Program-made: the position numbers and the translations under genes
The notes under the pieces: generated by a model
Seen by the model: the letters and a program-made list of their open reading frames with translations, nothing else
What the model was told of the DNA's origin: nothing
Database searches by the model: none
Shown: positions 1-64,000 of the stretch, piece after piece
How positions within the stretch are numbered: the first letter of the stretch is position 1
How the letters are laid out: each line of letters opens with the position of its first letter
Assembly: GCA_014905635.1 (NCBI GenBank)
Contig: JABVCE010000023.1
Location: 372,001 to 436,000, forward strand
Source: Scenedesmus sp. PABB004
Taxonomy: Eukaryota
DNA: 64,000 nt
Direction: 5' to 3'

Positions 1-234
1 AGACGGCGAGGCCCTGCGCGCGCGACAACCCAGTTGCCTGCCAGCCGCCGCCAACGCACGAGTCCGCTCGGCCCCAAAACTGCCCCGGCCGCGCGCGCCC
101 CCGCGCCGCGCCGCACGAGAGCGCCCGCCGCCCCGCCTGGCTAGCCCCCGTCCGCCAACCCCTGCTGCTGCTGCTGCTGCTGACGCCGCCGCGCCGCTGC
201 CGCTGCAGCGGCGCGCGCCGGCCGCCGCGCCGCG

Positions 235-1085
235 TCACCGCTGGCGCGGCGTCGTGCGCGGCGTGGTCTTGGGCGTGCTGCGGCCGCGCGCCGCGCTGCC
301 GCCGCGCCGCGCGCCCGGGGCGCAGCCGCGGCGCTTGGGCTTTTTCTGGCGCAGCCGGCTGCTCAGCAGGTGCGCCAGCTTCAGCACGCCCGCGCCCAGC
401 GCCAGCCCCACGCCGCCCGCCACGGTGGTCACCGTCACGCGCCGCGCGCGGCCGGGCAGCGCCGGCAGCGCCCCGGCGCCGCCGCCGCGGGCCGGCGGCC
501 CTGCGAGCGCGTCGTCGCCGCCGGCGCCCGGCTGCGGCAGGCCGTGCAGGTCGCGTGCCGCGCTGTAGGGGCTCATGAGGCGGCGGAAGGTGACGTCCTC
601 CGTCTCCTCGTCCGAGTAGCCCGCAATGTGCTCGCGCATGCGCCGCCTGCGGCGGCCGGCGGCAGCAGCAGCAGCGGGCGGCCGTGCCGTCGGCGCGCCC
701 GCCCGCCCGCGCCGGGCGCGCCGGGCGCCGCCGCTGCGGGATCGCGGCGCCCACGGGGCGGGCCGTGGCCTGGGCGCGCAGGGGGCGGCGGGGCGCGCCT
801 GTAATAGGCGTAGGCCGCGTCCTCCAGCTCCTCCGACATCTTGTCCTCGTCCGCGATGCTCCGCTCCACGATCCGCTTGCGCGCCTGCCGGAACTCGCGC
901 GGCAGGTGGGCGATGGCCGCCTCGTAGAGCTCCAGCTCCTGCTCCGGGCTCAGCGGGCGCAGGTAGTCGTGCACGGCATCGAACACGCGCGTGCAGGCCC
1001 CCAGCACCGCGTGCACCGCGCCCGGCAGCAGCTCCGCGATGCGCGGCTCGGGCAGGTCGATCTTGAGCAGCGGGACGTAGACCAT
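235..1085 (-). CDS. Two-exon hypothetical protein with a C-terminal hydrophobic segment
   Basis: ATG at 1085 (MVYVPLLKIDLPEPRIAELL...). A GC-AG intron at 798-647 joins YYR|RRMREHIAGYSD in frame. Hydrophobic VAGGVGLALGAGVLKLAHLL precedes a basic tail. Stop at 235. Confidence 0.7.
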
Positions 1086-1254
1086 CGCGCCGGCGCGCCG
1101 CCGCGCGGCGCGGCGGCGGCTGCTGCTGCGCTCGCAGAGCGCGGGGGTCTGGTGCCCGGTCCAGAGAGGTGCCAAGCGCTAGGGGGCCCTAGGGGGCCGG
1201 GGGTGATTGGACAAGGGCGCGGCGGCGGCGCGGCCGCGGTTCCGGCGCCCCCCG

Positions 1255-2320
1255 TCACGACGGCGCCGCGCCGCCGCAGGGCACCTGCGCGGCGGCGCCG
1301 GCGGGTCGGTGCTGCCACCGCCGCCGCGGCCGGCGCCGGCGCGGGGCGCGCACCAGCGGCAGGAGCTGGCGGTACAGCGGCGCCAGCACGCTCAGCCCGG
1401 GCGACAGGCTCTGCGCGCGGGGGCAGGGGTCGGGCGGCGGCCGGCGTGCGGCGTGCGGCAAGCCCCGCCGCGAGCCGACCGGCGCGCGCGGCGCGCGAGC
1501 GGGCCGCAAAGCCGTGCGCGGCGGCGGCGCCGCCGCCGCACCGGAAAGGCGAGCGCGATCTCCTCGCCCGTGTGGAGCAGGAACGCGAGGTGCACGTGGA
1601 CGTTGGTGGTCGTCAGCGTCTGCGCGGGCCGGCCGCGCGCGGCGGCGGCGGCGGCGGCTGGGCCCCGGCGCGTGCGGGCGCCGGCGGCGGGCGGGCGCCG
1701 GTGCGTGCGGGCAAGCGCGGGCGGGCGCGGGGGCGCGGCGGCTCGCCTCGTGCACGAACGCGCTGTGCAGGTCCGCCATGTCCAGGAACCGCGCCGCCCG
1801 CCCGCCCCAGCGCCGCCGCGAGGCCAGCAGCACGCCCACGCCCGCGAGCACGACGACCGACTCTGCGCGCCGCGCGGCGCGGCGGCAGGCACGCTCCCCA
1901 GGTGGCGGCGCCGCAGGAGCGCGCCGAGCGCAGCAGGGCGTGCTGCCGCGTGCCGCACCCGACGTGACCTCGCGCGCGGCGGCCCAGCCCGCGAGCAGCG
2001 CCGCCGCCGCCAGCGCCGTGACCTGCGCGGCGCGAGCTGTGTCAGCGCACGGCGCGAGCGCCGGCACGCGCTGGTGCGAGACGCCGAGCGCCGGGCCGCA
2101 CCAGCGCGGTGCTGCCGCCGAGGGCCGCCGCCGCCAGGGCCTGCGGAAAGCGGACGCGTGGGGTGCTGGCGGCGCGACGCCGCGACGCGGCAGCGGCTGC
2201 GGCGCGCACCGCGGCAGTTGCGAAGCCGAACGCAGCGGCGGCCGCGCTGCGCCTGCCGCGATCGCGCTCCACGGCAAACTCCGTGATGTGCGGGGCGTGG
2301 GCGCGCACCGACAGGCGCAT
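1255..2320 (-). CDS. PIGH: GPI-GlcNAc transferase subunit PIG-H (multi-exon)
   Basis: Exon peptides ESVVVLAGVGVLL..RFLDMADLHSAFVHE | TLTTTNVHVHLAFLLHTGEEIALAFP | SLSPGLSVLAPLYRQLL match the PIG-H pattern. Start and stop are approximate. Confidence 0.75.
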
Positions 2321-2687
2321 GGCGAGGGCAAGCGGCGTGGCGCTGCTGCTCGCGGCGCAGGCGAGCGGCGCTGCTCGCTGCTGGCGCGGCGCCGGGGGCT
2401 TCGTGCAGAGTGGAGCGTGGGGCATTCGAGCCAGCGATAGCGGTGGTGGCTGCGGCAGCCGCTGAGCGCGGCGGCGCGGCGCGCTGCGCCCTGCCGGCCA
2501 GTGACAGCCGCCCCTGCCCGCGCCCCCCCCTGCTGGTCAACTGCTGCAACCCTGCATCAAGCGGTGTTGCACACGCACGCAAGTGACACGTGGCGCCGCC
2601 CGCGCCTCGCTGCGGCCAGGCCCGCCGCACGCGCCCCGCGGCGTGCCCCCTCCAGCCCCCCTGGCTCGTCCGCCTCGCGGGCCGCCA

Positions 2688-4627
2688 TCAGGGGGCCGCC
2701 TTGCACAGCTCCTCCAGCAGCTGGCGCCACACGTCTGGCGGCGCGCCGGCGGGCGCCTGCGGGGCGGCGGTGGCGGCGGGCGCGCGCGCGCGCGCGCGCA
2801 TGAGGGCAGCTTGGTTCGGCCGTGCAGACGCGCCCAGCCCCGCGGCGCCGCACCTTGCTCTTCAGGTCGACCACCATGCTGTCGGCTCCCCTGATCTCGC
2901 TGATGAAGAGAGATGTCAGCGCCGTCAGCGCCGTGAGGTGCAGCGCGCCGGCGGTGGTCAGACCCTCGCAGCAGTCCTGCACCGCAAGCTCGCGCAGCCC
3001 CGTCAGGCGGGCGAGCACGGTCTCCACCTCGTACCAGATGCAGATGAGGCTGTTGTGCCCACCGGTCAGCTGCAGGCGCGTCAGGCACGTCAGCGCCAGC
3101 AGCCCCTGCAGGCTCAGCGTCTCGTACTCGCCTCGTGCTCCCCAGTCGCTGCTGTACGCCAGCGTCAGCTCGCGCAGCGCGGGGCACGCTGTGGCCAGGC
3201 AGTCCACGTCCGCCTGCGCCGTCTCCAGCTCGTCGTCGTCGTGAAAGCGCGACCCAAAGGCAAGCTGCAGCCGCTGCAGGCGGGAAAACACGCGGCCGGC
3301 GGGGAAGAGGTGCGCGCCCGTGCCGCGGAGCAGATACAAGTCATAAAAGCCAGCGTACTCAAACCCGGAGCCAAAGCTGAGGCTCGTCAGCCGGCCGCTC
3401 AGCGCGGCCAGCCGCGCCCAGGCGGCCGGGCGCGGGCCGTAGCGGCTCCACAGGCCGATGGCTACGTGCTCGAGCTGCGTGCACGCGCCCACCGCCGCCA
3501 GCAGCGCGCCGCTCCGGGCGGCAACGCCACACTCCAGGTGCCGCAGGCCCGTGCACGCCGCCAGCGCCGCCGGCGCCAGCTGCAGTCCGTTCAGCTCCAG
3601 CCGCGTGAGGCCGGTCGGCAGCTGCGGCAGCTGCGACAAGTCAGTCCCTACCAGCCGCAGCTCCGCCAGCGCAGTGAGGGCGCTCACGGGCGCCAGCACC
3701 TCGACTGGCAGTCTCTCCACCCTCAGGTACAGGCGCGTGAGCTGCGTCAGGGCGCCGACAGCCGCGGCCAGCGCCGTCTGCTCCCTCACTGCGTTGCGAT
3801 CCAGCTCCAGCTCCAGCTCCAGCCGCCGCAGGCGCGTCAGCGCGCCCAGCGACTCCACCACCGCAGCGGCAGCCTGCACTCCTCTAGCAGCTCCAGGCTG
3901 GTCAGCCGGCCCGCCAGCGGCGCCAGCCCGGCGCTGCTGAGCGCTGCCAGGTCTAGGTGCCGCAGGCGCAGCGCCTCCAGCCGCACCAGCGCCTCGCAGG
4001 GCAGGGCGAGCGAGGGCGACGCCAACAGTGCGTCCAAGAACATGCGGTCCAGCCGCGCCACCTCCAGCCGCGCCACCTGCCCGCCGCGGGCGCCCAGCCA
4101 CGCCGCCAGGCCGCCGGCTTGGTGCTGCGTCGCCCAGTTCACATCGATGCTGGTCGTGGCAGCCGCCGCCGCGTCGCGCCAGTCGCTGCACGGCGCGCAG
4201 GCGGTCGGCGAGCGGCACCAACGCCAGCACGTCCGCCAGCAGCTCGCGCGGCAGGCCGCCCTGCACTTCGCTGCTGTCGCCCGCCTGCGCGTGACACGTG
4301 CGGCACAGAGCGCGCGGGGGCCTGTGAGGCCGGGCGCGCGGCGGCCGCGGGCGGGGCGGGCGCAGCGAGCAGCCGCCGCTGCTGCCGGGCGCGCGCCGCT
4401 CGCCGCGGAGGCCACGGCGGGCCGCGGCGGCGCCAGGGCGGGTGACCGGGACCTCGCCGGCCGCGGATCACGCGTGCCTGGCCCGGTCCCGCCCCGCCAC
4501 AGCGCGCCAGCGCCCGCCCGCTGCTCGAACGCGCCGAGCGCCCGCCCCCGGCTGCCCAGGCCGCCCCGCTCACCGGCGGCGCGCGGGCCCGGTCGGGCGG
4601 CGCCTGGGCGGTGGTGGGACTCGCCAT
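2688..4627 (-). CDS. F-box/LRR protein, copy 1 (3 exons; ORF kept open by compensating frameshifts)
   Basis: Exon 1 is 4627-4574 (MASPTTAQAPP...). Exon 2 is 4284-2854, with F-box start LPRELLADVLALVPLADRLRA and many LxxLxxLxL repeats. Exon 3 is 2756-2688 (APAGAPPDVWRQLLEELCKAAP*). Confidence 0.8.
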
Positions 4628-4862
4628 CGTGGCCCGAGCTGGCGCAGCGCAGCGCGGCGGCGGCACGGAGCGTGCGCTGTCGGCCGCTGCTTGCCCGGCG
4701 TGCGTGTGCGGGGGCTGCGGAGCACCTGTTGCTGCTCGTGGCGGTGCGGGGCGCGCAACGGATGGGGGCGGCAGCTGCTGAGCCGCGCAACGCGGCGCGC
4801 TGGGCCCTGCCGGCCAACCCCAGGGCCCAGCACCCGCGGCCGCGCGCTCGCGGAGCCTGTTG

Positions 4863-4867
4863 TTACA
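4863..4867 (-). terminator. TGTAA poly(A) signal for the Ig-repeat gene
   Basis: ttaca on the + strand, about 280 bp past the stop at 5145. TGTAA is the established chlorophyte poly(A) signal. Confidence 0.55.
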
Positions 4868-5144
4868 GCAGCCTGCTGAGCCTGGCGCCCCCAGATGGCA
4901 CGCGGGCACCGCCGCCCCTCAGCGGCGCCGCGCGTGGCGAGGGCCCCAGCGCCGAGCCGCCGACGCCGCCGGGTCGCAGTGTGCTAGCTAGGCGGCAGTC
5001 GAGCCGCTCCCCTGCCCCGTCCTACCCCCGTCCCGCAGTTCCGAGGCAGCTCACCCTGGCATTGCCATTCAATGCCATCTAGCCCATGACCCGCGTGACG
5101 GGGCTGACGCCGCACCGGGGCGCAGCTCCGCGCCGCGCCGGCGC

Positions 5145-6974
5145 TCACGCCGCAAACTCCACGGCCACGCCCGCGCTGCTCGACGCGCCAGGGCCGGTCG
5201 CCCAGTTGGTGGCGGTGTAGTTGAAGCGCACCTGTGGGCAGCGCCCGCGAGCGGCACAAGCTCTGCCTGCAGCGCGCCTCGACCGGGCCTGCCACCCGCG
5301 ACCGGGCCTCCCGGGCCAGCGCCCGCCCGCCCGCCGCGCGCGGCGCCCCACCGTGACCGTGCTCGGCCCGCTCGCCGGCGGCGTGAGCAGGACGCCGGGC
5401 GTGCCGTCCTGGAGCGCGTACTCGGTCTTGAAGCTGCCGGGCGAGGGAGCCCCGATGGGCTGCTCAATGTCCAGCTGCAGGCCAGACAGGTCACGCTTGT
5501 CGTTGGCCAGCACGTCCAGCCAGAGCGGCACGCGGCCTGTCATGCGGAAGCTGGCGCCCCCGGGCGGCGGCGGTGGCGGGCGGCGGCGGCGGCGGCGGCG
5601 AGTCGCACGGGGCCGGCCGGCGGGGGCCCAGCCGCGGGCCCCTCCCGCCGCGCCGCGCCGCGCCGCGCACGTGTCGTCCACCGCTGTGGGCGTGCCCGCG
5701 ACGACCACCTCGGCCGCGCCCTGGCCGGCGCCCCAGTCGCGCGTGATGGCGGTGTAGTTGAACCGCACCACGCCCGGCTCTGTCGGCGCGGCAAAGCGCA
5801 CGCAGCTGGGGTAGTCCCGCTCGTCACTCTCGTCGCAGGGCACGAGCGACACGCTGCCCTGGCCCGGTGGCGGCTGCGACACGCGCAGCAGGCGCAGCAG
5901 GCCGCCGGCGGGCTTGGTCCGCGCGTCGCCCAGGACGTCGAGCACGTGCGCCTGCCCGGCGGTCACCGAGCCATCAAAGCGCGGGAGCTCGGGCGGCGGT
6001 GCGCTGCTGCCCACCACGACCGTCGCGGCGCCGCCGGTGACGCGGCGGTCGCGCACGCGGTAGGTGAAGCTCGTCTGCGCGGCGCGAGGCACAGGCGGCG
6101 CGCGCGCGGCGCGTGCGTGGCGGGGCGGCCGCTGGCACGCGAGCGAGCGCGCCACGCCGCCAGCGCGCAGCAGCAGCTCCGCCTCACCGGCGCGCCGCGC
6201 AGCGTCACGCTGACCGCTGTGCCGTTGAGCCGCGTGATTGCCGCGGTCACGCCGGGGGGGCCGGCCGGGCCGAGCGCGGCGATCGTGAGCGGGAGGCCGA
6301 GGTGGTCCACGTCGTTCGACAGCAGGTCGGCAAACACGTACTGCGTGTGTGTGCGTGGTGGTGGTGGGGGGGGGGGTGCACGCCGTGTGGGTGCGCGAGT
6401 GTGCGCGTGCGGAGGGGGTGGGAGGGAGAAGGAGTGGAATGGGGCGAGCCCGCGGCGCAAGCGAGCGCTCCCCGGCGGTTGCCGCACCGTTGCGTTCATG
6501 CGCGGCACGTCGCGCCGGTCGTCCACCGCGTCGGGCGCGCGCACGAGCTGGACGCTCACGTTGGCGGCGCCCGCCGTGCCGTCCGGCGCCGCGGTCCGGT
6601 AGGTCAACCAGTCGCGCGCCGCCTCGGTGCCCGGCGCGTACGGCGGCGCGACGTAGCGAATGCACGGCCGCGCCTCGTCCGCGGGGCCGCACGTCGCCAG
6701 CGTCGCGCGCGCGCCGGGCAGGGTCGGCGCGCTGACCTTCGTGATGCGCAGCCCGGCGGCGCCGCCGGTTGCGAGCACGTCGAGCGTGCTGCGGCTGCCC
6801 CAGGCCCTCGTGAAAGAGTCATCAACGGGCTGGCCAGAGCCCAGCACCGCCAGCCCCGCCGCCAGGGCCAGCGCCAGGGCCGCCCCGCGCGTGCCTGCGC
6901 GGCGGCAGCGGCGGCGCGGCAGCAGCGGCGCGCGCGCGGCGACATTGGCGCCCACGCTGCTGCGCTTGACGCAT
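5145..6974 (-). CDS. Secreted protein with about 4 tandem bacterial-type Ig/cadherin-like (Big_9-like) repeats
   Basis: Signal-like AALALALAAGLAVLG. Repeated PxAVDD...LDVLxND...FxY motifs: QPVDD/LDVLA, PDAVDD/DLLSND/SFTY, LDVLGD/RFNY, PTAVDD/LDVLAND/RFNY. GT-AG introns. The start at 6974 is inferred through a 59-nt intron. Confidence 0.7.
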
Positions 6975-7366
6975 TGCCAGAAACTGATGTCGCTGGAGCT
7001 GCTCCGCTACTGCGCGCGCCCACGGCGCGGCCTGCCCCGCAAGGCAGCGATCGCATCGTGTCGGGCGCAGCCGGCAGGCCGCGCAATCGCGCCTGTCGCC
7101 GCTCGCCCGAGCATGAGCGTTGTGCAGAGACCTTGGGCTCGCGCGCGTGAGCTGTGGGCTCAGAGACAGCGGGTCGTGTCGGAGGCCGCCTGGTCGCTGA
7201 GCGTCGGGTTGAGCGCGTCGGGCTGGCTGGCCTTTTCGGAGGGAGCGCCGTGCTGGGGGTCACACGAAGCGGCCGCACGACACCGCTTCTGGGCCCGCAC
7301 CACAACCCCGGCACAGCGCGGCGCGCGCACAACACCGCCGCGCGCGGTCCGCGCGCCTCTGGCTGG

Positions 7367-9340
7367 TCACGCCGCGCCGCTGCCGCCCGGCAGGGGCGGG
7401 AAGACGACCAGAGGCAGGCTCCAGAGCAGCTGCTCAGTCGCGAGCTGTCCCTGGTGGTGCCCCGGGCGGGGCTTGCCGAGCGTGAGCTCAAAGCGCAGCA
7501 CCCAGCGGTGCGCGACCATGGGGGTGCGGAAGCTCGGCGGCGCGGTGAGGGGGATGGAGAACAGAAAGTGACACGTCAGCAGGTGCGCTGTGACCTCGGC
7601 CTGCTCCGCGTGAAGCTTGCGCGCCGCCGCCGCGCCCGACGCGCGGCCGTGCGCGTGCGGCGGCGGCACCACCTCCTCGCTCTCCAGCAGCGCCACGACC
7701 TGCAGGCACACCGGCCCCCGCCCCCGCCGCCGGGCGGGCGGCAGTGCGCGGCGCGAAAGTCCAGCAGCAGCGCGAATGTGCCGCCCGGCTGCAGCAGGCC
7801 GTCCGCGGGCGGTTGCAGGACCAGGCGCAGCAGCGGGTGGTCGCCCGCCCTGGCGGCGGGCGCGGCGCAGCGCGGCGGTGGGCGCGCGCGACGGGCGGCG
7901 GGCGGCGGGCGTGCCCGCGCCGTGCGCCCCCCCCCCCCCCCCATCTCCCCCAATCGCGGGCGGCGCGCACCGCAGGTCGTACGTCCGCACCGCCATGCTG
8001 GCGCGCTGCGCGGGCGTGAGGTGGCGCAGCGGGCCGCCGCCGCCGTCGTCGCCGTCGTCGCCGGCGCCGCCGCCCGCGGCCTCCGCCGCGAGCTGCTGCT
8101 CGTCCAGCTGCAGGCAGTCCAGCGACGCCGTCTGGCCCGCCAGCAGGCTGCTGGCGAGGCTGCCGCGCGCCGACAGCGCCGGGTAGAGCGCGCCCGGCGG
8201 CTGCGCGTGGCACACGATGCTGCGGCTGCCGTCGCCGTGGCGCACGACCTCCTGCGGCGAGCGCGCGCGGGCGGGTGCCCGCGTGGGCGCGCGCGTGGGG
8301 TGGGCAGCGCGCACCGGCGCCGCCCTGCCGCGCACCTCGACGCGCAGCCTCATCGCCCGCGCGCCCAAGCCATACTCAATGCACTCCGGCTCGCCCGGCC
8401 CCGCCGCCTCGCCCCCGGGCGCCGCGCCACCCGGCGGCGCCGCCGCCGCGCTGCCCGCCGCCGCCTGCAGGCTCGCGCGGCGGTCGAGGCCGCCGCCGCC
8501 GCCGCCGCGGTCGGCCACGGGCCAGACAACAAAGCTCGACTGCGCCGCGCACGACGCGCCTGCGCCGCCCGGCGCGGCGCCTGCGGCGGGCGCGCGCGGC
8601 GCGCGGCCCCGTCGGCCGCGGCGCGGCCGCGCGGGCGGGGCGGCGCCGCCGCGCTCCGTGCCGCCGCGCCGCGCCGCCGCGTCGCGGGCGCGTGCGGTGG
8701 CGCACCCGTGGGCGTGAGGCGCGCTGTGAGGGAGGCGGCGTAGACGTATCTCACCGCCGTGCCGCGGTACGACGGCGGCAGCCGCGCCGGCAGGCGGAGC
8801 CGCACGACGAACTCGCGCCCCCCCGGGCCCAGGCCCGGGTCGGACCCGCCCTCCAGCAGCGGCACCTGGCCCGTCGAAAAGATGCTGCGCACGAGGCGCT
8901 ACGGCGACCGCGACCGCCGGCGGTCGCGGCCGCGGCGGCGTGCGGCGCTCACCGCCGCTGCGCGTCGCCGCGCACCGCCGCGCGCCGCCCCGCCGCGCGC
9001 TGGGCGGCGCCGCACCCTGCTGTCCTTGGTCGCGGTGACCTCCGGCCGGTAGAGCGCGCCCACCCAGCTCGGGTCGACGCGCTCGCTGCCGGCGCACTCG
9101 AACGACAGGCTCAGCGCGTCGCCGCCGGGCGGCGGCGGCGCGTCGGGGAGGCGCCGCACCTGCAGGCCGGCCGGCGGGGGCGAGGGCTGGAGCTCAGCCG
9201 CGTGTGCACGTGTGCGGCGCTGCTGCTGCGACCGCCGCGACCGCCGCGGCCGCGCCGTGCGGCGCCCGCACCTTGACCAGGACCTTGACGACCTCGCCCG
9301 GGAAGTAGCAGGGCCGCTCCAGCGCGAGGCTGAGCTCCAT
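7367..9340 (-). CDS. RGP1: RGP1 (RIC1-RGP1 Rab6/Ypt6 GEF subunit)
   Basis: MELSLALERPCYFPGEVV, LPARLPPSYRGTAVRYVY, FLFSIPLTAPPSFRTPMVAHRWVLRFE and LLWSLPLVVFP are Rgp1-family motifs. Confidence 0.85.
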
Positions 9341-9822
9341 CGCGGCGCGTGCGCGCCCGGCGGCAGCGCGGCGCTGCGCACAACTGCCGCCGCCGCCGCC
9401 GGTGCTGCTGCAGCGCGTGCGCCTCTTCAAGAGGAAGATCCTGGCAGCGGGTGGACGGGGCCGCCGATCTGGGGGCCGGGCGGCGCCCGGGACGGCGGCA
9501 GCAGCGGAGAACAGGCTGTTCTGAACAGCAACTCGAGAGCCCGAACCGCGGCCCTCGGCCTCCCGCCCTCTTGCAGCGCACCCGCCCGTCCCTCCCGCCC
9601 TCTCCTCGGCCCCGTCGGCCCGCGCCTGCGCGCCCGCAAGCCAGCGGCAGCCCGCGGGCAGGCGAGAGGGCCTCGCCAGCGCCCGCCGCGGCCCGCAGCG
9701 GCTCGTCCTTGTGGCCACGTGCCTCGAACGAGCGTGCCTGCCACCTCCGCAGCGGCGCCGGGCGCGCGGGGGGCGCGGGGCGCGCGCTGGGAGGCAGCAG
9801 GCCTTGCTCGCAGCGCCGCGCA

Positions 9823-11841
9823 ATGCAGCGCTTTCCGGAGGCCTCGCTGGAGGTGCTGAAGGCCACCTGCCCCAGCCGCGCCGCCGGCTTCAGCTGGAAG
9901 GCGGAGCTGCGCTACCGGCGGGAGTGCTGCGACATCATCTTTGCCGTCGGCGGGCCCCTGCGGCTGTGAGTGGCCGCGGGCGCGCGCCCGGGCGCGGGCC
10001 CGGGGCCCCGCCTCACGCCCCGCGCCGCCGCTCGCCGAGCAGCGCGGTGAGCACGCAGCACAAGGCCGTCGTCCTGCTGCAGCGCTACTTCACGCGCTGC
10101 TCGTCCGCCGAGTGCAAGCAGCTGCACAAATGGGTGGGTGACCCGACCTCCCTCCTAGGCCCCGGCCCCGGAGGCGGGGCGCCCGCGCCAGCCGGGCGCC
10201 GCGCGGTCGCGCGCCACGTGCCGCGCGCGGCGGCAGCAGCGGCGGCAGCAGCGGCAGCGACGGCGGCGCGGGCTCGGCGCCGGGCGGGGGCGTCCGTGCC
10301 TGAGCGCCGGGGGCCGCGCCGCGCAGGCGGTGGCGACGGCGTGCGTGTTCCTTGCGACCAAGATTGACAGCAGCTACCACCGGCTCGAGAGCGTCGCGCA
10401 CGCGGCCATCCGCGCGCTGCGCGACATGCAGGGCCGCGACATGGAGCGCGAGTACTTCAACCCAGACGGGGTGAGCCCCCCCCCCCCCCCGCGCAGCCCG
10501 CGCGGCGGGGCGCGACGGGGGGCAAGCGCGCCCTAGCCCGCCGCCGCCGCGGGTCCCCACGCGGCGCGCCGCCGCGCCCCTCTGGTCCCCCGCCCGTCCC
10601 TGCCGCCCCTCGCCCCTCGCCCCGGGCCCTGCCTGCCCCATGCGCCCCCCCCCCCACCCGGCACACACACGCACGCACGCACGCACACGCACGCACACGC
10701 ACGCACGCACACGCACGCACGCACGCACGCACACACGGACGCCCCCCGCCCCGCCCCGCGCCCGCGCCGCGCGCCCGCGGCGCCGCGGCAGACGCCGGGC
10801 TGCCCCGCCTACCTGTCGCGCCTCGCGGGCCTCGTGCGTGACGCTGAGCTGGCGGTCATCTTTGCGGTCAACTTTGACTTTAACGTCGAGGTCCCCGCCA
10901 GCATGGTCGTGTACCAGCTCAACGAGCTCGGCCTCACACACGACGCGGGCACGGCAGACCAGGCCGTCGCCGCCGCGCGCCGCGCCGCGGGCGCGGCCGC
11001 GCGCCTCTGGTGCGGCGCCGCACACGCCGCCGCCGGCGCGGCGCACGCGCACGCCGCCCGCGCTGCCCGCCCGCGCGGCGCGGCGCCGCGACGCAGCACG
11101 CCGCGCCGCGCCCCCGGCCGCCCCCGGCCGCGCCGGCGCGCAGCCTGACGGCCAAGCCGCACCTGGTGCTCGTGCACAGCGCGCGCGCGCTGTCGCTCGC
11201 CTGCATTGCGTCGGCGTGCCGCCGCACCGGCGCGCCGCTCGACCTCTCCGCCGTGCGCGAGGGCGGCTACACGCCACGCCTGAGCGCCGAGGAGCTGGAG
11301 GGTGAGCAGGCCGCACGTGCCGCGCCGGGCCGGGCCGGGGGGCGGGGCGGGCCCCCTGCGCGGCGCCCGGCGGCGGCGCGCAGCGTCGCGCGCAGTGCGC
11401 GCCGCTGCGTGCCACCTCCAACCCCGCTCCCCGCGGCGCCGCAGCGGTGGTCAAGAGCCTGCCGACGCCGGCCGGCGAGGGCAGCCGCGCCGACTCGCCG
11501 AGCACGACCACGCGCGGCGCCAGCAGCGGCGGGCAGCAGGGCGGCACGAGCGCCCGCTCGCCCGCGTCGCGGCCCGCAGCGCCGGGCACGCCCGCGTCCA
11601 CGCTCAGCGGCGGCGCGGTCAGCGGCGGGGGCGGAGCGGCCAGCGCGCCGCCGGGCGGCGGGCTGCGCGGCACGGGCAGCGCCGTCCCGGGCGGCATGAC
11701 CGGCGCCAGCGCGAGCGGGGGGCTGTCGGCCGGCTCCTACGGCGAGGCGCTGACCGTGGGGCCGCGCGTCGCGCCGTCGCCCATCAGCCCCGACACGCAG
11801 ACCTCTGGTGCCGCGGCGGCGGCGGCGGCGGCAGCGGGCCA

Positions 11842-11872
<31 letters not shown>

Positions 11873-11977
11873 TGCACGCGCAAGCGCCCGCGCGAGGCCG
11901 GGCTGGGCCAGGTGCAGCTGCACCTGGCGGCCAGCGAGCCCGCGCACAAAAAGTGCGGCGCGGGCGTCGTGGCGTAG
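9823..11977 (+). CDS. Transcriptional cyclin (cyclin T/K/L-like)
   Basis: CPSRAAGFSWKAELRYRRECC, AVVLLQRYF, VATACVFLATKI and AELAVIFAVNFDFNVEVP form a cyclin box. The tail is low-complexity. TGTAA at 12166. Confidence 0.8.
10661..10737. repeat. (GCAC)n/(CA)n microsatellite in a cyclin intron
   Basis: Directly visible. Confidence 0.9.
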
Positions 11978-12165
11978 GCGGGGGCGGGGCGGCTAGTGCA
12001 GGATCGGCAGGCTGGTCGCAGGCGGGGCGTAGCTAGGTGCAGGCGCAGGCGGGGGGCGGCGGCACTGCCAGGGATCGCTTCGGGCGCGCGCCGCCGCGGC
12101 GCGTGGTTTTTGCTCGACCCTGCGGCGACGAGGCCGCAGGCCCGCGCCGGGGTCGTGGGGCACGC

Positions 12166-12170
12166 TGTAA
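12166..12170 (+). terminator. TGTAA poly(A) signal for the cyclin gene
   Basis: tgtaa about 190 bp after the stop codon. Confidence 0.6.
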
Positions 12171-12221
12171 TGGTGCCTTTCAACAGCCACCGCCGCCGCC
12201 CGCGCCGCGGCCCCGATTGCC

Positions 12222-14943
12222 GGTGCAACTGCTTCACCCCTGCATCAACTCGACTCGTGCACGCGCACGCAAGTGACGCGTGGCGCCGCCCGCGCCGCGC
12301 TGCGGCCAGGCCCGCCGCACGCGCCCCGCCGCGCGCCCTCCAGCCCCTGGCTCGTCCGCCTCGCGGGCCGCCATCAGGAGGCCGCCTTGCACAGCTCCTC
12401 CAGCCGGCGCCACACGTCTGGCGGCGCGCCGGTGGTCGCCTGCGGGGCGGCGATGGCAGCGCCCGCACGCATGAGGGCGGCTGGCGCGGAGCGGGCCGCG
12501 CCGCCGCGCGGCCGTGCAGACGCGCCCAGCCCCGCGGCGCCGCACCGTGATTCCCAGGATGACCCTGCCTCTCTTGTGCAGCGACACACAGAGATGTCAG
12601 CGCCGTCAGCGCCGTGAGGTGCAGCGCGCCGGCGGTGGTCAGACCCCCGCGGCATTCCTGCACCGCAAGCTTGCGCAGCCCCGTCAGGCGGGCGAGCACG
12701 GTCTCCACCTCGTAGCAGATGCAGATGAGGCTGTTGTGCCCGCCGGTCAGCTGCAGGCGCGTCAGGCACGTCAGCGCCAGCAGCCCCTGCAGGCTCAGCG
12801 CCTCGCGATCGCCCGCAACGCCTCGTGTTTGCCCCAGTCGCTGCTGTACGCCAGCATCAGCTCGCACAGCGCGGGGCACGCTGCGGCCAGGCAGTCCACG
12901 TCGGCCTGCGCTGCCGCCAGCTCGTCGTCGTCAAAAAGGCGCGACCCAAAGGCAACCTGCAGCCGCTGCAGGCGTGAAAACACGCGGCCAGCGGGGAAGG
13001 GGTGCGCGCCGGTGCCGCAGGGCAGATACACGCGCCCGCCAGCGTAGCCAAATCCGAAGCCAACGCTGAGGCTCGTCAGCTGGCCGCTCAGCGCGGCCAG
13101 CGGCGCCCAGGCGGCCGCGGGCGGGCCGTCGTGGTTCCCTGGGTTGATGGCTGCGTGCTCGAGCTGCGTGCACGCGCCCACCGCCGCCAGCAGCGCGCCG
13201 CCCTGGGCGCTGAGCTCACACTTGCCCAGCTCCAGGTGCCGCAGGCCCGTGCACGCCGCCAGCGCCGCCGGCGCCAGCTGCAGCCCGTTCAGCTCCAACC
13301 GCGTGAGGCCGGTCGGCAGCTGCGTCGACTGCAAGGAGCGACCCACCTCCCGCACCCGCGGGTGCAGCCGCAGCTCCACCAACGCTGTGAGGGCGCTCAC
13401 GGGCGTCGCCGCCACCTCGCCCGTGAGGCCGAACCCGTCCAGGTTCAGGCACGTGAGCTGCGTCAGGCCGCCGATCGCCACGACCAGCGCTGCCGTCTGC
13501 TCGCTGTTGGCTGCGTCGCGGTCCAGCTCCAGCTCCAGCCGCCGCAGGCGCGTCAGCGCGCCCAGCGACTCCACCACCGCAGCGGCAGCCTGCACTCCTC
13601 TAGCAGCTCCAGGCTGGTCAGCCGGCCCGCCAGCGGCGCCAGCCCGGCGCTGCTGAGCGCTGCCAGGTCTAGGTGCCGCAGGCGCAGCGCCTCCAGCCGC
13701 ACCAGCGCCTCGCAGGGCAGGGCGAGCGAGGGCGACGCCAACAGTGCGTCCAAGAACATGCGGTCCAGCCGCGCCACCTCCAGCCGCGCCACCTGCCCGC
13801 CGCGGGCGCCCAGCCACGCCGCCAGGCCGCCGGCTTGGTGCTGCGTCGCCCAGTTCACATCGATGCTGGTCGTGGCAGCCGCCGCCGCGTCGCGCCAGTC
13901 GCTGCACGGCGCGCAGGCGGTCGGCGAGCGGCACCAACGCCAGCACGTCCGCCAGCAGCTCGCGCGGCAGGCCGCCCTGCACTTCGCTGCTGTCGCCCGC
14001 CTGCGCGTGACACGTGCGGCACAGAGCGCGCGGGGGCCTGTGAGGCCGGGCGCGCGGCGGCCGCGGGCGGGGCGGGCGCAGCGAGCAGCGCGCGCCGCCG
14101 CCGCTGCCGGGCGCGCGCCGCTCGCCGCGCGGCCACGGCGGGCCTCGGCAGCGCCAGGGCGGGCGCCCGGGACCGCGCCGGCCGCGGATCACGCGTGCCT
14201 GGCCCGGTCCCGCCCCGCCACAGCGCGCCAGCAGCCGCCCGCTGCTCGAACGCGCCGAGCGCCCGCCCCCGGCTGCCCAGGCCGCCCCGCTCACCGGCGG
14301 CGCGCGGGTCCGGTCGGGCGGCGCCGGGGAGGTGGTGGGACTCGCCATCGTGGCCCGAGCTGGCGCAGCGCAGCGCGGCGGCGGCACGGAGCGTGCCGAC
14401 AGTCGGCCGCTGCTCGCCCGGCGTGCGTGTGCGGGGGCTGCGGAGCACCTGTTGCTGCTCGTGGCGGTGCGGGGCGCAACGGATAAGGGCGGCAGCTGCT
14501 GAGCCGCGCAACGCGGCGCGCTGGGCCCTGCCGGTCAACCGCAGGGCCCGGGCACCCGCGGCCGCGCGCTCGCGGAGCCTGTTGTTACAGCAGCCTGCTG
14601 AGCCTGGCGCCCGGAAGCAGGCCTGTATGGCACGCGGGCGCCGCCGCCCCTCGGTGGCGCCGCGCGTGGCGAGGCCCCCAGCACCGAGCCGCCGACGCCG
14701 CCGGGTCAAAGTGTGTGTGCTAGCTAGGCGGCAGTCGAGCCGCTCCCCTGCCCCGTCCTACCCCCGTCCCGCAGTTCCGAGGCAGCTCACCCCGGCATTG
14801 CCATTCAATGCCATCTAGCCCATGACCCGCGTGACGGGGCTGACGCCGCACCGGGGCGCAGCTCCGCGCCGCGCCGGCGCTCACGCCGCAAACTCCACGG
14901 CCACGTCCGCGCTGCTCGACGCGCCGGGGCCGTCCGCCCAGTT
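12222..14943. repeat. Segmental duplication unit B (partner at about 2535-5207)
   Basis: Contains F-box/LRR copy 2 plus a copy of the last codons, stop and 3' UTR of the Ig-repeat gene. Confidence 0.9.
12374..14348 (-). pseudogene. F-box/LRR copy 2 (truncated or pseudogene)
   Basis: Same exon structure as copy 1 (ATG 14348, exon 2 from 14000). An insertion near 12800-12825 gives ...KHEALRAIARR* with a stop at 12795. The last donor is also out of phase relative to copy 1. Confidence 0.75.
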
Positions 14944-15012
14944 CGGCGACCAGTTTGGTTCCCACGCGCCGCAAGGGCAGCCGCGGCTGGGCCGCCTCGA
15001 GGCGGCGTGAGC

Positions 15013-17424
15013 TCAAGGCCGGCCCTCCTTCCAGAGCTTCAGCCCCAGCCAGCGCCGCGCGCTGCGCAGCGCCGCCGCGTCGGCGGCGCCGTCGCCGCCG
15101 GCGTCGCCGTAGGGCGCGCCGAGGCGGAGCTCCTTCACGTGCGCGACCATGAGCGGGCTGCTCGCCGCCGACGGCGTCGGCCGCAGCAGGCCCGTGGGGC
15201 TGCCCGCGCGCGCCGGCGGGCCGCCGTCGCGCGGCGTGACCAGGTTGGTGGTGGCCGGCCAGCCGCGCGGCGAGGCCGCGCCCGCGCCCGCGCCCGGCGG
15301 CGGCTTGCCCGCCATCAGCGCGGCGCCGCGCTTCAGCGCCGGCGCGGCCGGCGCCGCGAGCGCCGCCGCCGCCGCCGCGGTGCGCGCGGCGGCGGCGGCG
15401 AGGCGGGGCGAGGTCCGGCTCGCGGCGTAGCCCCGCGCGCCCGGCGCGTCCTTGGCCAGACGGCTGCCCGCGGCGGCGGGCGCCGGCGCGGCCGCGTCCT
15501 GCGCGGCGCCGCGCGGCGCCGCGGCGGGCGCCGCGGCCGCGGGCGCGGCCGCGGGCGCGGCCGCGAGCGGGGCCGCGCTGCTGCCGCTGGTCGCGCCCGC
15601 CTTGGCCGCCTTGGCCGCGTAGCCGGGCGCCGGCGGCGCCGGCGGCGCGCCCGCGGCCGCGGTCGCGGGCAGCGCGCGCAGGGAGCGGCGCGCGCGGTAG
15701 GTGTTGATCCAGGGGTGGTGCAGCAGCGACAGCACGCTCGGCCGCGCGCCCGCGTCCTTGGTGAGCGCGGAGGCGATGAAGTCGCGCGCCGCGTCGCTCA
15801 TGCCGCGCGGGAACGCGGGCGTGCCGCCCCGGATGCGCGCCTCGACGCGGTCGCGGCTGCTGTCGTAAAACGGCGGGCACCTGGCGGGCATGTGTGTGTG
15901 TGTGGGGGGGGGGGAGGTGGGTCAGCGCTCGCCCAGCGCGGCCAGCGCGTCGCGCGGCGGGCGGCCAGCGCGCCGCAGCCTCCCCGCGCGGCAGGCGGGC
16001 GTGCGGGGTGGCGGCGCCTCACCCCACGAGCAGCTCGTACGCGAGCACGCCGACCGCCCACGAGTCGACGGTGCCGCCGTAGTGGAGGTGCGCCTTGTCC
16101 TTGTTCTCCTCGGGCTTGTTCTTGTAGGGGCAGTCCAGCACCTGGCGGGGACACAGACCGGGCGCGCGCATCGGCAGCGGCGGCGGGAGCGGAGAAAGCC
16201 TCGGGGCGCTGCGCCAGCGCCGCAGCGCGCAGCCGCCCCTGCCCCCCCCCCTTGGCGCCCTGGCGCCCGCCCCGCTCCGCCGCCCGGCGCCCCGCGCCGC
16301 CCCCCCCCCCCCCGCCGGCCTCCCTCAGTCCCGCCCAGCCGCGCGCCGCGCACCTCTGGGGCCATGTAGTCGAGCGTGCCCGCGCGCGTGACGGCGCGCT
16401 CGCGGCGCAGGTCGATCGCCAGCCCAAAGTCGGCGAGCTTGAGCGCCATGGACCCGCTGAAGAGGATGTTCTCGGGCTTGATGTCGCGGTGGATGATGCC
16501 GCGCGTGTGCAGGTACTGCGGCGCGCGCGCACGGGGCGGCCGCCAGCGCGGCGCGGTCAGCGCGCGCGGGCCGTGCGCCGCCGCGCCGCCGGCCGCCGCT
16601 GCGCGCGCGGCGCGGCGCGCGTCCGCACCTGCAGGACGCGGAGGAAGGGCTCGAGCACGAGCTGCACCGCGACGTGCTCGCTCAGGCGGCCGCCGTACTT
16701 TTGCAGCAGCTCAAACAGGTTGCCGCCGCTCGCATACTCCTGGACCAGCACCACGAAGTCGCCCTCCTGGAATGCGGCGCTGAGGGCGACCACGTTTTCG
16801 TGCGCGAGGCTCGCGTGCAGGCCGACCTCCCGGAAGATCTGGTGCTGGTAGAGCTCGCAGATGGCGGAGAGCTGGTAGCTCTTGAGCACCACCACCTCGC
16901 CGCTCGCCTTGCACACGGCCTTGTACACTGCGGCGGCGCGGCGCGGCGCGCGTCATCGGCCGGGCGCGGCGCGGCGCGCGCCTGGCCGGCTGCTGGCGTC
17001 GCCGGCCAGCAAGCGCGGGCGCGCGGGCAATGGGTGTTTGCTCACCCTTTGAGGCGTAGCCGGTGTAGAGCTTCTCCACGATGGTGTAGTCAAAGCTGCT
17101 CCACTTGCACCGCTGCATCGGGCCCGGCAGCGCCGGCGAAACCGCGAGCATGCGGTGCGCGTTCAGGCGGATGGGGTCCGAGGGGCTGAACTGCAGCGTG
17201 CACCCCGGCGCGGTGCTGGCGGCGCTGTCCATGCTGTCCAGGGTCTCCAGGCTGCCGCTGCCGGCGCCAGAGTCGGCGTCGCCGCTCGCCGCGGTGCTGG
17301 CCGCCCGGAACGCCGGAATGAGCTGCCCCATGGGCGAGTCGCCGCTGTCGCCGAGCGTGGCCAGGATTTTGGCCAGCCCCTGGGGCGCCTGCGCCTGCAC
17401 GGCGGTGCCCGAGGGCGCGTCCAT
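15013..17424 (-). CDS. Aurora-like Ser/Thr protein kinase
   Basis: KLYTGYASKVYKA, VVLKSY, IIHRDIKPENILF, LADFGLAIDL..RAGTLDYMAPE, VDSWAVGVLAYELL and ARDFIASALTKDAGARPS..HHPWI. Confidence 0.9.
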
Positions 17425-18239
17425 CTCCCCCGGCCCAGCGGCACGCGCACGGGCGCTGGGCTGCCGCCGCTGGTCGCGGTGAGCTGGGTGTGCTGCACAC
17501 GCCCAGAGGGCGCAGGCCAGCAGCTCCCGGGCCCCCAGGGACGGGGGGCGCGCGACGCGTACTGCGGCCCGCGGCGCGGCCAAGGCGCGGCAAGGCGCGG
17601 CGTGGCGTGGGGCCTGAAGTGGTGAGAAAGGCCGGGGGGAGGAGCTGGGGGCGTCGCGCCTTGGAGCGGGAGAGCCCGGCCGGCGAGCAGCAAGTCAGCG
17701 GGCGCAACTGCCAGCGAGCAGCCCCCGCCAAACCGCGCCCCGCGAGCGCGCCCCGAGATCTCGGCTCGGGTAGACACGGCGGCCAGAAGGCACGCGCGCA
17801 CTCCTTCTCGCGGGCAGCGGCGGTGCCGAGGCGCCCGCACTGCTGCCGCTGCCGCTGCCGCTGCCGCTGCCGCTGCCGCCGGCGCGGAGACCGCTCGCTC
17901 AACGCTTACTCGCTCGCCGCCTGCCAAGCCCGACTCACCGCAGGGGGCGGCGCTGCAGCAGGCGCCTCACCGCCCACCCGCCCGCGGCGGGCCCGCGGCG
18001 CGCCGGCGCGCCCACCCGCGCCGCCGGGGCCCGCCGTTTGTTGTTGGGTGTCAGAGGGCCCCCTCAGGGCTCCCCAGGGTGATGTACAGTCAATCGTCCG
18101 CGCCACCGGGCCAGCGGGCGCCGCGCCGCCGTGCGGAAAACCGGCTCGCCGCGACCAGCCAGCCGCCGGCCCGCGCCACACCCGCGGCGGCGCGCGGCGC
18201 GCGCCCCGCTGCCCGCCCGCCCGCGCTCGCTCCCGCGCC

Positions 18240-19226
18240 TCACTGCGCGGCGCCGTCGCCGCCGGCGCCGCCGGCGTCGCCGCCAGCGTCGGCGCTGCCC
18301 TTCTTGCCGACCCACTTTGCGACGACGGGCGTGAGCGCGACGGTCGGCGGGAAGCGCACCGGGCTGAGCGCCTTGTGCGCGGCGTACGCGATGGCAAAGG
18401 TGCCGACCTTCTCGCTCGTGTCGCTCACGCTCAGGCCAAACCGCGACAGCAGCGCCGCCACGTCAACGCCTGTGGCGCGCGCGCGGGCGGGCCGTTGGCG
18501 GCGGCGCGCGCGCCGGGCACGCCCGCACCGCGCACCGGTGCGCAGCGCCCGCGCGCGCTGGCTCCGCGCTGGCGGCGGTGCCTTTGCGCACCCGCGCTGA
18601 CGGCGGCGTAGCAGGCGGCAAAGGAGACGAGGGCAAAGGAGATGGAGGTGAGCAGGTAGGCGCTGCCGTACTGCGCGAGCAGCGCCTTGGCCTGCGCGGT
18701 GCGGCTCGGCGGCGCGCCCTCCTCCTGCTTGCTCGTCAGCACCTGGTACAGCCCCGCCTCGAGGCCGTACTTCTCGGTCGTCGCCGCGGGGTCGGGCGTG
18801 GCGGCCGGCTCGGCCGTCTTGACCTGCAAAGCGGCCGCGCGCGACCGGCGCAGCGTGGGCCGCCGGGGCGCCGGCGCCGCGCCCGCCGCGCCCGCCGCGC
18901 CTGCTGCTGCCGCGGCGGCTGCTTCGACTGCACCCCGCCGCCGACCGCGCGTCGCACCTCGTCGGGCGCGCCCGCGCGGGGCGGCCGGCAGCACTGCCTG
19001 CGTGGCCGAGCAGCAGCAGCCGGCGCCCTGGCCAATCGCGGCCGCACATTGAGTGGTCCGGGTGCGCGTATGCGGGGTCAGCGTCAGAGGAGCGCGAAGG
19101 GCCATTGCGCGCGCGCATGCGGCCGCCAGCGCGCGCGCACCGGTGTGCGAGGGCCCCTGGCCATCGCGCCCGCCGGCCGCCCCCCACCAGCGCGGCGCCG
19201 CGCTGGTGCGTGGCCGCCAGCTGCAT
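18240..19226 (-). CDS. DUF1279 (FAM210-like) membrane protein, probably plastid-targeted
   Basis: LLAQYGSAYLLTSIS, AGVDVAALL and GTFAIAYAAHKALSPVRFPPTVALTP. Confidence 0.85.
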   Translation of the reverse strand: MQLAATHQRGAALVGGGRRARWPGALAHRCARAGGRMRARNGPSRSSDADPAYAHPDHSMCGRDWPGRRLLLLGHAGSAAGRPARARPTRCDARSAAGCSRSSRRGSSRRGGRGGRGAGAPAAHAAPVARGRFAGQDGRAGRHARPRGDDREVRPRGGAVPGADEQAGGGRAAEPHRAGQGAARAVRQRLPAHLHLLCPRLLCRLLRRRQRGCAKAPPPARSQRARALRTGARCGRARRARRRQRPARARATGVDVAALLSRFGLSVSDTSEKVGTFAIAYAAHKALSPVRFPPTVALTPVVAKWVGKKGSADAGGDAGGAGGDGAAQ

Positions 19227-19611
19227 GCCGGCGCTGTGGCGTGCGCTGGGCGTCGGGCGCGGCTCCGCGGCCGCTGGAAGATGCCGCCGCTGCCGCCGGC
19301 GCCGGCCGCTGGGTGTCGGCGCGCGGGCTGAGAGCACCGGGCGCGACGCGAGGGGCTGCGGGGGTGGTGGTGGAGACTGTGGCGCCAGCCCGGCGCTGGC
19401 GCGCGGCCCTGCCGCGCCGTGGCCGCTGAGCCCCACTTCGCCGCACGACGGAGCGTCAGCGGCTCGCGGGAGCGCCGCCTCCCCCGCCTGGTCTACACGC
19501 GCGCGCTGCCCACTGAGCCCCCTGTGCCCCTCTTCCCCCCCCCCCCCCCGAGCCCCACCACCCGCCGCCGTCCCGCCGCCGCGCCCCCGCCCGCCCGCCG
19601 CCTCGCAGCGA

Positions 19612-21778
19612 TCATGCGCCGCCGGCCGCCTTTTTGCGCGCCGCCTCCTCGGCCTTGGCCCTGTCGGTCGCGAGGCTGTAGAGGTAGGTGCCGGCGATCG
19701 CGACGAGGCTGCCGAGCCAGTTGAGGGGGGAGACGGGGTTGCGGAAGAACAGGACTGCGCTGACGACCACGGCGACGCGCTTCATGGTGTTGCCGACGCT
19801 GAACGTCACGGGGCTCACGCCCGCGTCGAGCACCATGTACGACGCCTTCCGGGGTTTAGGGGGTTAAGGGGGGAGGGGGGTTTAAGGGTTTAAGGGTTGT
19901 GTTGGGTGGAGGTGGCGTGGGGTGGGGTGGGGTGTGACGCCGCCCAGGCGCCCGGCCACTGGCAACGCCTCCTCAAGCCCCCGCCCTCACACCACCCACA
20001 CCCACCCACCCCCCTAAACCCTAAACCCCACACACCCACCTGGTTGTAGAGGTGATAGAACAGCCCCGACGCGCCCAGCAGCTGCAGCAGGCCGGGCAGG
20101 CCCAGCGCCGCGACCGCGCCCTCCCACGCGCCCGCCCACGCGCCGCGCTCCGCGAGCAGCGCGGCGGGGACGCAGAAGGGCAGCGAGGCGATGGAGATGA
20201 GGCCGAAGAGGTTGATGCCGTCAACGTGCTGGTGCGGGGGAGGGGGGGGGGTGTTGAGCAGGGGGCGTGCACGCGTGTGCGTGTTGAGCAGGGGGAGGGG
20301 GTGCGTGAGCGCCGGGCGCGCGGCCGCCGAGGCCCCCGCCACGCTGCCGCCCTCCCATGCCCCCCCCCCCCCACACACACACCGCACCTTGTAGTCGTTG
20401 AGCGACTTCTTTGAAAGTATGTTGCGCAGCACCATGCCCAGGTTGCTGATCATGGCGTTGTTAAACCCCGCCCAGCTGAACGAGACCTCCTTCAGCGCAG
20501 ACAGGCTGCACCCGCCCACGATCGGCAGCAGGCTCGCCCACACGTACCTGCGACGACGCAGGGCCCGGACGCGGCCGCGGCGGCGGGCGCCCGCGTTGGC
20601 GGCGGCCGCGTTGGCGGCGCGAGTGCGCACGCGCGCGCATGGTGGGCGCGGCCGGAAGGGTGCGGGCGCGTGGCTGGCACAGCGCCCCCCAGCCTCAGCG
20701 CCCCCCAGCACCCCCCCCCCCAAAAAAAAACCCCTGCCTGGCTGTCGGCCCGCCGGCGGGCGCGCGCGCACCAGGGGTACGTCGTGCCGAGCAGGGGCCC
20801 CGACAGCAGCACGCTGAACACGGGCTCCGCGCTCTTGACGATGTGCGCGAACGACACGGCCACCTGGCTGAAGCTCACGCACGCTGACACGTGGCCGACC
20901 GTGTGGAACAGCGCGACCGGCAGCAGCGCGGCCAGGAAGCGGCGGTCGACGCGCGGCGCGGGCTGCAGCCCGCTGGCCCACAGCACGGCCATGAACAGCG
21001 CGCTCGCCACTGTGGCCGCGCGCGAGGGGGGAGCGTTTGGAGGGGCGGGGCGGGGCGCGAGGCGTCAGCGGCGGCGGCGGCGGCGCGGCTGCTGCGGCGG
21101 GCGCGGAGCTGTGCGGCGCGGTGCGGCGTGTGTCACCGAGCTGCCACGTCGCGATGGCCCAGGGGCAGGGGAAGGCGTTGAGGGCGGACTTGTTGAGCAG
21201 GTTGAACACGATGTTGAAGCCGTACCTGTGGTGTAGGGTTCAGGGTGTGGTGCTCAGGGTTTAGGGCCTGCGCGCCGCCGCCCTACTCTGCCCCCGCGCC
21301 CCCGCCCCCGCCCCCGCCCGCCCCGCCCCGCTGGGGCGCGTGGCGCGCGCGCACCAGAGCAGGATATAGGTGGGCACCCGCCACGCGGCGCGCTCGGGCG
21401 CGGGCGTGGGCACCGCCGCGCCGCCCGACGCCGCGGCGCACGCGACGCGCCGCGGCGCGGGCGCCGGCGCGGGCGCCGGCGCCGGCGAGCCGCTCGACGG
21501 CTGCTCGCGCGGCGGCAGGCCCTGCGGGCGGCGCGGCGGGCGGCGCGGCGCGTCGAGCCCCGGCCGCGGCGACGGCGGGGCCACCCCGCGCGCGCGCGCC
21601 GCCGCCGCTCTCGGGCCCAGCTCACCAGCTTCAGCGGCCGCGGCGCGGCGGCCGCCCAGTGCGGCCGCGGCGCGCTGGCCGCCGCCCAGCGCGGCGCGGC
21701 GGCAGCAGCGGCGGCCCGCGGCGGCGCAGCCGCCGCGGCGGGGCCGCGCAGGCCGCTGCGCGCTCCCGCGGCGTGCAT
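19612..21778 (-). CDS. Plastid phosphate translocator (TPT family, XPT/GPT-like)
   Basis: [57 protein letters not shown] and [18 protein letters not shown]. The N-terminus resembles a transit peptide. Confidence 0.92.
19851..20030. repeat. Degenerate telomere-type (TTTAGGG) motifs in opposite orientations at the two ends of an intron
   Basis: gggtttaggg...tttaagggtttaaggg at 19851-19897 and ccctaaaccctaaaccc at 20012-20028. Confidence 0.7.
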
Positions 21779-22189
21779 GGCGTCGGGCTGGCAGGCGCCT
21801 GGGCGGCGATCGGCGCGCGGCGCAGCACCGCGAGGGCTGTCGGTTGCGCTCCGCGCCGCCGCCGCGGGACGCGCGCGTGGCTGGACGAGCGTCGTGTGGC
21901 AGAGTGGGAGTGGCGGAGTGCGAGGGCGGCGCCCGCGGGCGCCCTGCGCGACGCCGCGACGAGCGCGGCGGCGCAGCGGCGGCGGCTCAAGCAAAATGCC
22001 GCGCGCGCCACAACGGACCATTCGGCGCCCCCGCGCGGCGCTCGGCGCGCAGTGCGCATCGATTCGCCCCTTATCGGCATTGCTGCGACACCCGCCGACG
22101 CCGGCACCCTGGCCCGCGACCAGCGGCCGCCGCTGCTCGCCGCCCCGCCCCGCGCGTGCCCGCCGGCGGCGCCGGGCGCTTGCCCAGTG

Positions 22190-23836
22190 ATGATGGCGGT
22201 CGCCCCGGCGCGCTGCTGCCGCGGGGCGGCGCCGCCTGGCGCCGCGCGCGCGCCGGCGGCGGCACCGGCGGCGCGGGTGCGCCGGTGCCGCCCGGTCGCG
22301 CCGCCCCTGCGCGCCACGGCTGCCGGCGGCGCCCCGGACCTGGACCTGGACGGTCTCTACAGAGGCGGCGAGCCAGTGCCCTACGTCGGCGCAGTGCGGG
22401 CTGTGCGGCTCAAGGCGGGCGTGGGCGTCGAGGCGACGCGAACAGTGCCGGCGGGCGAGACGCTGCTGGTGTCGGTGCCGCTGGCGCTGCTGGCGCACGA
22501 CAGCGACGCCCTGGACGACGCGGGCGAGGGCGGCGACGCGCCATACACGCCGAGCGACGCCGACGTGGACGCGCTCGCGGAGCAGCTCGCCGCGGCGCGC
22601 GGCGCGCGGGCGCAGGCGCGGCGCGGCGACGGCAGCGGCCGGCGGCGCGCGCTCTGCGGGTGCCGCGCGGGAGCATCCCCGGGCCAGGTCGCAGATGCCG
22701 TCCGCGCCACCAGCGCCACCACCACAGCCGCCACCACAGCCGTCGCCGCCGGCCGCCGCCCGCCGCGCAGGCCTGGCTGCAGCACCTTGACGACGGCAGC
22801 CTCGACGCGCCGGGCGGCGGCGCAGCGCAGCCGCCTGACCTCGCGGCGCTCGCGGCGCTGCGCGGCGACGGCGGCGGCGGGGGCGAGGCGGCGCGCGGCG
22901 ATGACGCGCTGCTGGACGTGGCTGACGTGGCCGCGCGCGCTCTGGAGGAGGACGGCGCGCTCGCGGTGCTGTCGCGGCGCGCGCCGCGCACGCTCGTGGG
23001 CGTGTGGCCGGAGCTGAGCCTCGTGCCGCACAGCTGCGCGCCCAACGCCGCGCTCGTGGCGCACGGGGGCGCGGCGGTCGTGACGGCGGCGCGGGCCGTG
23101 CCAAAGCAGTCGGTCGTGAGCGTCAACCTGCTCGGCAGCGCCGCGCTCGCGCCGCTGGACGCGCGCGCGCGCCTGCTGTCGGCGGCGACGGGCGCGGCGT
23201 GCGCCTGCCCGCGCTGCCGCGACGAGGGCCGGCAGGACGCGCAGCTGCGGGCGCTGGTCGCCGACGTCCACGAGGCGTGCGAGCTCCAAATCGCGCCGGA
23301 GCTGGCCGACGCGGTCGAGGCCGACGACGGCGCCGCGCTGGAGGGCCTGCGCGACCAGCTGGCTTCGTTCTGCGAGGTCGTGGACGCGGGGTTTAGCAAG
23401 CTGGGGGTGAGCCCCGGCAGCCAGGTGTGGCTGCAGGCGAGCCTGTTCAAACTCTACGAGCTCACCGCCGTCGCGACCGCCGCGTGCGGCGAGGTCGACG
23501 CGCGCCTGCTCGCACTACTTGCCGCGCTCGCGGGTGAAGTGGTGCCCGGCAGCGCGGAGCACGTCTTCTGGGCGCGCCAGTACCGGTGAGCGACCGCGCC
23601 GCCGGCGCGGCGCGGCGCGGCCCCCGCTGAGCGCGCGCGCCGGCGCGGCGGCGGGGCGCAGGGACGAGGTCGCGGCGGACGAGGAGGCGGCGTTTGACGG
23701 CGGGCTGCGGGAGGCGGAGGCCCAGCTTCGTGCCGCGGTCTGCGCGCGCTACGGCGCGAGCATCGGCCGGGAGCTCTGCCTGCAGCTCGCGGCGGGCACA
23801 GAGGACGGCGGCGGCGAGGACGAGGACGAGGAGTGA
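22190..23836 (+). CDS. SET-domain (SMYD-like split SET) protein with transit peptide-like N-terminus
   Basis: GVGVEATRTVPAGETLLVSVPL (SET-N), GVWPELSLVPHSCAPNA..VTAARAVPKQ (SET-C) and post-SET CACPRC. Confidence 0.8.
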
Positions 23837-24112
23837 GGGGAGTGAGGGTGGGCGGGGCGTAACGGACCTGCCGCGCGCCCCGACCGGCCGAGCGCAAGGC
23901 GGCGCGTTGCAACTCGCGGCGGCCGCCGCCGTGCGGCCCGACTCGCGCGCACGCGGTCGCCGCCGCTTTATTTCGTGGCGCCGACTGTTGCAGTCGGCGC
24001 GCCACGGTCATGCTGTGTGCTGCGACCCTCCCGCTCGCCGCTGCCGTCGTTCGTTGACACGGGCAGCGGGAGGGCTTGAGAGCAGCGGGAGGGTTGCCGG
24101 CGCTCTCCCAGC

Positions 24113-25459
24113 TCACATGTCGACTGCGGGCGCGGCGGGGCAGCGGCGGCGTCAGCTGCGTCGCCCGCACGGCTGCGCGGCTGCGCGTGAGGCCGCCCGC
24201 GCCCCGCGCGCCGACGCACGCTCGCAGGTCATGCCGTCGGCGGACTTGATGGACCCGATCGGGCAGTCGACGCACTGCCCGGGCACCATCGAGAACCGCT
24301 TCTGCGCCGCGCCGGGGAACCAGAGCGGGCGCGGCACGGCCTGGCCCTCGGCGGCGGGCGTGAGCGGCTCCTGGAGCAGCAGCAGGCCGCTGTTGGTGAC
24401 CTTAACGCCCGCCGCGGGCGTGAGAGGGACCTGGGCGGGCGGGGCGCCGCGGGTCAGGGCGCGGGCGTGGGCGCGGGCGTGGGTGCGCCCCGGCTGGCGG
24501 CGGGGGCGCGGCGCCGCGGCGCTGTCGGCGCATCTCCCCGGCCGACCTGGTTGGGCCCGCACGCCGTGCAGGTGAAGGTCTTGCGCAGCTTGGTCTCGCC
24601 GCGCTTGTTCACCGTCGTCAGCGTGCCGTACGTCACGCCGTACCCCGCCGCGCACTCTGCGGCCGCGCAGCGGCGGCCGGCGGCGCGGCGTCGGCCCCGC
24701 CCGCCCGCCCGCGAGCGCCGCCCTGGCCGCCGCCACCTGCCGCGCGCTGGGCAGGGGGCCGCGCCGCAGCACGCCGCGCCGCTCACCGCAGCGGCCCATC
24801 GCGGGGCGGCCGCGCACGCTCTTGGCCACCAGGGCGTAGCCCTCCGCGCAGGCCACGCAGCTCGGCGCGACGCCCATCAGCTGCTGCTGCGCAGCCGCGC
24901 CGGTGGCGCCGGTGGCGTACGCCTCAAACTGGTCCGCGCCGTCCAGCATCTCCGCCGCCGCCACGACGGCGTCGAGCTCGTTCGCGGAGCGCAGCCCCCG
25001 CCCGGGCGCGGCGACGCCCGCACCCGCGCCGGCGCGGGCCGCGCCGCCCGCGGGCGCGGCGGCGGGGCCGCCGGGCGCCGCGACGGGCACGCCCTGCGCG
25101 CCCGCGGGGACCGCCGCCGCCGCGCGCGCGGCCGCCGCGGCCGCGCGCTGCGCCTTGAGCTGCGCCTTGGCGGCCTGCTGCGACGCGAAGCGCGCCGCCG
25201 CCTCGCGGAGGTCGTAGCTGAACGGCACGCAGGACGCGCAGCCGGTGATGGTGCTGCAGTCCACGCGCCCCGGCGCCGGCCCGCCGGCCTGCGCGGAGGA
25301 CGACGCGGCCGCGCCGGCGGCGGGGCGGGCGTAGCCGGCGGGGCCGGCGGCGGGGCCGGCGTAGCCGGCGGGGCCGCCGTAGCCGACCGGGCCGCTCGCG
25401 GCCGCGGCGCAGCCGAGCGCCAGGGCCACCAGGAGCAGGGAGCAGCTCACGCTTGCCAT
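24113..25459 (-). CDS. Secreted Cys-rich protein with a GPAGY-repeat N-terminus
   Basis: Signal MASVSCSLLLVALALGCAAA, then GPAGYA repeats and CxxC motifs (CASC, CVACAEGY, CECAAGYG, CTACGPNQ, CVDCPIG). A tiny last exon reads LDM*. Confidence 0.75.
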
Positions 25460-26016
25460 CTCGCCAGCGCCTGCGCCGGCGCGGCGCCGCGGCGGTGGTC
25501 AGCGGGCCTCGCGCGCGCAAAAAGGAATAGCAACGCATAATGGCAGAGCTGTCGCGGCCCCGCGTGGGGGCTGGCGCGCCCGCCGGCAGCTGGGGCGCGG
25601 GCTTGGCGCGCCGTGCGATGGCCTCCCGCGCTGCGGGCCTGATCGACCGGCGCACCTGCTCACAAGGTTAAAGATATCTCGAATAGTGACCTGCGGAGCT
25701 CGCGGGCAGCCAAGTTGCCCCCTCGCGCCGGCGCCGGCGCCGGCGAAAGTGACGACGCGGCGCAGGCAGGTGGGCGCAGCCCGCCGCAGCTGTACCGCAG
25801 GCGTGTCCGAGCGCACGGCGGTGAGCGACGCTGACGGACGCGCAGCCGACCGCGCACGGATCGCAGCGGACGGCGAGCAGGGGCTGGACCGCCGCCGACC
25901 TGCCTCCTGTCGCCGCCGCCACCGCCGCCGGCAGTCCCAGTCTGACGTCCCGCCCACCAGTGCCCTCACCGGCAGCCGCCCCCGTCCGCACCGTCGCCGC
26001 CGCCGCCGCTCGGCCG

Positions 26017-27685
26017 ATGCCGCTGCCTCGCTGCCTGCGCGCCCAGCGCACGGGGAGCTCTGGCGCCGACGCGCCCAGGGCCTGCCAAGGTCACAAGCTA
26101 TGCCCCCGCGTGGCGGCGCGGGCGGCGCCGCGGCAGCAGCCGCCGCAGCAGCAGCGGGAGCCGGCGCAGGATGTCATCGCCCTCCTGGAGGAGGCCGCGC
26201 AGGCGGAGGCCGCCGGCGCGCCGCGAGCTGATCCCGCTGCTACTGCTCCCGCGGCCGCGCCCGGCGCCGACCCCAAGGAGCCGCTGTACAAGGTGCGGCG
26301 GCGGCGGCAGCGGCGAGCGCGGCCCCGCGCCAGGCTGGCGGCGGCCCGCCCACCGCAGCCGGACCCGGGTGCCGCAGGCGCTGCTGGCCATCGTCCTGAA
26401 GCTCGCGCAGCCGGCCGAGCCGCAGCAGCAGCCGGCGCCCGAGCCGCAGCAGCAGCCGGCCGACGAGCAGCAGCGCCAGCGCTTCGGCGCGGAGCAGGCG
26501 CGCGCGCGGCTCGAGGCGTTCCTGCGCTCCCAGCCCGCCGCCACGTCCATCCCCTTCATCTCCTGGCTGGCCGACCTGGAGGCGGCGGCGAGCGGTGCGC
26601 CGCGCCTCGCGCGCCGCGCGCCGCGCGCCGCGCGCCGACGCCGCACGCGCGCGCGTGCGCGCTCACGGCGCGGCCGCCCGGCGGGCGCGCGCGCAGGCGC
26701 GCGCAAGGCGCAGCTCGCCGCGCTGTGCGAGGCGCTGCTGCTGGCGCGCGAGGCGGCCGACGCGGAGGGGCAGGAGGCGCTGTACGCCGACACGCTGCGC
26801 CTGCTGTCGCGGGGGCGCGAGGAGTCCGCCGCGCTCATGGCCGCGCAGCCGGCCGCGTACGCGCTGGCGCTGGCCGAGGGCCTCACCGGCGCGCCGGCGG
26901 CGCTGCGGGGCTACGGCCCCGCGCTCGACCTGCTGCTGCAGGCGGCGCCGCCCGCGGCGCTCACGCCCGAGGGCGTCGCGCAGGGCCACGCGGCGGTGAG
27001 GCGGCGCGCGGCGCGCCCCGCGCCGCCGCCCCTCGTCGCCGGCGGGCCGCTGACCGCCCGCGAGCCGCTGACCGCCGCCGCCGTGTCGCGCCGCCCGCCA
27101 GGCGGCCGAGCTGGCGGCCGACCTGAGCGGCCGGCGGCGCTCCACGCTGGCGGCGATGATGGGCCGCACGCGCGTCACGCCGGAGCAGCAGGCGGCGCTC
27201 ATGGCCGGCAGCCCAGCGTCCCGCATCGCCGACCTGCTGCTCACGCTGCCCAGCGGCGCGGAGCGGCTCGCGCTGCTGCCAGACTGCTTCACGCCGCCGC
27301 CGCCGCCCGGCCGCGGCGGCGACGCGGCGGCCGCGGCGCAGCAGCCGGGCGGCGGCGGCGGCGAGGAGGAGACGGAGGAGTTGTGGTGCACGCCGGCGCA
27401 GCTGCTCAACGAGCTGGACGCCCGGCTCAAGGCCGCCGCCGCGGCGGCGCCAGACGGACGCGGCGCACCGCCGCGCGGCGCGCTGGGCCCGGCGAGCAGC
27501 AGCAACAGCAGCAGCGGCCCGGCGGGGGAGCAGGCGCGGCAGCGCGCGCTGCCGCCCGGCGCGCCCCCGGCGCCGGCGAGGGCGGCCTGACCGGCGAGGC
27601 GGCGCGCGCGGCGCTGGAGGAGCTGCGGGCGCACATCCGCGCGACCTGGCTCGACTCGCTGCCGCGCGGCCGCGCAGAGGCGTGA
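26017..27685 (+). CDS. Conserved-looking plastid protein, possibly At4g37920-like
   Basis: Multi-exon. RIADLLLTLPSGAERLALLPDCFTP..ELWCTPAQLLNELDARL resembles that family (from memory). Probable 1-bp indel near 27570. Confidence 0.55.
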
Positions 27686-27980
27686 GCGAGGCGCGCGTCA
27701 CAGGGCAACACAGGCCCGGTCGCACGACGCCGCCCCGCCCAGCCCAGCTCTCCCTCGCTCTCGCCCGGCAGTCCAGGCGCCGCCCTCGCTCTGACAGACT
27801 CGCTCGCCCGCTCCCCCGCTCGCCCGCTCGCCCGCTCGCCCGCTCGCTCGCGCGTCGGCGCCTCGCACCAGAGCCGCCGCCGTCCGCGCGCGCGCTCGGT
27901 CGGCCGCCCAGCCCCGTCACGATGCCCCCTCTGACGCTCACATGGGCGTGGGCGTCAAGTGGTCACATGACGTCAAGTGG

Positions 27981-29370
<1,390 letters not shown>

Positions 29371-29949
29371 GGCGATGGCGCGGGCCCGGCCGCCCCTGCC
29401 GAGGGCGGCTGCTGCTTGCTAGTGCTGCTGCCGCGGGCCGGCGCCCAGAGGCGGCCTGGCGGCGGTCGCCGGCGGCGCCGCCGCGTGGCCCTCAAGCAGG
29501 GCTCGTGCCTGGCCCGCGCGCGCGAGGTGGTGGGGCGCAAGGCCGGCGGCCACGCGCCGGAGCAGCGGCGGCGGCAGCGGCGGCGGGCGGCGGCGGCGGC
29601 CCGGTGCGCGTGCGGGTGCTGGATGGATGGGGCGTCTGTGCCTCTGTTGAGAGAGCCGGGACTCGGGGCACGGCGGACGGCTCGGGCTTTGTGCCAGCAG
29701 TTGTGCCGCGGCGGTTCGCCAGCAGCTCCCGGCATCCGTTCCCGCTGCCACGTCCACGAGCGCGTCTCTCCACGAACGCCGCGCGCCGCGTCGCGATCAC
29801 AGCGCCCTGCTGACAGCGCACAAACTCGGCCACGCTCCCGCACCGCGCCGATCCAAGCGGTCCGCGCGCCGGCTCCGCACCACCAGCGTGGCCGCGTCGC
29901 ACCGTCCCGACCGGCACCGGCGTCGCCCGACTCGCCGCGCGGCGCCGGC

Positions 29950-30091
29950 GGCGTCGCGCGCCGCAGCAGCAGCGCTCTCGTGGCGCTGCCGCCCGCCCGC
30001 GGCGCGTTCGTTTTATGCGCGGCGTCGCGCGCCGCAGCAGCAGCGCTCTCGTGGCGCTGCCGCCCGCCCGCGGCGCGTTCGTTTTATGCGC
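29950..30091. repeat. 71-bp perfect tandem duplication
   Basis: ggcgtcgcgc...gttttatgcgc occurs at 29950-30020 and again at 30021-30091. Confidence 0.9.
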
Positions 30092-30134
30092 GCGGCGAGC
30101 GGCGCCCGGCAGCCGGCAGCGGTCTCCCACCGGC

Positions 30135-33100
30135 ATGCCCCGGCCGCGCGCCGCGCGCCGCCGCTGCCCCGCGCGCGTCGCGCGCGCGCGCGTGGGCGAC
30201 GCCGACGCTGCCGCCGCGCGCGGGCCGCGCGCGCCGCGCCCCCGCGGGCGCATCGCGTGCGCGTCCTACTCAGGCGGCGGCGCGGACGTGCTGGACGTGA
30301 TGCGCAGCCTCGCGCAGGGCGCGGGGCTGTCGCTGCTTTCGGGGACGGCGCTGCGCTCGGCGTCGTCCGCGCTCGCGCGCCGCGCCGCGCGCGACGCCCT
30401 GCTCACCAGCTGCGCGCGCGTGTTTGGCGTGGCGGACGAGGAGGAGCTGCAGGTGGGCGGCCGGCTGCGTGCCTGGGCGGGTGTGGAGGCGCCCCGCGCG
30501 GCTGCCGCGCGCAGCGGCACGCGCGCCGCCCACGCCCGCGCCGCCCGCGCCCGCGCCGCCCGCTCGCGCCGCGCCGCCGCCAGGACCTGCTGGCCTGCCT
30601 CGTGCTGAGCGAGTGCGTGTACAAGAAGCTGGAGATGCCGCCCGCCGCGCTCGGCGAGACCATCGCCGGCATGCTGGGCGACTTCCCGCGGGAGCTGGTG
30701 CACCTTGAGGCGGTGCAGCTCAGCCGCGACGACGTGCCACAAAAGTGGGCGCCCCGCGCCGCCGCCGCCGCTGCCCGCGCGCCGCCGCCACCCTTGCGCC
30801 GTCGCCACCCTCGCGCCGCGCGCCTCGCGCCCCCTCCCACCGCGCCGCCCGTCGTCGCTCGCAGCTACCTGGTCGCCGTGGGCGGGCGGGCGGTGTATGT
30901 GGCCTTCATGGTGCGCGCCGCGCGGGGGCAGCGGCGCGCACAGCGCACAGCACACAGCGCACGCAGCGCGCCCTGCACCGCGGCCGACGCGCGGCCGACG
31001 CCGCGCCGCGTGCACGCGCGCACCCAACCCTGAATCAGGGCACCAAGCAGGCGCGTGACATCGGCACCGACCTCGCGTTTGCGCACGAGGCGATCTGGGC
31101 GGCAGAGGAGGCAGCGGGCAGCGCGCCGGGGGTGAGCGCGGCACGGCGCGCGGCTCGTCGGCGTGCGCACGCGCGGGCGCGCCGACGCGCCGCACCGCCC
31201 ACCGCGTGCGCCGCAGGTCCCGACCGCGCACCGCGGCTTCCTGGCGCGGTCCAAGGCGGTGCCGATCGAGCAGCTGCAGGCGCTGGCGCAGGCCAGCGGG
31301 CGGCGCCTGGTGCTGTGCGGCCACAGCCTGGTGCGCGCGGAGGAGGAGGGGGGCGGGGGCAGGGCAGCGCGCGGCGCCGCCAGCACGCTCGGCTGCCGCG
31401 CGGCGCTGACGCGCCCGCCCCGCGCTGCCGGCGCGCCCGGGCGCAGGGCGGCGCCGTGGCCAAGCTGGCGGGGCTGCGCCTGCTGCGCGACGCGCCGCAG
31501 TGGCCGCCGCCCGCGCTGCGCGTCGTGTGCTTTGCCACGCCTGCGGTCGGCAGCGACGCGCTCGCGCGCCTCGTGGAGCAGGCAGGGTGGGGGCAGTATT
31601 TCAGGACCTACGTGCTGCCCGGTGCGCGCGCGGGAGCTGGGAGCGGGGGCAGCTGACGCACCCCCAGCGCGCACGCCGCGCAGGCGCCGGCCCGCCGCGC
31701 TCATGCGCCGCCGCCGCCGCCGCCGCTCCGCGCAGAGGACCAGCTGATGCGGATCCTGCGCTTTGCCCAGGCCGCAGCGCCCGCAACTGGCGCCCGCAGC
31801 CCCGGCAGCAGCAGCCCCGGCGGCAGCAGCCCCGGCGGCGGCAGCCCCGGCGGCGGCAGCCCCGGCGGCAGCCAGACGGGCTCGCCGTACGGCACGGCGG
31901 TCGTCGCGCCCGCCGGCGGCCAGCAGCCGGCGGCGCAGCAGCAGGAGCAGGGCCTGGGCCCCGCCGTGGCGGCTGTCGCGGGCGTGCTGCAGCGGCCGTT
32001 TGTGCAGGAGAGCGCCAAGCAGCAGCTGCGGCGCGAGCTGGGCGGTGAGCGCCGGCGCGGCCGGGGCTCGCGCGCCCGCCCCCGCCGCGCAGGCGCGCGC
32101 AGCACGGCGCTGCCCTGCGCCGCCCCAAGGTCGCGCCCGCGCCCGCCCCCGCCGCAGCTGAGGAGGCGAGCACCACCTCGCTCGACACGGCGACCATGGA
32201 CTTCGGCGAAGCCGCCACAGGGGGGCCGGCGGCGGCTGCCGCAGCCACGGCGGCGACGGCGGCGGCGGCGGCGGCGGCCGGCGCGGACAGCGTGCAGGCG
32301 GCGGGCGCGCCGGGCGGCCGCCCGCCCAGCGCGGCGCAGCAGAGCATCGCGCGGCGCGTGTGGGGCGTGCTGCCGCGCCGCCAGCCGCCGTCGAGCGGCG
32401 AGCCGGCCGCGGGCGCTGGTGCGGCGTCGGCGGGGCCTGCCGACGCCGCGGCGTCAGCCGCAGACGCCGCGGCGGGGCCCGTCGACGGCGGCGGCGACGG
32501 CGGCGAGCCAGCGGCGGCGGCGGCGGCGGCGGACGAGGCCGGCGGCGGCGCGCTGTCGCTGGCGCGGCTGGGCCTGGTGCTGCAGCTGCAGGGCCGCTGG
32601 CTCGGCTACCAGCTGGGCCAGGCGCTCGCGCCGCTGAGCTCCGCGCGCGCCGCTGTGTCGGTGTTCCACCCGTTTGGGGCGTACGCCGCGATCACGGTCG
32701 CGGGCGTGGTGCCGCTCGCCGACGCGCCGCCGCCGGACGGGGCGCTCGCGCCCGAGGCGGCCGCGTTTGCGCGGGCCAACCCCGGGCCCTTCAGCTTCCA
32801 CCGCATGCTCGCGTACCGCACGCGCGCGCTGGCGCTCGTCGCGCGCGTCGCGGCGGAGCTGCGCGGCCAGGGCCTCGCGCTGCCGCCGCCGGGCGGCGCG
32901 CCGCCGCCCGTGCGCATGGGCGGCGTGCTGCCGCGCATGCGCGTGGCGTGCGCGCTCGCGCGCCCGCCGCTGCGCTCGCCGACGCTGGCGCTGGCGCCGG
33001 CGGACGACTCGCTCGCGGGCCTGGCGGGCGCGCCGCCGCCGGGCGACGCCGGCGCCGGCGCGGGCACGGGCGCGGCGGCCGCGCCGCGGCGCAGCAGCCT

Positions 33101-35072
33101 CACGGCTTTCCTGCCGAGCGGCCGCGCGCCCGAGCCGCGGCTGCAGCTGGTGCTGCAGGTCAGCGGCGCCAACCTGCACCTCTGCACCCGCGTGGGCCTG
33201 CTGGTCGGCGGCGAGGCGTTCGTCGTCGACCAGGGCGGCGGCGGCCTGGCCGCCGCCGCGCCGCGGCCGCCGGCCGCCGGCGACGCGCGCGGCGACGACG
33301 CTGACGGGGGGAATCGCTGGGCGCCGTTGCACGTGCTGGCGCCGGTGCTCACGCGCCTGCGGCAGGCCACCGTCGCGGCCGCCAAGGCGGCCGAGGGCGA
33401 CCGGCCGCGCTGGCGGGCGCCGCTGGAGCAGCGCCAGCAGCTCGCGCTGACGGTGCTGCTGCCGGTGAGCGTGGTGGAGCGGCTGACCGCGCACGCAGCG
33501 GCCGGCGGCGGCGGCGACGAGCTGGTCCTGCAGCTGGCGAGCGACTTTGAGGTCGTGTCGGTGCCCGTGCAGCTCCAGCCGCACGTCGTGGGCGTCGTCG
33601 GCAGCAGCCCGGCCGCGGCGACGCTGGTCGCGGCGCTGCTGTCGCAGTCGGGCGCGGCGAAGCGGCGCCACGTGCAGCAGGCGGCGGCGGCCGCGACGGC
33701 GGCCAGCGCTGGCGGCGCGCCCGGCAGCTACCGCGCCGCGGCGGGCGCGGCCGCGTCGGCCGCCGCTGGCGCGGTGGGCGACAAGGCCAGGGCGGCCGCC
33801 TCGCTGGCGGCGGCGGCGAGCGCCAGCGTGGCCGCGTCGCGCCTCGCCACGCTGTCGCGCCAGCTGCTGGGCAGGCGCGCCGGCGGGCCCGTGCTGGCCG
33901 GCGACGAGCCGCCCGCCAAGCGCGCGCGGCCCGCCGCCGGCGGTGCGGGCGCGGGCGCGGGCGCCTCGCCGCAGCCCTCGCTCGCAGGCACGGCGCAGGA
34001 GCCGGCCTCGCCGCTGCCCAGTCCGCAGCCGCCGGCCCAGGCGGCCGCGGTGCGCGGCCCTGCCGTCGCCAGCGCCGGCCTGCTGAGCCGCCTCACGCGG
34101 GGCGGCAGCGGCGGCGCCGGCGGCGCTGCTGGCTGGAGCAGCGGCGCGGGGCTGCGGGGCGTCGCGTACGAGACCCTGCCGCTGGGGCCGCCCCTACTGC
34201 CGCTGCCGCCGGGCGCGCCGGGCGCGCCTGCCCTCTCGCTGTCACGCGTGCTGCGCCGCGCCACCAAGCAGCTTCACCAGCAGGCGGCGGCGAGGGCGCA
34301 GGGCGCGACGGGCGCCGCGGCACTGCTGCAGCGTGCGCTGCGCCTGACGGGCTCGGTGGCGGGGGCGCCGCGCACGGCCACGCCCGGCGCGGAGCAGCAG
34401 CCGGCGGGCGGCACGGCCGCGCTCGGCGGCGGCAAGGCCGGCGGCAGCAGGACAGGCGGCGGTGGCGCCGCGCCGCGGGCCCCCTCGCCGCCGCGCAGCG
34501 GCGCGGGCGTGGGCGCTCGCGCGGCGCGCACGATCGCGCCCGCGTCCGCAGCGCCGCGCGCGCGGCGCTGGGACGTGCTGCTGCTGGCGGTGACGTTTGA
34601 CGGCGACTGCGTCGAGCTGCTGCGCCGCCGCGCCGCGCTGGGGGGCCTCGCCGCCGCCGCGCGCGCGGCGGGCGTGGCGGTGGTGCCCGTGCTGCTGCTG
34701 GAGGGCCAGGAGAGCGGCCTGACCCTGGCCGGCGCGGACCTGCGCGCCGCGGGCATCGCGCCGCGCGGCGGCGGCGACGCGCAGCGCGGCCAGGCCGCGC
34801 CGGCGCTGCTGCGCATCGATGACGCCGCGGCGGCGCTGGCGGCCGCGCTGCACGCGCCGTCGGCGCCCGTGTTCCGCCTGCCCGCGCAGCGCCTGCTGGG
34901 CGGCGCCGACGCCCGCGCCGGCGGCGACGCGACCGCGCTGCTGCGCGGCGCGGGCGACCTGGAGCAGCAGGCGGCGCTGCTGCTCGCGGCGCAGCGGCTG
35001 GAGGGCCACCTCGCGGGCCTGCTGGCGGCCAGGCACGGCGCCGCGCTGGGCCTGCCGCGCCCGCGGCTGTGA
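30135..35072 (+). CDS. Class 3 lipase family protein with a long C-terminal extension
   Basis: LVLSECVYK, YVAFM|GTKQARD, AHRGFLARSK, LVLCGHSL|GGAVA (GxSxG split by an intron), CFATPAVG and HRMLAYR. The start is uncertain. Confidence 0.85.
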
Positions 35073-35579
35073 TGTGATGGACGCGGCGCGCGTTCACACG
35101 CTTGTGATGGCAAGGGGGGGGGGGGGGGCAGGCGGCGCGCCGGATGTGTGGGTCGGCGGCGGCGGCGGGCCACCTGTGCGGCCCGCCGCGCCGCCGCTGC
35201 TAGCGCGCTCGTGCGTGCCCGGTCGTCCATTGTGCAGCTCGCGCGCAGCGGGGACGGTGCCCCGCTGCCGGCGGCTGCTGTATCAAAGAGCGGCGGTGCT
35301 CGCGGGGCGCCTTCCGCGCGTCGCGTGCGGGCCGGGTGCGTGTCGTGACGCGCGGCGGGGCGGCGGGCAGTTGTCGAGCGGCGGCGATGTGAAGTGACGC
35401 GCCGCAGCCTGCCTCCGTGAATCGTGCCACCTGGGCAGCAGCCGCAGCCGCGCGCCTCCGCCCCAGCCTCCGCCGCCCGCCCGCCGCTGCAGCGCGCCGG
35501 CCGCTGCAGCGCGCCGGCCGCTGCAGCAGCAGCCCAGGCAGCCCAGCGCGCCGGCTGCCTGCGTGACGCCGAATCGCGG

Positions 35580-37382
35580 CGGCGGGGCCGGGTTTTGGCC
35601 CGGCGGCGCCGCGGGAGCGCGAATTTTGGCGGGGCGGGGCCAGGTTTTGGCGGGGCGGGGCCGGGTTTTGGCCCGGCGGCGCCGCGGGAGCGCGAGTTTT
35701 GGCCCGGCGGGGCCGGGTTTTGGCCCGGCGGGGCCGGGTTTTGGCCCGGCGGCGCCGCGGGAGCGCGAATTTTGGCGGGGCGGGGCCAGGTTTTGGCGGG
35801 GCGGGGCCGGGTTTTGGCCCGGCGGCGCCGCGGGAGCGCGAGTTTTGGCCCGGCGGGGCCGGGTTTTGGCCCGGCGGGGCCGGGTTTTGGCCCGGCGGCG
35901 CCGCGGGAGCGCGAATTTTGGCGCGGCGGGGCCGGGTTTTGGCCCGGCGGGGCCGGGTTTTGGCCCGGCGGCGCCGCGGGAGCGCGAATTTTGGCGCGGC
36001 GGGGCCGGGTTTTGGCCCGGCGGGGCCGGGTTTTGGCCCGGCGGCGCCGCGGGAGCGCGAATTTTGGCCGGGCGGGGCCAGGTTTTGGCCCGGCGGGGCC
36101 GGGTTTTGGCCCGGCGGCGCCGCGGGAGCGCGAATTTTGGCCGGGCGGGGCCGGGTTTTGGCCCGGCGGCGCCGCGGGAGCGCGAGTTTTGGCCCGGCGG
36201 GGCCGGGTTTTGGCCCGGCGGGGCCGGGTTTTGGCCCGGCGGCGCCGCGGGAGCGCGAATTTTGGCCGGGCGGGGCCGGGTTTTGGCCCGGCGGGGCCGG
36301 GTTTTGGCCCGGCGGCGCCGCGGGAGCGCGAATTTTGGCGGGGCGGGGCCGGGTTTTGGCCCGGCGGCGCCGCGGGAGCGCGAATTTTGGCCGGGCGGGG
36401 CCGGGTTTTGGCCCGGCGGCGCCGGGTTTTGGCCCGGCGGCGCCGCGGGAGCGCGAATTTTGGCGGGGCGGGGCCGGGTTTTGGCCCGGCGGGGCCGGGT
36501 TTTGGCCCGGCGGCGCCGCGGGAGCGCGAATTTTGGCCGGGCGGGGCCGGGTTTTGGCCCGGCGGCGCCGGGTTTTGGCCCGGCGGCGCCGCGGGAGCGC
36601 GAATTTTGGCCGGGCGGGGCCGGGATTTGGCGGGGCGGGGCCGGGTTTTGGCCCGGCGGCGCCGCGGGAGCGCGAATTTTGGCGGGGCGGGGCCGGGTTT
36701 TGGCCCGGCGGGGCCGGGTTTTGGCCCGGCGGCGCCGCGGGAGCGCGAATTTTGGCCGGGCGGGGCCGGGTTTTGGCCCGGCGGCGCCGGGTTTTGGCCC
36801 GGCGGCGCCGCGGGAGCGCGAATTTTGGCCGGGCGGGGCCGGGTTTTGGCCCGGCGGCGCCGCGGGAGCGCGAGTTTTGGCCCGGCGGGGCCGGGTTTTG
36901 GCCCGGCGGGGCCGGGTTTTGGCCCGGCGGCGCCGCGGGAGCGCGAATTTTGGCGGGGCGGCGCCAGGTTTTGGCGGGGCGGGGCCGGGTTTTGGCCCGG
37001 CGGCGCCGCGGGAGCGCGAGTTTTGGCCCGGCGGGGCCGGGTTTTGGCCCGGCGGGGCCGGGTTTTGGCCCGGCGGCGCCGCGGGAGCGCGAATTTTGGC
37101 GGGGCGGGGCCGGGTTTTGGCCCGGCGGCGCCGCGGGAGCGCGAATTTTGGCCGGGCGGGGCCGGGTTTTGGCCCGGCGGCGCCGCGGGAGCGCGAATTT
37201 TGGCGGGGCGGGGCCAGGTTTTGGCGGGGCGGGGCCGGGTTTTGGCCCGGCGGCGCCGCGGGAGCGCGAGTTTTGGCCCGGCGGGGCCGGGTTTTGGCCC
37301 GGCGGGGCCGGGTTTTGGCCCGGCGGCGCCGCGGGAGCGCGAATTTTGGCGGGGCGGGGCCAGGTTTTGGCGGGGCGGGGAA
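35580..37382. repeat. About 1.8-kb higher-order satellite of 21-bp and 31-bp monomers
   Basis: The 21-mer TTTTGGCCCGGCGGGGCCGGG (with variants) and the 31-mer TTTTGGCCCGGCGGCGCCGCGGGAGCGCGAR combine into 52- or 73-bp units. Confidence 0.97.
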
Positions 37383-37425
37383 TCCGAACTGTGCGCGCGC
37401 CCGCGCGAGCCGGCGCCGCCCCGGC

Positions 37426-37975
37426 TCACTGGTTGTTGAGCAGCGCGTTCACGATCGACCCCGACGCCGGGTAGTGACCGCTTAGACGCTCGGGGTCCGT
37501 CGCCGCCGCGACCGCGTCGTTCTTGTCGCCCTGGAAGTCGAGCGGCGCGTAGCGCACGGTCTCCTTCAGGCGCTTCTTCACCTGCGAGGCCGGCGGGGGT
37601 GGCGCCTGGAGCGGGGGGCCGCCGCGCAGCAGCACCGGCGCGTGCGGCGCGCAGCAGCCGCCAGGCGCCGCAAGCTGCTGCGCACACCTGGTCTGCCGTC
37701 AGGCCGTGGCCCTGCGCGCCCCCCACGCCGTGCAGCAGCGCGCTCTGGACCTCTGGCTCGATCGCGCGCGGGTGCCGCGGCATCAGCTCGCGCATGGTCG
37801 TGTAGGGCTCGAATCGCCCGGTCTTCGCCTGGCGCTCGTACTCCGCGACCCAGCCCTTGTTCAGGGGGTGAACGAACTCGCTGCGGGCGCCCGGCTCGTC
37901 GCCAGCGCGCCACTGGCAGTCCTCGAGGACGCCCCCGTCGTGCAGCACGACGCGGATTGGCTCGGAGAGGTACAT
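37426..37975 (-). CDS. Two-exon hypothetical protein, about 147 aa
   Basis: Exon 1 is 37975-37688 (MYLSEPIRVVLHDGG...LTADQ). A GT-AG intron follows. Exon 2 is 37581-37426 (VKKRLKETVRYAPLDF...LLNNQ*). Composition is that of an ordinary globular protein. Confidence 0.75.
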
Positions 37976-38167
37976 CGCACCGACGGTGAGGCCTCGTTGG
38001 GTTGGGAGGAGTGCGGCGGGGCGCGGGCGCCTGAGGCGGGGCCCGCTGGGCTTTTGAACGGCGGGGTGTAGCTGCGCGGCGCCCCCTCTCCAGCGCAGCC
38101 CGCGGGCCAGCCATCACCGCAAGCGGCGCCCGCGCCAGGCCGGCCCGCGCGCGTCGGCCTTGGCGCG

Positions 38168-38826
38168 ATGGCGGAGCAGGGCGGCCTGGGGGGCGTGCAG
38201 TGCCTGAGGTGCGGCATGCGGCAGCGACGGCCGCCCGCCCCCGCGCGCAGGGGCCGCGTCGCGGCGCCGCAGCGGGCGGGTGGCTGACCACCATCGGTGC
38301 GGTCGCGCCGGCGCTCCCCTGAGGCCGCGCTCGCCGCCGGCCGCCGCTGCTCGCCGGCGCCCGCTGCGCCCACGCAGGTGCCAGGCGCCCGCGACGCTGC
38401 AGTGCCCCAAGTGCGTCCAGCTGGGCCTGGCTAAGGCGCCCTACTGCTCCCAGGACTGCTTCAAGGTGCGCGGCGGCGGGGCGGCGCTCGCGGGGGCCGC
38501 GGGGCAGCCCCCGCAGCGCGCACCCGCGGCGCGCGGCCAAGCCTGCGCGCGCCCGCGCCCCGCCCGCGCCCCGCCCACGCGCAGCAAGCCTGGGCGGCGC
38601 ACAAGGCGGTGCACAAGGCGGCGGCGGCGAGCGAGGCCTGGCTGTACTGCACGCGCCGCGGCCGCGGGCGCAGCGACGTGATGCCCAGCTTTGCCTGGAC
38701 CGGGCCGCTGCGCCCCGCGCGCATCGGCCCGACGCGCGCGGTGCCGCCGCACATCGCGCGGCCAGACTACGCCGACGACGGCAACCCCACCAGCGAGCTG
38801 GAGAGCAGGCAGCAGCGCTCGGGTGC

Positions 38827-38872
<46 letters not shown>

Positions 38873-40167
38873 GCACGAGTCAGGCCCGCTGACTCGCGCC
38901 GGCCGCCGCCGCGCAGTCGCGATCCGGACGCCCGAGGAGGTGGCGGGCATCCGCGCCGCGTGCCGCGCGGGGCGCGAGGCGCTCGACGCGGCGCACGCGG
39001 CGGTGCGGCCGGGCGTGACGACGGACGAGCTCGACCGCGTGGTGCGGCCCCCGCAGCAGGAGGGGGGGGGGGGGGGGGGCGGGGCGTCAGCCCCGCGGCC
39101 CCGCGCGCGGCGGCCCCTCACGCGGCGGCCCCTCACGCGTCGCCGTCGTCGGCGGCGCCAGGTTCACGAGGCGCTGGTCGAGGCGGGCGCGTACCCGTCG
39201 CCGCTGAACTATTTCAACTTCCCGAAGAGCGTCTGCACGAGCGTGAACGAGGTCATCTGCCACGGCATACCCGACGCCCGCGAGCTGGCCGACGGCGACC
39301 TCGTCAACGTCGACGTCACCGCCTTCCTCGGCGGCTACCACGGGGACCTCAACGAGACGTTCACCGTCGGCCAGGCGCGCCGCCGCCCGCGGCGGGGCGT
39401 GCGGCGGGGCGTGCGCGGCGGCGGCGGCGGCGGCGGCGGGGTGTGCGCGCCCGCGCCGCGCGGCCCGCGCGGCCCACCGGCTGCGCCCGGCGGCGCGGCG
39501 CAGGTGGACGAGGAGGGGCGGCGGCTCATCCGCGTCACGCACGACGCGCTGGGCGCGGCCATCGCCGCGTGCAAGCCGGGCGTGCGCTACCGCGACCTCG
39601 GCGACGTCATCTCGCGCGCGGTCACGGCAGCGGGGTGCGGGCGGCACAGCGCGCGCGCGGGCGCGGCGCGGCTGCCCGGGGCGCTGCCCGGCGCGGCTGC
39701 CCGGGCGGCGCGCTCAGGCGTGGACGCGCCCGCGCGCGCGCCGCGCGGCGCAGCATGTCTGTCGTGAAGACCTACTGCGGCCACGGCATCGGCGACCTCT
39801 TCCACTGCGCGCCCAACATCCCGCACTACGCGCACAACAAGGCCGTGGGCGTGATGAAGGAGGGCCAGGCGCGCGCGCCAGCGGGCCGCGGGGGCGCCGC
39901 GGCCAGCGGGCGCGGCGCGGCGCGCGCCGGCGCGCGCGCCCACGCCGGCCCCCGGGGCGCGCGCAGGTGTTCACGATCGAGCCGATGGTCAACCTGGGCA
40001 CCTGGCGCGACGTGATGTGGCCCGACGGCTGGACGGCGGCCACCGCCGACGGCAAGCGCAGCGCGCAGTTTGAGCACCAGCTGCTCATCACCGCGACCGG
40101 CGCCGAGGTGCTCACCGCGCGCCTGCCCACGAGCCCGCCGCTGTGGTGGGAACGGGAAGACGCGTGA
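38168..40167 (+). CDS. MAP1: Methionine aminopeptidase 1 (cytosolic, N-terminal zinc finger)
   Basis: [55 protein letters not shown] and SAQFEH. Confidence 0.95.
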
Positions 40168-40385
40168 TGGGGCGCCATGCGACGGGCGGTGGCGCCGCGG
40201 CAACCGGGCGGCCGCTGTTGTGCGCGCGCTGAAGCGCGGCCGCCGCCGCGCTCTAGTGCTGCGGGCCCGTCGCCTCGCGCTTCCTCCGCCGCCCGCTCGT
40301 GCGCCAGCGCTTGCGCTCTTGGCCGCCGCTCCAGCGCCTGCGCGGGGGGCGCGCGCGGCCTCACAGGCCATCCCGGGCACGCGGC

Positions 40386-42265
40386 ATGCACGCCGCAAAG
40401 CGCCCCGCGCCGGGGTCGGGCGACAGCGCCGCGGGCTCGGACCAGGGCGCCAAGAAGCGCCGCTCGGCGGAGCCGCCGCCGCAGCAGAGCGGCGCCGCGC
40501 ACTCTCTGGACCTCGCGCTGCTCGCGGTCCAGCACTGCGCCGCGCTCGTGCCGGGGCTGGCGGACGCGGAGCAGCTGGGGCAGGTCGCGAAGGCGGCTGG
40601 CGCGCTGCAGGCGGCCGCGCGCGCGCGACTGGCGGCGCTTGCGCCGGCGCAGCAGCGGCAGCAGCCGGCAGAGCACGCTCGTGCGGGAGGCGCCGGCGCG
40701 CCGCCGGCCCAGCAGCAAACGCAGGAGAAGCTGGAGCAGCAGGCGCAGGCGCAGCAGGCGCAGACGCAGACGGCGGAGCAGCCGATAGACCAGGCGCCGC
40801 AGCAGCGGCGCGAGGCGCAGCGCAGCGGCGGCTCCATGGCGCAGGCGCGCCCGGGCGCCTCGCAGCCGCAGGCGGCGGCGCAACCGCAGCGCAGCGAGCC
40901 GCTGCCGCCGCTGGCGTGGGTCGAGGACCGCCGGCCGCTGCCATACCGCGTGACGCCAGTGGCGCAGCAGCAGCGCGGCGACGCGGCCGCGGCGCTGCCG
41001 GCCGGCGGCGCGCCGCCGGCAGGGCAGCAGCAGGCGCAGGACTCGGGCGAGGCCAAGGCGCAGCGCAAGTCGGAGCGCGCCGAGCGGCGGCAGCAGCGCG
41101 GCGCGGCGGCGGGCGAGCGGGGCGGCGCGGGCGGTGACGAGGGCGAGGCGCGGGCAGAGGCGCCGCAGCAGGCAGACGCGGCGGCGCCGCCGGCGGCGCG
41201 CGTGCGGGGTGAGGGGCCGGAGTACAAGAACGTGGCGACTCGCATCGAGCTGGCGGAGGTGATGACCTCCCTGCTCGGCCGGCGCGTGCGGCCGCCGCTG
41301 CCGCGCGAGCTCTGCCCGCCGAAGCTCTGGTTTCGGCTGCCCGGCGACCCGCCGTCGCCCACCGCCAGCGGCGGCAGCGCCCCAGGCGCGGCGGCGGCGG
41401 CCGCGGTGGCGGCGGCCGCGGTGGCGGCGCCGCCGGCCACGGCGGCGCCGGCGGCCGCGACCACGGCCGCGTCGCCAGCGGCGACGACTGCGGCGACGCC
41501 AGTGCGCGCCGGCGCCGCCGCGGCAGGCGCCGCCCGCGGCAGCAGCCGCGGGCGGGAGGCCAGCGCCCAGCGCAGCAGCGGCCGCAGCAGTGACAGCGGC
41601 AGCAGCGAGAGCGGCAGCAGCAGTGGTAGCGAGAGCGACAGCAGCGACGGCGGCGGCGGCGACGGCAGCGGCAGCGGCAGCGACACGGACAGCGGCGGCG
41701 GGGGCTGCAAGGCGGGCGGCAGCCAGGGCCAGGGCGCGTCCTGCAGCCCGCGCAGCCCCGCGACGCGGGGAGCCGCTGCGGCGGCGGCCGCCGCCGCGGC
41801 GGCCGACCCCTCCGCGCTGCACGAGTGCCAGGTGTGCCGGCGCCTCGTGGCCGCCGGCGGCATGGCCCAGAACAAGCTCACCGCCGCGTGCAAGGTGTGC
41901 CTGCAGGCGGCGGTCTCGGGCGGCACGTCGCGCCTCGCGCGCTGCCCCAAGCGCGGCTGCGGCGCGCTCGACGTGCGCCTGGGCGCGGGCGGCTGGCACA
42001 CGGGGCCGTCGCGTGGGCAGGCGCACTACGTGTCGGTGGACGCCCGCGTCGCGGTGTTCAAGGTGCGGCGGGGCGGCCCGGCGGCGCTGCGCAGCGGGGC
42101 CTCGCGCGCGCTGGGGCGTGGCTGCGGGCGTCACCGGCTCGCCCCCCGCCCCTGCCGCCGTCTGCTCAGGTGCACTACACGCGCCCCAAGCGCCGCGCCA
42201 GGCGCAAGGCCGCGCCCGGCGGCGCCAAGGGCGCCAAGGGCGGCAAGGGCGGCAAGGGTGGCTAG
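40386..42265 (+). CDS. Hypothetical low-complexity protein with a C-terminal Cys cluster and basic tail
   Basis: Long ORF with KKRR and HECQVC..CKVC..CPKRGC. A GT-AG intron at about 42063-42169 joins VFK|VHYTRPKRR. TGTAA at 42395. Confidence 0.6.
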
Positions 42266-42548
42266 GGCAACGCGGCCGCCGACAAGGCTGCGTAGCGGCA
42301 GGCTGGCAGGCAGGCACGCGCAGAGACCCCATCCTGGGGTGGCAGCAGCGGCCGAGGCTCCGCGGGGGGCACGGCGTGAGCCCGCTCGCGCGCGTGTAAC
42401 CGCTGTTGGCAGCGGGCGGTCCGGCGTGCGTCAACTTCAAGTCAGCCCACCACATCCGCGCGCGCGCAGCCGCCCCCTGCCCCCTGCCCCCGCCGGCCGG
42501 GCCTCTCGCGCGCCCAACACCTCACCGCCTGCCCCGGGCGTTGGCACG

Positions 42549-44541
42549 TCACCACTGAGCGCACCGCGCCTGCAGCTGGCGCCACACGTCTGGGGGCGCG
42601 CCGGCGGGCGCCTGCGGGGCGCGGGCGCGGGCGGCGGCGGCGGGCAGGTGGGCGGCGGGGCACAATGCATTTTCGCACGGCTCCGCCGCGCAGCGCGCCG
42701 CCAGCAGGCCCCCGCGCGCGCCCCTGTCACACACCTGGCTGGTCAGAAAGGTGCGGTCGTTATCGTCGTCCAGCCACACCCGCAGAGACGACAGCCGCCT
42801 GAGCGCTGTCAGGTGCAGCGCGCCGGCGGGGGTCAGGTCGTAGCAGCAGCGTTCCATCTCCAGCTCACGCAGGCCGGTCAGGCGGGCGAGCACGGTCACC
42901 GCTTGGGCGTCGTCAACCTTCACGTAGGCGGGCTGGCCATCTAAGCTCCCATGCAGCAGCTGCAGGCGCGTCAGGCGAGTCAGCGCCAGCAGCCCGCGCA
43001 GGCTCAGCGGCTCCGGCGTGTCCAGCGATCCAAAGCCACCGTACTCCACCGCCAGCTCGCGCAGCGCCGGGCAGGCTGCCGCCAGGCCGTCCACGTCGGC
43101 CTGCGCCGCCGCCCGCACGCGGGTACCGCGCACGTCGACATTCTCTGCAGCAAAGCGAATGGCCAGCTGCTCGAGGCGCGAAACATGCAGCCAGCCGGGA
43201 AGAGGTGCGCGCTCACGCCGCAGGGCAGATAGATGCCCTCGAAACTGTTGAAGCCGGGAGTAAGGTTGAGGCTCGTCAGCGCACCGCTCAGCGCGGCCAG
43301 CGGCGCCCACGCGACCGCAGGCAGCTGCTCGTCGCCCAGGCCCCAGATGGTCAACTGCTCGAGCTGCGTGCACGCGCCCACTGCTGCCAGCAGCTCGCCT
43401 CCCGGGGCGCTGAAGTTACATCCGCCCAGGTCCAGGTGCCGCAGGCCCGTGCACGCCGCCAGCGCCGCCGGCGGCAGCTGCAGTCCGTTCAGCTCCAGCC
43501 ACGTGAGGCTGGTCGGCAGCCGCGGCATCTGCACGGAGGCAGCTCCCTCCGGCTGCAGCCGCAGCTCAGCCAGCGCCGCCAGGCCGCTCACGGGCGTCGC
43601 CGCCGCCTCGCCAGTGAGGCTGCACTCGTCCAGGTTCAAGTTCAGGCGCGTGAGCTGCGTCAGGCCGCCGACCGCCGCGGCCAGCGCTGCCATCTCCTCG
43701 CTGTTGGCGGCGTCACCATCCAGCTCCAGCTCCAGCCGCCGCAGGCGCGTCAGTGCGCCCAGCAACTCCACCGCCGGCAGCGGCAGCCCGCACCAATCCA
43801 GCTCCAGGCTGGTCAGCTGGCCCGCCAGCGGCACCAGGCCGGCGCCGCCAGGCGTCTCCAGGTCCACGCCCTTCAGGCGCAGCGCCTCCAGCCGCACCAG
43901 CGCCTCGCAGGGCAGGGCGAGCGAGGGGCACGCCCCCAGTGCGTCCCAGACCCCTTGCACCTCCAGGCGCGCCACCTGCCCGCCGCGGGCGCCCAGCCAC
44001 GCCGCCAGGCTGTCGGCACGGGGCTGCATCGCCTGTTTCACATCGATGCTGGTCGTGGCAGCCGCGGCCGCGTCGCGCCAGTCGCTGCACGCCAGCGCGG
44101 CGCGCAGGCGGTCGGCGAGCGGCACCAGCGCCAGCACGTCCGCCAGCAGCTCGCGCGGCAGGCCGCCCTGCTCGCCGTTGCTGTCGTCCGCCTGCGCGTG
44201 GGCGCAAACGGCACAGGGCGCGACACGGCGTGTGAGTCCGGGCGCGCGGCGGCCGCGGGCGGGGCGGGCGCATTCAGCAGCGCGCGTCGCCGCCGCTGCC
44301 GGGCGCGCGCCGCGCGCCGCGCGGCCACGGCGGGCCGCGGCAGCGCCAGGGAGGGCGCCCGGGACCGCTCCGGCCTCGAATCACGCGCGCCTGGCCCGGT
44401 CCCGCCCCGCCACAGCGCGCCAGCAGCCGCCGCTGCTGCTCGAACGCGCCGAGCGCCCGCCCCGGCTGCCCAGGCCGCCCCGCTCACCGGCAGAGCGCGG
44501 GTCCGGTCGGGCGGCGCCGGGGAGGGGCGGCGACTCGCCGT
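42549..44541 (-). pseudogene. F-box/LRR copy 3 (ATG changed to ACG; 1-bp frameshift near 43180)
   Basis: Intact F-box LPRELLADVLALVPLADRLRAALACSDWR, LRRs and a PPDVWRQL exon. The position homologous to the start reads ACG (44541). MFRASS vs expected FSRLEQ shows the frameshift, which may be an assembly error. Confidence 0.65.
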
Positions 44542-44843
44542 CGTGGCCCGCGCGGGGGCAGCGCAGCGCGGCGGCGCCACGGAGCGTGACGACAGTCGGC
44601 CGCTGCTCGCCGGCGTGCATTTGTGCAGCTGCGAGCGCCTGTTGCTGCTGGTGGCGGCGCAACGGGCGGCGTGCCCTGGGCAGCCGCGAAGAGAGAGAGA
44701 CACGGCGGCGGGTTCGCCGCGTCACGACACGGCGGCGGCGGCGTTCGACGAAGAGCCTGCTCCCCCGGGCCCGCGCGTGCCACACTCGTCCTGCCGTGAC
44801 AAATGCCCTGACGCCGGCGCAGTCCCGCGGCCGCGGGGGCCGC

Positions 44844-46440
44844 ATGGCGGGCCCGGCCGTGCTGCCGGCCTCTCTACCCCTGCTGCCCGGCCATGTCCTG
44901 CTCCCCAGCGCCTTCACCCGGCTCCAGATCTCCCGGAGCGCGGCGCGGAGGTGCGCCGGGCGCGCTGCGGTTCGCCAGCGCACACCGGCCGGCACGCCCC
45001 TCGCCCGCCGCCCACGATCTCCCGCCCCCCGCCTCGTCCGCAGCGTGGCGCTGCTCCAGCACCTCTCACAGGCGCGCGGCACCGACCTGCTGGTCGCGGT
45101 CGTGCCCTCCAAGCTCGCAGAGGTGAAGCTGCTGCCGAGCGGCCTGGCCGGGGCGTCCGGGCGCGCCCCTGCGGCCTGACGGGGGCAGGGGCAGCAGCCC
45201 CGGCCCGCATGCACACGCCGCCGCCGCCGCCGCGCAGGAGGGCGGCGGCGCCGGCGATGCGGCGGCGGAGCATCGCGGGGCGCCGCGGCTCGACCGGCTC
45301 GCGCACGTCGGCACGGCGGCGCGCGTGCTGCAGGTCTCGCGCCTCGTGACGACGGGCGACTGGCTCGTCCTGCTTGAGGGCCTCTGCCGCGTGAGCCTGC
45401 ATGGCCTCGCGGCCGGCCGCCCCGGCGCCGACGAGCCGTACGACGCGGTGCACGTGCAGCAGCTCGAGCCGCTGCGCCCGCGCGGCGGCGGCGGCGCGCC
45501 GGCGCCCGGCGGCGGGGCCGGCGCGCCCGACGACGACGACTCGGTCGCGGGCCTCGGCGCGGCGCTCAAGGCGTCGACGCGGCGCCTGCTCGGCCTGCTG
45601 AGCGCGCAGGCGGGCCTGCCCGCGGCGCGGCGGCTGCTGGAGCTGCTGGACGACGCGCCGCCCGCGCGCGCGGCCGACGTCGTCGCGGCCGCGCTCGCGC
45701 GCAGCAGCGGCGAGCGCCTCGCCGTGCTGCTCGCGCTGGACCACGCCGCGCGCATCCGCCTCGCGCAGCGCCTCGTGACCGACGCGCTGGCAGCGCTCGA
45801 CAGTGCGGGCGCCGGCGGCGCGCGCGGGGGCCGCCCCGCGGCGGCGCCGGCCCGCGCGCAGCTGGGCGGCGCGCTCGCGCGGCGCGGCGCGCGCGGCGCC
45901 GGCGCCAGCGGCGGCGGCAACGGCCTCGGCGCGGGGCCGGAGGAGGAGGAGGAGGAGCCCGACGACGTGGCGCGCCTCCTGGCGCGCATCGCGGCCGCGC
46001 GGCCGCCGCCCGAGGTGCTGCGCGCCGCGGCGCGCGAGGCCAAGCGGCTGCGCGCGGGCGGTGACAGCCAGCCGGGCGCCGCCGGCGCGCGGGCGTACCT
46101 GGAGCTGCTGGCCGACCTGCCCTGGAGTACGCGCGCGTGGCAGCTCGGCAAGGCTGCCGCGCCGCCACCGGGCGGCGAGCCTGCGGCGCCGGGCGGCGGG
46201 TCGGGCCCGCCGGGCCCGCCGCGGCCGCTGCCGCTGGCGGGCGCGCGCGCGCTGCTCGACGCGCAGCACTACGGCCTGCCGGGCGTGAAGGGCCGCATCA
46301 TCGAGCACCTCGCGGTCTCGCGCCTCCGCGGCGGCGGCGCGCGCGCGCCCGTGCTCTGCCTGCTCGGCCCCCCCGGCGTCGGCAAGACCAGCCTCGCGTC
46401 GAGCATCGCCGACGTGCTGCGCGTGCCGTGCGTGCGCATC

Positions 46441-46490
<50 letters not shown>

Positions 46491-47557
46491 GTGAGCGACG
46501 CCGCGCCGCCGCCCCCGCGCCGCCCGACCAGCCGGGCGGCCGGGCGCTGCGCCGGCAGCGCCGCCCCCGCTGCTAGCTGGGGCTCACGCCCGCCCGCCGC
46601 CGCCGCGCGCGCAGGTACGTCGGCGCGCTGCCGGGGCGGCTGATCGGCGCGGTGCGCAAGGCGGGGTGCAGCGACCCGCTGATCCTGCTGGATGAGGTGG
46701 ACAAGATGGGCGCAGACCACAGGCGCGGCACGGGCAGCGCTTTTGGGGGAGGCGCGGGCGCGCGCGGGCCGCAGGACCCGCGGTCTGACCCGGCGCCGCA
46801 CGCCTCCTCCGCCCCTGCCCCGCCGCGGCGGCGCGCGCAGGGGCGACCCCGCGAGCGCGCTGCTGGAGGTGCTGGACGCGGAGCAGAACGGCGCGTTCAC
46901 CGACACCTACCTGGGGCTGCCCTTTGACCTCTCGCGCGCGACCTTTGTCTGCACCGCCAACCGCGCGTCCGGCATCCCGCCGCCCCTGCTGGACCGGCTG
47001 GAGGTCATCCGCCTGCCCGGCTACACGCTGCGGGAGAAGGTGTGGGCGCGCGGGCGCGGGCGGGGCGCAGGCAGGGACCGGGGCGGGGGCGGGACACCAG
47101 GACGCCACCGCGCCACCGCCCGCGCGTGCGTGCGCCGCCCGCCCACCACCGCCCGCCCTCCGCCGCCCGCGCCGCCGCCTGCCGCCCGTTTGTCAGCTGC
47201 ACATCTGCGAGCGCCACCTGCTGCCCAAGCTGCTCGCGGAGCACGGCCTCGCCGGCGCGGGCGTGGAGTTCCCGGCCCCCGCGGTCGCGCGGCTCGTGAC
47301 CGGCTACACGCGCGAGGCGGGCGTGCGCGGGCTCTCGCGCGCGCTCGCCGCGGTGTGCCGCCACGTCGCGCTCGACGCCGTGCTCGCCGCCGAGGCGGCG
47401 GGCGAGGACGAGGCGCGCAGCGCGGCGGCGGCCGAGGCGGGCGAGCCCGACGGCGGCGACGGTGACCCCGACGGCGAGCCCGCGCCGCGGCGCCGCCCCG
47501 CGGACGGCGGCGACGACGCGCCCACGCCCGCGGGCCTCGCGGCGCCACGCGGCGGCA

Positions 47558-47588
<31 letters not shown>

Positions 47589-49022
47589 CGCGCCCACGGC
47601 CGCCGGCCGCTACGGCAGCGGCGATGTGCGCCTCGGCGACGAGGCGGCCGCGGCGGCGTGGCGCGACGCGCTGGCGGCCCAGCTGCGCCAGGCCCGCGCG
47701 CTGGCGCAGCCGGGCGCCGCGGCGGGCTCGCCGGGCGGCTGGGCGCCGCTCCTGCGGTCGCCGGACGAGCTGCCCTGCGCCGTCGTGCCACCCAGCGCGC
47801 CGGCGCTGGGGAGCTCGCCCGGGCTGTCGGTGACGACGTGGGCCCGCGGCGGCGCTGCGGCGCCGCGCGTGCAGCCGCGCCCGCAGGCGCCGCTGCCGCG
47901 CAGCAGCGCGGCCGCCGCGCCGGCGGCGGCGACGGCGCCGGCGGCGGCCCCCCTCGCGGGCCTGTCGGCGCTGTCGGCCGCGCTGCAGCGCGGCCTCGCA
48001 CTCCGCCCGCCGGGCCCGCCCGGCGCGCCCAGCGCGCCGCAGCCGCCCCGCGCGGCGGCGCCGGGCGGTGCCGCGCCGGCGGCGGCGCCGGGCGGCGCGC
48101 AGCAGCTCTACGGCGGCGGGCTGGCGGGGCCGCCGTACCCGCCCGACCTGCTGCGCCGCGGCGGCGCCGCGCGGCTCGTGGTGACGGCGGAGCTGATCGA
48201 GGCGGTGCTGGGGCCGCCCAAGTTTGAGGGCGCGTCCGACGTCGCGGCCGCGGTGTCGGGGCCGGGCGTGGCGGCGGGGCTGGTGTGGACGGAGGCCGGC
48301 GGCGGCGTTCAGTTCATCGAGGCCGCCGCGGTCGGCGGCGGCGCGCCGGGGCGCGCGGGGCGGCTCACGCTGACGGGCCAGGCGGGCGAGGTGCTGCAGG
48401 AGAGCGCGGCGATCGCGCTCAGCTGGATCCGCGCGCACGCGCACCAGCTCGGCCTGCCGGGCGGGCCCGGCGAGACGCAGCCGCGCCCCCGGAGGGCGCA
48501 GGAGCAGGCGGCGGCGGCGGCGCGCAGGAGGAGGGGGGGCCGCCCGCGCCGGGCGGCGCGACGCAGGGCGGCGGCCGCGCGCCGGGCGGCGGCCCCGCCG
48601 CGGCGGCGTGCCCCGCCGCGGCGTGGGACATGCACGTGCACCTCCCCGCAGGCGGCGTGCCCAAGGACGGCCCGAGCGCGGGCGTGACGCTGCTGGTGTC
48701 GCTGCTGAGCCTGCTGAGCGGGCGGCCCGCGCGGCGCGACACCGCGATGACGGGCGAGCTCACGCTCACCGGCCTGGTGCTGCCGGTGGGCGGGCTGCGC
48801 GAGAAGCTGCTCGCCGCGCGCGCCGCGGGCGTGGCGCGCGCGCTCGTCCCCGCGCGCAACATGCGCGACGTCGCGCTCGAGGCGGCCGACGCGCTCGCGC
48901 CGGGCGGCGAGGCCGAGGGCGGCGGGCCGGGGCTGGAGGTCGTGCCGGTGTCGTGCGTGGAGGAGGTCCTGGCGGCGGCGTTTGACCCGCCCTTCCGCCT
49001 CGCGCCGCCCAGCAAGCTGTGA
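44844..49022 (+). CDS. LON2: Peroxisomal Lon protease
   Basis: [15 protein letters not shown], Walker [10 protein letters not shown], Walker [22 protein letters not shown], catalytic PKDGPSAG and GGLREK, and C-terminal PTS1 SKL*. Apparent 1-bp frameshift near 48470. Confidence 0.93.
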
Positions 49023-49630
49023 GCGCCGCGACACCGGGCGCGCGCGCGGGCCGTGGGCGGGCGGGCGCGCGGGGCGACGAGTGTGTGGGCACATGGTTGG
49101 GCGCGCGACCGGGGCTGGGCGGCCCGCCGCGTGGCGTGGCGGTCAGGCAGGTAGCTGCGGGCGTCTCTCTCTCCTCTCTCCGCGTCCCCGTTGTCTTGCT
49201 TTGCGTGCGTTTGCGTGGGGGCGTAGGCGTGCCGAGCGGCTGTGCGTGCGTGCGGCGGGCGGTGCCGCTGCGAGCTCGTGCGTGCAGAGCGTGTGCGGGG
49301 CGCGCCCCGAGTTTTGCCCCCCCCCCCCTCTAGTTTTGCTCATTTCATCGATCCCTGCGTGACGGGCGGGTCTGCGGGTCTGCGGTAAGCTAGCGGCCGG
49401 CGCGAGGGCGCAAGGGTCCGGCGGCGGCGCACGCCGGCGCGCGCGCGTGCGCGCAGCCCCCAGTCCCTCGCCTTTCCCAGTCACGCCCGACCGACGGCGC
49501 CAAGCGCGCGCCTCTCGCCGAGCCCACGCGAGCGACGCACGTGCCGCCGCCGCCGCGCACCGCCGCCGCTGCTGAGTGCGCCGGCTGCGCGGGACCAGGC
49601 CGGGCGGGCGCCCCGGCGGCGCCCACCGCC

Positions 49631-52600
49631 ATGGTCTACTCGGCGGCGGAGCTGCTGAAGCTGCAGGTGCGGGGCGGGCGGGCGCGATGCCCTCGCGGGC
49701 GGCGCCGTCGCGCGCGCCCGGGCGCGCCACAGCCGCCGGCGCGGCGCAGGCGAACATCAAGCGCGACCCCGATGGCTATCGCGACGAGTTTCTGCTGCAG
49801 GTGCGCGCGGGCGCGGGGGGCCAGGCAGCAGCGCTGCCGACGCCTGTCCCGCGCTCGCGAGGGCGCGGCAGGCCCTCCGGCGCCGGGAGAGCGGACACGA
49901 CGCGCGGGCGCACGGCGTGACGTAGCGCCGGTGTCGGCCGGCGCGCCCGGCCGGCGGCGGCGGCGCCCGGCCGCCGGCGGCACGGCGCCCGGCGCTCACG
50001 CGCGGGCCGCGCCCGCCGCGCCGCCGCGGCCCCGCAGTACCGGCACTACCAGGCGTGCCTGCAGATCTTCCAGCTCAAGCCGGGCCAGGACAGCAAGGAG
50101 TTCGCAGAGTTCATCACCTTCATCGCCCAGGCGCGCGGCGGGGGGCTCCGCCGCAGCGCCACAGCGCCGCAGCGCGCGGCTCGGGCCCGCACCCCCCGGC
50201 CCCCCGGCCCCCCGGCCCCCGGCCCCGGCCCACCCCCGCCGCGCCGCGGGGCCGCCAGGTGTGCAAGTGCTACCCCACGAGCACGGCGGGCTTTGCGGGC
50301 GAGCTGACCGCGCTGCTGGAGGAGCAGCAGGCGCTGCTCGACGCGGCGCTGCGGCGCGCGATGGTGCAGGCGCTCATACTGCTCCGCAACCGCAACCAGG
50401 CGCGCCGCGCCGCCCGGGCCGGGCGCGCCCGCTGAGACGCCGCGCGCGCCGCCCCGCCAGCGACGCGGCTGCCGCGGCCGACGGCGGTGCGCCGCGCCGC
50501 CGCCGCCGCCGCCGCCGCCCGCGCAGCTCGACCCGGCCGTGCTGCTGCCGCTGCTGTTCAAGCTGTTTGCCGTGAACGACAAGGCCCTGCGCCAGCTGCT
50601 CTTCCGACACATCATTGCAGGCACGCCGGCGCGGCGGCGCGGCGCGGGGCGACGCTGCACAGCAGCGCGGCGGCGAGGCAGCGCGCGCCCGCGCGCCGCG
50701 CACCCCCACACCCCACACCCGTCCCCCACGCCCCTCGCCCCTCGCCCCTCGCCCCGCCGCGCGCGGCGCGGCGGCGCGCAGACCTGAAGGCCTCCAACCG
50801 CGGCGGGCGCGCGGAGCGGCTGAACAAGGCGGTGCAGGCGCACCTGTACGGCGTGCTGGCCGACGACAACGAGCTCGCGGCCAAGCAGAGCCTCGCCGTG
50901 CTCAGCGAGCTCTGGCGCCGCCACATCTGGCGCGACGCGCGCACCGTCAACTGCATTGGTGCGCCCCGCGCCCCGCGCCGCCGCTCGCGCTGCGGCCGCC
51001 CGCGCGTTGCCGTTGCCGTTGCCGCCGCCGACCCCCCCCCCTCCCATCTCTGCTCGCCCGCCCCCCGCGCAGCGAGCGCCGTGTTTCACCGCAGCCCGCG
51101 CGTGATGGGCCGCGCGCTCAAGTTTTTCCTCGGCCAGGACGCGGCGGCCGGCGGCGACGACAGCGACGACGACGGCGGCGACGGCGACGACGACGGCGAG
51201 GGCGGCAAGGGCGGCAAGGGCGGTTCCAAGGGCGGCGGCCGCGCCGCGCCGGCCGTCGCCGTCGCGCCGACGCGTGAGGAGGTGTACCGCGCCACGCACA
51301 AGGTGGGCGGGCGCGCACGCGGCACGCGGCACGGGCGGGCGGGCGCGGCGGGGGCCGCGGGGCGGAGGCGGCGCCGCGCGCCCGGGGAGCCAGCGGCGCC
51401 GCCGACGCGCCGCCGACGCGCCGCTGACGTGCCGCGCCGCCGCCGCGCGCGCGCGCGGCGTGCCGCGACGCGTTAGGGCACCAAGAGCAGCAAGCGCAAG
51501 AAGACGGCCAAGCTCAAGCGCGTGATGGTCACGCTCAAAAAGGCGGCCCGCAAGGACGCGGCCGCGGGCGGCGAGAGCTTCGCCGCGCTGCACCTCCTGC
51601 ACGACCCGCAGGCGCGCGGCTCGGCGCGGCGCGGCGCGGCGCGGGGGGCGCGCCGGCGCAGGGGGGGGAGGAGCGGGGGGCGCCGCGGGCACGGGCGGGT
51701 GGGCGCGCCGCCGCCGCCCGCCGCCGCCGCCGCCGCCGCCGCGCCGCGCCGCCGCGTGCGCGCGCCGACGCCGGCGCCGCGCGGCGCGCAGGGCTTTGCG
51801 GAGCGCCTGTTTGGCCGGCTGCAGGCGAGCCGTGAGCGCTGGGAGACGCGGCTGGACATGATGACCCTCATCAGCAGGTGACGCGCCCGGGGCCAGGGGG
51901 GGGGGAGGGGGGCAGGGACCAGGGGGCGGCGCGGAGGGCCCGGCCGCCGCGCCCCAGGCGCGGTCCGCCGGGCGCCGCGGCCGCCGCCCGCCCGTGCGGC
52001 TCACGCGTCGCCGCCGCCGCGCCTGCCCGCGTCGCCGCTGCGCGCCGGCGCCAGGGTCGTCGGCGTGCACCGCCTGCTGCTGCTCAACTACTACCCGCTG
52101 CTGCAGAAGTACGTCGCGCCGCACCAGCGCGACGTCACGGCCGTGCTCGCCGCGCTCGTGGCGGCGCGCACGAGCTCGTGCCGCCCGAGGCGCTCGCGCC
52201 GGTGCTGCGGCAGCTGGTCGACCAGTTTGTGCACGACAGGCGCGGCGGCGGCGGGGCAAGGCGGGCAGAGCGGGCCCGGGGCCCGGGGGGGGGGGCAATG
52301 CGGGGCGCGGGCGGTCACACGAGGGGGAGCGTGCGCGGCGCGCCGCTCGCAGGGCTGACGCCGCCGCCGCCGCCGCCGCCGCTGCGCGCGCGCGCGCGTG
52401 CGCGCAGGGCGCGGCCCGAGGTGATGACGGTGGGGCTCAAGGCGGTGCGCGAGCTCTGCCTGCGCTGCCCGCTGGTCATGGGCGAGGAGCTGCTGCAGGT
52501 GCGGTGACCCGCGCGCGCGTGTGTGTGTGTGTGTGAGAGGGGGGGGGGGGGCTGCGCAGCCCTCGCCCGCCGCCGCCACGGCCCCCTCAACCCTCAACCC

Positions 52601-54238
52601 TCAACCCCTGAACCCTCCCTCCCCCCAGGACCTGGCACAGTACAAGCGCTACCGCGACAAGGCGGTCGCCACCGCGGCGCGGGGCCTAATCGGCGCGTTC
52701 AGGGAGATCAACCCAGGTGCGACGCAGCGCGCGCGGCCCACGCGCGCCGCGCAGCCGCGGGCGCGGCAGGGCGCGCGGCGGCGTGGGCGCAGGCGCAGGC
52801 GCCCCGGCGGCGGCGCGGGCGCCCGCCGACGCGCCCCGCCGCGCTGCCCCGCCGCGCCTCCCGGGCCGCAGCGCTGCTGGCCAAGCGCGACCGCGGGCGC
52901 GGCGCGGAGCTGGTGCCCGGCCCCGCGGGCTACGGCGAGGCGGCCGCGGCGGAGCGCCTCGACGGCGCGGCGCTGCTGGAGGCGCACCTCGCGGCGGGCG
53001 GCGGCGACGTGGACAGCGACGTGGACGCCGACGCGGCCTGGGCAGCGACAGCGGCAGCGGCAGCGAGGAGGACGACGCGTGCGCGGACGAGGGCAGCGGC
53101 AGCGGCGACGAGGACGACGGGGGCAGCGGCAGCGGGGCGGAGGAGGAGGCCGGCGGCAGCGAGCAGGAGGCGGCCAGCGGCGGCAGCAGCGAGGGTGAGG
53201 GCGAGGACGGGGAGGAGGTGGCGGGCAGCGAGCCCGGCAGCAGCAGCTCCTGGGAGGAGGCGGGCGCCGACGAGGCCGACGAGGCCGCGGCCGCGTCCCC
53301 CGCCGCGCGCCGCGGCGCGCCGAGCACGTCTGGCCGCAGCGGCGCGGCGGCGCGCAGCCGGCGCAGGCGGACAGCCTGTCCGCGCTGAAGAAGCGCCTCG
53401 CCGCGGCGCGCGCGGCGCAGCAGGCGCCGCCTGCGCTTGAGCCGGGGTGCGGGGCGCTGCCGCTTGAGATGAGCCGCATCCTCACGGAGGAGGACTTCCG
53501 GCGCATGCGGTGAGCGAGCACCCGCGCTGCTGGCACGGGGGCACGGGGGGGGGGGGGGGGGGGGGGCTCCGAGCTGCCCACGGCGGCGCCGCCTGCCCCT
53601 GGCGCCGCCGCCAACCCGCCGCCGCCCTCTCCCCCCGCCCGCCCGCAGCGAGCTGAAGCGCAAGGCCCTGATCCAGGCGGCGCTGGCGCGGCACGGGCTC
53701 GCCGCGGCGCGCAAGTCGGGCGGCGCGGCGGGCGTGAGCGAGGCCAAGAAGCGCCGCCTGCTGGCCGCGGCCGAGGAGGAGGCGGACGAGGCGCTCGCGC
53801 TCGCCGCCAAGCGCGCGCGCATCGGCGAGGCGCAGGTCGCGCCCGACGACCTCACGGGTGCGCGCCGCCCCGCAGCGCAGCGCGGGCGGCCGCCGCACAG
53901 TGCAGCGCGCTGCGCCGCGCGCGCCGCGCCGCACAGCGCGCGGCGCCCGCGCGCGGCCACCGCGCCCACCGCCGGCGCGCCGCGCAGGCGTGCACAAGCG
54001 GCGCAAGGACAAGGCGGAGCGCCTGGCGAGCGTGATGGCGGGGCGCGAGGGCCGCGAGGCCTTTGGCGCGCGGTCGGGGCTCAAGAAGCAGAAGACGGGC
54101 GGCCTCAGCGAGCGCCAGAAGCAGCGGGCCAAGGCGATGCCCGTCGCGGCGCGCATCGCGCAGCTGCGCAACCGCGCGACAAAGGCGCGCGCCAAGAGCA
54201 ACCCGCGGCACTTCAAGGGCCACGTCAAGAAGAAGTGA
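49631..54238 (+). CDS. SDA1: SDA1 (60S ribosome biogenesis factor)
   Basis: LQANIKRDPDGYRDEFLLQYRHY, ALILLRNRN, ELWRRHIWRDARTVN, ALHLLHDPQGFAERL, RILTEEDF and KTGGLS. About 13 introns. Three apparent 1-bp deletions. Confidence 0.93.
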
Positions 54239-54884
54239 GCGCCCACGCGGCGGAGACGGCGGCGGCGGCTGTGGCTGCTGCTGCGGAGTGTGGGTTGGCG
54301 CCGGGGCTGCAACAACCCGCGCGAGCGCTCCGCACTCCGCGCCCGCGCGCCCGGCGTGTCGCCGGCGGCGGAGCTGGCGCCAGCGGGCGGCCGCAGCAGG
54401 TCGCGGCGTGGCGGCACAGCAGCTGGCCAGCGCGCCGGAGGAGCAGCAGCTGCCGGCGCGCTGTCCGGCCTGAGCGCTCAGGCCGGCGCCGGCGCTGGCC
54501 GGCGGGGCGGCGCGGCGCCGCGCCGCGGCGAGCGGGGGGCCGGTGTGGCGCAGCAGCGAGCTGGCGAGTTGGTGACAGTTGGCTGCCGCGTCCCCCCGCT
54601 GCGCAGCAGGCTCCGCCGCCGGCCGCCGCCTCCGCGCCGTGCCGCCCGCCCCGCGCCGCCCGCTGCCGCTGGGGCCGCGGCGCCGCGCGCGCAGGGCCGC
54701 CCGCGATGTGATCGGCGGCCCGGGATGGCGCGCGGAGCGGCGCGCGGCCTCCCTCGATAATGCGCCCGCCGCTGAACCGCGGCCCATCGCGCGCTCGCGC
54801 GGGCTGCGTCCCAAGGCCCGGGGCCCCGCCTGGACCGCCCTCTCTCAGGCGCACGACACGTGCCGTTGGGGCAGCGACGCCAAG

Positions 54885-56658
54885 ATGCCGACGGAGGTGG
54901 GGCGGCGCGGCCGTGTTCGCCTCCCGCGCTGTGCCGGCGGCCCGGGCGCCCCCGCGGCGCTGGCTGGCGCCGTCCGGGCGGACCCCCGTCCCGCCGGGTT
55001 GGCGCGGCGGGCGCGGCGGGGCGCCGGCGGGCGGCAGCAGCATCGCCGGCGCCACTTGGCCGGCGCCACGGCCTGCGACGGCCGGCGGTGGCGCGCATGG
55101 TCCGACCCGCGGCCCGTGCTCGCGCGCAGGGCCTTTTCAAGTATCACCAGTACCAGGTGGTGGGCCGCCACCTGCCCACGGAGAATGATCCCTCCCCCAC
55201 CGTCTACCGCATGAAGGTGTGGGCGCAGGACTCCGTGCGCGCCAAGAGCAAGTTCTGGTGAGCCCTGGGAGCGCTGCGCCGGGGCCGCGGGGTGACCTGC
55301 GAGGGCGGCGCGCGGCGCAGCAGCAGCAGCGGCCGCCGCCGCCGGGGCGCCGCGCGCAGTGCCCCGGAGCAGCAGCAGGCGCACCAGCAGGACGGCCGGG
55401 GCATGAACCGGCGGCGCGGCACAGCCGACGGGCGGCGCGGCACACACACAGCAGAGCAGCGCAGCGCAGCCTGCGGTCGTCGCTGCAGTCGCTGCCAGCG
55501 CCTCGCGAGCGCGCACGCGCAGCAGCAACAGCAGCAGCAGCAGCAGCAGCGGCTGTGGCGACGCCCGGCGAGGCGGCGGCAGCGCCACAGACGCGCAGCG
55601 CAGCGGCGACCGCGGCAGCAGCCAGCCGGGCGGCGGCAGGCCCGGCAGCGGAGCAGCGGCGCGCTGCTGCGCGCCGCGCTGCGGCGGCGCGCGCCGACGC
55701 GGGGCCGCGCCGCCGCGCGCGTGCCCGCCGCGCCGCAGGTACTTCCTCAGGCGCCTGCGGCGTGTGAAGAAGGCCAACGGCCAGATCATCGCCGTGAACG
55801 AGGTGCGGCGCGGCGGCGATGGCGCAGCAGAGGCGGCAGCGCGCGGAGCAGCGGCGGCGGCAGCGCGCGGAGCAGCAGCGGCGGCAGCCGGAGCGGCGGC
55901 AGCCGGAGCGGCGGCAGCCGGAGCGGCGGCGGGGGCAGTAGGAGCCAGCGGCGGCGGGGCGGCTCGAGCGGCGGCTGGGCAGCGCCGGCGGCAGCGCCGG
56001 CAGCAGCGCCGGCGGCAGCGCCGGTGGCTGGGGCAGCGCGAGCGGCAGGGGCGGCGGCGGCGCGCGGCGCCGCCGCGTCGTCGCCCGCGCGCGCGCGCGC
56101 GCGCACGCCGGCCGCCCATGCCGCGCGCGCCGCCCGCGCCGCGTGCGTCGCCGCGTGTCAGATCTTTGAGCGCAAGCCCACCACGGTGAAGAACTTTGGC
56201 ATCTGGGTGCGCTACCAGAGCCGCACGGGCTACCACAACATGTACAAGGAGTACCGCGACACCACGCTCAACGGCGCGGTGGACCAGATGTACACCGAGA
56301 TGGCCTCGCGCCACCGCGTGCGCTCGCCCTGCATCCAGGCGCGCGCGCTGCCGCGCCGCGCCGCGCCGCGCCGCGCTGCTGGGGCCGCGAGGCGGGGCAA
56401 GGGCGGGCGGCGGCGGCGGCGCGCCGGCGAGGGGCCGGGGCCGCCGCCCACGCGCCGCACGCGCACGCGCACCGCGTCGCCGCCGCGCAGATCATCAAGA
56501 CCGCGACCGTGCCGGCGGCGGCGTGCAAGCGCGCCAACACGCTGCAGTTCCACGACAGCAAGATCAAGTTCCCGCTCATCCACCGCCTCGCCCGCCCGAG
56601 CGCGCCGGAGTTCCGGACCCTCTACAAGGCGCAGCGGCCCAGCGTGGCCATGATCTGA
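54885..56658 (+). CDS. RPL18A: 60S ribosomal protein L18a (eL20)
   Basis: [81 protein letters not shown]. Confidence 0.96.
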
Positions 56659-57022
56659 CGCGACGCGACGCGGCGACGGGGACGGCGCGGCTGCTGGTCG
56701 GCGGGGCCGCGACGGGGGCTGCAGGGCGCGCCCCCGGCCGCCGCGGATGGCGCGCGGGGGACCGCGCGGCCGATGCAACCCCGCCCTTTGGTCGCCGTTG
56801 CGCCGCCGTCGCGTTGACCGCCAGCCCTCTCCTCGCCTCCGCACAGCACGCACGCCCCGCCAGCGCGCCCCCACACCCGCAGCGCGCAGCAGCGCCGCGC
56901 GGGCGCACGCAAGCGCCGGTCGCGGCGCGCCGCGACCGCTCGCCCGCCCGCCCGCGGCGCGCTGTTGCCCGCCCCCGCGCGGCGCGTAGCAAACGTTTGC
57001 GTAGCGTAGCACCGCGCTCGCC

Positions 57023-60000
57023 ATGGGCGCCGCGGCTGACGTTCAAGCGCCGCGCGCCGGCGGTCGCCGCGCGGCGCCGGCGGCGCCCAGGGAGCGGCCG
57101 CGCAGCAGGAGCAAGGGCCGGCCGGCCTCCGCGGCTGCGCGGGTCAAGGCGGAGCTCGCCGTGCTGGCGGCGGCTGGCAACGAGCAGCTGTGGAGCCTGC
57201 GCCCGGCGGTGTGCGCCGCCAGCGTGGACGCCGGCCGTGCGCTGCAGGCGCAGGTGCTGGACGAGCTGCAGCAGCTTGAACTGTTGCAGCAGCAGGTCGG
57301 ACTCACGTACAGCGCCGCACGCGCGGCGGCGGCGCACCAGCGCGAGCCGGCGGTCGCCGCCGCCGGCAGCCAGGCGACGGCCAGCCCGGTCGTGCCGCCC
57401 GCGCCGGCCGCGCCCGCCGACCAGCCGGGCTGCGTGGGCAGCTGGGCTGAGGCGCTGGGCTGCGTGGACGACGGCGGCCTGGAGGCCCGCGCGGCGCGGG
57501 AGCTGCGCGACATGCACAGCTGGCTCAGCGACCAGGAGATGCGGCTGACGCTGGTGAGCGGACGACGGGGCCGCCCGCGCGCCACTCACCGCGCCCGGCC
57601 CCGTCGGGCGGCGCCCGCCCTGCTCGCTGACGCGGGGCACGCCGCCTGCAGCCGAGCGTGGCGGCGCGCTACTCCAACGCGGCCGTCGCGGCGCGCGTGA
57701 GCACGCTGAACTGGGAGCTCCAAGGCCTGGCACAGCGCCGCGCCGCCTGCGAGGCCGCGCTCGCCGAGCTGCGCGCGGCACCGGGCTCGCCGCAGCCGCT
57801 GCAGCGGCGCCAGTCGTTTGCAGACTGGGCGGCCGCCGCGGACGGCGCGCCGCGGGGCGGCGCGGAGCGGTCGGGCGCGGGCGATGGCGCGGCCGTGGGC
57901 GACGGCGGCAGCGACGCCCGGCGGGGCAGCGACGGCTCGGACGAGGAGGCCGAGGATGTGGCGGCGGCGGCAGCAGCAGCTGAGGGCTACGTTGGCAGCG
58001 GCCTGGGGGGCCGCGCCAGCGCGCGCAGGTGGGGGCGCCAGCCGGCGCGCGCGCCCTTTGGCACCCCGCGCGTCCTGCCGCGCCGCCTGACGCCACGCCG
58101 CGGCGCAGGTCCGTGCCGCGCAGCAGCGACGTGCTGCAGCTCTCGCACAGCGGGCTGCGGCCGCAGCAGCTGGGCCGGGTGGCAGCGGCGCTGGTGGCGG
58201 CGCCCTGGGTCACGCGGCTCGACCTGTCGGGTGCGCGGCGGCCGCGCGCCGTTGTGCTGCGCCCGGCGGTTCCGCGCCGAGCCGGCGCCTCGCGCTGCGC
58301 CCGGCAAAAGCCGCGCCGGGCCAACCCCCCCCCCCCCCCCCCCCCCGACGCCACCCGCCGTGGCCGGCCCCGCAGGCAACGCACTGACGGACGGCGCGGT
58401 GGCAGAGCTGGCCGGGATGCTCGCCGCCAGCCCTGGCACGCCCGGCGTGACGTCGCTGTCGCTGTCGCGCAACCCACTCACGTGGCGCTGCGCGCCCAGC
58501 CTGGCGCAGCTGCTCGGCGGCGGCGGCGGCGGGCTGCGGTGCCTGGCGCTGGAGGGCGTGGCGCTCGGCGACCGCGGTGCCGCGGTGCTCGCGCCCGCGC
58601 TGGCCGCCAGCAGGCACCTGAGCAAGCTCAGCCTCACGTGTGCGGAGCTGAGCGACGCGGGCGGCGCCGCGCTGTGCGCTGCCGGCGCGGCGCTGGTCGA
58701 GCTGGACCTGGGCTGGAACGCGCTCGGCCGCGAGACGGCGAGGGCGGTCGCGGCGGCGCTCGGGTCGCCCGGCTGCCGCCTCTCGCGGCTGGGCCTGAGC
58801 CGCTGCGGCCTCGACGACACCGCCGGCGCGGCCGTCCTCGACGCGCTCCTGCCGGGCGAGCCCGGACTCACTGGCGCCTGCGCGCCGTGGCGCTGCGTCG
58901 ACCTGTCGGACAACGCCCTGGAGGGCGGCGCGGCGCTCTGCGCCGCCGCGGTCGTGGCGGCGCACGCGAGCCGGCGGCACGACCGCCTGCCAGGCGACGG
59001 CGCCGGCGGCAAGGGGCCCGCCAGCTGCGGCGCGGGCGGCCTGCGGGCGCCGCGCCGATCCCTGCTGCTGGGGGGCAACCCGCTCGGCGCGTCGGGCGTG
59101 CGCTGCATAATGCGCACCCTCGGCGGCTTGCCCGGGGCCGCGCTGGCGGCGGCTGGCCGCGGCCTCGGCTGCGCCGGCGAGCAGCCGGGCGGCCTGGAGG
59201 CAGGGTCGCTCGGCGCAGCCGGCAGCGCGGCGGAGCAGGGCGGCGGCGCGGCGCTGCCAGCGGTCGACGTGGCCATCCCGCGCGTGGCGCTGCTGGCGCG
59301 GGAGCGCGGCTTCCGCAGCGGCATGCGCGACGGCCGCCACGCGAGCGCGCTGTCACCGCAGGTGCCGTCCCTCCTTGACGCGGTGGCCGCGCCGCCCGGC
59401 GGCAGGGGCCGGGCTGGCGGCGCAGGCGGCGGCGGCGAGGCGGGGGCGGCGGCGGCGCTGGTCGTCACCGAGGCGGCGGCGGGCTTTGACCTGGCCTGCC
59501 CGGCGGGACAGTACCGGCTGGCACTGGCGCACCCTGCCACGAAGCACCTGCTCGGCCAGCTCCTGGCGCTCCGCGCGGCGCTGCAGGCGCTGCAGGCGGA
59601 CGTCGCGGCGCAGCAGCAGCAGTGGCAGCAGGAGCGGTCGGGCGCTGCCGCAGCCGTTGCGGCCGCGGCGGCGGTCACCGCGGCGGCGGTCACCGCGGCG
59701 GCGGCGGGTGACGCGCCGCAGCCGGGCCCGGCGGGAGAGCCCGCCGGGGGCAGCGGGCGCGTCGCGCGCACGAGCAGCACCGCCGCGTCCGCCGCGGCGC
59801 CGCCCGCGTCCGCCGCGTCCAGGCCCGCAACGCCGCCGACGCCCCCGCGCCCGGGCTCGGCGCCCGCACGGCGCCGCGCGCCGCCGGCGTGCCCCGTCGA
59901 CGTGCCGGCGCTGGCCGAGCTGCGGCTGGACGGCAAGGCCGTGAAGCTGGAGCAGCTGCTGGCGCGTCTGCCCGCGGCGACCGGCGGCGGGGCGGCGCGG

Positions 60001-63000
60001 GCGACGCCGCCGACCCGGCAGCGGAGGCGGCGGGCGCCGCCGCAGACGGCGCGCCCGCGCCCGCGGGCGCGCGGCGGCCGAAGCAGGCCCGGCAGCTCGA
60101 GTTCACCGTGCGCGCGGCGGCGGTGCTGGTCGGCGCGGAGCCGCCGCTGCTGCCCGCCGGGCTGCTGCGCTGGGCGCTGGGCGCGATGGCGGGGCACGCC
60201 GAGGTGTGGAAGCTGCAGCTGCTGGAGCTGCTGCTGCCGGACTGGCTGCTGCTGCCCTGGCAGGCCGTGGAGCTGCTGGGCGCGTTTGACCGGTGAGGCG
60301 GGGCGGCGGGGCGGCGGGGCGGCGGCCTGACAGCGCGCGCGCGCGCGCGCGCAGTGTGATGCGCGCCCGCCGCCCGCCCGCCGCGGCCGCGGCCAGGGAG
60401 CTGGGCGCAGAGGAGCAGCTGAGCGCCGCGGGGCTGCTGTGGGCGCACCTGGCGCAGCCGATGGAGTTTTGGGACGCCGTCCTGCCGGTCAGCCTCACGC
60501 CGCACCAGCAGCGGCGCTTCCGGGACATGTGCGTGCGTGCGGGGGAGGGGAGGGGGGGGGGCGCCCCTCTCACCGCTATCCCGGCCTGTGTGAAGGGGTG
60601 AGCGCTCCCCCGGCCCCACCCCCGCGCCGCCGCAGGCTGGGCCCGCAGCTGGTGTGCCTGGACCGGCGCAACCTGACGGGGCCGTACGCGCTGCACCTCG
60701 GCTGCGCCGTGCACCGCGCCGTCGCGGCGCGCCTGCAGGCCGCGGCGCTGCAGGACGGCGCGACCGCCGAGTGCAGGCGCGGGCGGACCGCCCGCGCTCT
60801 GCCGGCCGGGCCGCTGCTGACCGCCCCCCTCCCCCCAAACCCTGCTGCCGCACCCCCGCCCTCAGGTACTACCTGAGCTGGCGCAACGCGGCGCTCAACG
60901 GCGCGCCCCTGCGGGACGACGCGGTGAGGCAGCTGCAGGCCTACGCGCTGCCCCACGCCGGCAGCCTGCGCCTCGACTACGCCTCCTACCAGGCGCGCGG
61001 GGCCCTAAACCCTCGCCGCGGCGGCACACCAAGCTCCACATCGAGCGCGCGCGCCCCGCCGCGCCACGCCGCGTCGCCCCCGCAGGTGCCCGACCCCGGC
61101 TGCCCGCCCGCGCCGCCCGACGACCTGCGCCGGCTGCTGGGGGACCTGCGGCGGCTGCACGCCGCGTACGACAGGTGCCGGCGGCGCCCCGCGCGGCCGC
61201 GCGCGCGGTAACGCGCGCGTGCAGCCTTGCAGGACGCTGCTGCCCGCCGGCGCCGCAGGCACCTGCTGGAGCTGCGGCGCGAGTTCTGGCCGGGCGGTCT
61301 GCGCCGCGCCTGCGGCGACGGGGGCCAGGCGGCAGCGGCGGCGGCGGCGCGCCCGACGCGGCCTGGTGGGCACGAGGCGCTCGCCGCCGCCGAGGCTGCA
61401 CCCCGTCAGCCGGCGCCGCCGGGCGGCGGCACGCCGTGGTGGGCGGCGTCGGGCCTCGACGCCAGCGCCCTGCTGCTCAGGCACCAGTCCGCCACCGAGC
61501 TCCCGCTCCCGGGGCGCAGCCGGCCGGGCAGCAGCCGGCCGGGCAGCAGGCCGGCCAGCAGCCGCGGGCTAAGCCGCCGCAGCACGCGCAGCACGGCGCC
61601 GCGGCCCGGCACCGCGGCCAGCGCAGGCAGCGCCGGCACCGCCAGCGCCGGGGGTGGGGGAACGACCGACGAGCAGCTGCTGGCGTGCCTGCTTGGCGCG
61701 CCCGAGCCGCGCGGCGCGGCCGCCACGTTTGCCTGCCTCGGACAGCGCCGAGTGGTGGGCGTGCTGGGCCTGCTGGGCGGCATGCCGCAGGGCCCCGCCG
61801 CCGTCGCGGCGATGCTGGGCTGCCTCTCGCCGGTCGTGGCGGCGAGGTGGGCCGCGGCGCTCGGGCCGAGGCACGCCGAGCGGGGGCGTAGGCGGGGGCA
61901 CGGCGAGGGATGCAGCCGTCCCACCTGCGGCGCCGCCGCGCAGGTTGGTGCACGGCGTTGCGGACCAGGCCCCGCTGCTGCCCGCGGCACTGCGGTGCGC
62001 AGCGCTGCCGCTGCTGGCCCCCGCCGTAGCGGAGTCGCTGCGCGAGGTCGCCGCCGCCATGGGCCGCGCCGCCGCGTTGCGCGACGTGCAGCAGCTGCTG
62101 CTGGTGCGCCGCTTTGCGGCGGCCGTGCCCGGGCTGAGCTGCGACCAACTGGGCGCGGTGCTGCGCGCGCTGCGCGCGCCGGGCGGCGCCGCGGGCGGCA
62201 CGCGCTGCGGCGCGGCCGTGGCGCTGTGGGCGCGCGTGGTGGACCGGCGCGCGCTGGTCCAGGTCTTTGCGGGCCTGGCCCCGGGGGAGCAGCTCGCCCT
62301 GATGGCCTGCCTGGGCAGCTACCACGTGTGGGCCGCGCTGCGCGCGCCGGCGGGGCTGCACTGGCGGCTGGACCTCACGGTGCCGGAGCAGCGCGACGTG
62401 GCGCGCGAGGTCATAAGGGTGCGAGGGGAGCGAGGGAGCGGGGCGGGGCTGGCTGCCGGCGCGCGCTGTGCCGCGCGCGCCGCCGCCCACCCACGTATGA
62501 TGCCTCGCGGCGCGCGGCCGGCCCGCCCAGGAGGCGGTGCGCGCGAGCCTGGCGGAGCGCGCGCGCAGCGGGTCGCGCGTGCGCCAGCTGCTGCGCCTGC
62601 GCGCGTCTGGCAAGGAGGTGGCCGACCCCGAGGACGACAAGCTCTGGCTCAGCCTGGAGAGCAAGCACAGCGACCTGGAGTTTGACTACGCGCCCACGCA
62701 GGAGCAGGGCCTGCTCGCGCAGCAGCGCGCGGCGGCGCGCATCCTCGCGGCGTGGCGGCGGCGGCGTGCGCGCCGCGCCGCGGGCAGCCGGCCCGCCACG
62801 CCCGGCGCGGCGGCCGAGGGCGCGGGGGGCCTGCCGCCGGCGCCGGCACCGTGCCGCGCGCCCCCGCCTCCGGCGACGCCGCTCGGCAGCGACAGCTGCA
62901 GCTTCAGCGGTGCGAGTGGCCTTGACAGCGGCGGCACCACCTCCAGCCTCTCCACCGGCGGCAGCTGCGCCAGCTTTTACACCAGCGGCAGCTGCACGCC

Positions 63001-63130
63001 GCTCTCAGCCGCCAGCGCTGTGTCAGACGGCGAGGTGCCCCGCGTGCTCGACCTCCACGCGGGCCTCGCCGCGCAGCGCGCGGCGCTGGGCGGCAGCGCG
63101 CGCCCCACGCCGCGCCTGGGCGCCGAGTGA
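57023..63130 (+). CDS. Large RI-type LRR protein with repeated 'G-x-Y-x-L-x-L' modules and an IQ-like motif
   Basis: LDLSGNALTD, LSLSRNPL, LDLGWNALG and VDLSDNAL. Repeats PAGQYRLAL, LTGPYALHL and PAGLHWRLDL. IQ-like [16 protein letters not shown]. Confidence 0.75.
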
Positions 63131-63407
63131 GCGGGCCAGCGGCACCGGCACGGGCGGCGGCGGCTGTGTGTGGGGGCTGCGGCCGGCGTGACTGCAACCC
63201 GCGCGCGGCCTGACGCGGTGCAGGGCCCAGCCCCGACGGCCCGGCGGTTGAGCGCACGCGCGCGCGCCCCGGCTCCCCTCAGCCCCAGGGCCAAGGCTCT
63301 CACAGCCACGCCCAGGCAGCGCCGGCCGCGTGCCCCCGCGCAGCGCGAGCGAGCGGACCCGCTCCCCTCCGCGCCGCCGCCCTCCGCCGCCGCCGCCAGC
63401 CTGCGTG

Positions 63408-64000
63408 ATGGCGAGCCCCACCACCGCCCAGGCGCCCCCCGACCGGACCCGCGCTCTGCCGGTAAGCGGGGCGGCCTGGGCAGCCGGGGGCGGGCGCTCG
63501 GCGCGTTCGAGCAGCGGGCGGCTGCTGGCGCACCGTAGCGGGGCGGGACCGGGCCAGGCGCGCGTGATCCGCGGCCGGCGCGGTCCCGGGAGCCCCCCCT
63601 GGTGCTTCCGCGGCCCGCCGTGGCCCGCGCGGCGAGCGGCGCGCGCCCGGCAGCGGCGGCGACGCGCGCTGCTGAATGCGCCCGCCCCGCCCGCGGCCGC
63701 CGCGCGCCCGGACTCACACGCCGTGTCGCGCCCTGTGCCGTTCGTGCCACGCGCAGGACGACAGCAACGGCGAGCAGGGCGGCCTGCCGCGCGAGCTGCT
63801 GGCGGGCGTGCTGGCGCGGCTGCCGCGCGCCGGCCGCCTGCGCGCCGCGCTGGCGTGCAGCGACTGGCGCGACGCGGCCACGGCTGCCACGACCAGCATC
63901 GTTGTGAAGGAGGCGACGCAGCCCCGCGCCGACGGCCTGGCAGCGTGGCTGGGCGCCCGCGGCAGGCAGGTGGCGCTGCTGGAGGTGGAGGCGCTGGTGC
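63408..64000 (+). CDS. F-box/LRR copy 4 (runs off the window; inverted relative to copies 1-3)
   Basis: Exon 1 is 63408-63461 (MASPTTAQAPPDRTRALP), followed by a GTAAGC donor. Exon 2 starts at 63757: DDSNGEQGGLPRELLAGVLARLPRAGRLRAALACSDWR. Confidence 0.85.
   Translation, partial: MASPTTAQAPPDRTRALPVSGAAWAAGGGRSARSSSGRLLAHRSGAGPGQARVIRGRRGPGSPPWCFRGPPWPARRAARARQRRRRALLNAPAPPAAAARPDSHAVSRPVPFVPRAGRQQRRAGRPAARAAGGRAGAAAARRPPARRAGVQRLARRGHGCHDQHRCEGGDAAPRRRPGSVAGRPRQAGGAAGGGGAG

What the first reader, a model, noticed from the sequence alone, without database searches (positions are those of the whole stretch)
2688..64000. Dispersed F-box/LRR family with a fixed scaffold, hypervariable LRR faces and mosaic copies
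Seen: four copies (2688-4627, 12374-14348, 42549-44541, 63408 to the window end) sit between unrelated housekeeping genes. They share the 54-nt first exon and even the first intron. The helical scaffold is nearly invariant (APAALAACTGLRHL, LLAAVGACTQLE, AWAPLAALSG), but the residues in and after each LxLx strand differ sharply: LYLRVERL / LNLDGFGL / LNLNLDECSL, and VAIGLWSRY / AAINPGNHD / LTIWGLGDE. Copy 2 matches copy 1 at about 13526-14089, then resembles copy 3 in the next LRRs (DAANSE...LTGExAATPVS). Known: the concave LRR face binds ligands, and F-boxes recruit SCF ligases. Inference: a birth-and-death recognition family diversified by segment exchange, possibly for defence or substrate recognition in an alga.
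Basis: partly seen in the sequence, partly recalled or inferred. Interest (0 to 1): 0.7.

Follow-up and report, generated by a model that had tools for sequence, protein, structure and literature searches.

The report
Mosaic algal F-box recognition gene cluster
A green alga carries a small cluster of ubiquitin-ligase adaptor genes that swap segments, vary at their binding surface and often break, much like plant resistance genes, and two sister clusters in the same genome show clear selection for new binding surfaces.

Summary
The four copies are real F-box/LRR genes (AlphaFold pLDDT 90; top Foldseek hits D3/MAX2 and TIR1). They belong to a six-copy cluster spread over 118 kb of one contig of a GC-rich green alga. 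Mosaicism holds: PHI p=0.0002, copies 1 and 2 are identical over 568 nt, and a sixth copy switches partners mid-gene. Homogenisation is polar: fourfold-site divergence between the two 3' types is 4% in the F-box part and 29% in the last LRRs. Variation concentrates at strand-exit positions and loops, but for this cluster omega there is only 1.0-1.7 and is not robustly above 1. Two sister clusters give clear positive selection at binding-face sites: a 12-copy F-box/LRR cluster and an F-box/ankyrin cluster. Best reading: a birth-and-death family of SCF substrate adaptors evolving like plant Type I resistance genes; a non-self target is inferred, not shown. Drift is a serious rival for this cluster. 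Expression, SKP1 binding and read support for junctions and frameshifts are untested. Known kind of evolution; I found no description for green algae in nine library searches.

The parts
2688..4627 (-). Copy A (c1): exon 1 4627-4574, intron 1, exon 2 4284-2854, intron 2, exon 3 2756-2688. Frame open end to end (517 codons) but F-box destroyed by a compensated -8/-1 shift
   Evidence: no F-box hit in the as-assembled product
3863..4192 (-). Stretch of copy A read in the alternative frame, between the 8-nt deletion (about 4192) and the 1-nt deletion (about 3863)
3806..4373 (-). 568-nt tract identical in copies A and B (end of intron 1, F-box, first LRRs), carrying both shared deletions
3652..3805 (-). 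Divergent middle tract of copy A, 69-71% identical to each of the other five copies
   Evidence: one environmental contig matches A at 3527-3776 with 3 differences
2508..5207 (-). 2.7-kb duplication unit shared by A and B, including about 580 nt upstream (starting in the last exon of A's upstream neighbour) and about 180 nt downstream
12374..14348 (-). Copy B (c2): same three exons; breaks at about 13908, 13579, 12815 and 12580; first stop after 419 codons
13522..14089 (-). Copy B side of the 568-nt identical tract
42549..44541 (-). Copy C (c3): ACG at the start position, intact F-box (over Pfam cut-off), 1-nt deletion at about 43183, first stop after 413 codons; A/B-like 5' flank, D/E-type 3' half
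63408..64000 (+). Copy D (c4), 5' part: exon 1 63408-63461, intron 1, exon 2 from 63757; intact when followed beyond the window (G000:C17 to about 437.4 kb)

Best explanation
A lineage-specific cluster of FBXL-type SCF substrate adaptors under birth-and-death evolution with frequent sequence exchange. Each intact gene (D, E, F) encodes a protein with an N-terminal F-box that should dock on the single SKP1 (inferred from family knowledge) and a solenoid of about 16 strands whose concave face and strand-exit loops should bind a target for ubiquitination (fold shown by prediction; binding inferred). Copies arise by local duplication and are then separated and flipped among housekeeping genes (duplication unit and breakpoint scars shown; order of events inferred). 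Gene conversion keeps intron 1, the F-box and the first repeats nearly uniform, while long exchanges recombine diverged recognition halves (shown statistically). About half the copies decay. The most likely driver is recognition of changing non-self proteins from intracellular parasites or viruses (inferred from the sister clusters' selection pattern and from analogy).
For: AlphaFold model of copy F exon 2: pLDDT 90.2, pTM 0.89, three N-terminal helices then an LRR solenoid; 12 of the first 12 listed Foldseek rows are F-box/LRR SCF receptors (D3/MAX2, TIR1, FBXL2). One Skp1 locus. Recombination: PHI 0.226 vs 0.356, p=0.0002 on 261 sites; 8 of 15 pairs with over-long identity runs after correction; the 3' segment rejects the 5' tree (AU p about 1e-37), F moving from D/E to A/B. 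Fourfold divergence ABF vs CDE 35/823, 77/649, 161/562 from 5' to 3'; intron 2 55-70% between types vs intron 1 88-97%. Omega F-box 0.32-0.46, scaffold 0.42-0.69, x7/x8 1.09-1.70, loop 1.03-1.56. 3 of 6 copies disrupted; 5 of 8 abutting frame switches in 104.7 kb of coding-like sequence lie in family copies, which are about 11 kb of it; none in 23 kb of HSP70 and dynein exon matches. Sister C7 F-box/LRR cluster: omega x5 1.37-2.64, x7/x8 1.45-2.37, scaffold about 0.4, p<1e-4 in 5 of 6 fits; observed 2.71 against a maximum of 1.48 in 59 recombination-null simulations. Sister C5 F-box/ankyrin cluster: M1a/M2a LRT 87.4, null maximum 0.7 in 12 simulations.
Against: For this cluster omega>1 is not robust: joint test p<0.05 in 2 of 8 fits; M1a/M2a LRT 19.6 was exceeded by 1 of 18 recombination-null runs and nearly matched by another; top-scoring sites were mostly next to gaps. 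PHI on synonymous sites alone is not significant (22 sites, p=0.37; C7 12 sites, p=0.063). The 5' segment does not reject the 3' tree (AU p=0.069). The most conservative C7 fit gives p=0.055. The F-boxes of D, E and F score 21-22 bits, under the 24.3 cut-off, in hmmscan, though just over it in the genome search. The SDA1 gene in this window also has an apparent 1-nt frame break, so single breaks can be assembly errors.
Confidence: 0.55

Rival explanations
1. Genomic drift: the cluster is a largely dispensable pool of duplicates. The fold-bearing residues are weakly purified, surface and loop residues evolve neutrally, conversion is a by-product of proximity, and copies decay at random, as argued for lineage-specific plant F-box genes.
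For: Omega at exposed sites is statistically indistinguishable from 1 in 6 of 8 fits; scaffold omega is high (0.42-0.69); 3 of 6 copies are broken; the region is full of rearrangement scars unrelated to these genes. PMC3030570 (passages) describes this pattern for lineage-specific plant FBX genes.
Against: Sister clusters exceed neutrality at binding-face positions; 8 of 16 top C7 sites fall on 53 pre-defined face codons of 386; 11 of 11 C5 copies examined are open; F-box omega stays at 0.1-0.46.
Confidence: 0.3
2. The adaptors diversify against endogenous or conspecific targets (mating or self/non-self discrimination, selfish-element antidotes, hybrid incompatibility) rather than pathogens.
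For: Same molecular signature would result; F-box genes do this in S-RNase self-incompatibility (recalled) and in Caenorhabditis hybrids (search listing only, PMC11573670 and PMC12680543).
Against: No linked toxin or mating gene was seen among the neighbours identified; several independent clusters with two repeat types fit an external driver better (inference).
Confidence: 0.09
3. The mosaics and frame breaks are mainly assembly or polishing artefacts (collapsed consensus between copies, homopolymer errors, haplotype switching).
For: The shared -8/-1 lie inside a perfect-identity tract that short reads cannot place uniquely; three 1-nt breaks are in short homopolymers; SDA1 shows a similar break. 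No laid contig spans a junction or a break in the A/B form.
Against: Copies have unique flanks 10-38 kb apart; the F switch covers more than 600 nt at 85-90% identity, not 100%; the synonymous gradient and intron contrast cannot come from polishing; A's odd middle tract occurs in an independent environmental contig (3 differences vs 40-43 for other copies); break density is far above background.
Confidence: 0.06

Closest known systems
FBXL-type SCF receptors (D3/MAX2, TIR1, COI1, FBXL2, SKP2)
   Same: N-terminal F-box followed by an LRR solenoid; top Foldseek matches.
   Different: 14-17% identity, TM-score about 0.4; those are conserved low-copy genes, these are a recent local expansion with conversion and decay. 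No orthology implied.
Unstable, lineage-specific F-box families of nematodes and flowering plants (PMC8665587, PMC3719486, PMC3030570; Thomas 2006 recalled)
   Same: Clustered duplication, conserved F-box, variable C-terminal binding domain, many pseudogenes, debated immunity versus drift (passages).
   Different: Those mostly carry FBA, kelch or FTH-type domains; here LRR (and ankyrin in a sister cluster), in a unicellular chlorophyte, in clusters of 6-13 copies interspersed with housekeeping genes.
Type I RGC2 NLR genes of lettuce (PMC4683639, passages)
   Same: Chimeric paralogs from frequent sequence exchange with diversifying selection in a cluster.
   Different: NLRs signal through an NB-ARC domain; these have an F-box and no NB-ARC hit; resistance function is shown there and not here.
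Ectocarpus ROCO-LRR and NB-ARC-TPR candidate receptors (PMC3341825, abstract and outline)
   Same: Algal repeat proteins with birth-and-death and diversifying selection on repeats.
   Different: There each repeat is one exon and is shuffled; here all LRRs lie in one 1.4-kb exon and exchange is by conversion or crossover inside it.

Membership tests
F-box/LRR (FBXL) protein | N-terminal F-box motif | tested here: met
   PF12937 26.2 bits over cut-off 24.3 in C; 21.4-22 bits (E about 2e-4, under cut-off) in D, E, F by hmmscan; all four over cut-off in the genome search; three helices at residues 13-45 of the model. Absent from A as assembled.
F-box/LRR (FBXL) protein | C-terminal LRR solenoid | tested here: met
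   About 16 strands alternating with helices, pLDDT 90; Foldseek; LRR_14 hits below cut-off.
F-box/LRR (FBXL) protein | Binds SKP1 and forms an active SCF ligase | not testable with these tools
   One conventional SKP1 gene is present; no complex prediction was obtained and no experiment exists.
Unstable (birth-and-death) F-box family | Recent lineage-specific clustered duplication with pseudogenes | tested here: met
   6 copies at 79-90% identity in 118 kb; nothing but the genome's own copies at E<=1e-30 among 1.84 billion representatives (2 hits); 3 of 6 disrupted as assembled.
Unstable (birth-and-death) F-box family | Purifying selection on the F-box | tested here: met
   Omega 0.32-0.46 here, 0.14-0.23 in C7.
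Unstable (birth-and-death) F-box family | Positive selection on the substrate-binding domain | tested here: inconclusive
   This cluster: p<0.05 in 2 of 8 fits, site-model signal inside the null. Sister clusters C7 and C5: met.
Type I resistance-gene-like evolution | Chimeric paralogs from frequent sequence exchange | tested here: met
Type I resistance-gene-like evolution | Presence/absence variation across genotypes | tested here: inconclusive
   Only low-depth metagenome contigs; two pieces from run X2 match no assembled copy fully.
NLR immune receptor | NB-ARC or NACHT domain | tested here: not met
   No such Pfam hit in any copy scanned; the gene model leaves no room for one.
Ectocarpus-type exon-shuffled LRR receptor | One repeat per exon | tested here: not met
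   All repeats lie in exon 2.

The most novel reading that the evidence does not exclude
Scenedesmaceae, which have few NLRs, run an SCF-based intracellular immune repertoire: several chromosomal clusters of F-box adaptors with LRR or ankyrin binding faces under diversifying selection, whose SKP1-docking ends are kept uniform by polar gene conversion while recognition halves are swapped by crossovers between inverted copies that flip, rather than delete, the essential genes lying between them.
Probability: 0.28. Interest if true: 0.72.

Novelty: new member of a known kind. Interest (0 to 1): 0.45.

Why it matters
How chlorophyte algae recognise intracellular parasites is open, and the idea that fast-evolving F-box families are immune receptors has been argued against drift for plants and nematodes. 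A unicellular alga with one SKP1 and a few small, countable clusters (6, 12 and about 13 copies) gives a compact test bed, with named intact copies and named variable positions. The window's own cluster is the weakest of the three for selection and the best for showing exchange.

Tried and rejected
Site models on all columns gave a large M1a/M2a LRT (57), rejected because the top sites lay beside gaps and the signal halved away from gaps and fell inside a recombination null. The first class-based fits had mis-anchored strands (4 of 16; 4 of 17 for C7) and were replaced. Sequencing runs: no RNA holder listed; three freshwater metagenomes gave only 150-360-nt pieces, none spanning a junction or a break in the A/B form. 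Word-index homolog searches found only the genome's own copies or generic LRR proteins; 10 of 148 distant relatives were looked up and none had an informative name, so their taxonomy is unknown; my sense that their consensus motif is a large Tetradesmus/Scenedesmus family is recalled, not tested. The ESM Atlas gave F-box/LRR look-alikes without a specific family. Earlier scan notes: nothing found. Reading c2 as a simple c1/c3 chimera was rejected. A transposon carrier was not seen: the shared flanks are gene-derived, but no dedicated repeat-library search was made. Thomas 2006 is not held. Supplements of PMC13315243 were not read and could list F-box or LRR expansions.
Full report
Observation. 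The window is 79.6% GC. Self-BLAST and translation show four related genes at the stated places. A search of the own genome G000 (40 Mb, 80 contigs) gave 9 matches: six at 80-100% identity on contig C17 between 374.7 and 492.1 kb, two at 67-68% on C67 and one short piece (protein search). I call the six A (c1), B (c2), C (c3), D (c4), E and F. All have a 54-nt exon 1, an intron of 289-302 nt, an exon 2 of about 1.4 kb holding the F-box and all repeats, an intron of 85-157 nt and a short exon 3; database gene models of E and C use the same second intron, and that of E the same first intron. The genome's SKP1 exon is 97-98% identical to Tetradesmus and Scenedesmus proteins, which places the organism among Scenedesmaceae-type green algae. 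Neighbours in the window are unrelated genes (49 coding-like segments scanned out of 116 found).

D, E and F are intact. A and B share an 8-nt deletion in the F-box and a 1-nt deletion about 330 nt later; A stays open for 517 codons but has no F-box hit, B has two further breaks and stops after 419 codons, and C has ACG at the start position and stops after 413 codons. As controls, 58 HSP70 and 48 dynein DHC_N2 exon matches (22,971 nt) showed no abutting matches, smallest gaps 84 and 67 nt. A coding-potential scan of 244 kb (104,709 coding-like bases) found 8 abutting frame switches, 5 in family copies (about 11 kb by my estimate) and 3 elsewhere, of which one, in SDA1, looks like a 1-nt loss on inspection and two were not inspected. 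Breaks are therefore strongly enriched in the family, but the assembly is not free of indels and any single 1-nt break may be an error.

Fold. AlphaFold on F exon 2 with a 92-sequence alignment gave pLDDT 90.2 and pTM 0.89: three helices at residues 13-45, then about 16 strand-helix repeats. The first 12 listed Foldseek rows are D3/MAX2, TIR1 and FBXL2 complexes, at 14-17% identity and TM about 0.4. Pfam F-box-like passes its cut-off in C (26.2 bits) and falls just short in D, E and F by hmmscan, while the genome search puts all four just over. A profile search of 1.84 billion representatives found 831 proteins at E<=0.001 and only 2, both own-genome copies, at E<=1e-30: the architecture is widespread, this subfamily is local. 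Exon 1 has no hydrophobic stretch (by inspection), consistent with a cytosolic or nuclear protein. One Skp1 locus was found. Binding to it is inferred; no complex prediction was obtained.

Exchange. On 261 informative sites PHI is 0.226 against 0.356 +/- 0.008 (p=0.0002), and 8 of 15 pairs have identity runs longer than permutation allows after correction (rate variation along the gene also lengthens runs). A and B are identical over 568 nt and D and E over 292 nt. F groups with D/E in the 5' segment (bootstrap 91) and with A/B in the 3' segment, where 50 informative sites split ABF from CDE; the 3' data reject the 5' tree (AU about 1e-37), the 5' data do not reject the 3' tree (0.069). C carries an A/B-like 5' flank and a D/E-type 3' half, F the reverse in its coding part. 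Fourfold-site divergence between ABF and CDE is 35/823, 77/649 and 161/562 from 5' to 3'; intron 1 is 88-97% identical in all pairs, intron 2 55-70% between types. The F-box end is thus homogenised and the recognition end is not. Against this: PHI on synonymous sites only is not significant, on 22 sites. One low-depth environmental contig matches A's odd tract with 3 differences where other copies differ by 40-43, weak independent support.

Selection in this cluster. Strand positions were defined from the LxxLxLxx motif and coincide with the model's strands; that x5, x7 and x8 face the ligand is established LRR geometry, not computed here. With trees per segment, omega is 0.32-0.46 (F-box), 0.42-0.69 (scaffold), 0.65-1.28 (x5), 1.09-1.70 (x7/x8) and 1.03-1.56 (following loop). 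One GY94 fit gave x7/x8 above 1 at p=0.006; the joint MG94 test reached p<0.05 in 2 of 8 fits. The M1a/M2a LRT of 19.6 on 372 gap-distant codons was exceeded in 1 of 18 simulations without positive selection but with tip swaps every 30 codons. 27 of 32 placeable alignment gaps start 2-12 codons after a strand leucine.

Genome context. PF12937 matched 78 places of 143 candidates (57 over cut-off by my count), with 12 on C7 within 655-801 kb and 13 on C5; C. reinhardtii has 38 and C. vulgaris 43 F-box proteins by a different count (PMC12636532, passage). The C7 genes are F-box/LRR with the same exon layout; 8 of 12 are open and 4 broken. On the 8, omega is 1.37-2.64 at x5 and 1.45-2.37 at x7/x8 against about 0.4 for scaffold and 0.2 for the F-box, p<1e-4 in 5 of 6 fits and 0.055 in the most conservative; the observed 2.71 exceeds all 59 recombination-null values (maximum 1.48); 8 of 16 top sites fall on 53 face codons of 386; the F-box is again homogenised (4.6% against 15-19%). 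The C5 genes are F-box/ankyrin; 11 of the 13 were fetched, all open; on 9 of them (two with an extra repeat left out) the M1a/M2a LRT is 87.4 with omega 6.2 on 10% of sites, null maximum 0.7 in 12 runs. The null simulations share the fitted model, so they do not cover multi-nucleotide mutation.

Dispersal. The A/B unit begins in the last exon of A's upstream neighbour, so B's unit was copied from A's locus, and a 75-nt remnant of that unit start lies just downstream of F, as in a former head-to-tail pair. Inverted duplicated segments abut the 3' ends of E and F. I infer tandem birth followed by local inversions. Crossover between inverted copies would swap gene halves and flip the intervening essential genes, while crossover between direct copies would delete them; this fits C and F but is not shown.

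Mechanism and odds. Shown: architecture, exchange, polar homogenisation, decay as assembled, concentration of change at strand exits, positive selection in two sister clusters. Inferred: SKP1 docking, substrate ubiquitination, non-self targets. I give 0.55 to a diversifying recognition family, 0.30 to drift, 0.09 to endogenous or conspecific targets, 0.06 to artefact.

Comparison and novelty. The pattern matches unstable F-box families of nematodes and plants (PMC8665587, PMC3719486, PMC3030570; passages) and Type I RGC2 genes (PMC4683639; passages). It is not an NLR and not an exon-shuffled Ectocarpus-type receptor (PMC3341825; abstract and outline). A 38-genome Scenedesmaceae study discusses NLRs and has no occurrence of 'F-box' in its main text (PMC13315243; passages; supplements not read). 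Nine library searches returned no description of such clusters in chlorophytes; the library lacks most subscription papers. Verdict: real, a new member of a known kind, interest 0.45.

Noticed in passing
G000:C7:654000-802000 (L058-L070) and C7:566000 (L071): Second F-box/LRR cluster, 12 copies in mixed orientation, 8 open, with much clearer face-site positive selection than the window's cluster; a thirteenth diverged copy at 43% identity.
   Followed up: yes
G000:C5:59000-709000 (L048-L057): Dispersed cluster of short F-box/ankyrin genes, 11 of 11 examined open, fixed scaffold with periodic hypervariable sites, M1a/M2a LRT 87. The repeat type resembles that of giant-virus ankyrin proteins (recalled, not tested).
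   Followed up: partly
window 54381-54853 and G000:C17:450112-450584: About 470 nt upstream of the L18A ribosomal protein gene are 94% identical, inverted, to the stretch between copy E's stop and the L37 ribosomal protein gene; identity ends at the same pyrimidine-rich site before both genes. Two ribosomal protein genes seem to share one duplicated promoter, perhaps through an inversion.
   Followed up: partly
window about 53035: Apparent 1-nt frame break in the SDA1 gene with no room for an intron; likely a residual assembly error.
   Followed up: partly
G000:C17:463888-464935 vs 489189-489772 and 494433-494828: Nested inverted duplicates of the sequences on either side of copy F and its neighbour; further inverted pairs at 409389-410022/515244-515876 and 462077-462549/464966-465438.
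   Followed up: partly
window 35581-37380: Satellite of 73-nt period (21-nt subunits with T runs), about 1.8 kb, between genes.
   Followed up: no
G000:C67:1383000-1415600 (L007, L008): Two diverged relatives in inverted orientation 30 kb apart, 84% identical to each other, each with a frame switch.
   Followed up: partly
G000:C6:702000-777000: Five more F-box-like matches in 75 kb, one of them F-box/LRR.
   Followed up: no
P0006: The database gene model of copy E is fused to the downstream L37 ribosomal protein, and that of copy C (P0007) skips the frame break with an extra intron; both look like annotation artefacts.
   Followed up: partly
run X2 on window 2799-3370: Two low-depth contigs carry variants that match no assembled copy fully (13 of 16 listed differences shared with F in one, at most 4 of 11 with any copy in the other), hinting at further alleles or copies in the wild.
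   Followed up: partly
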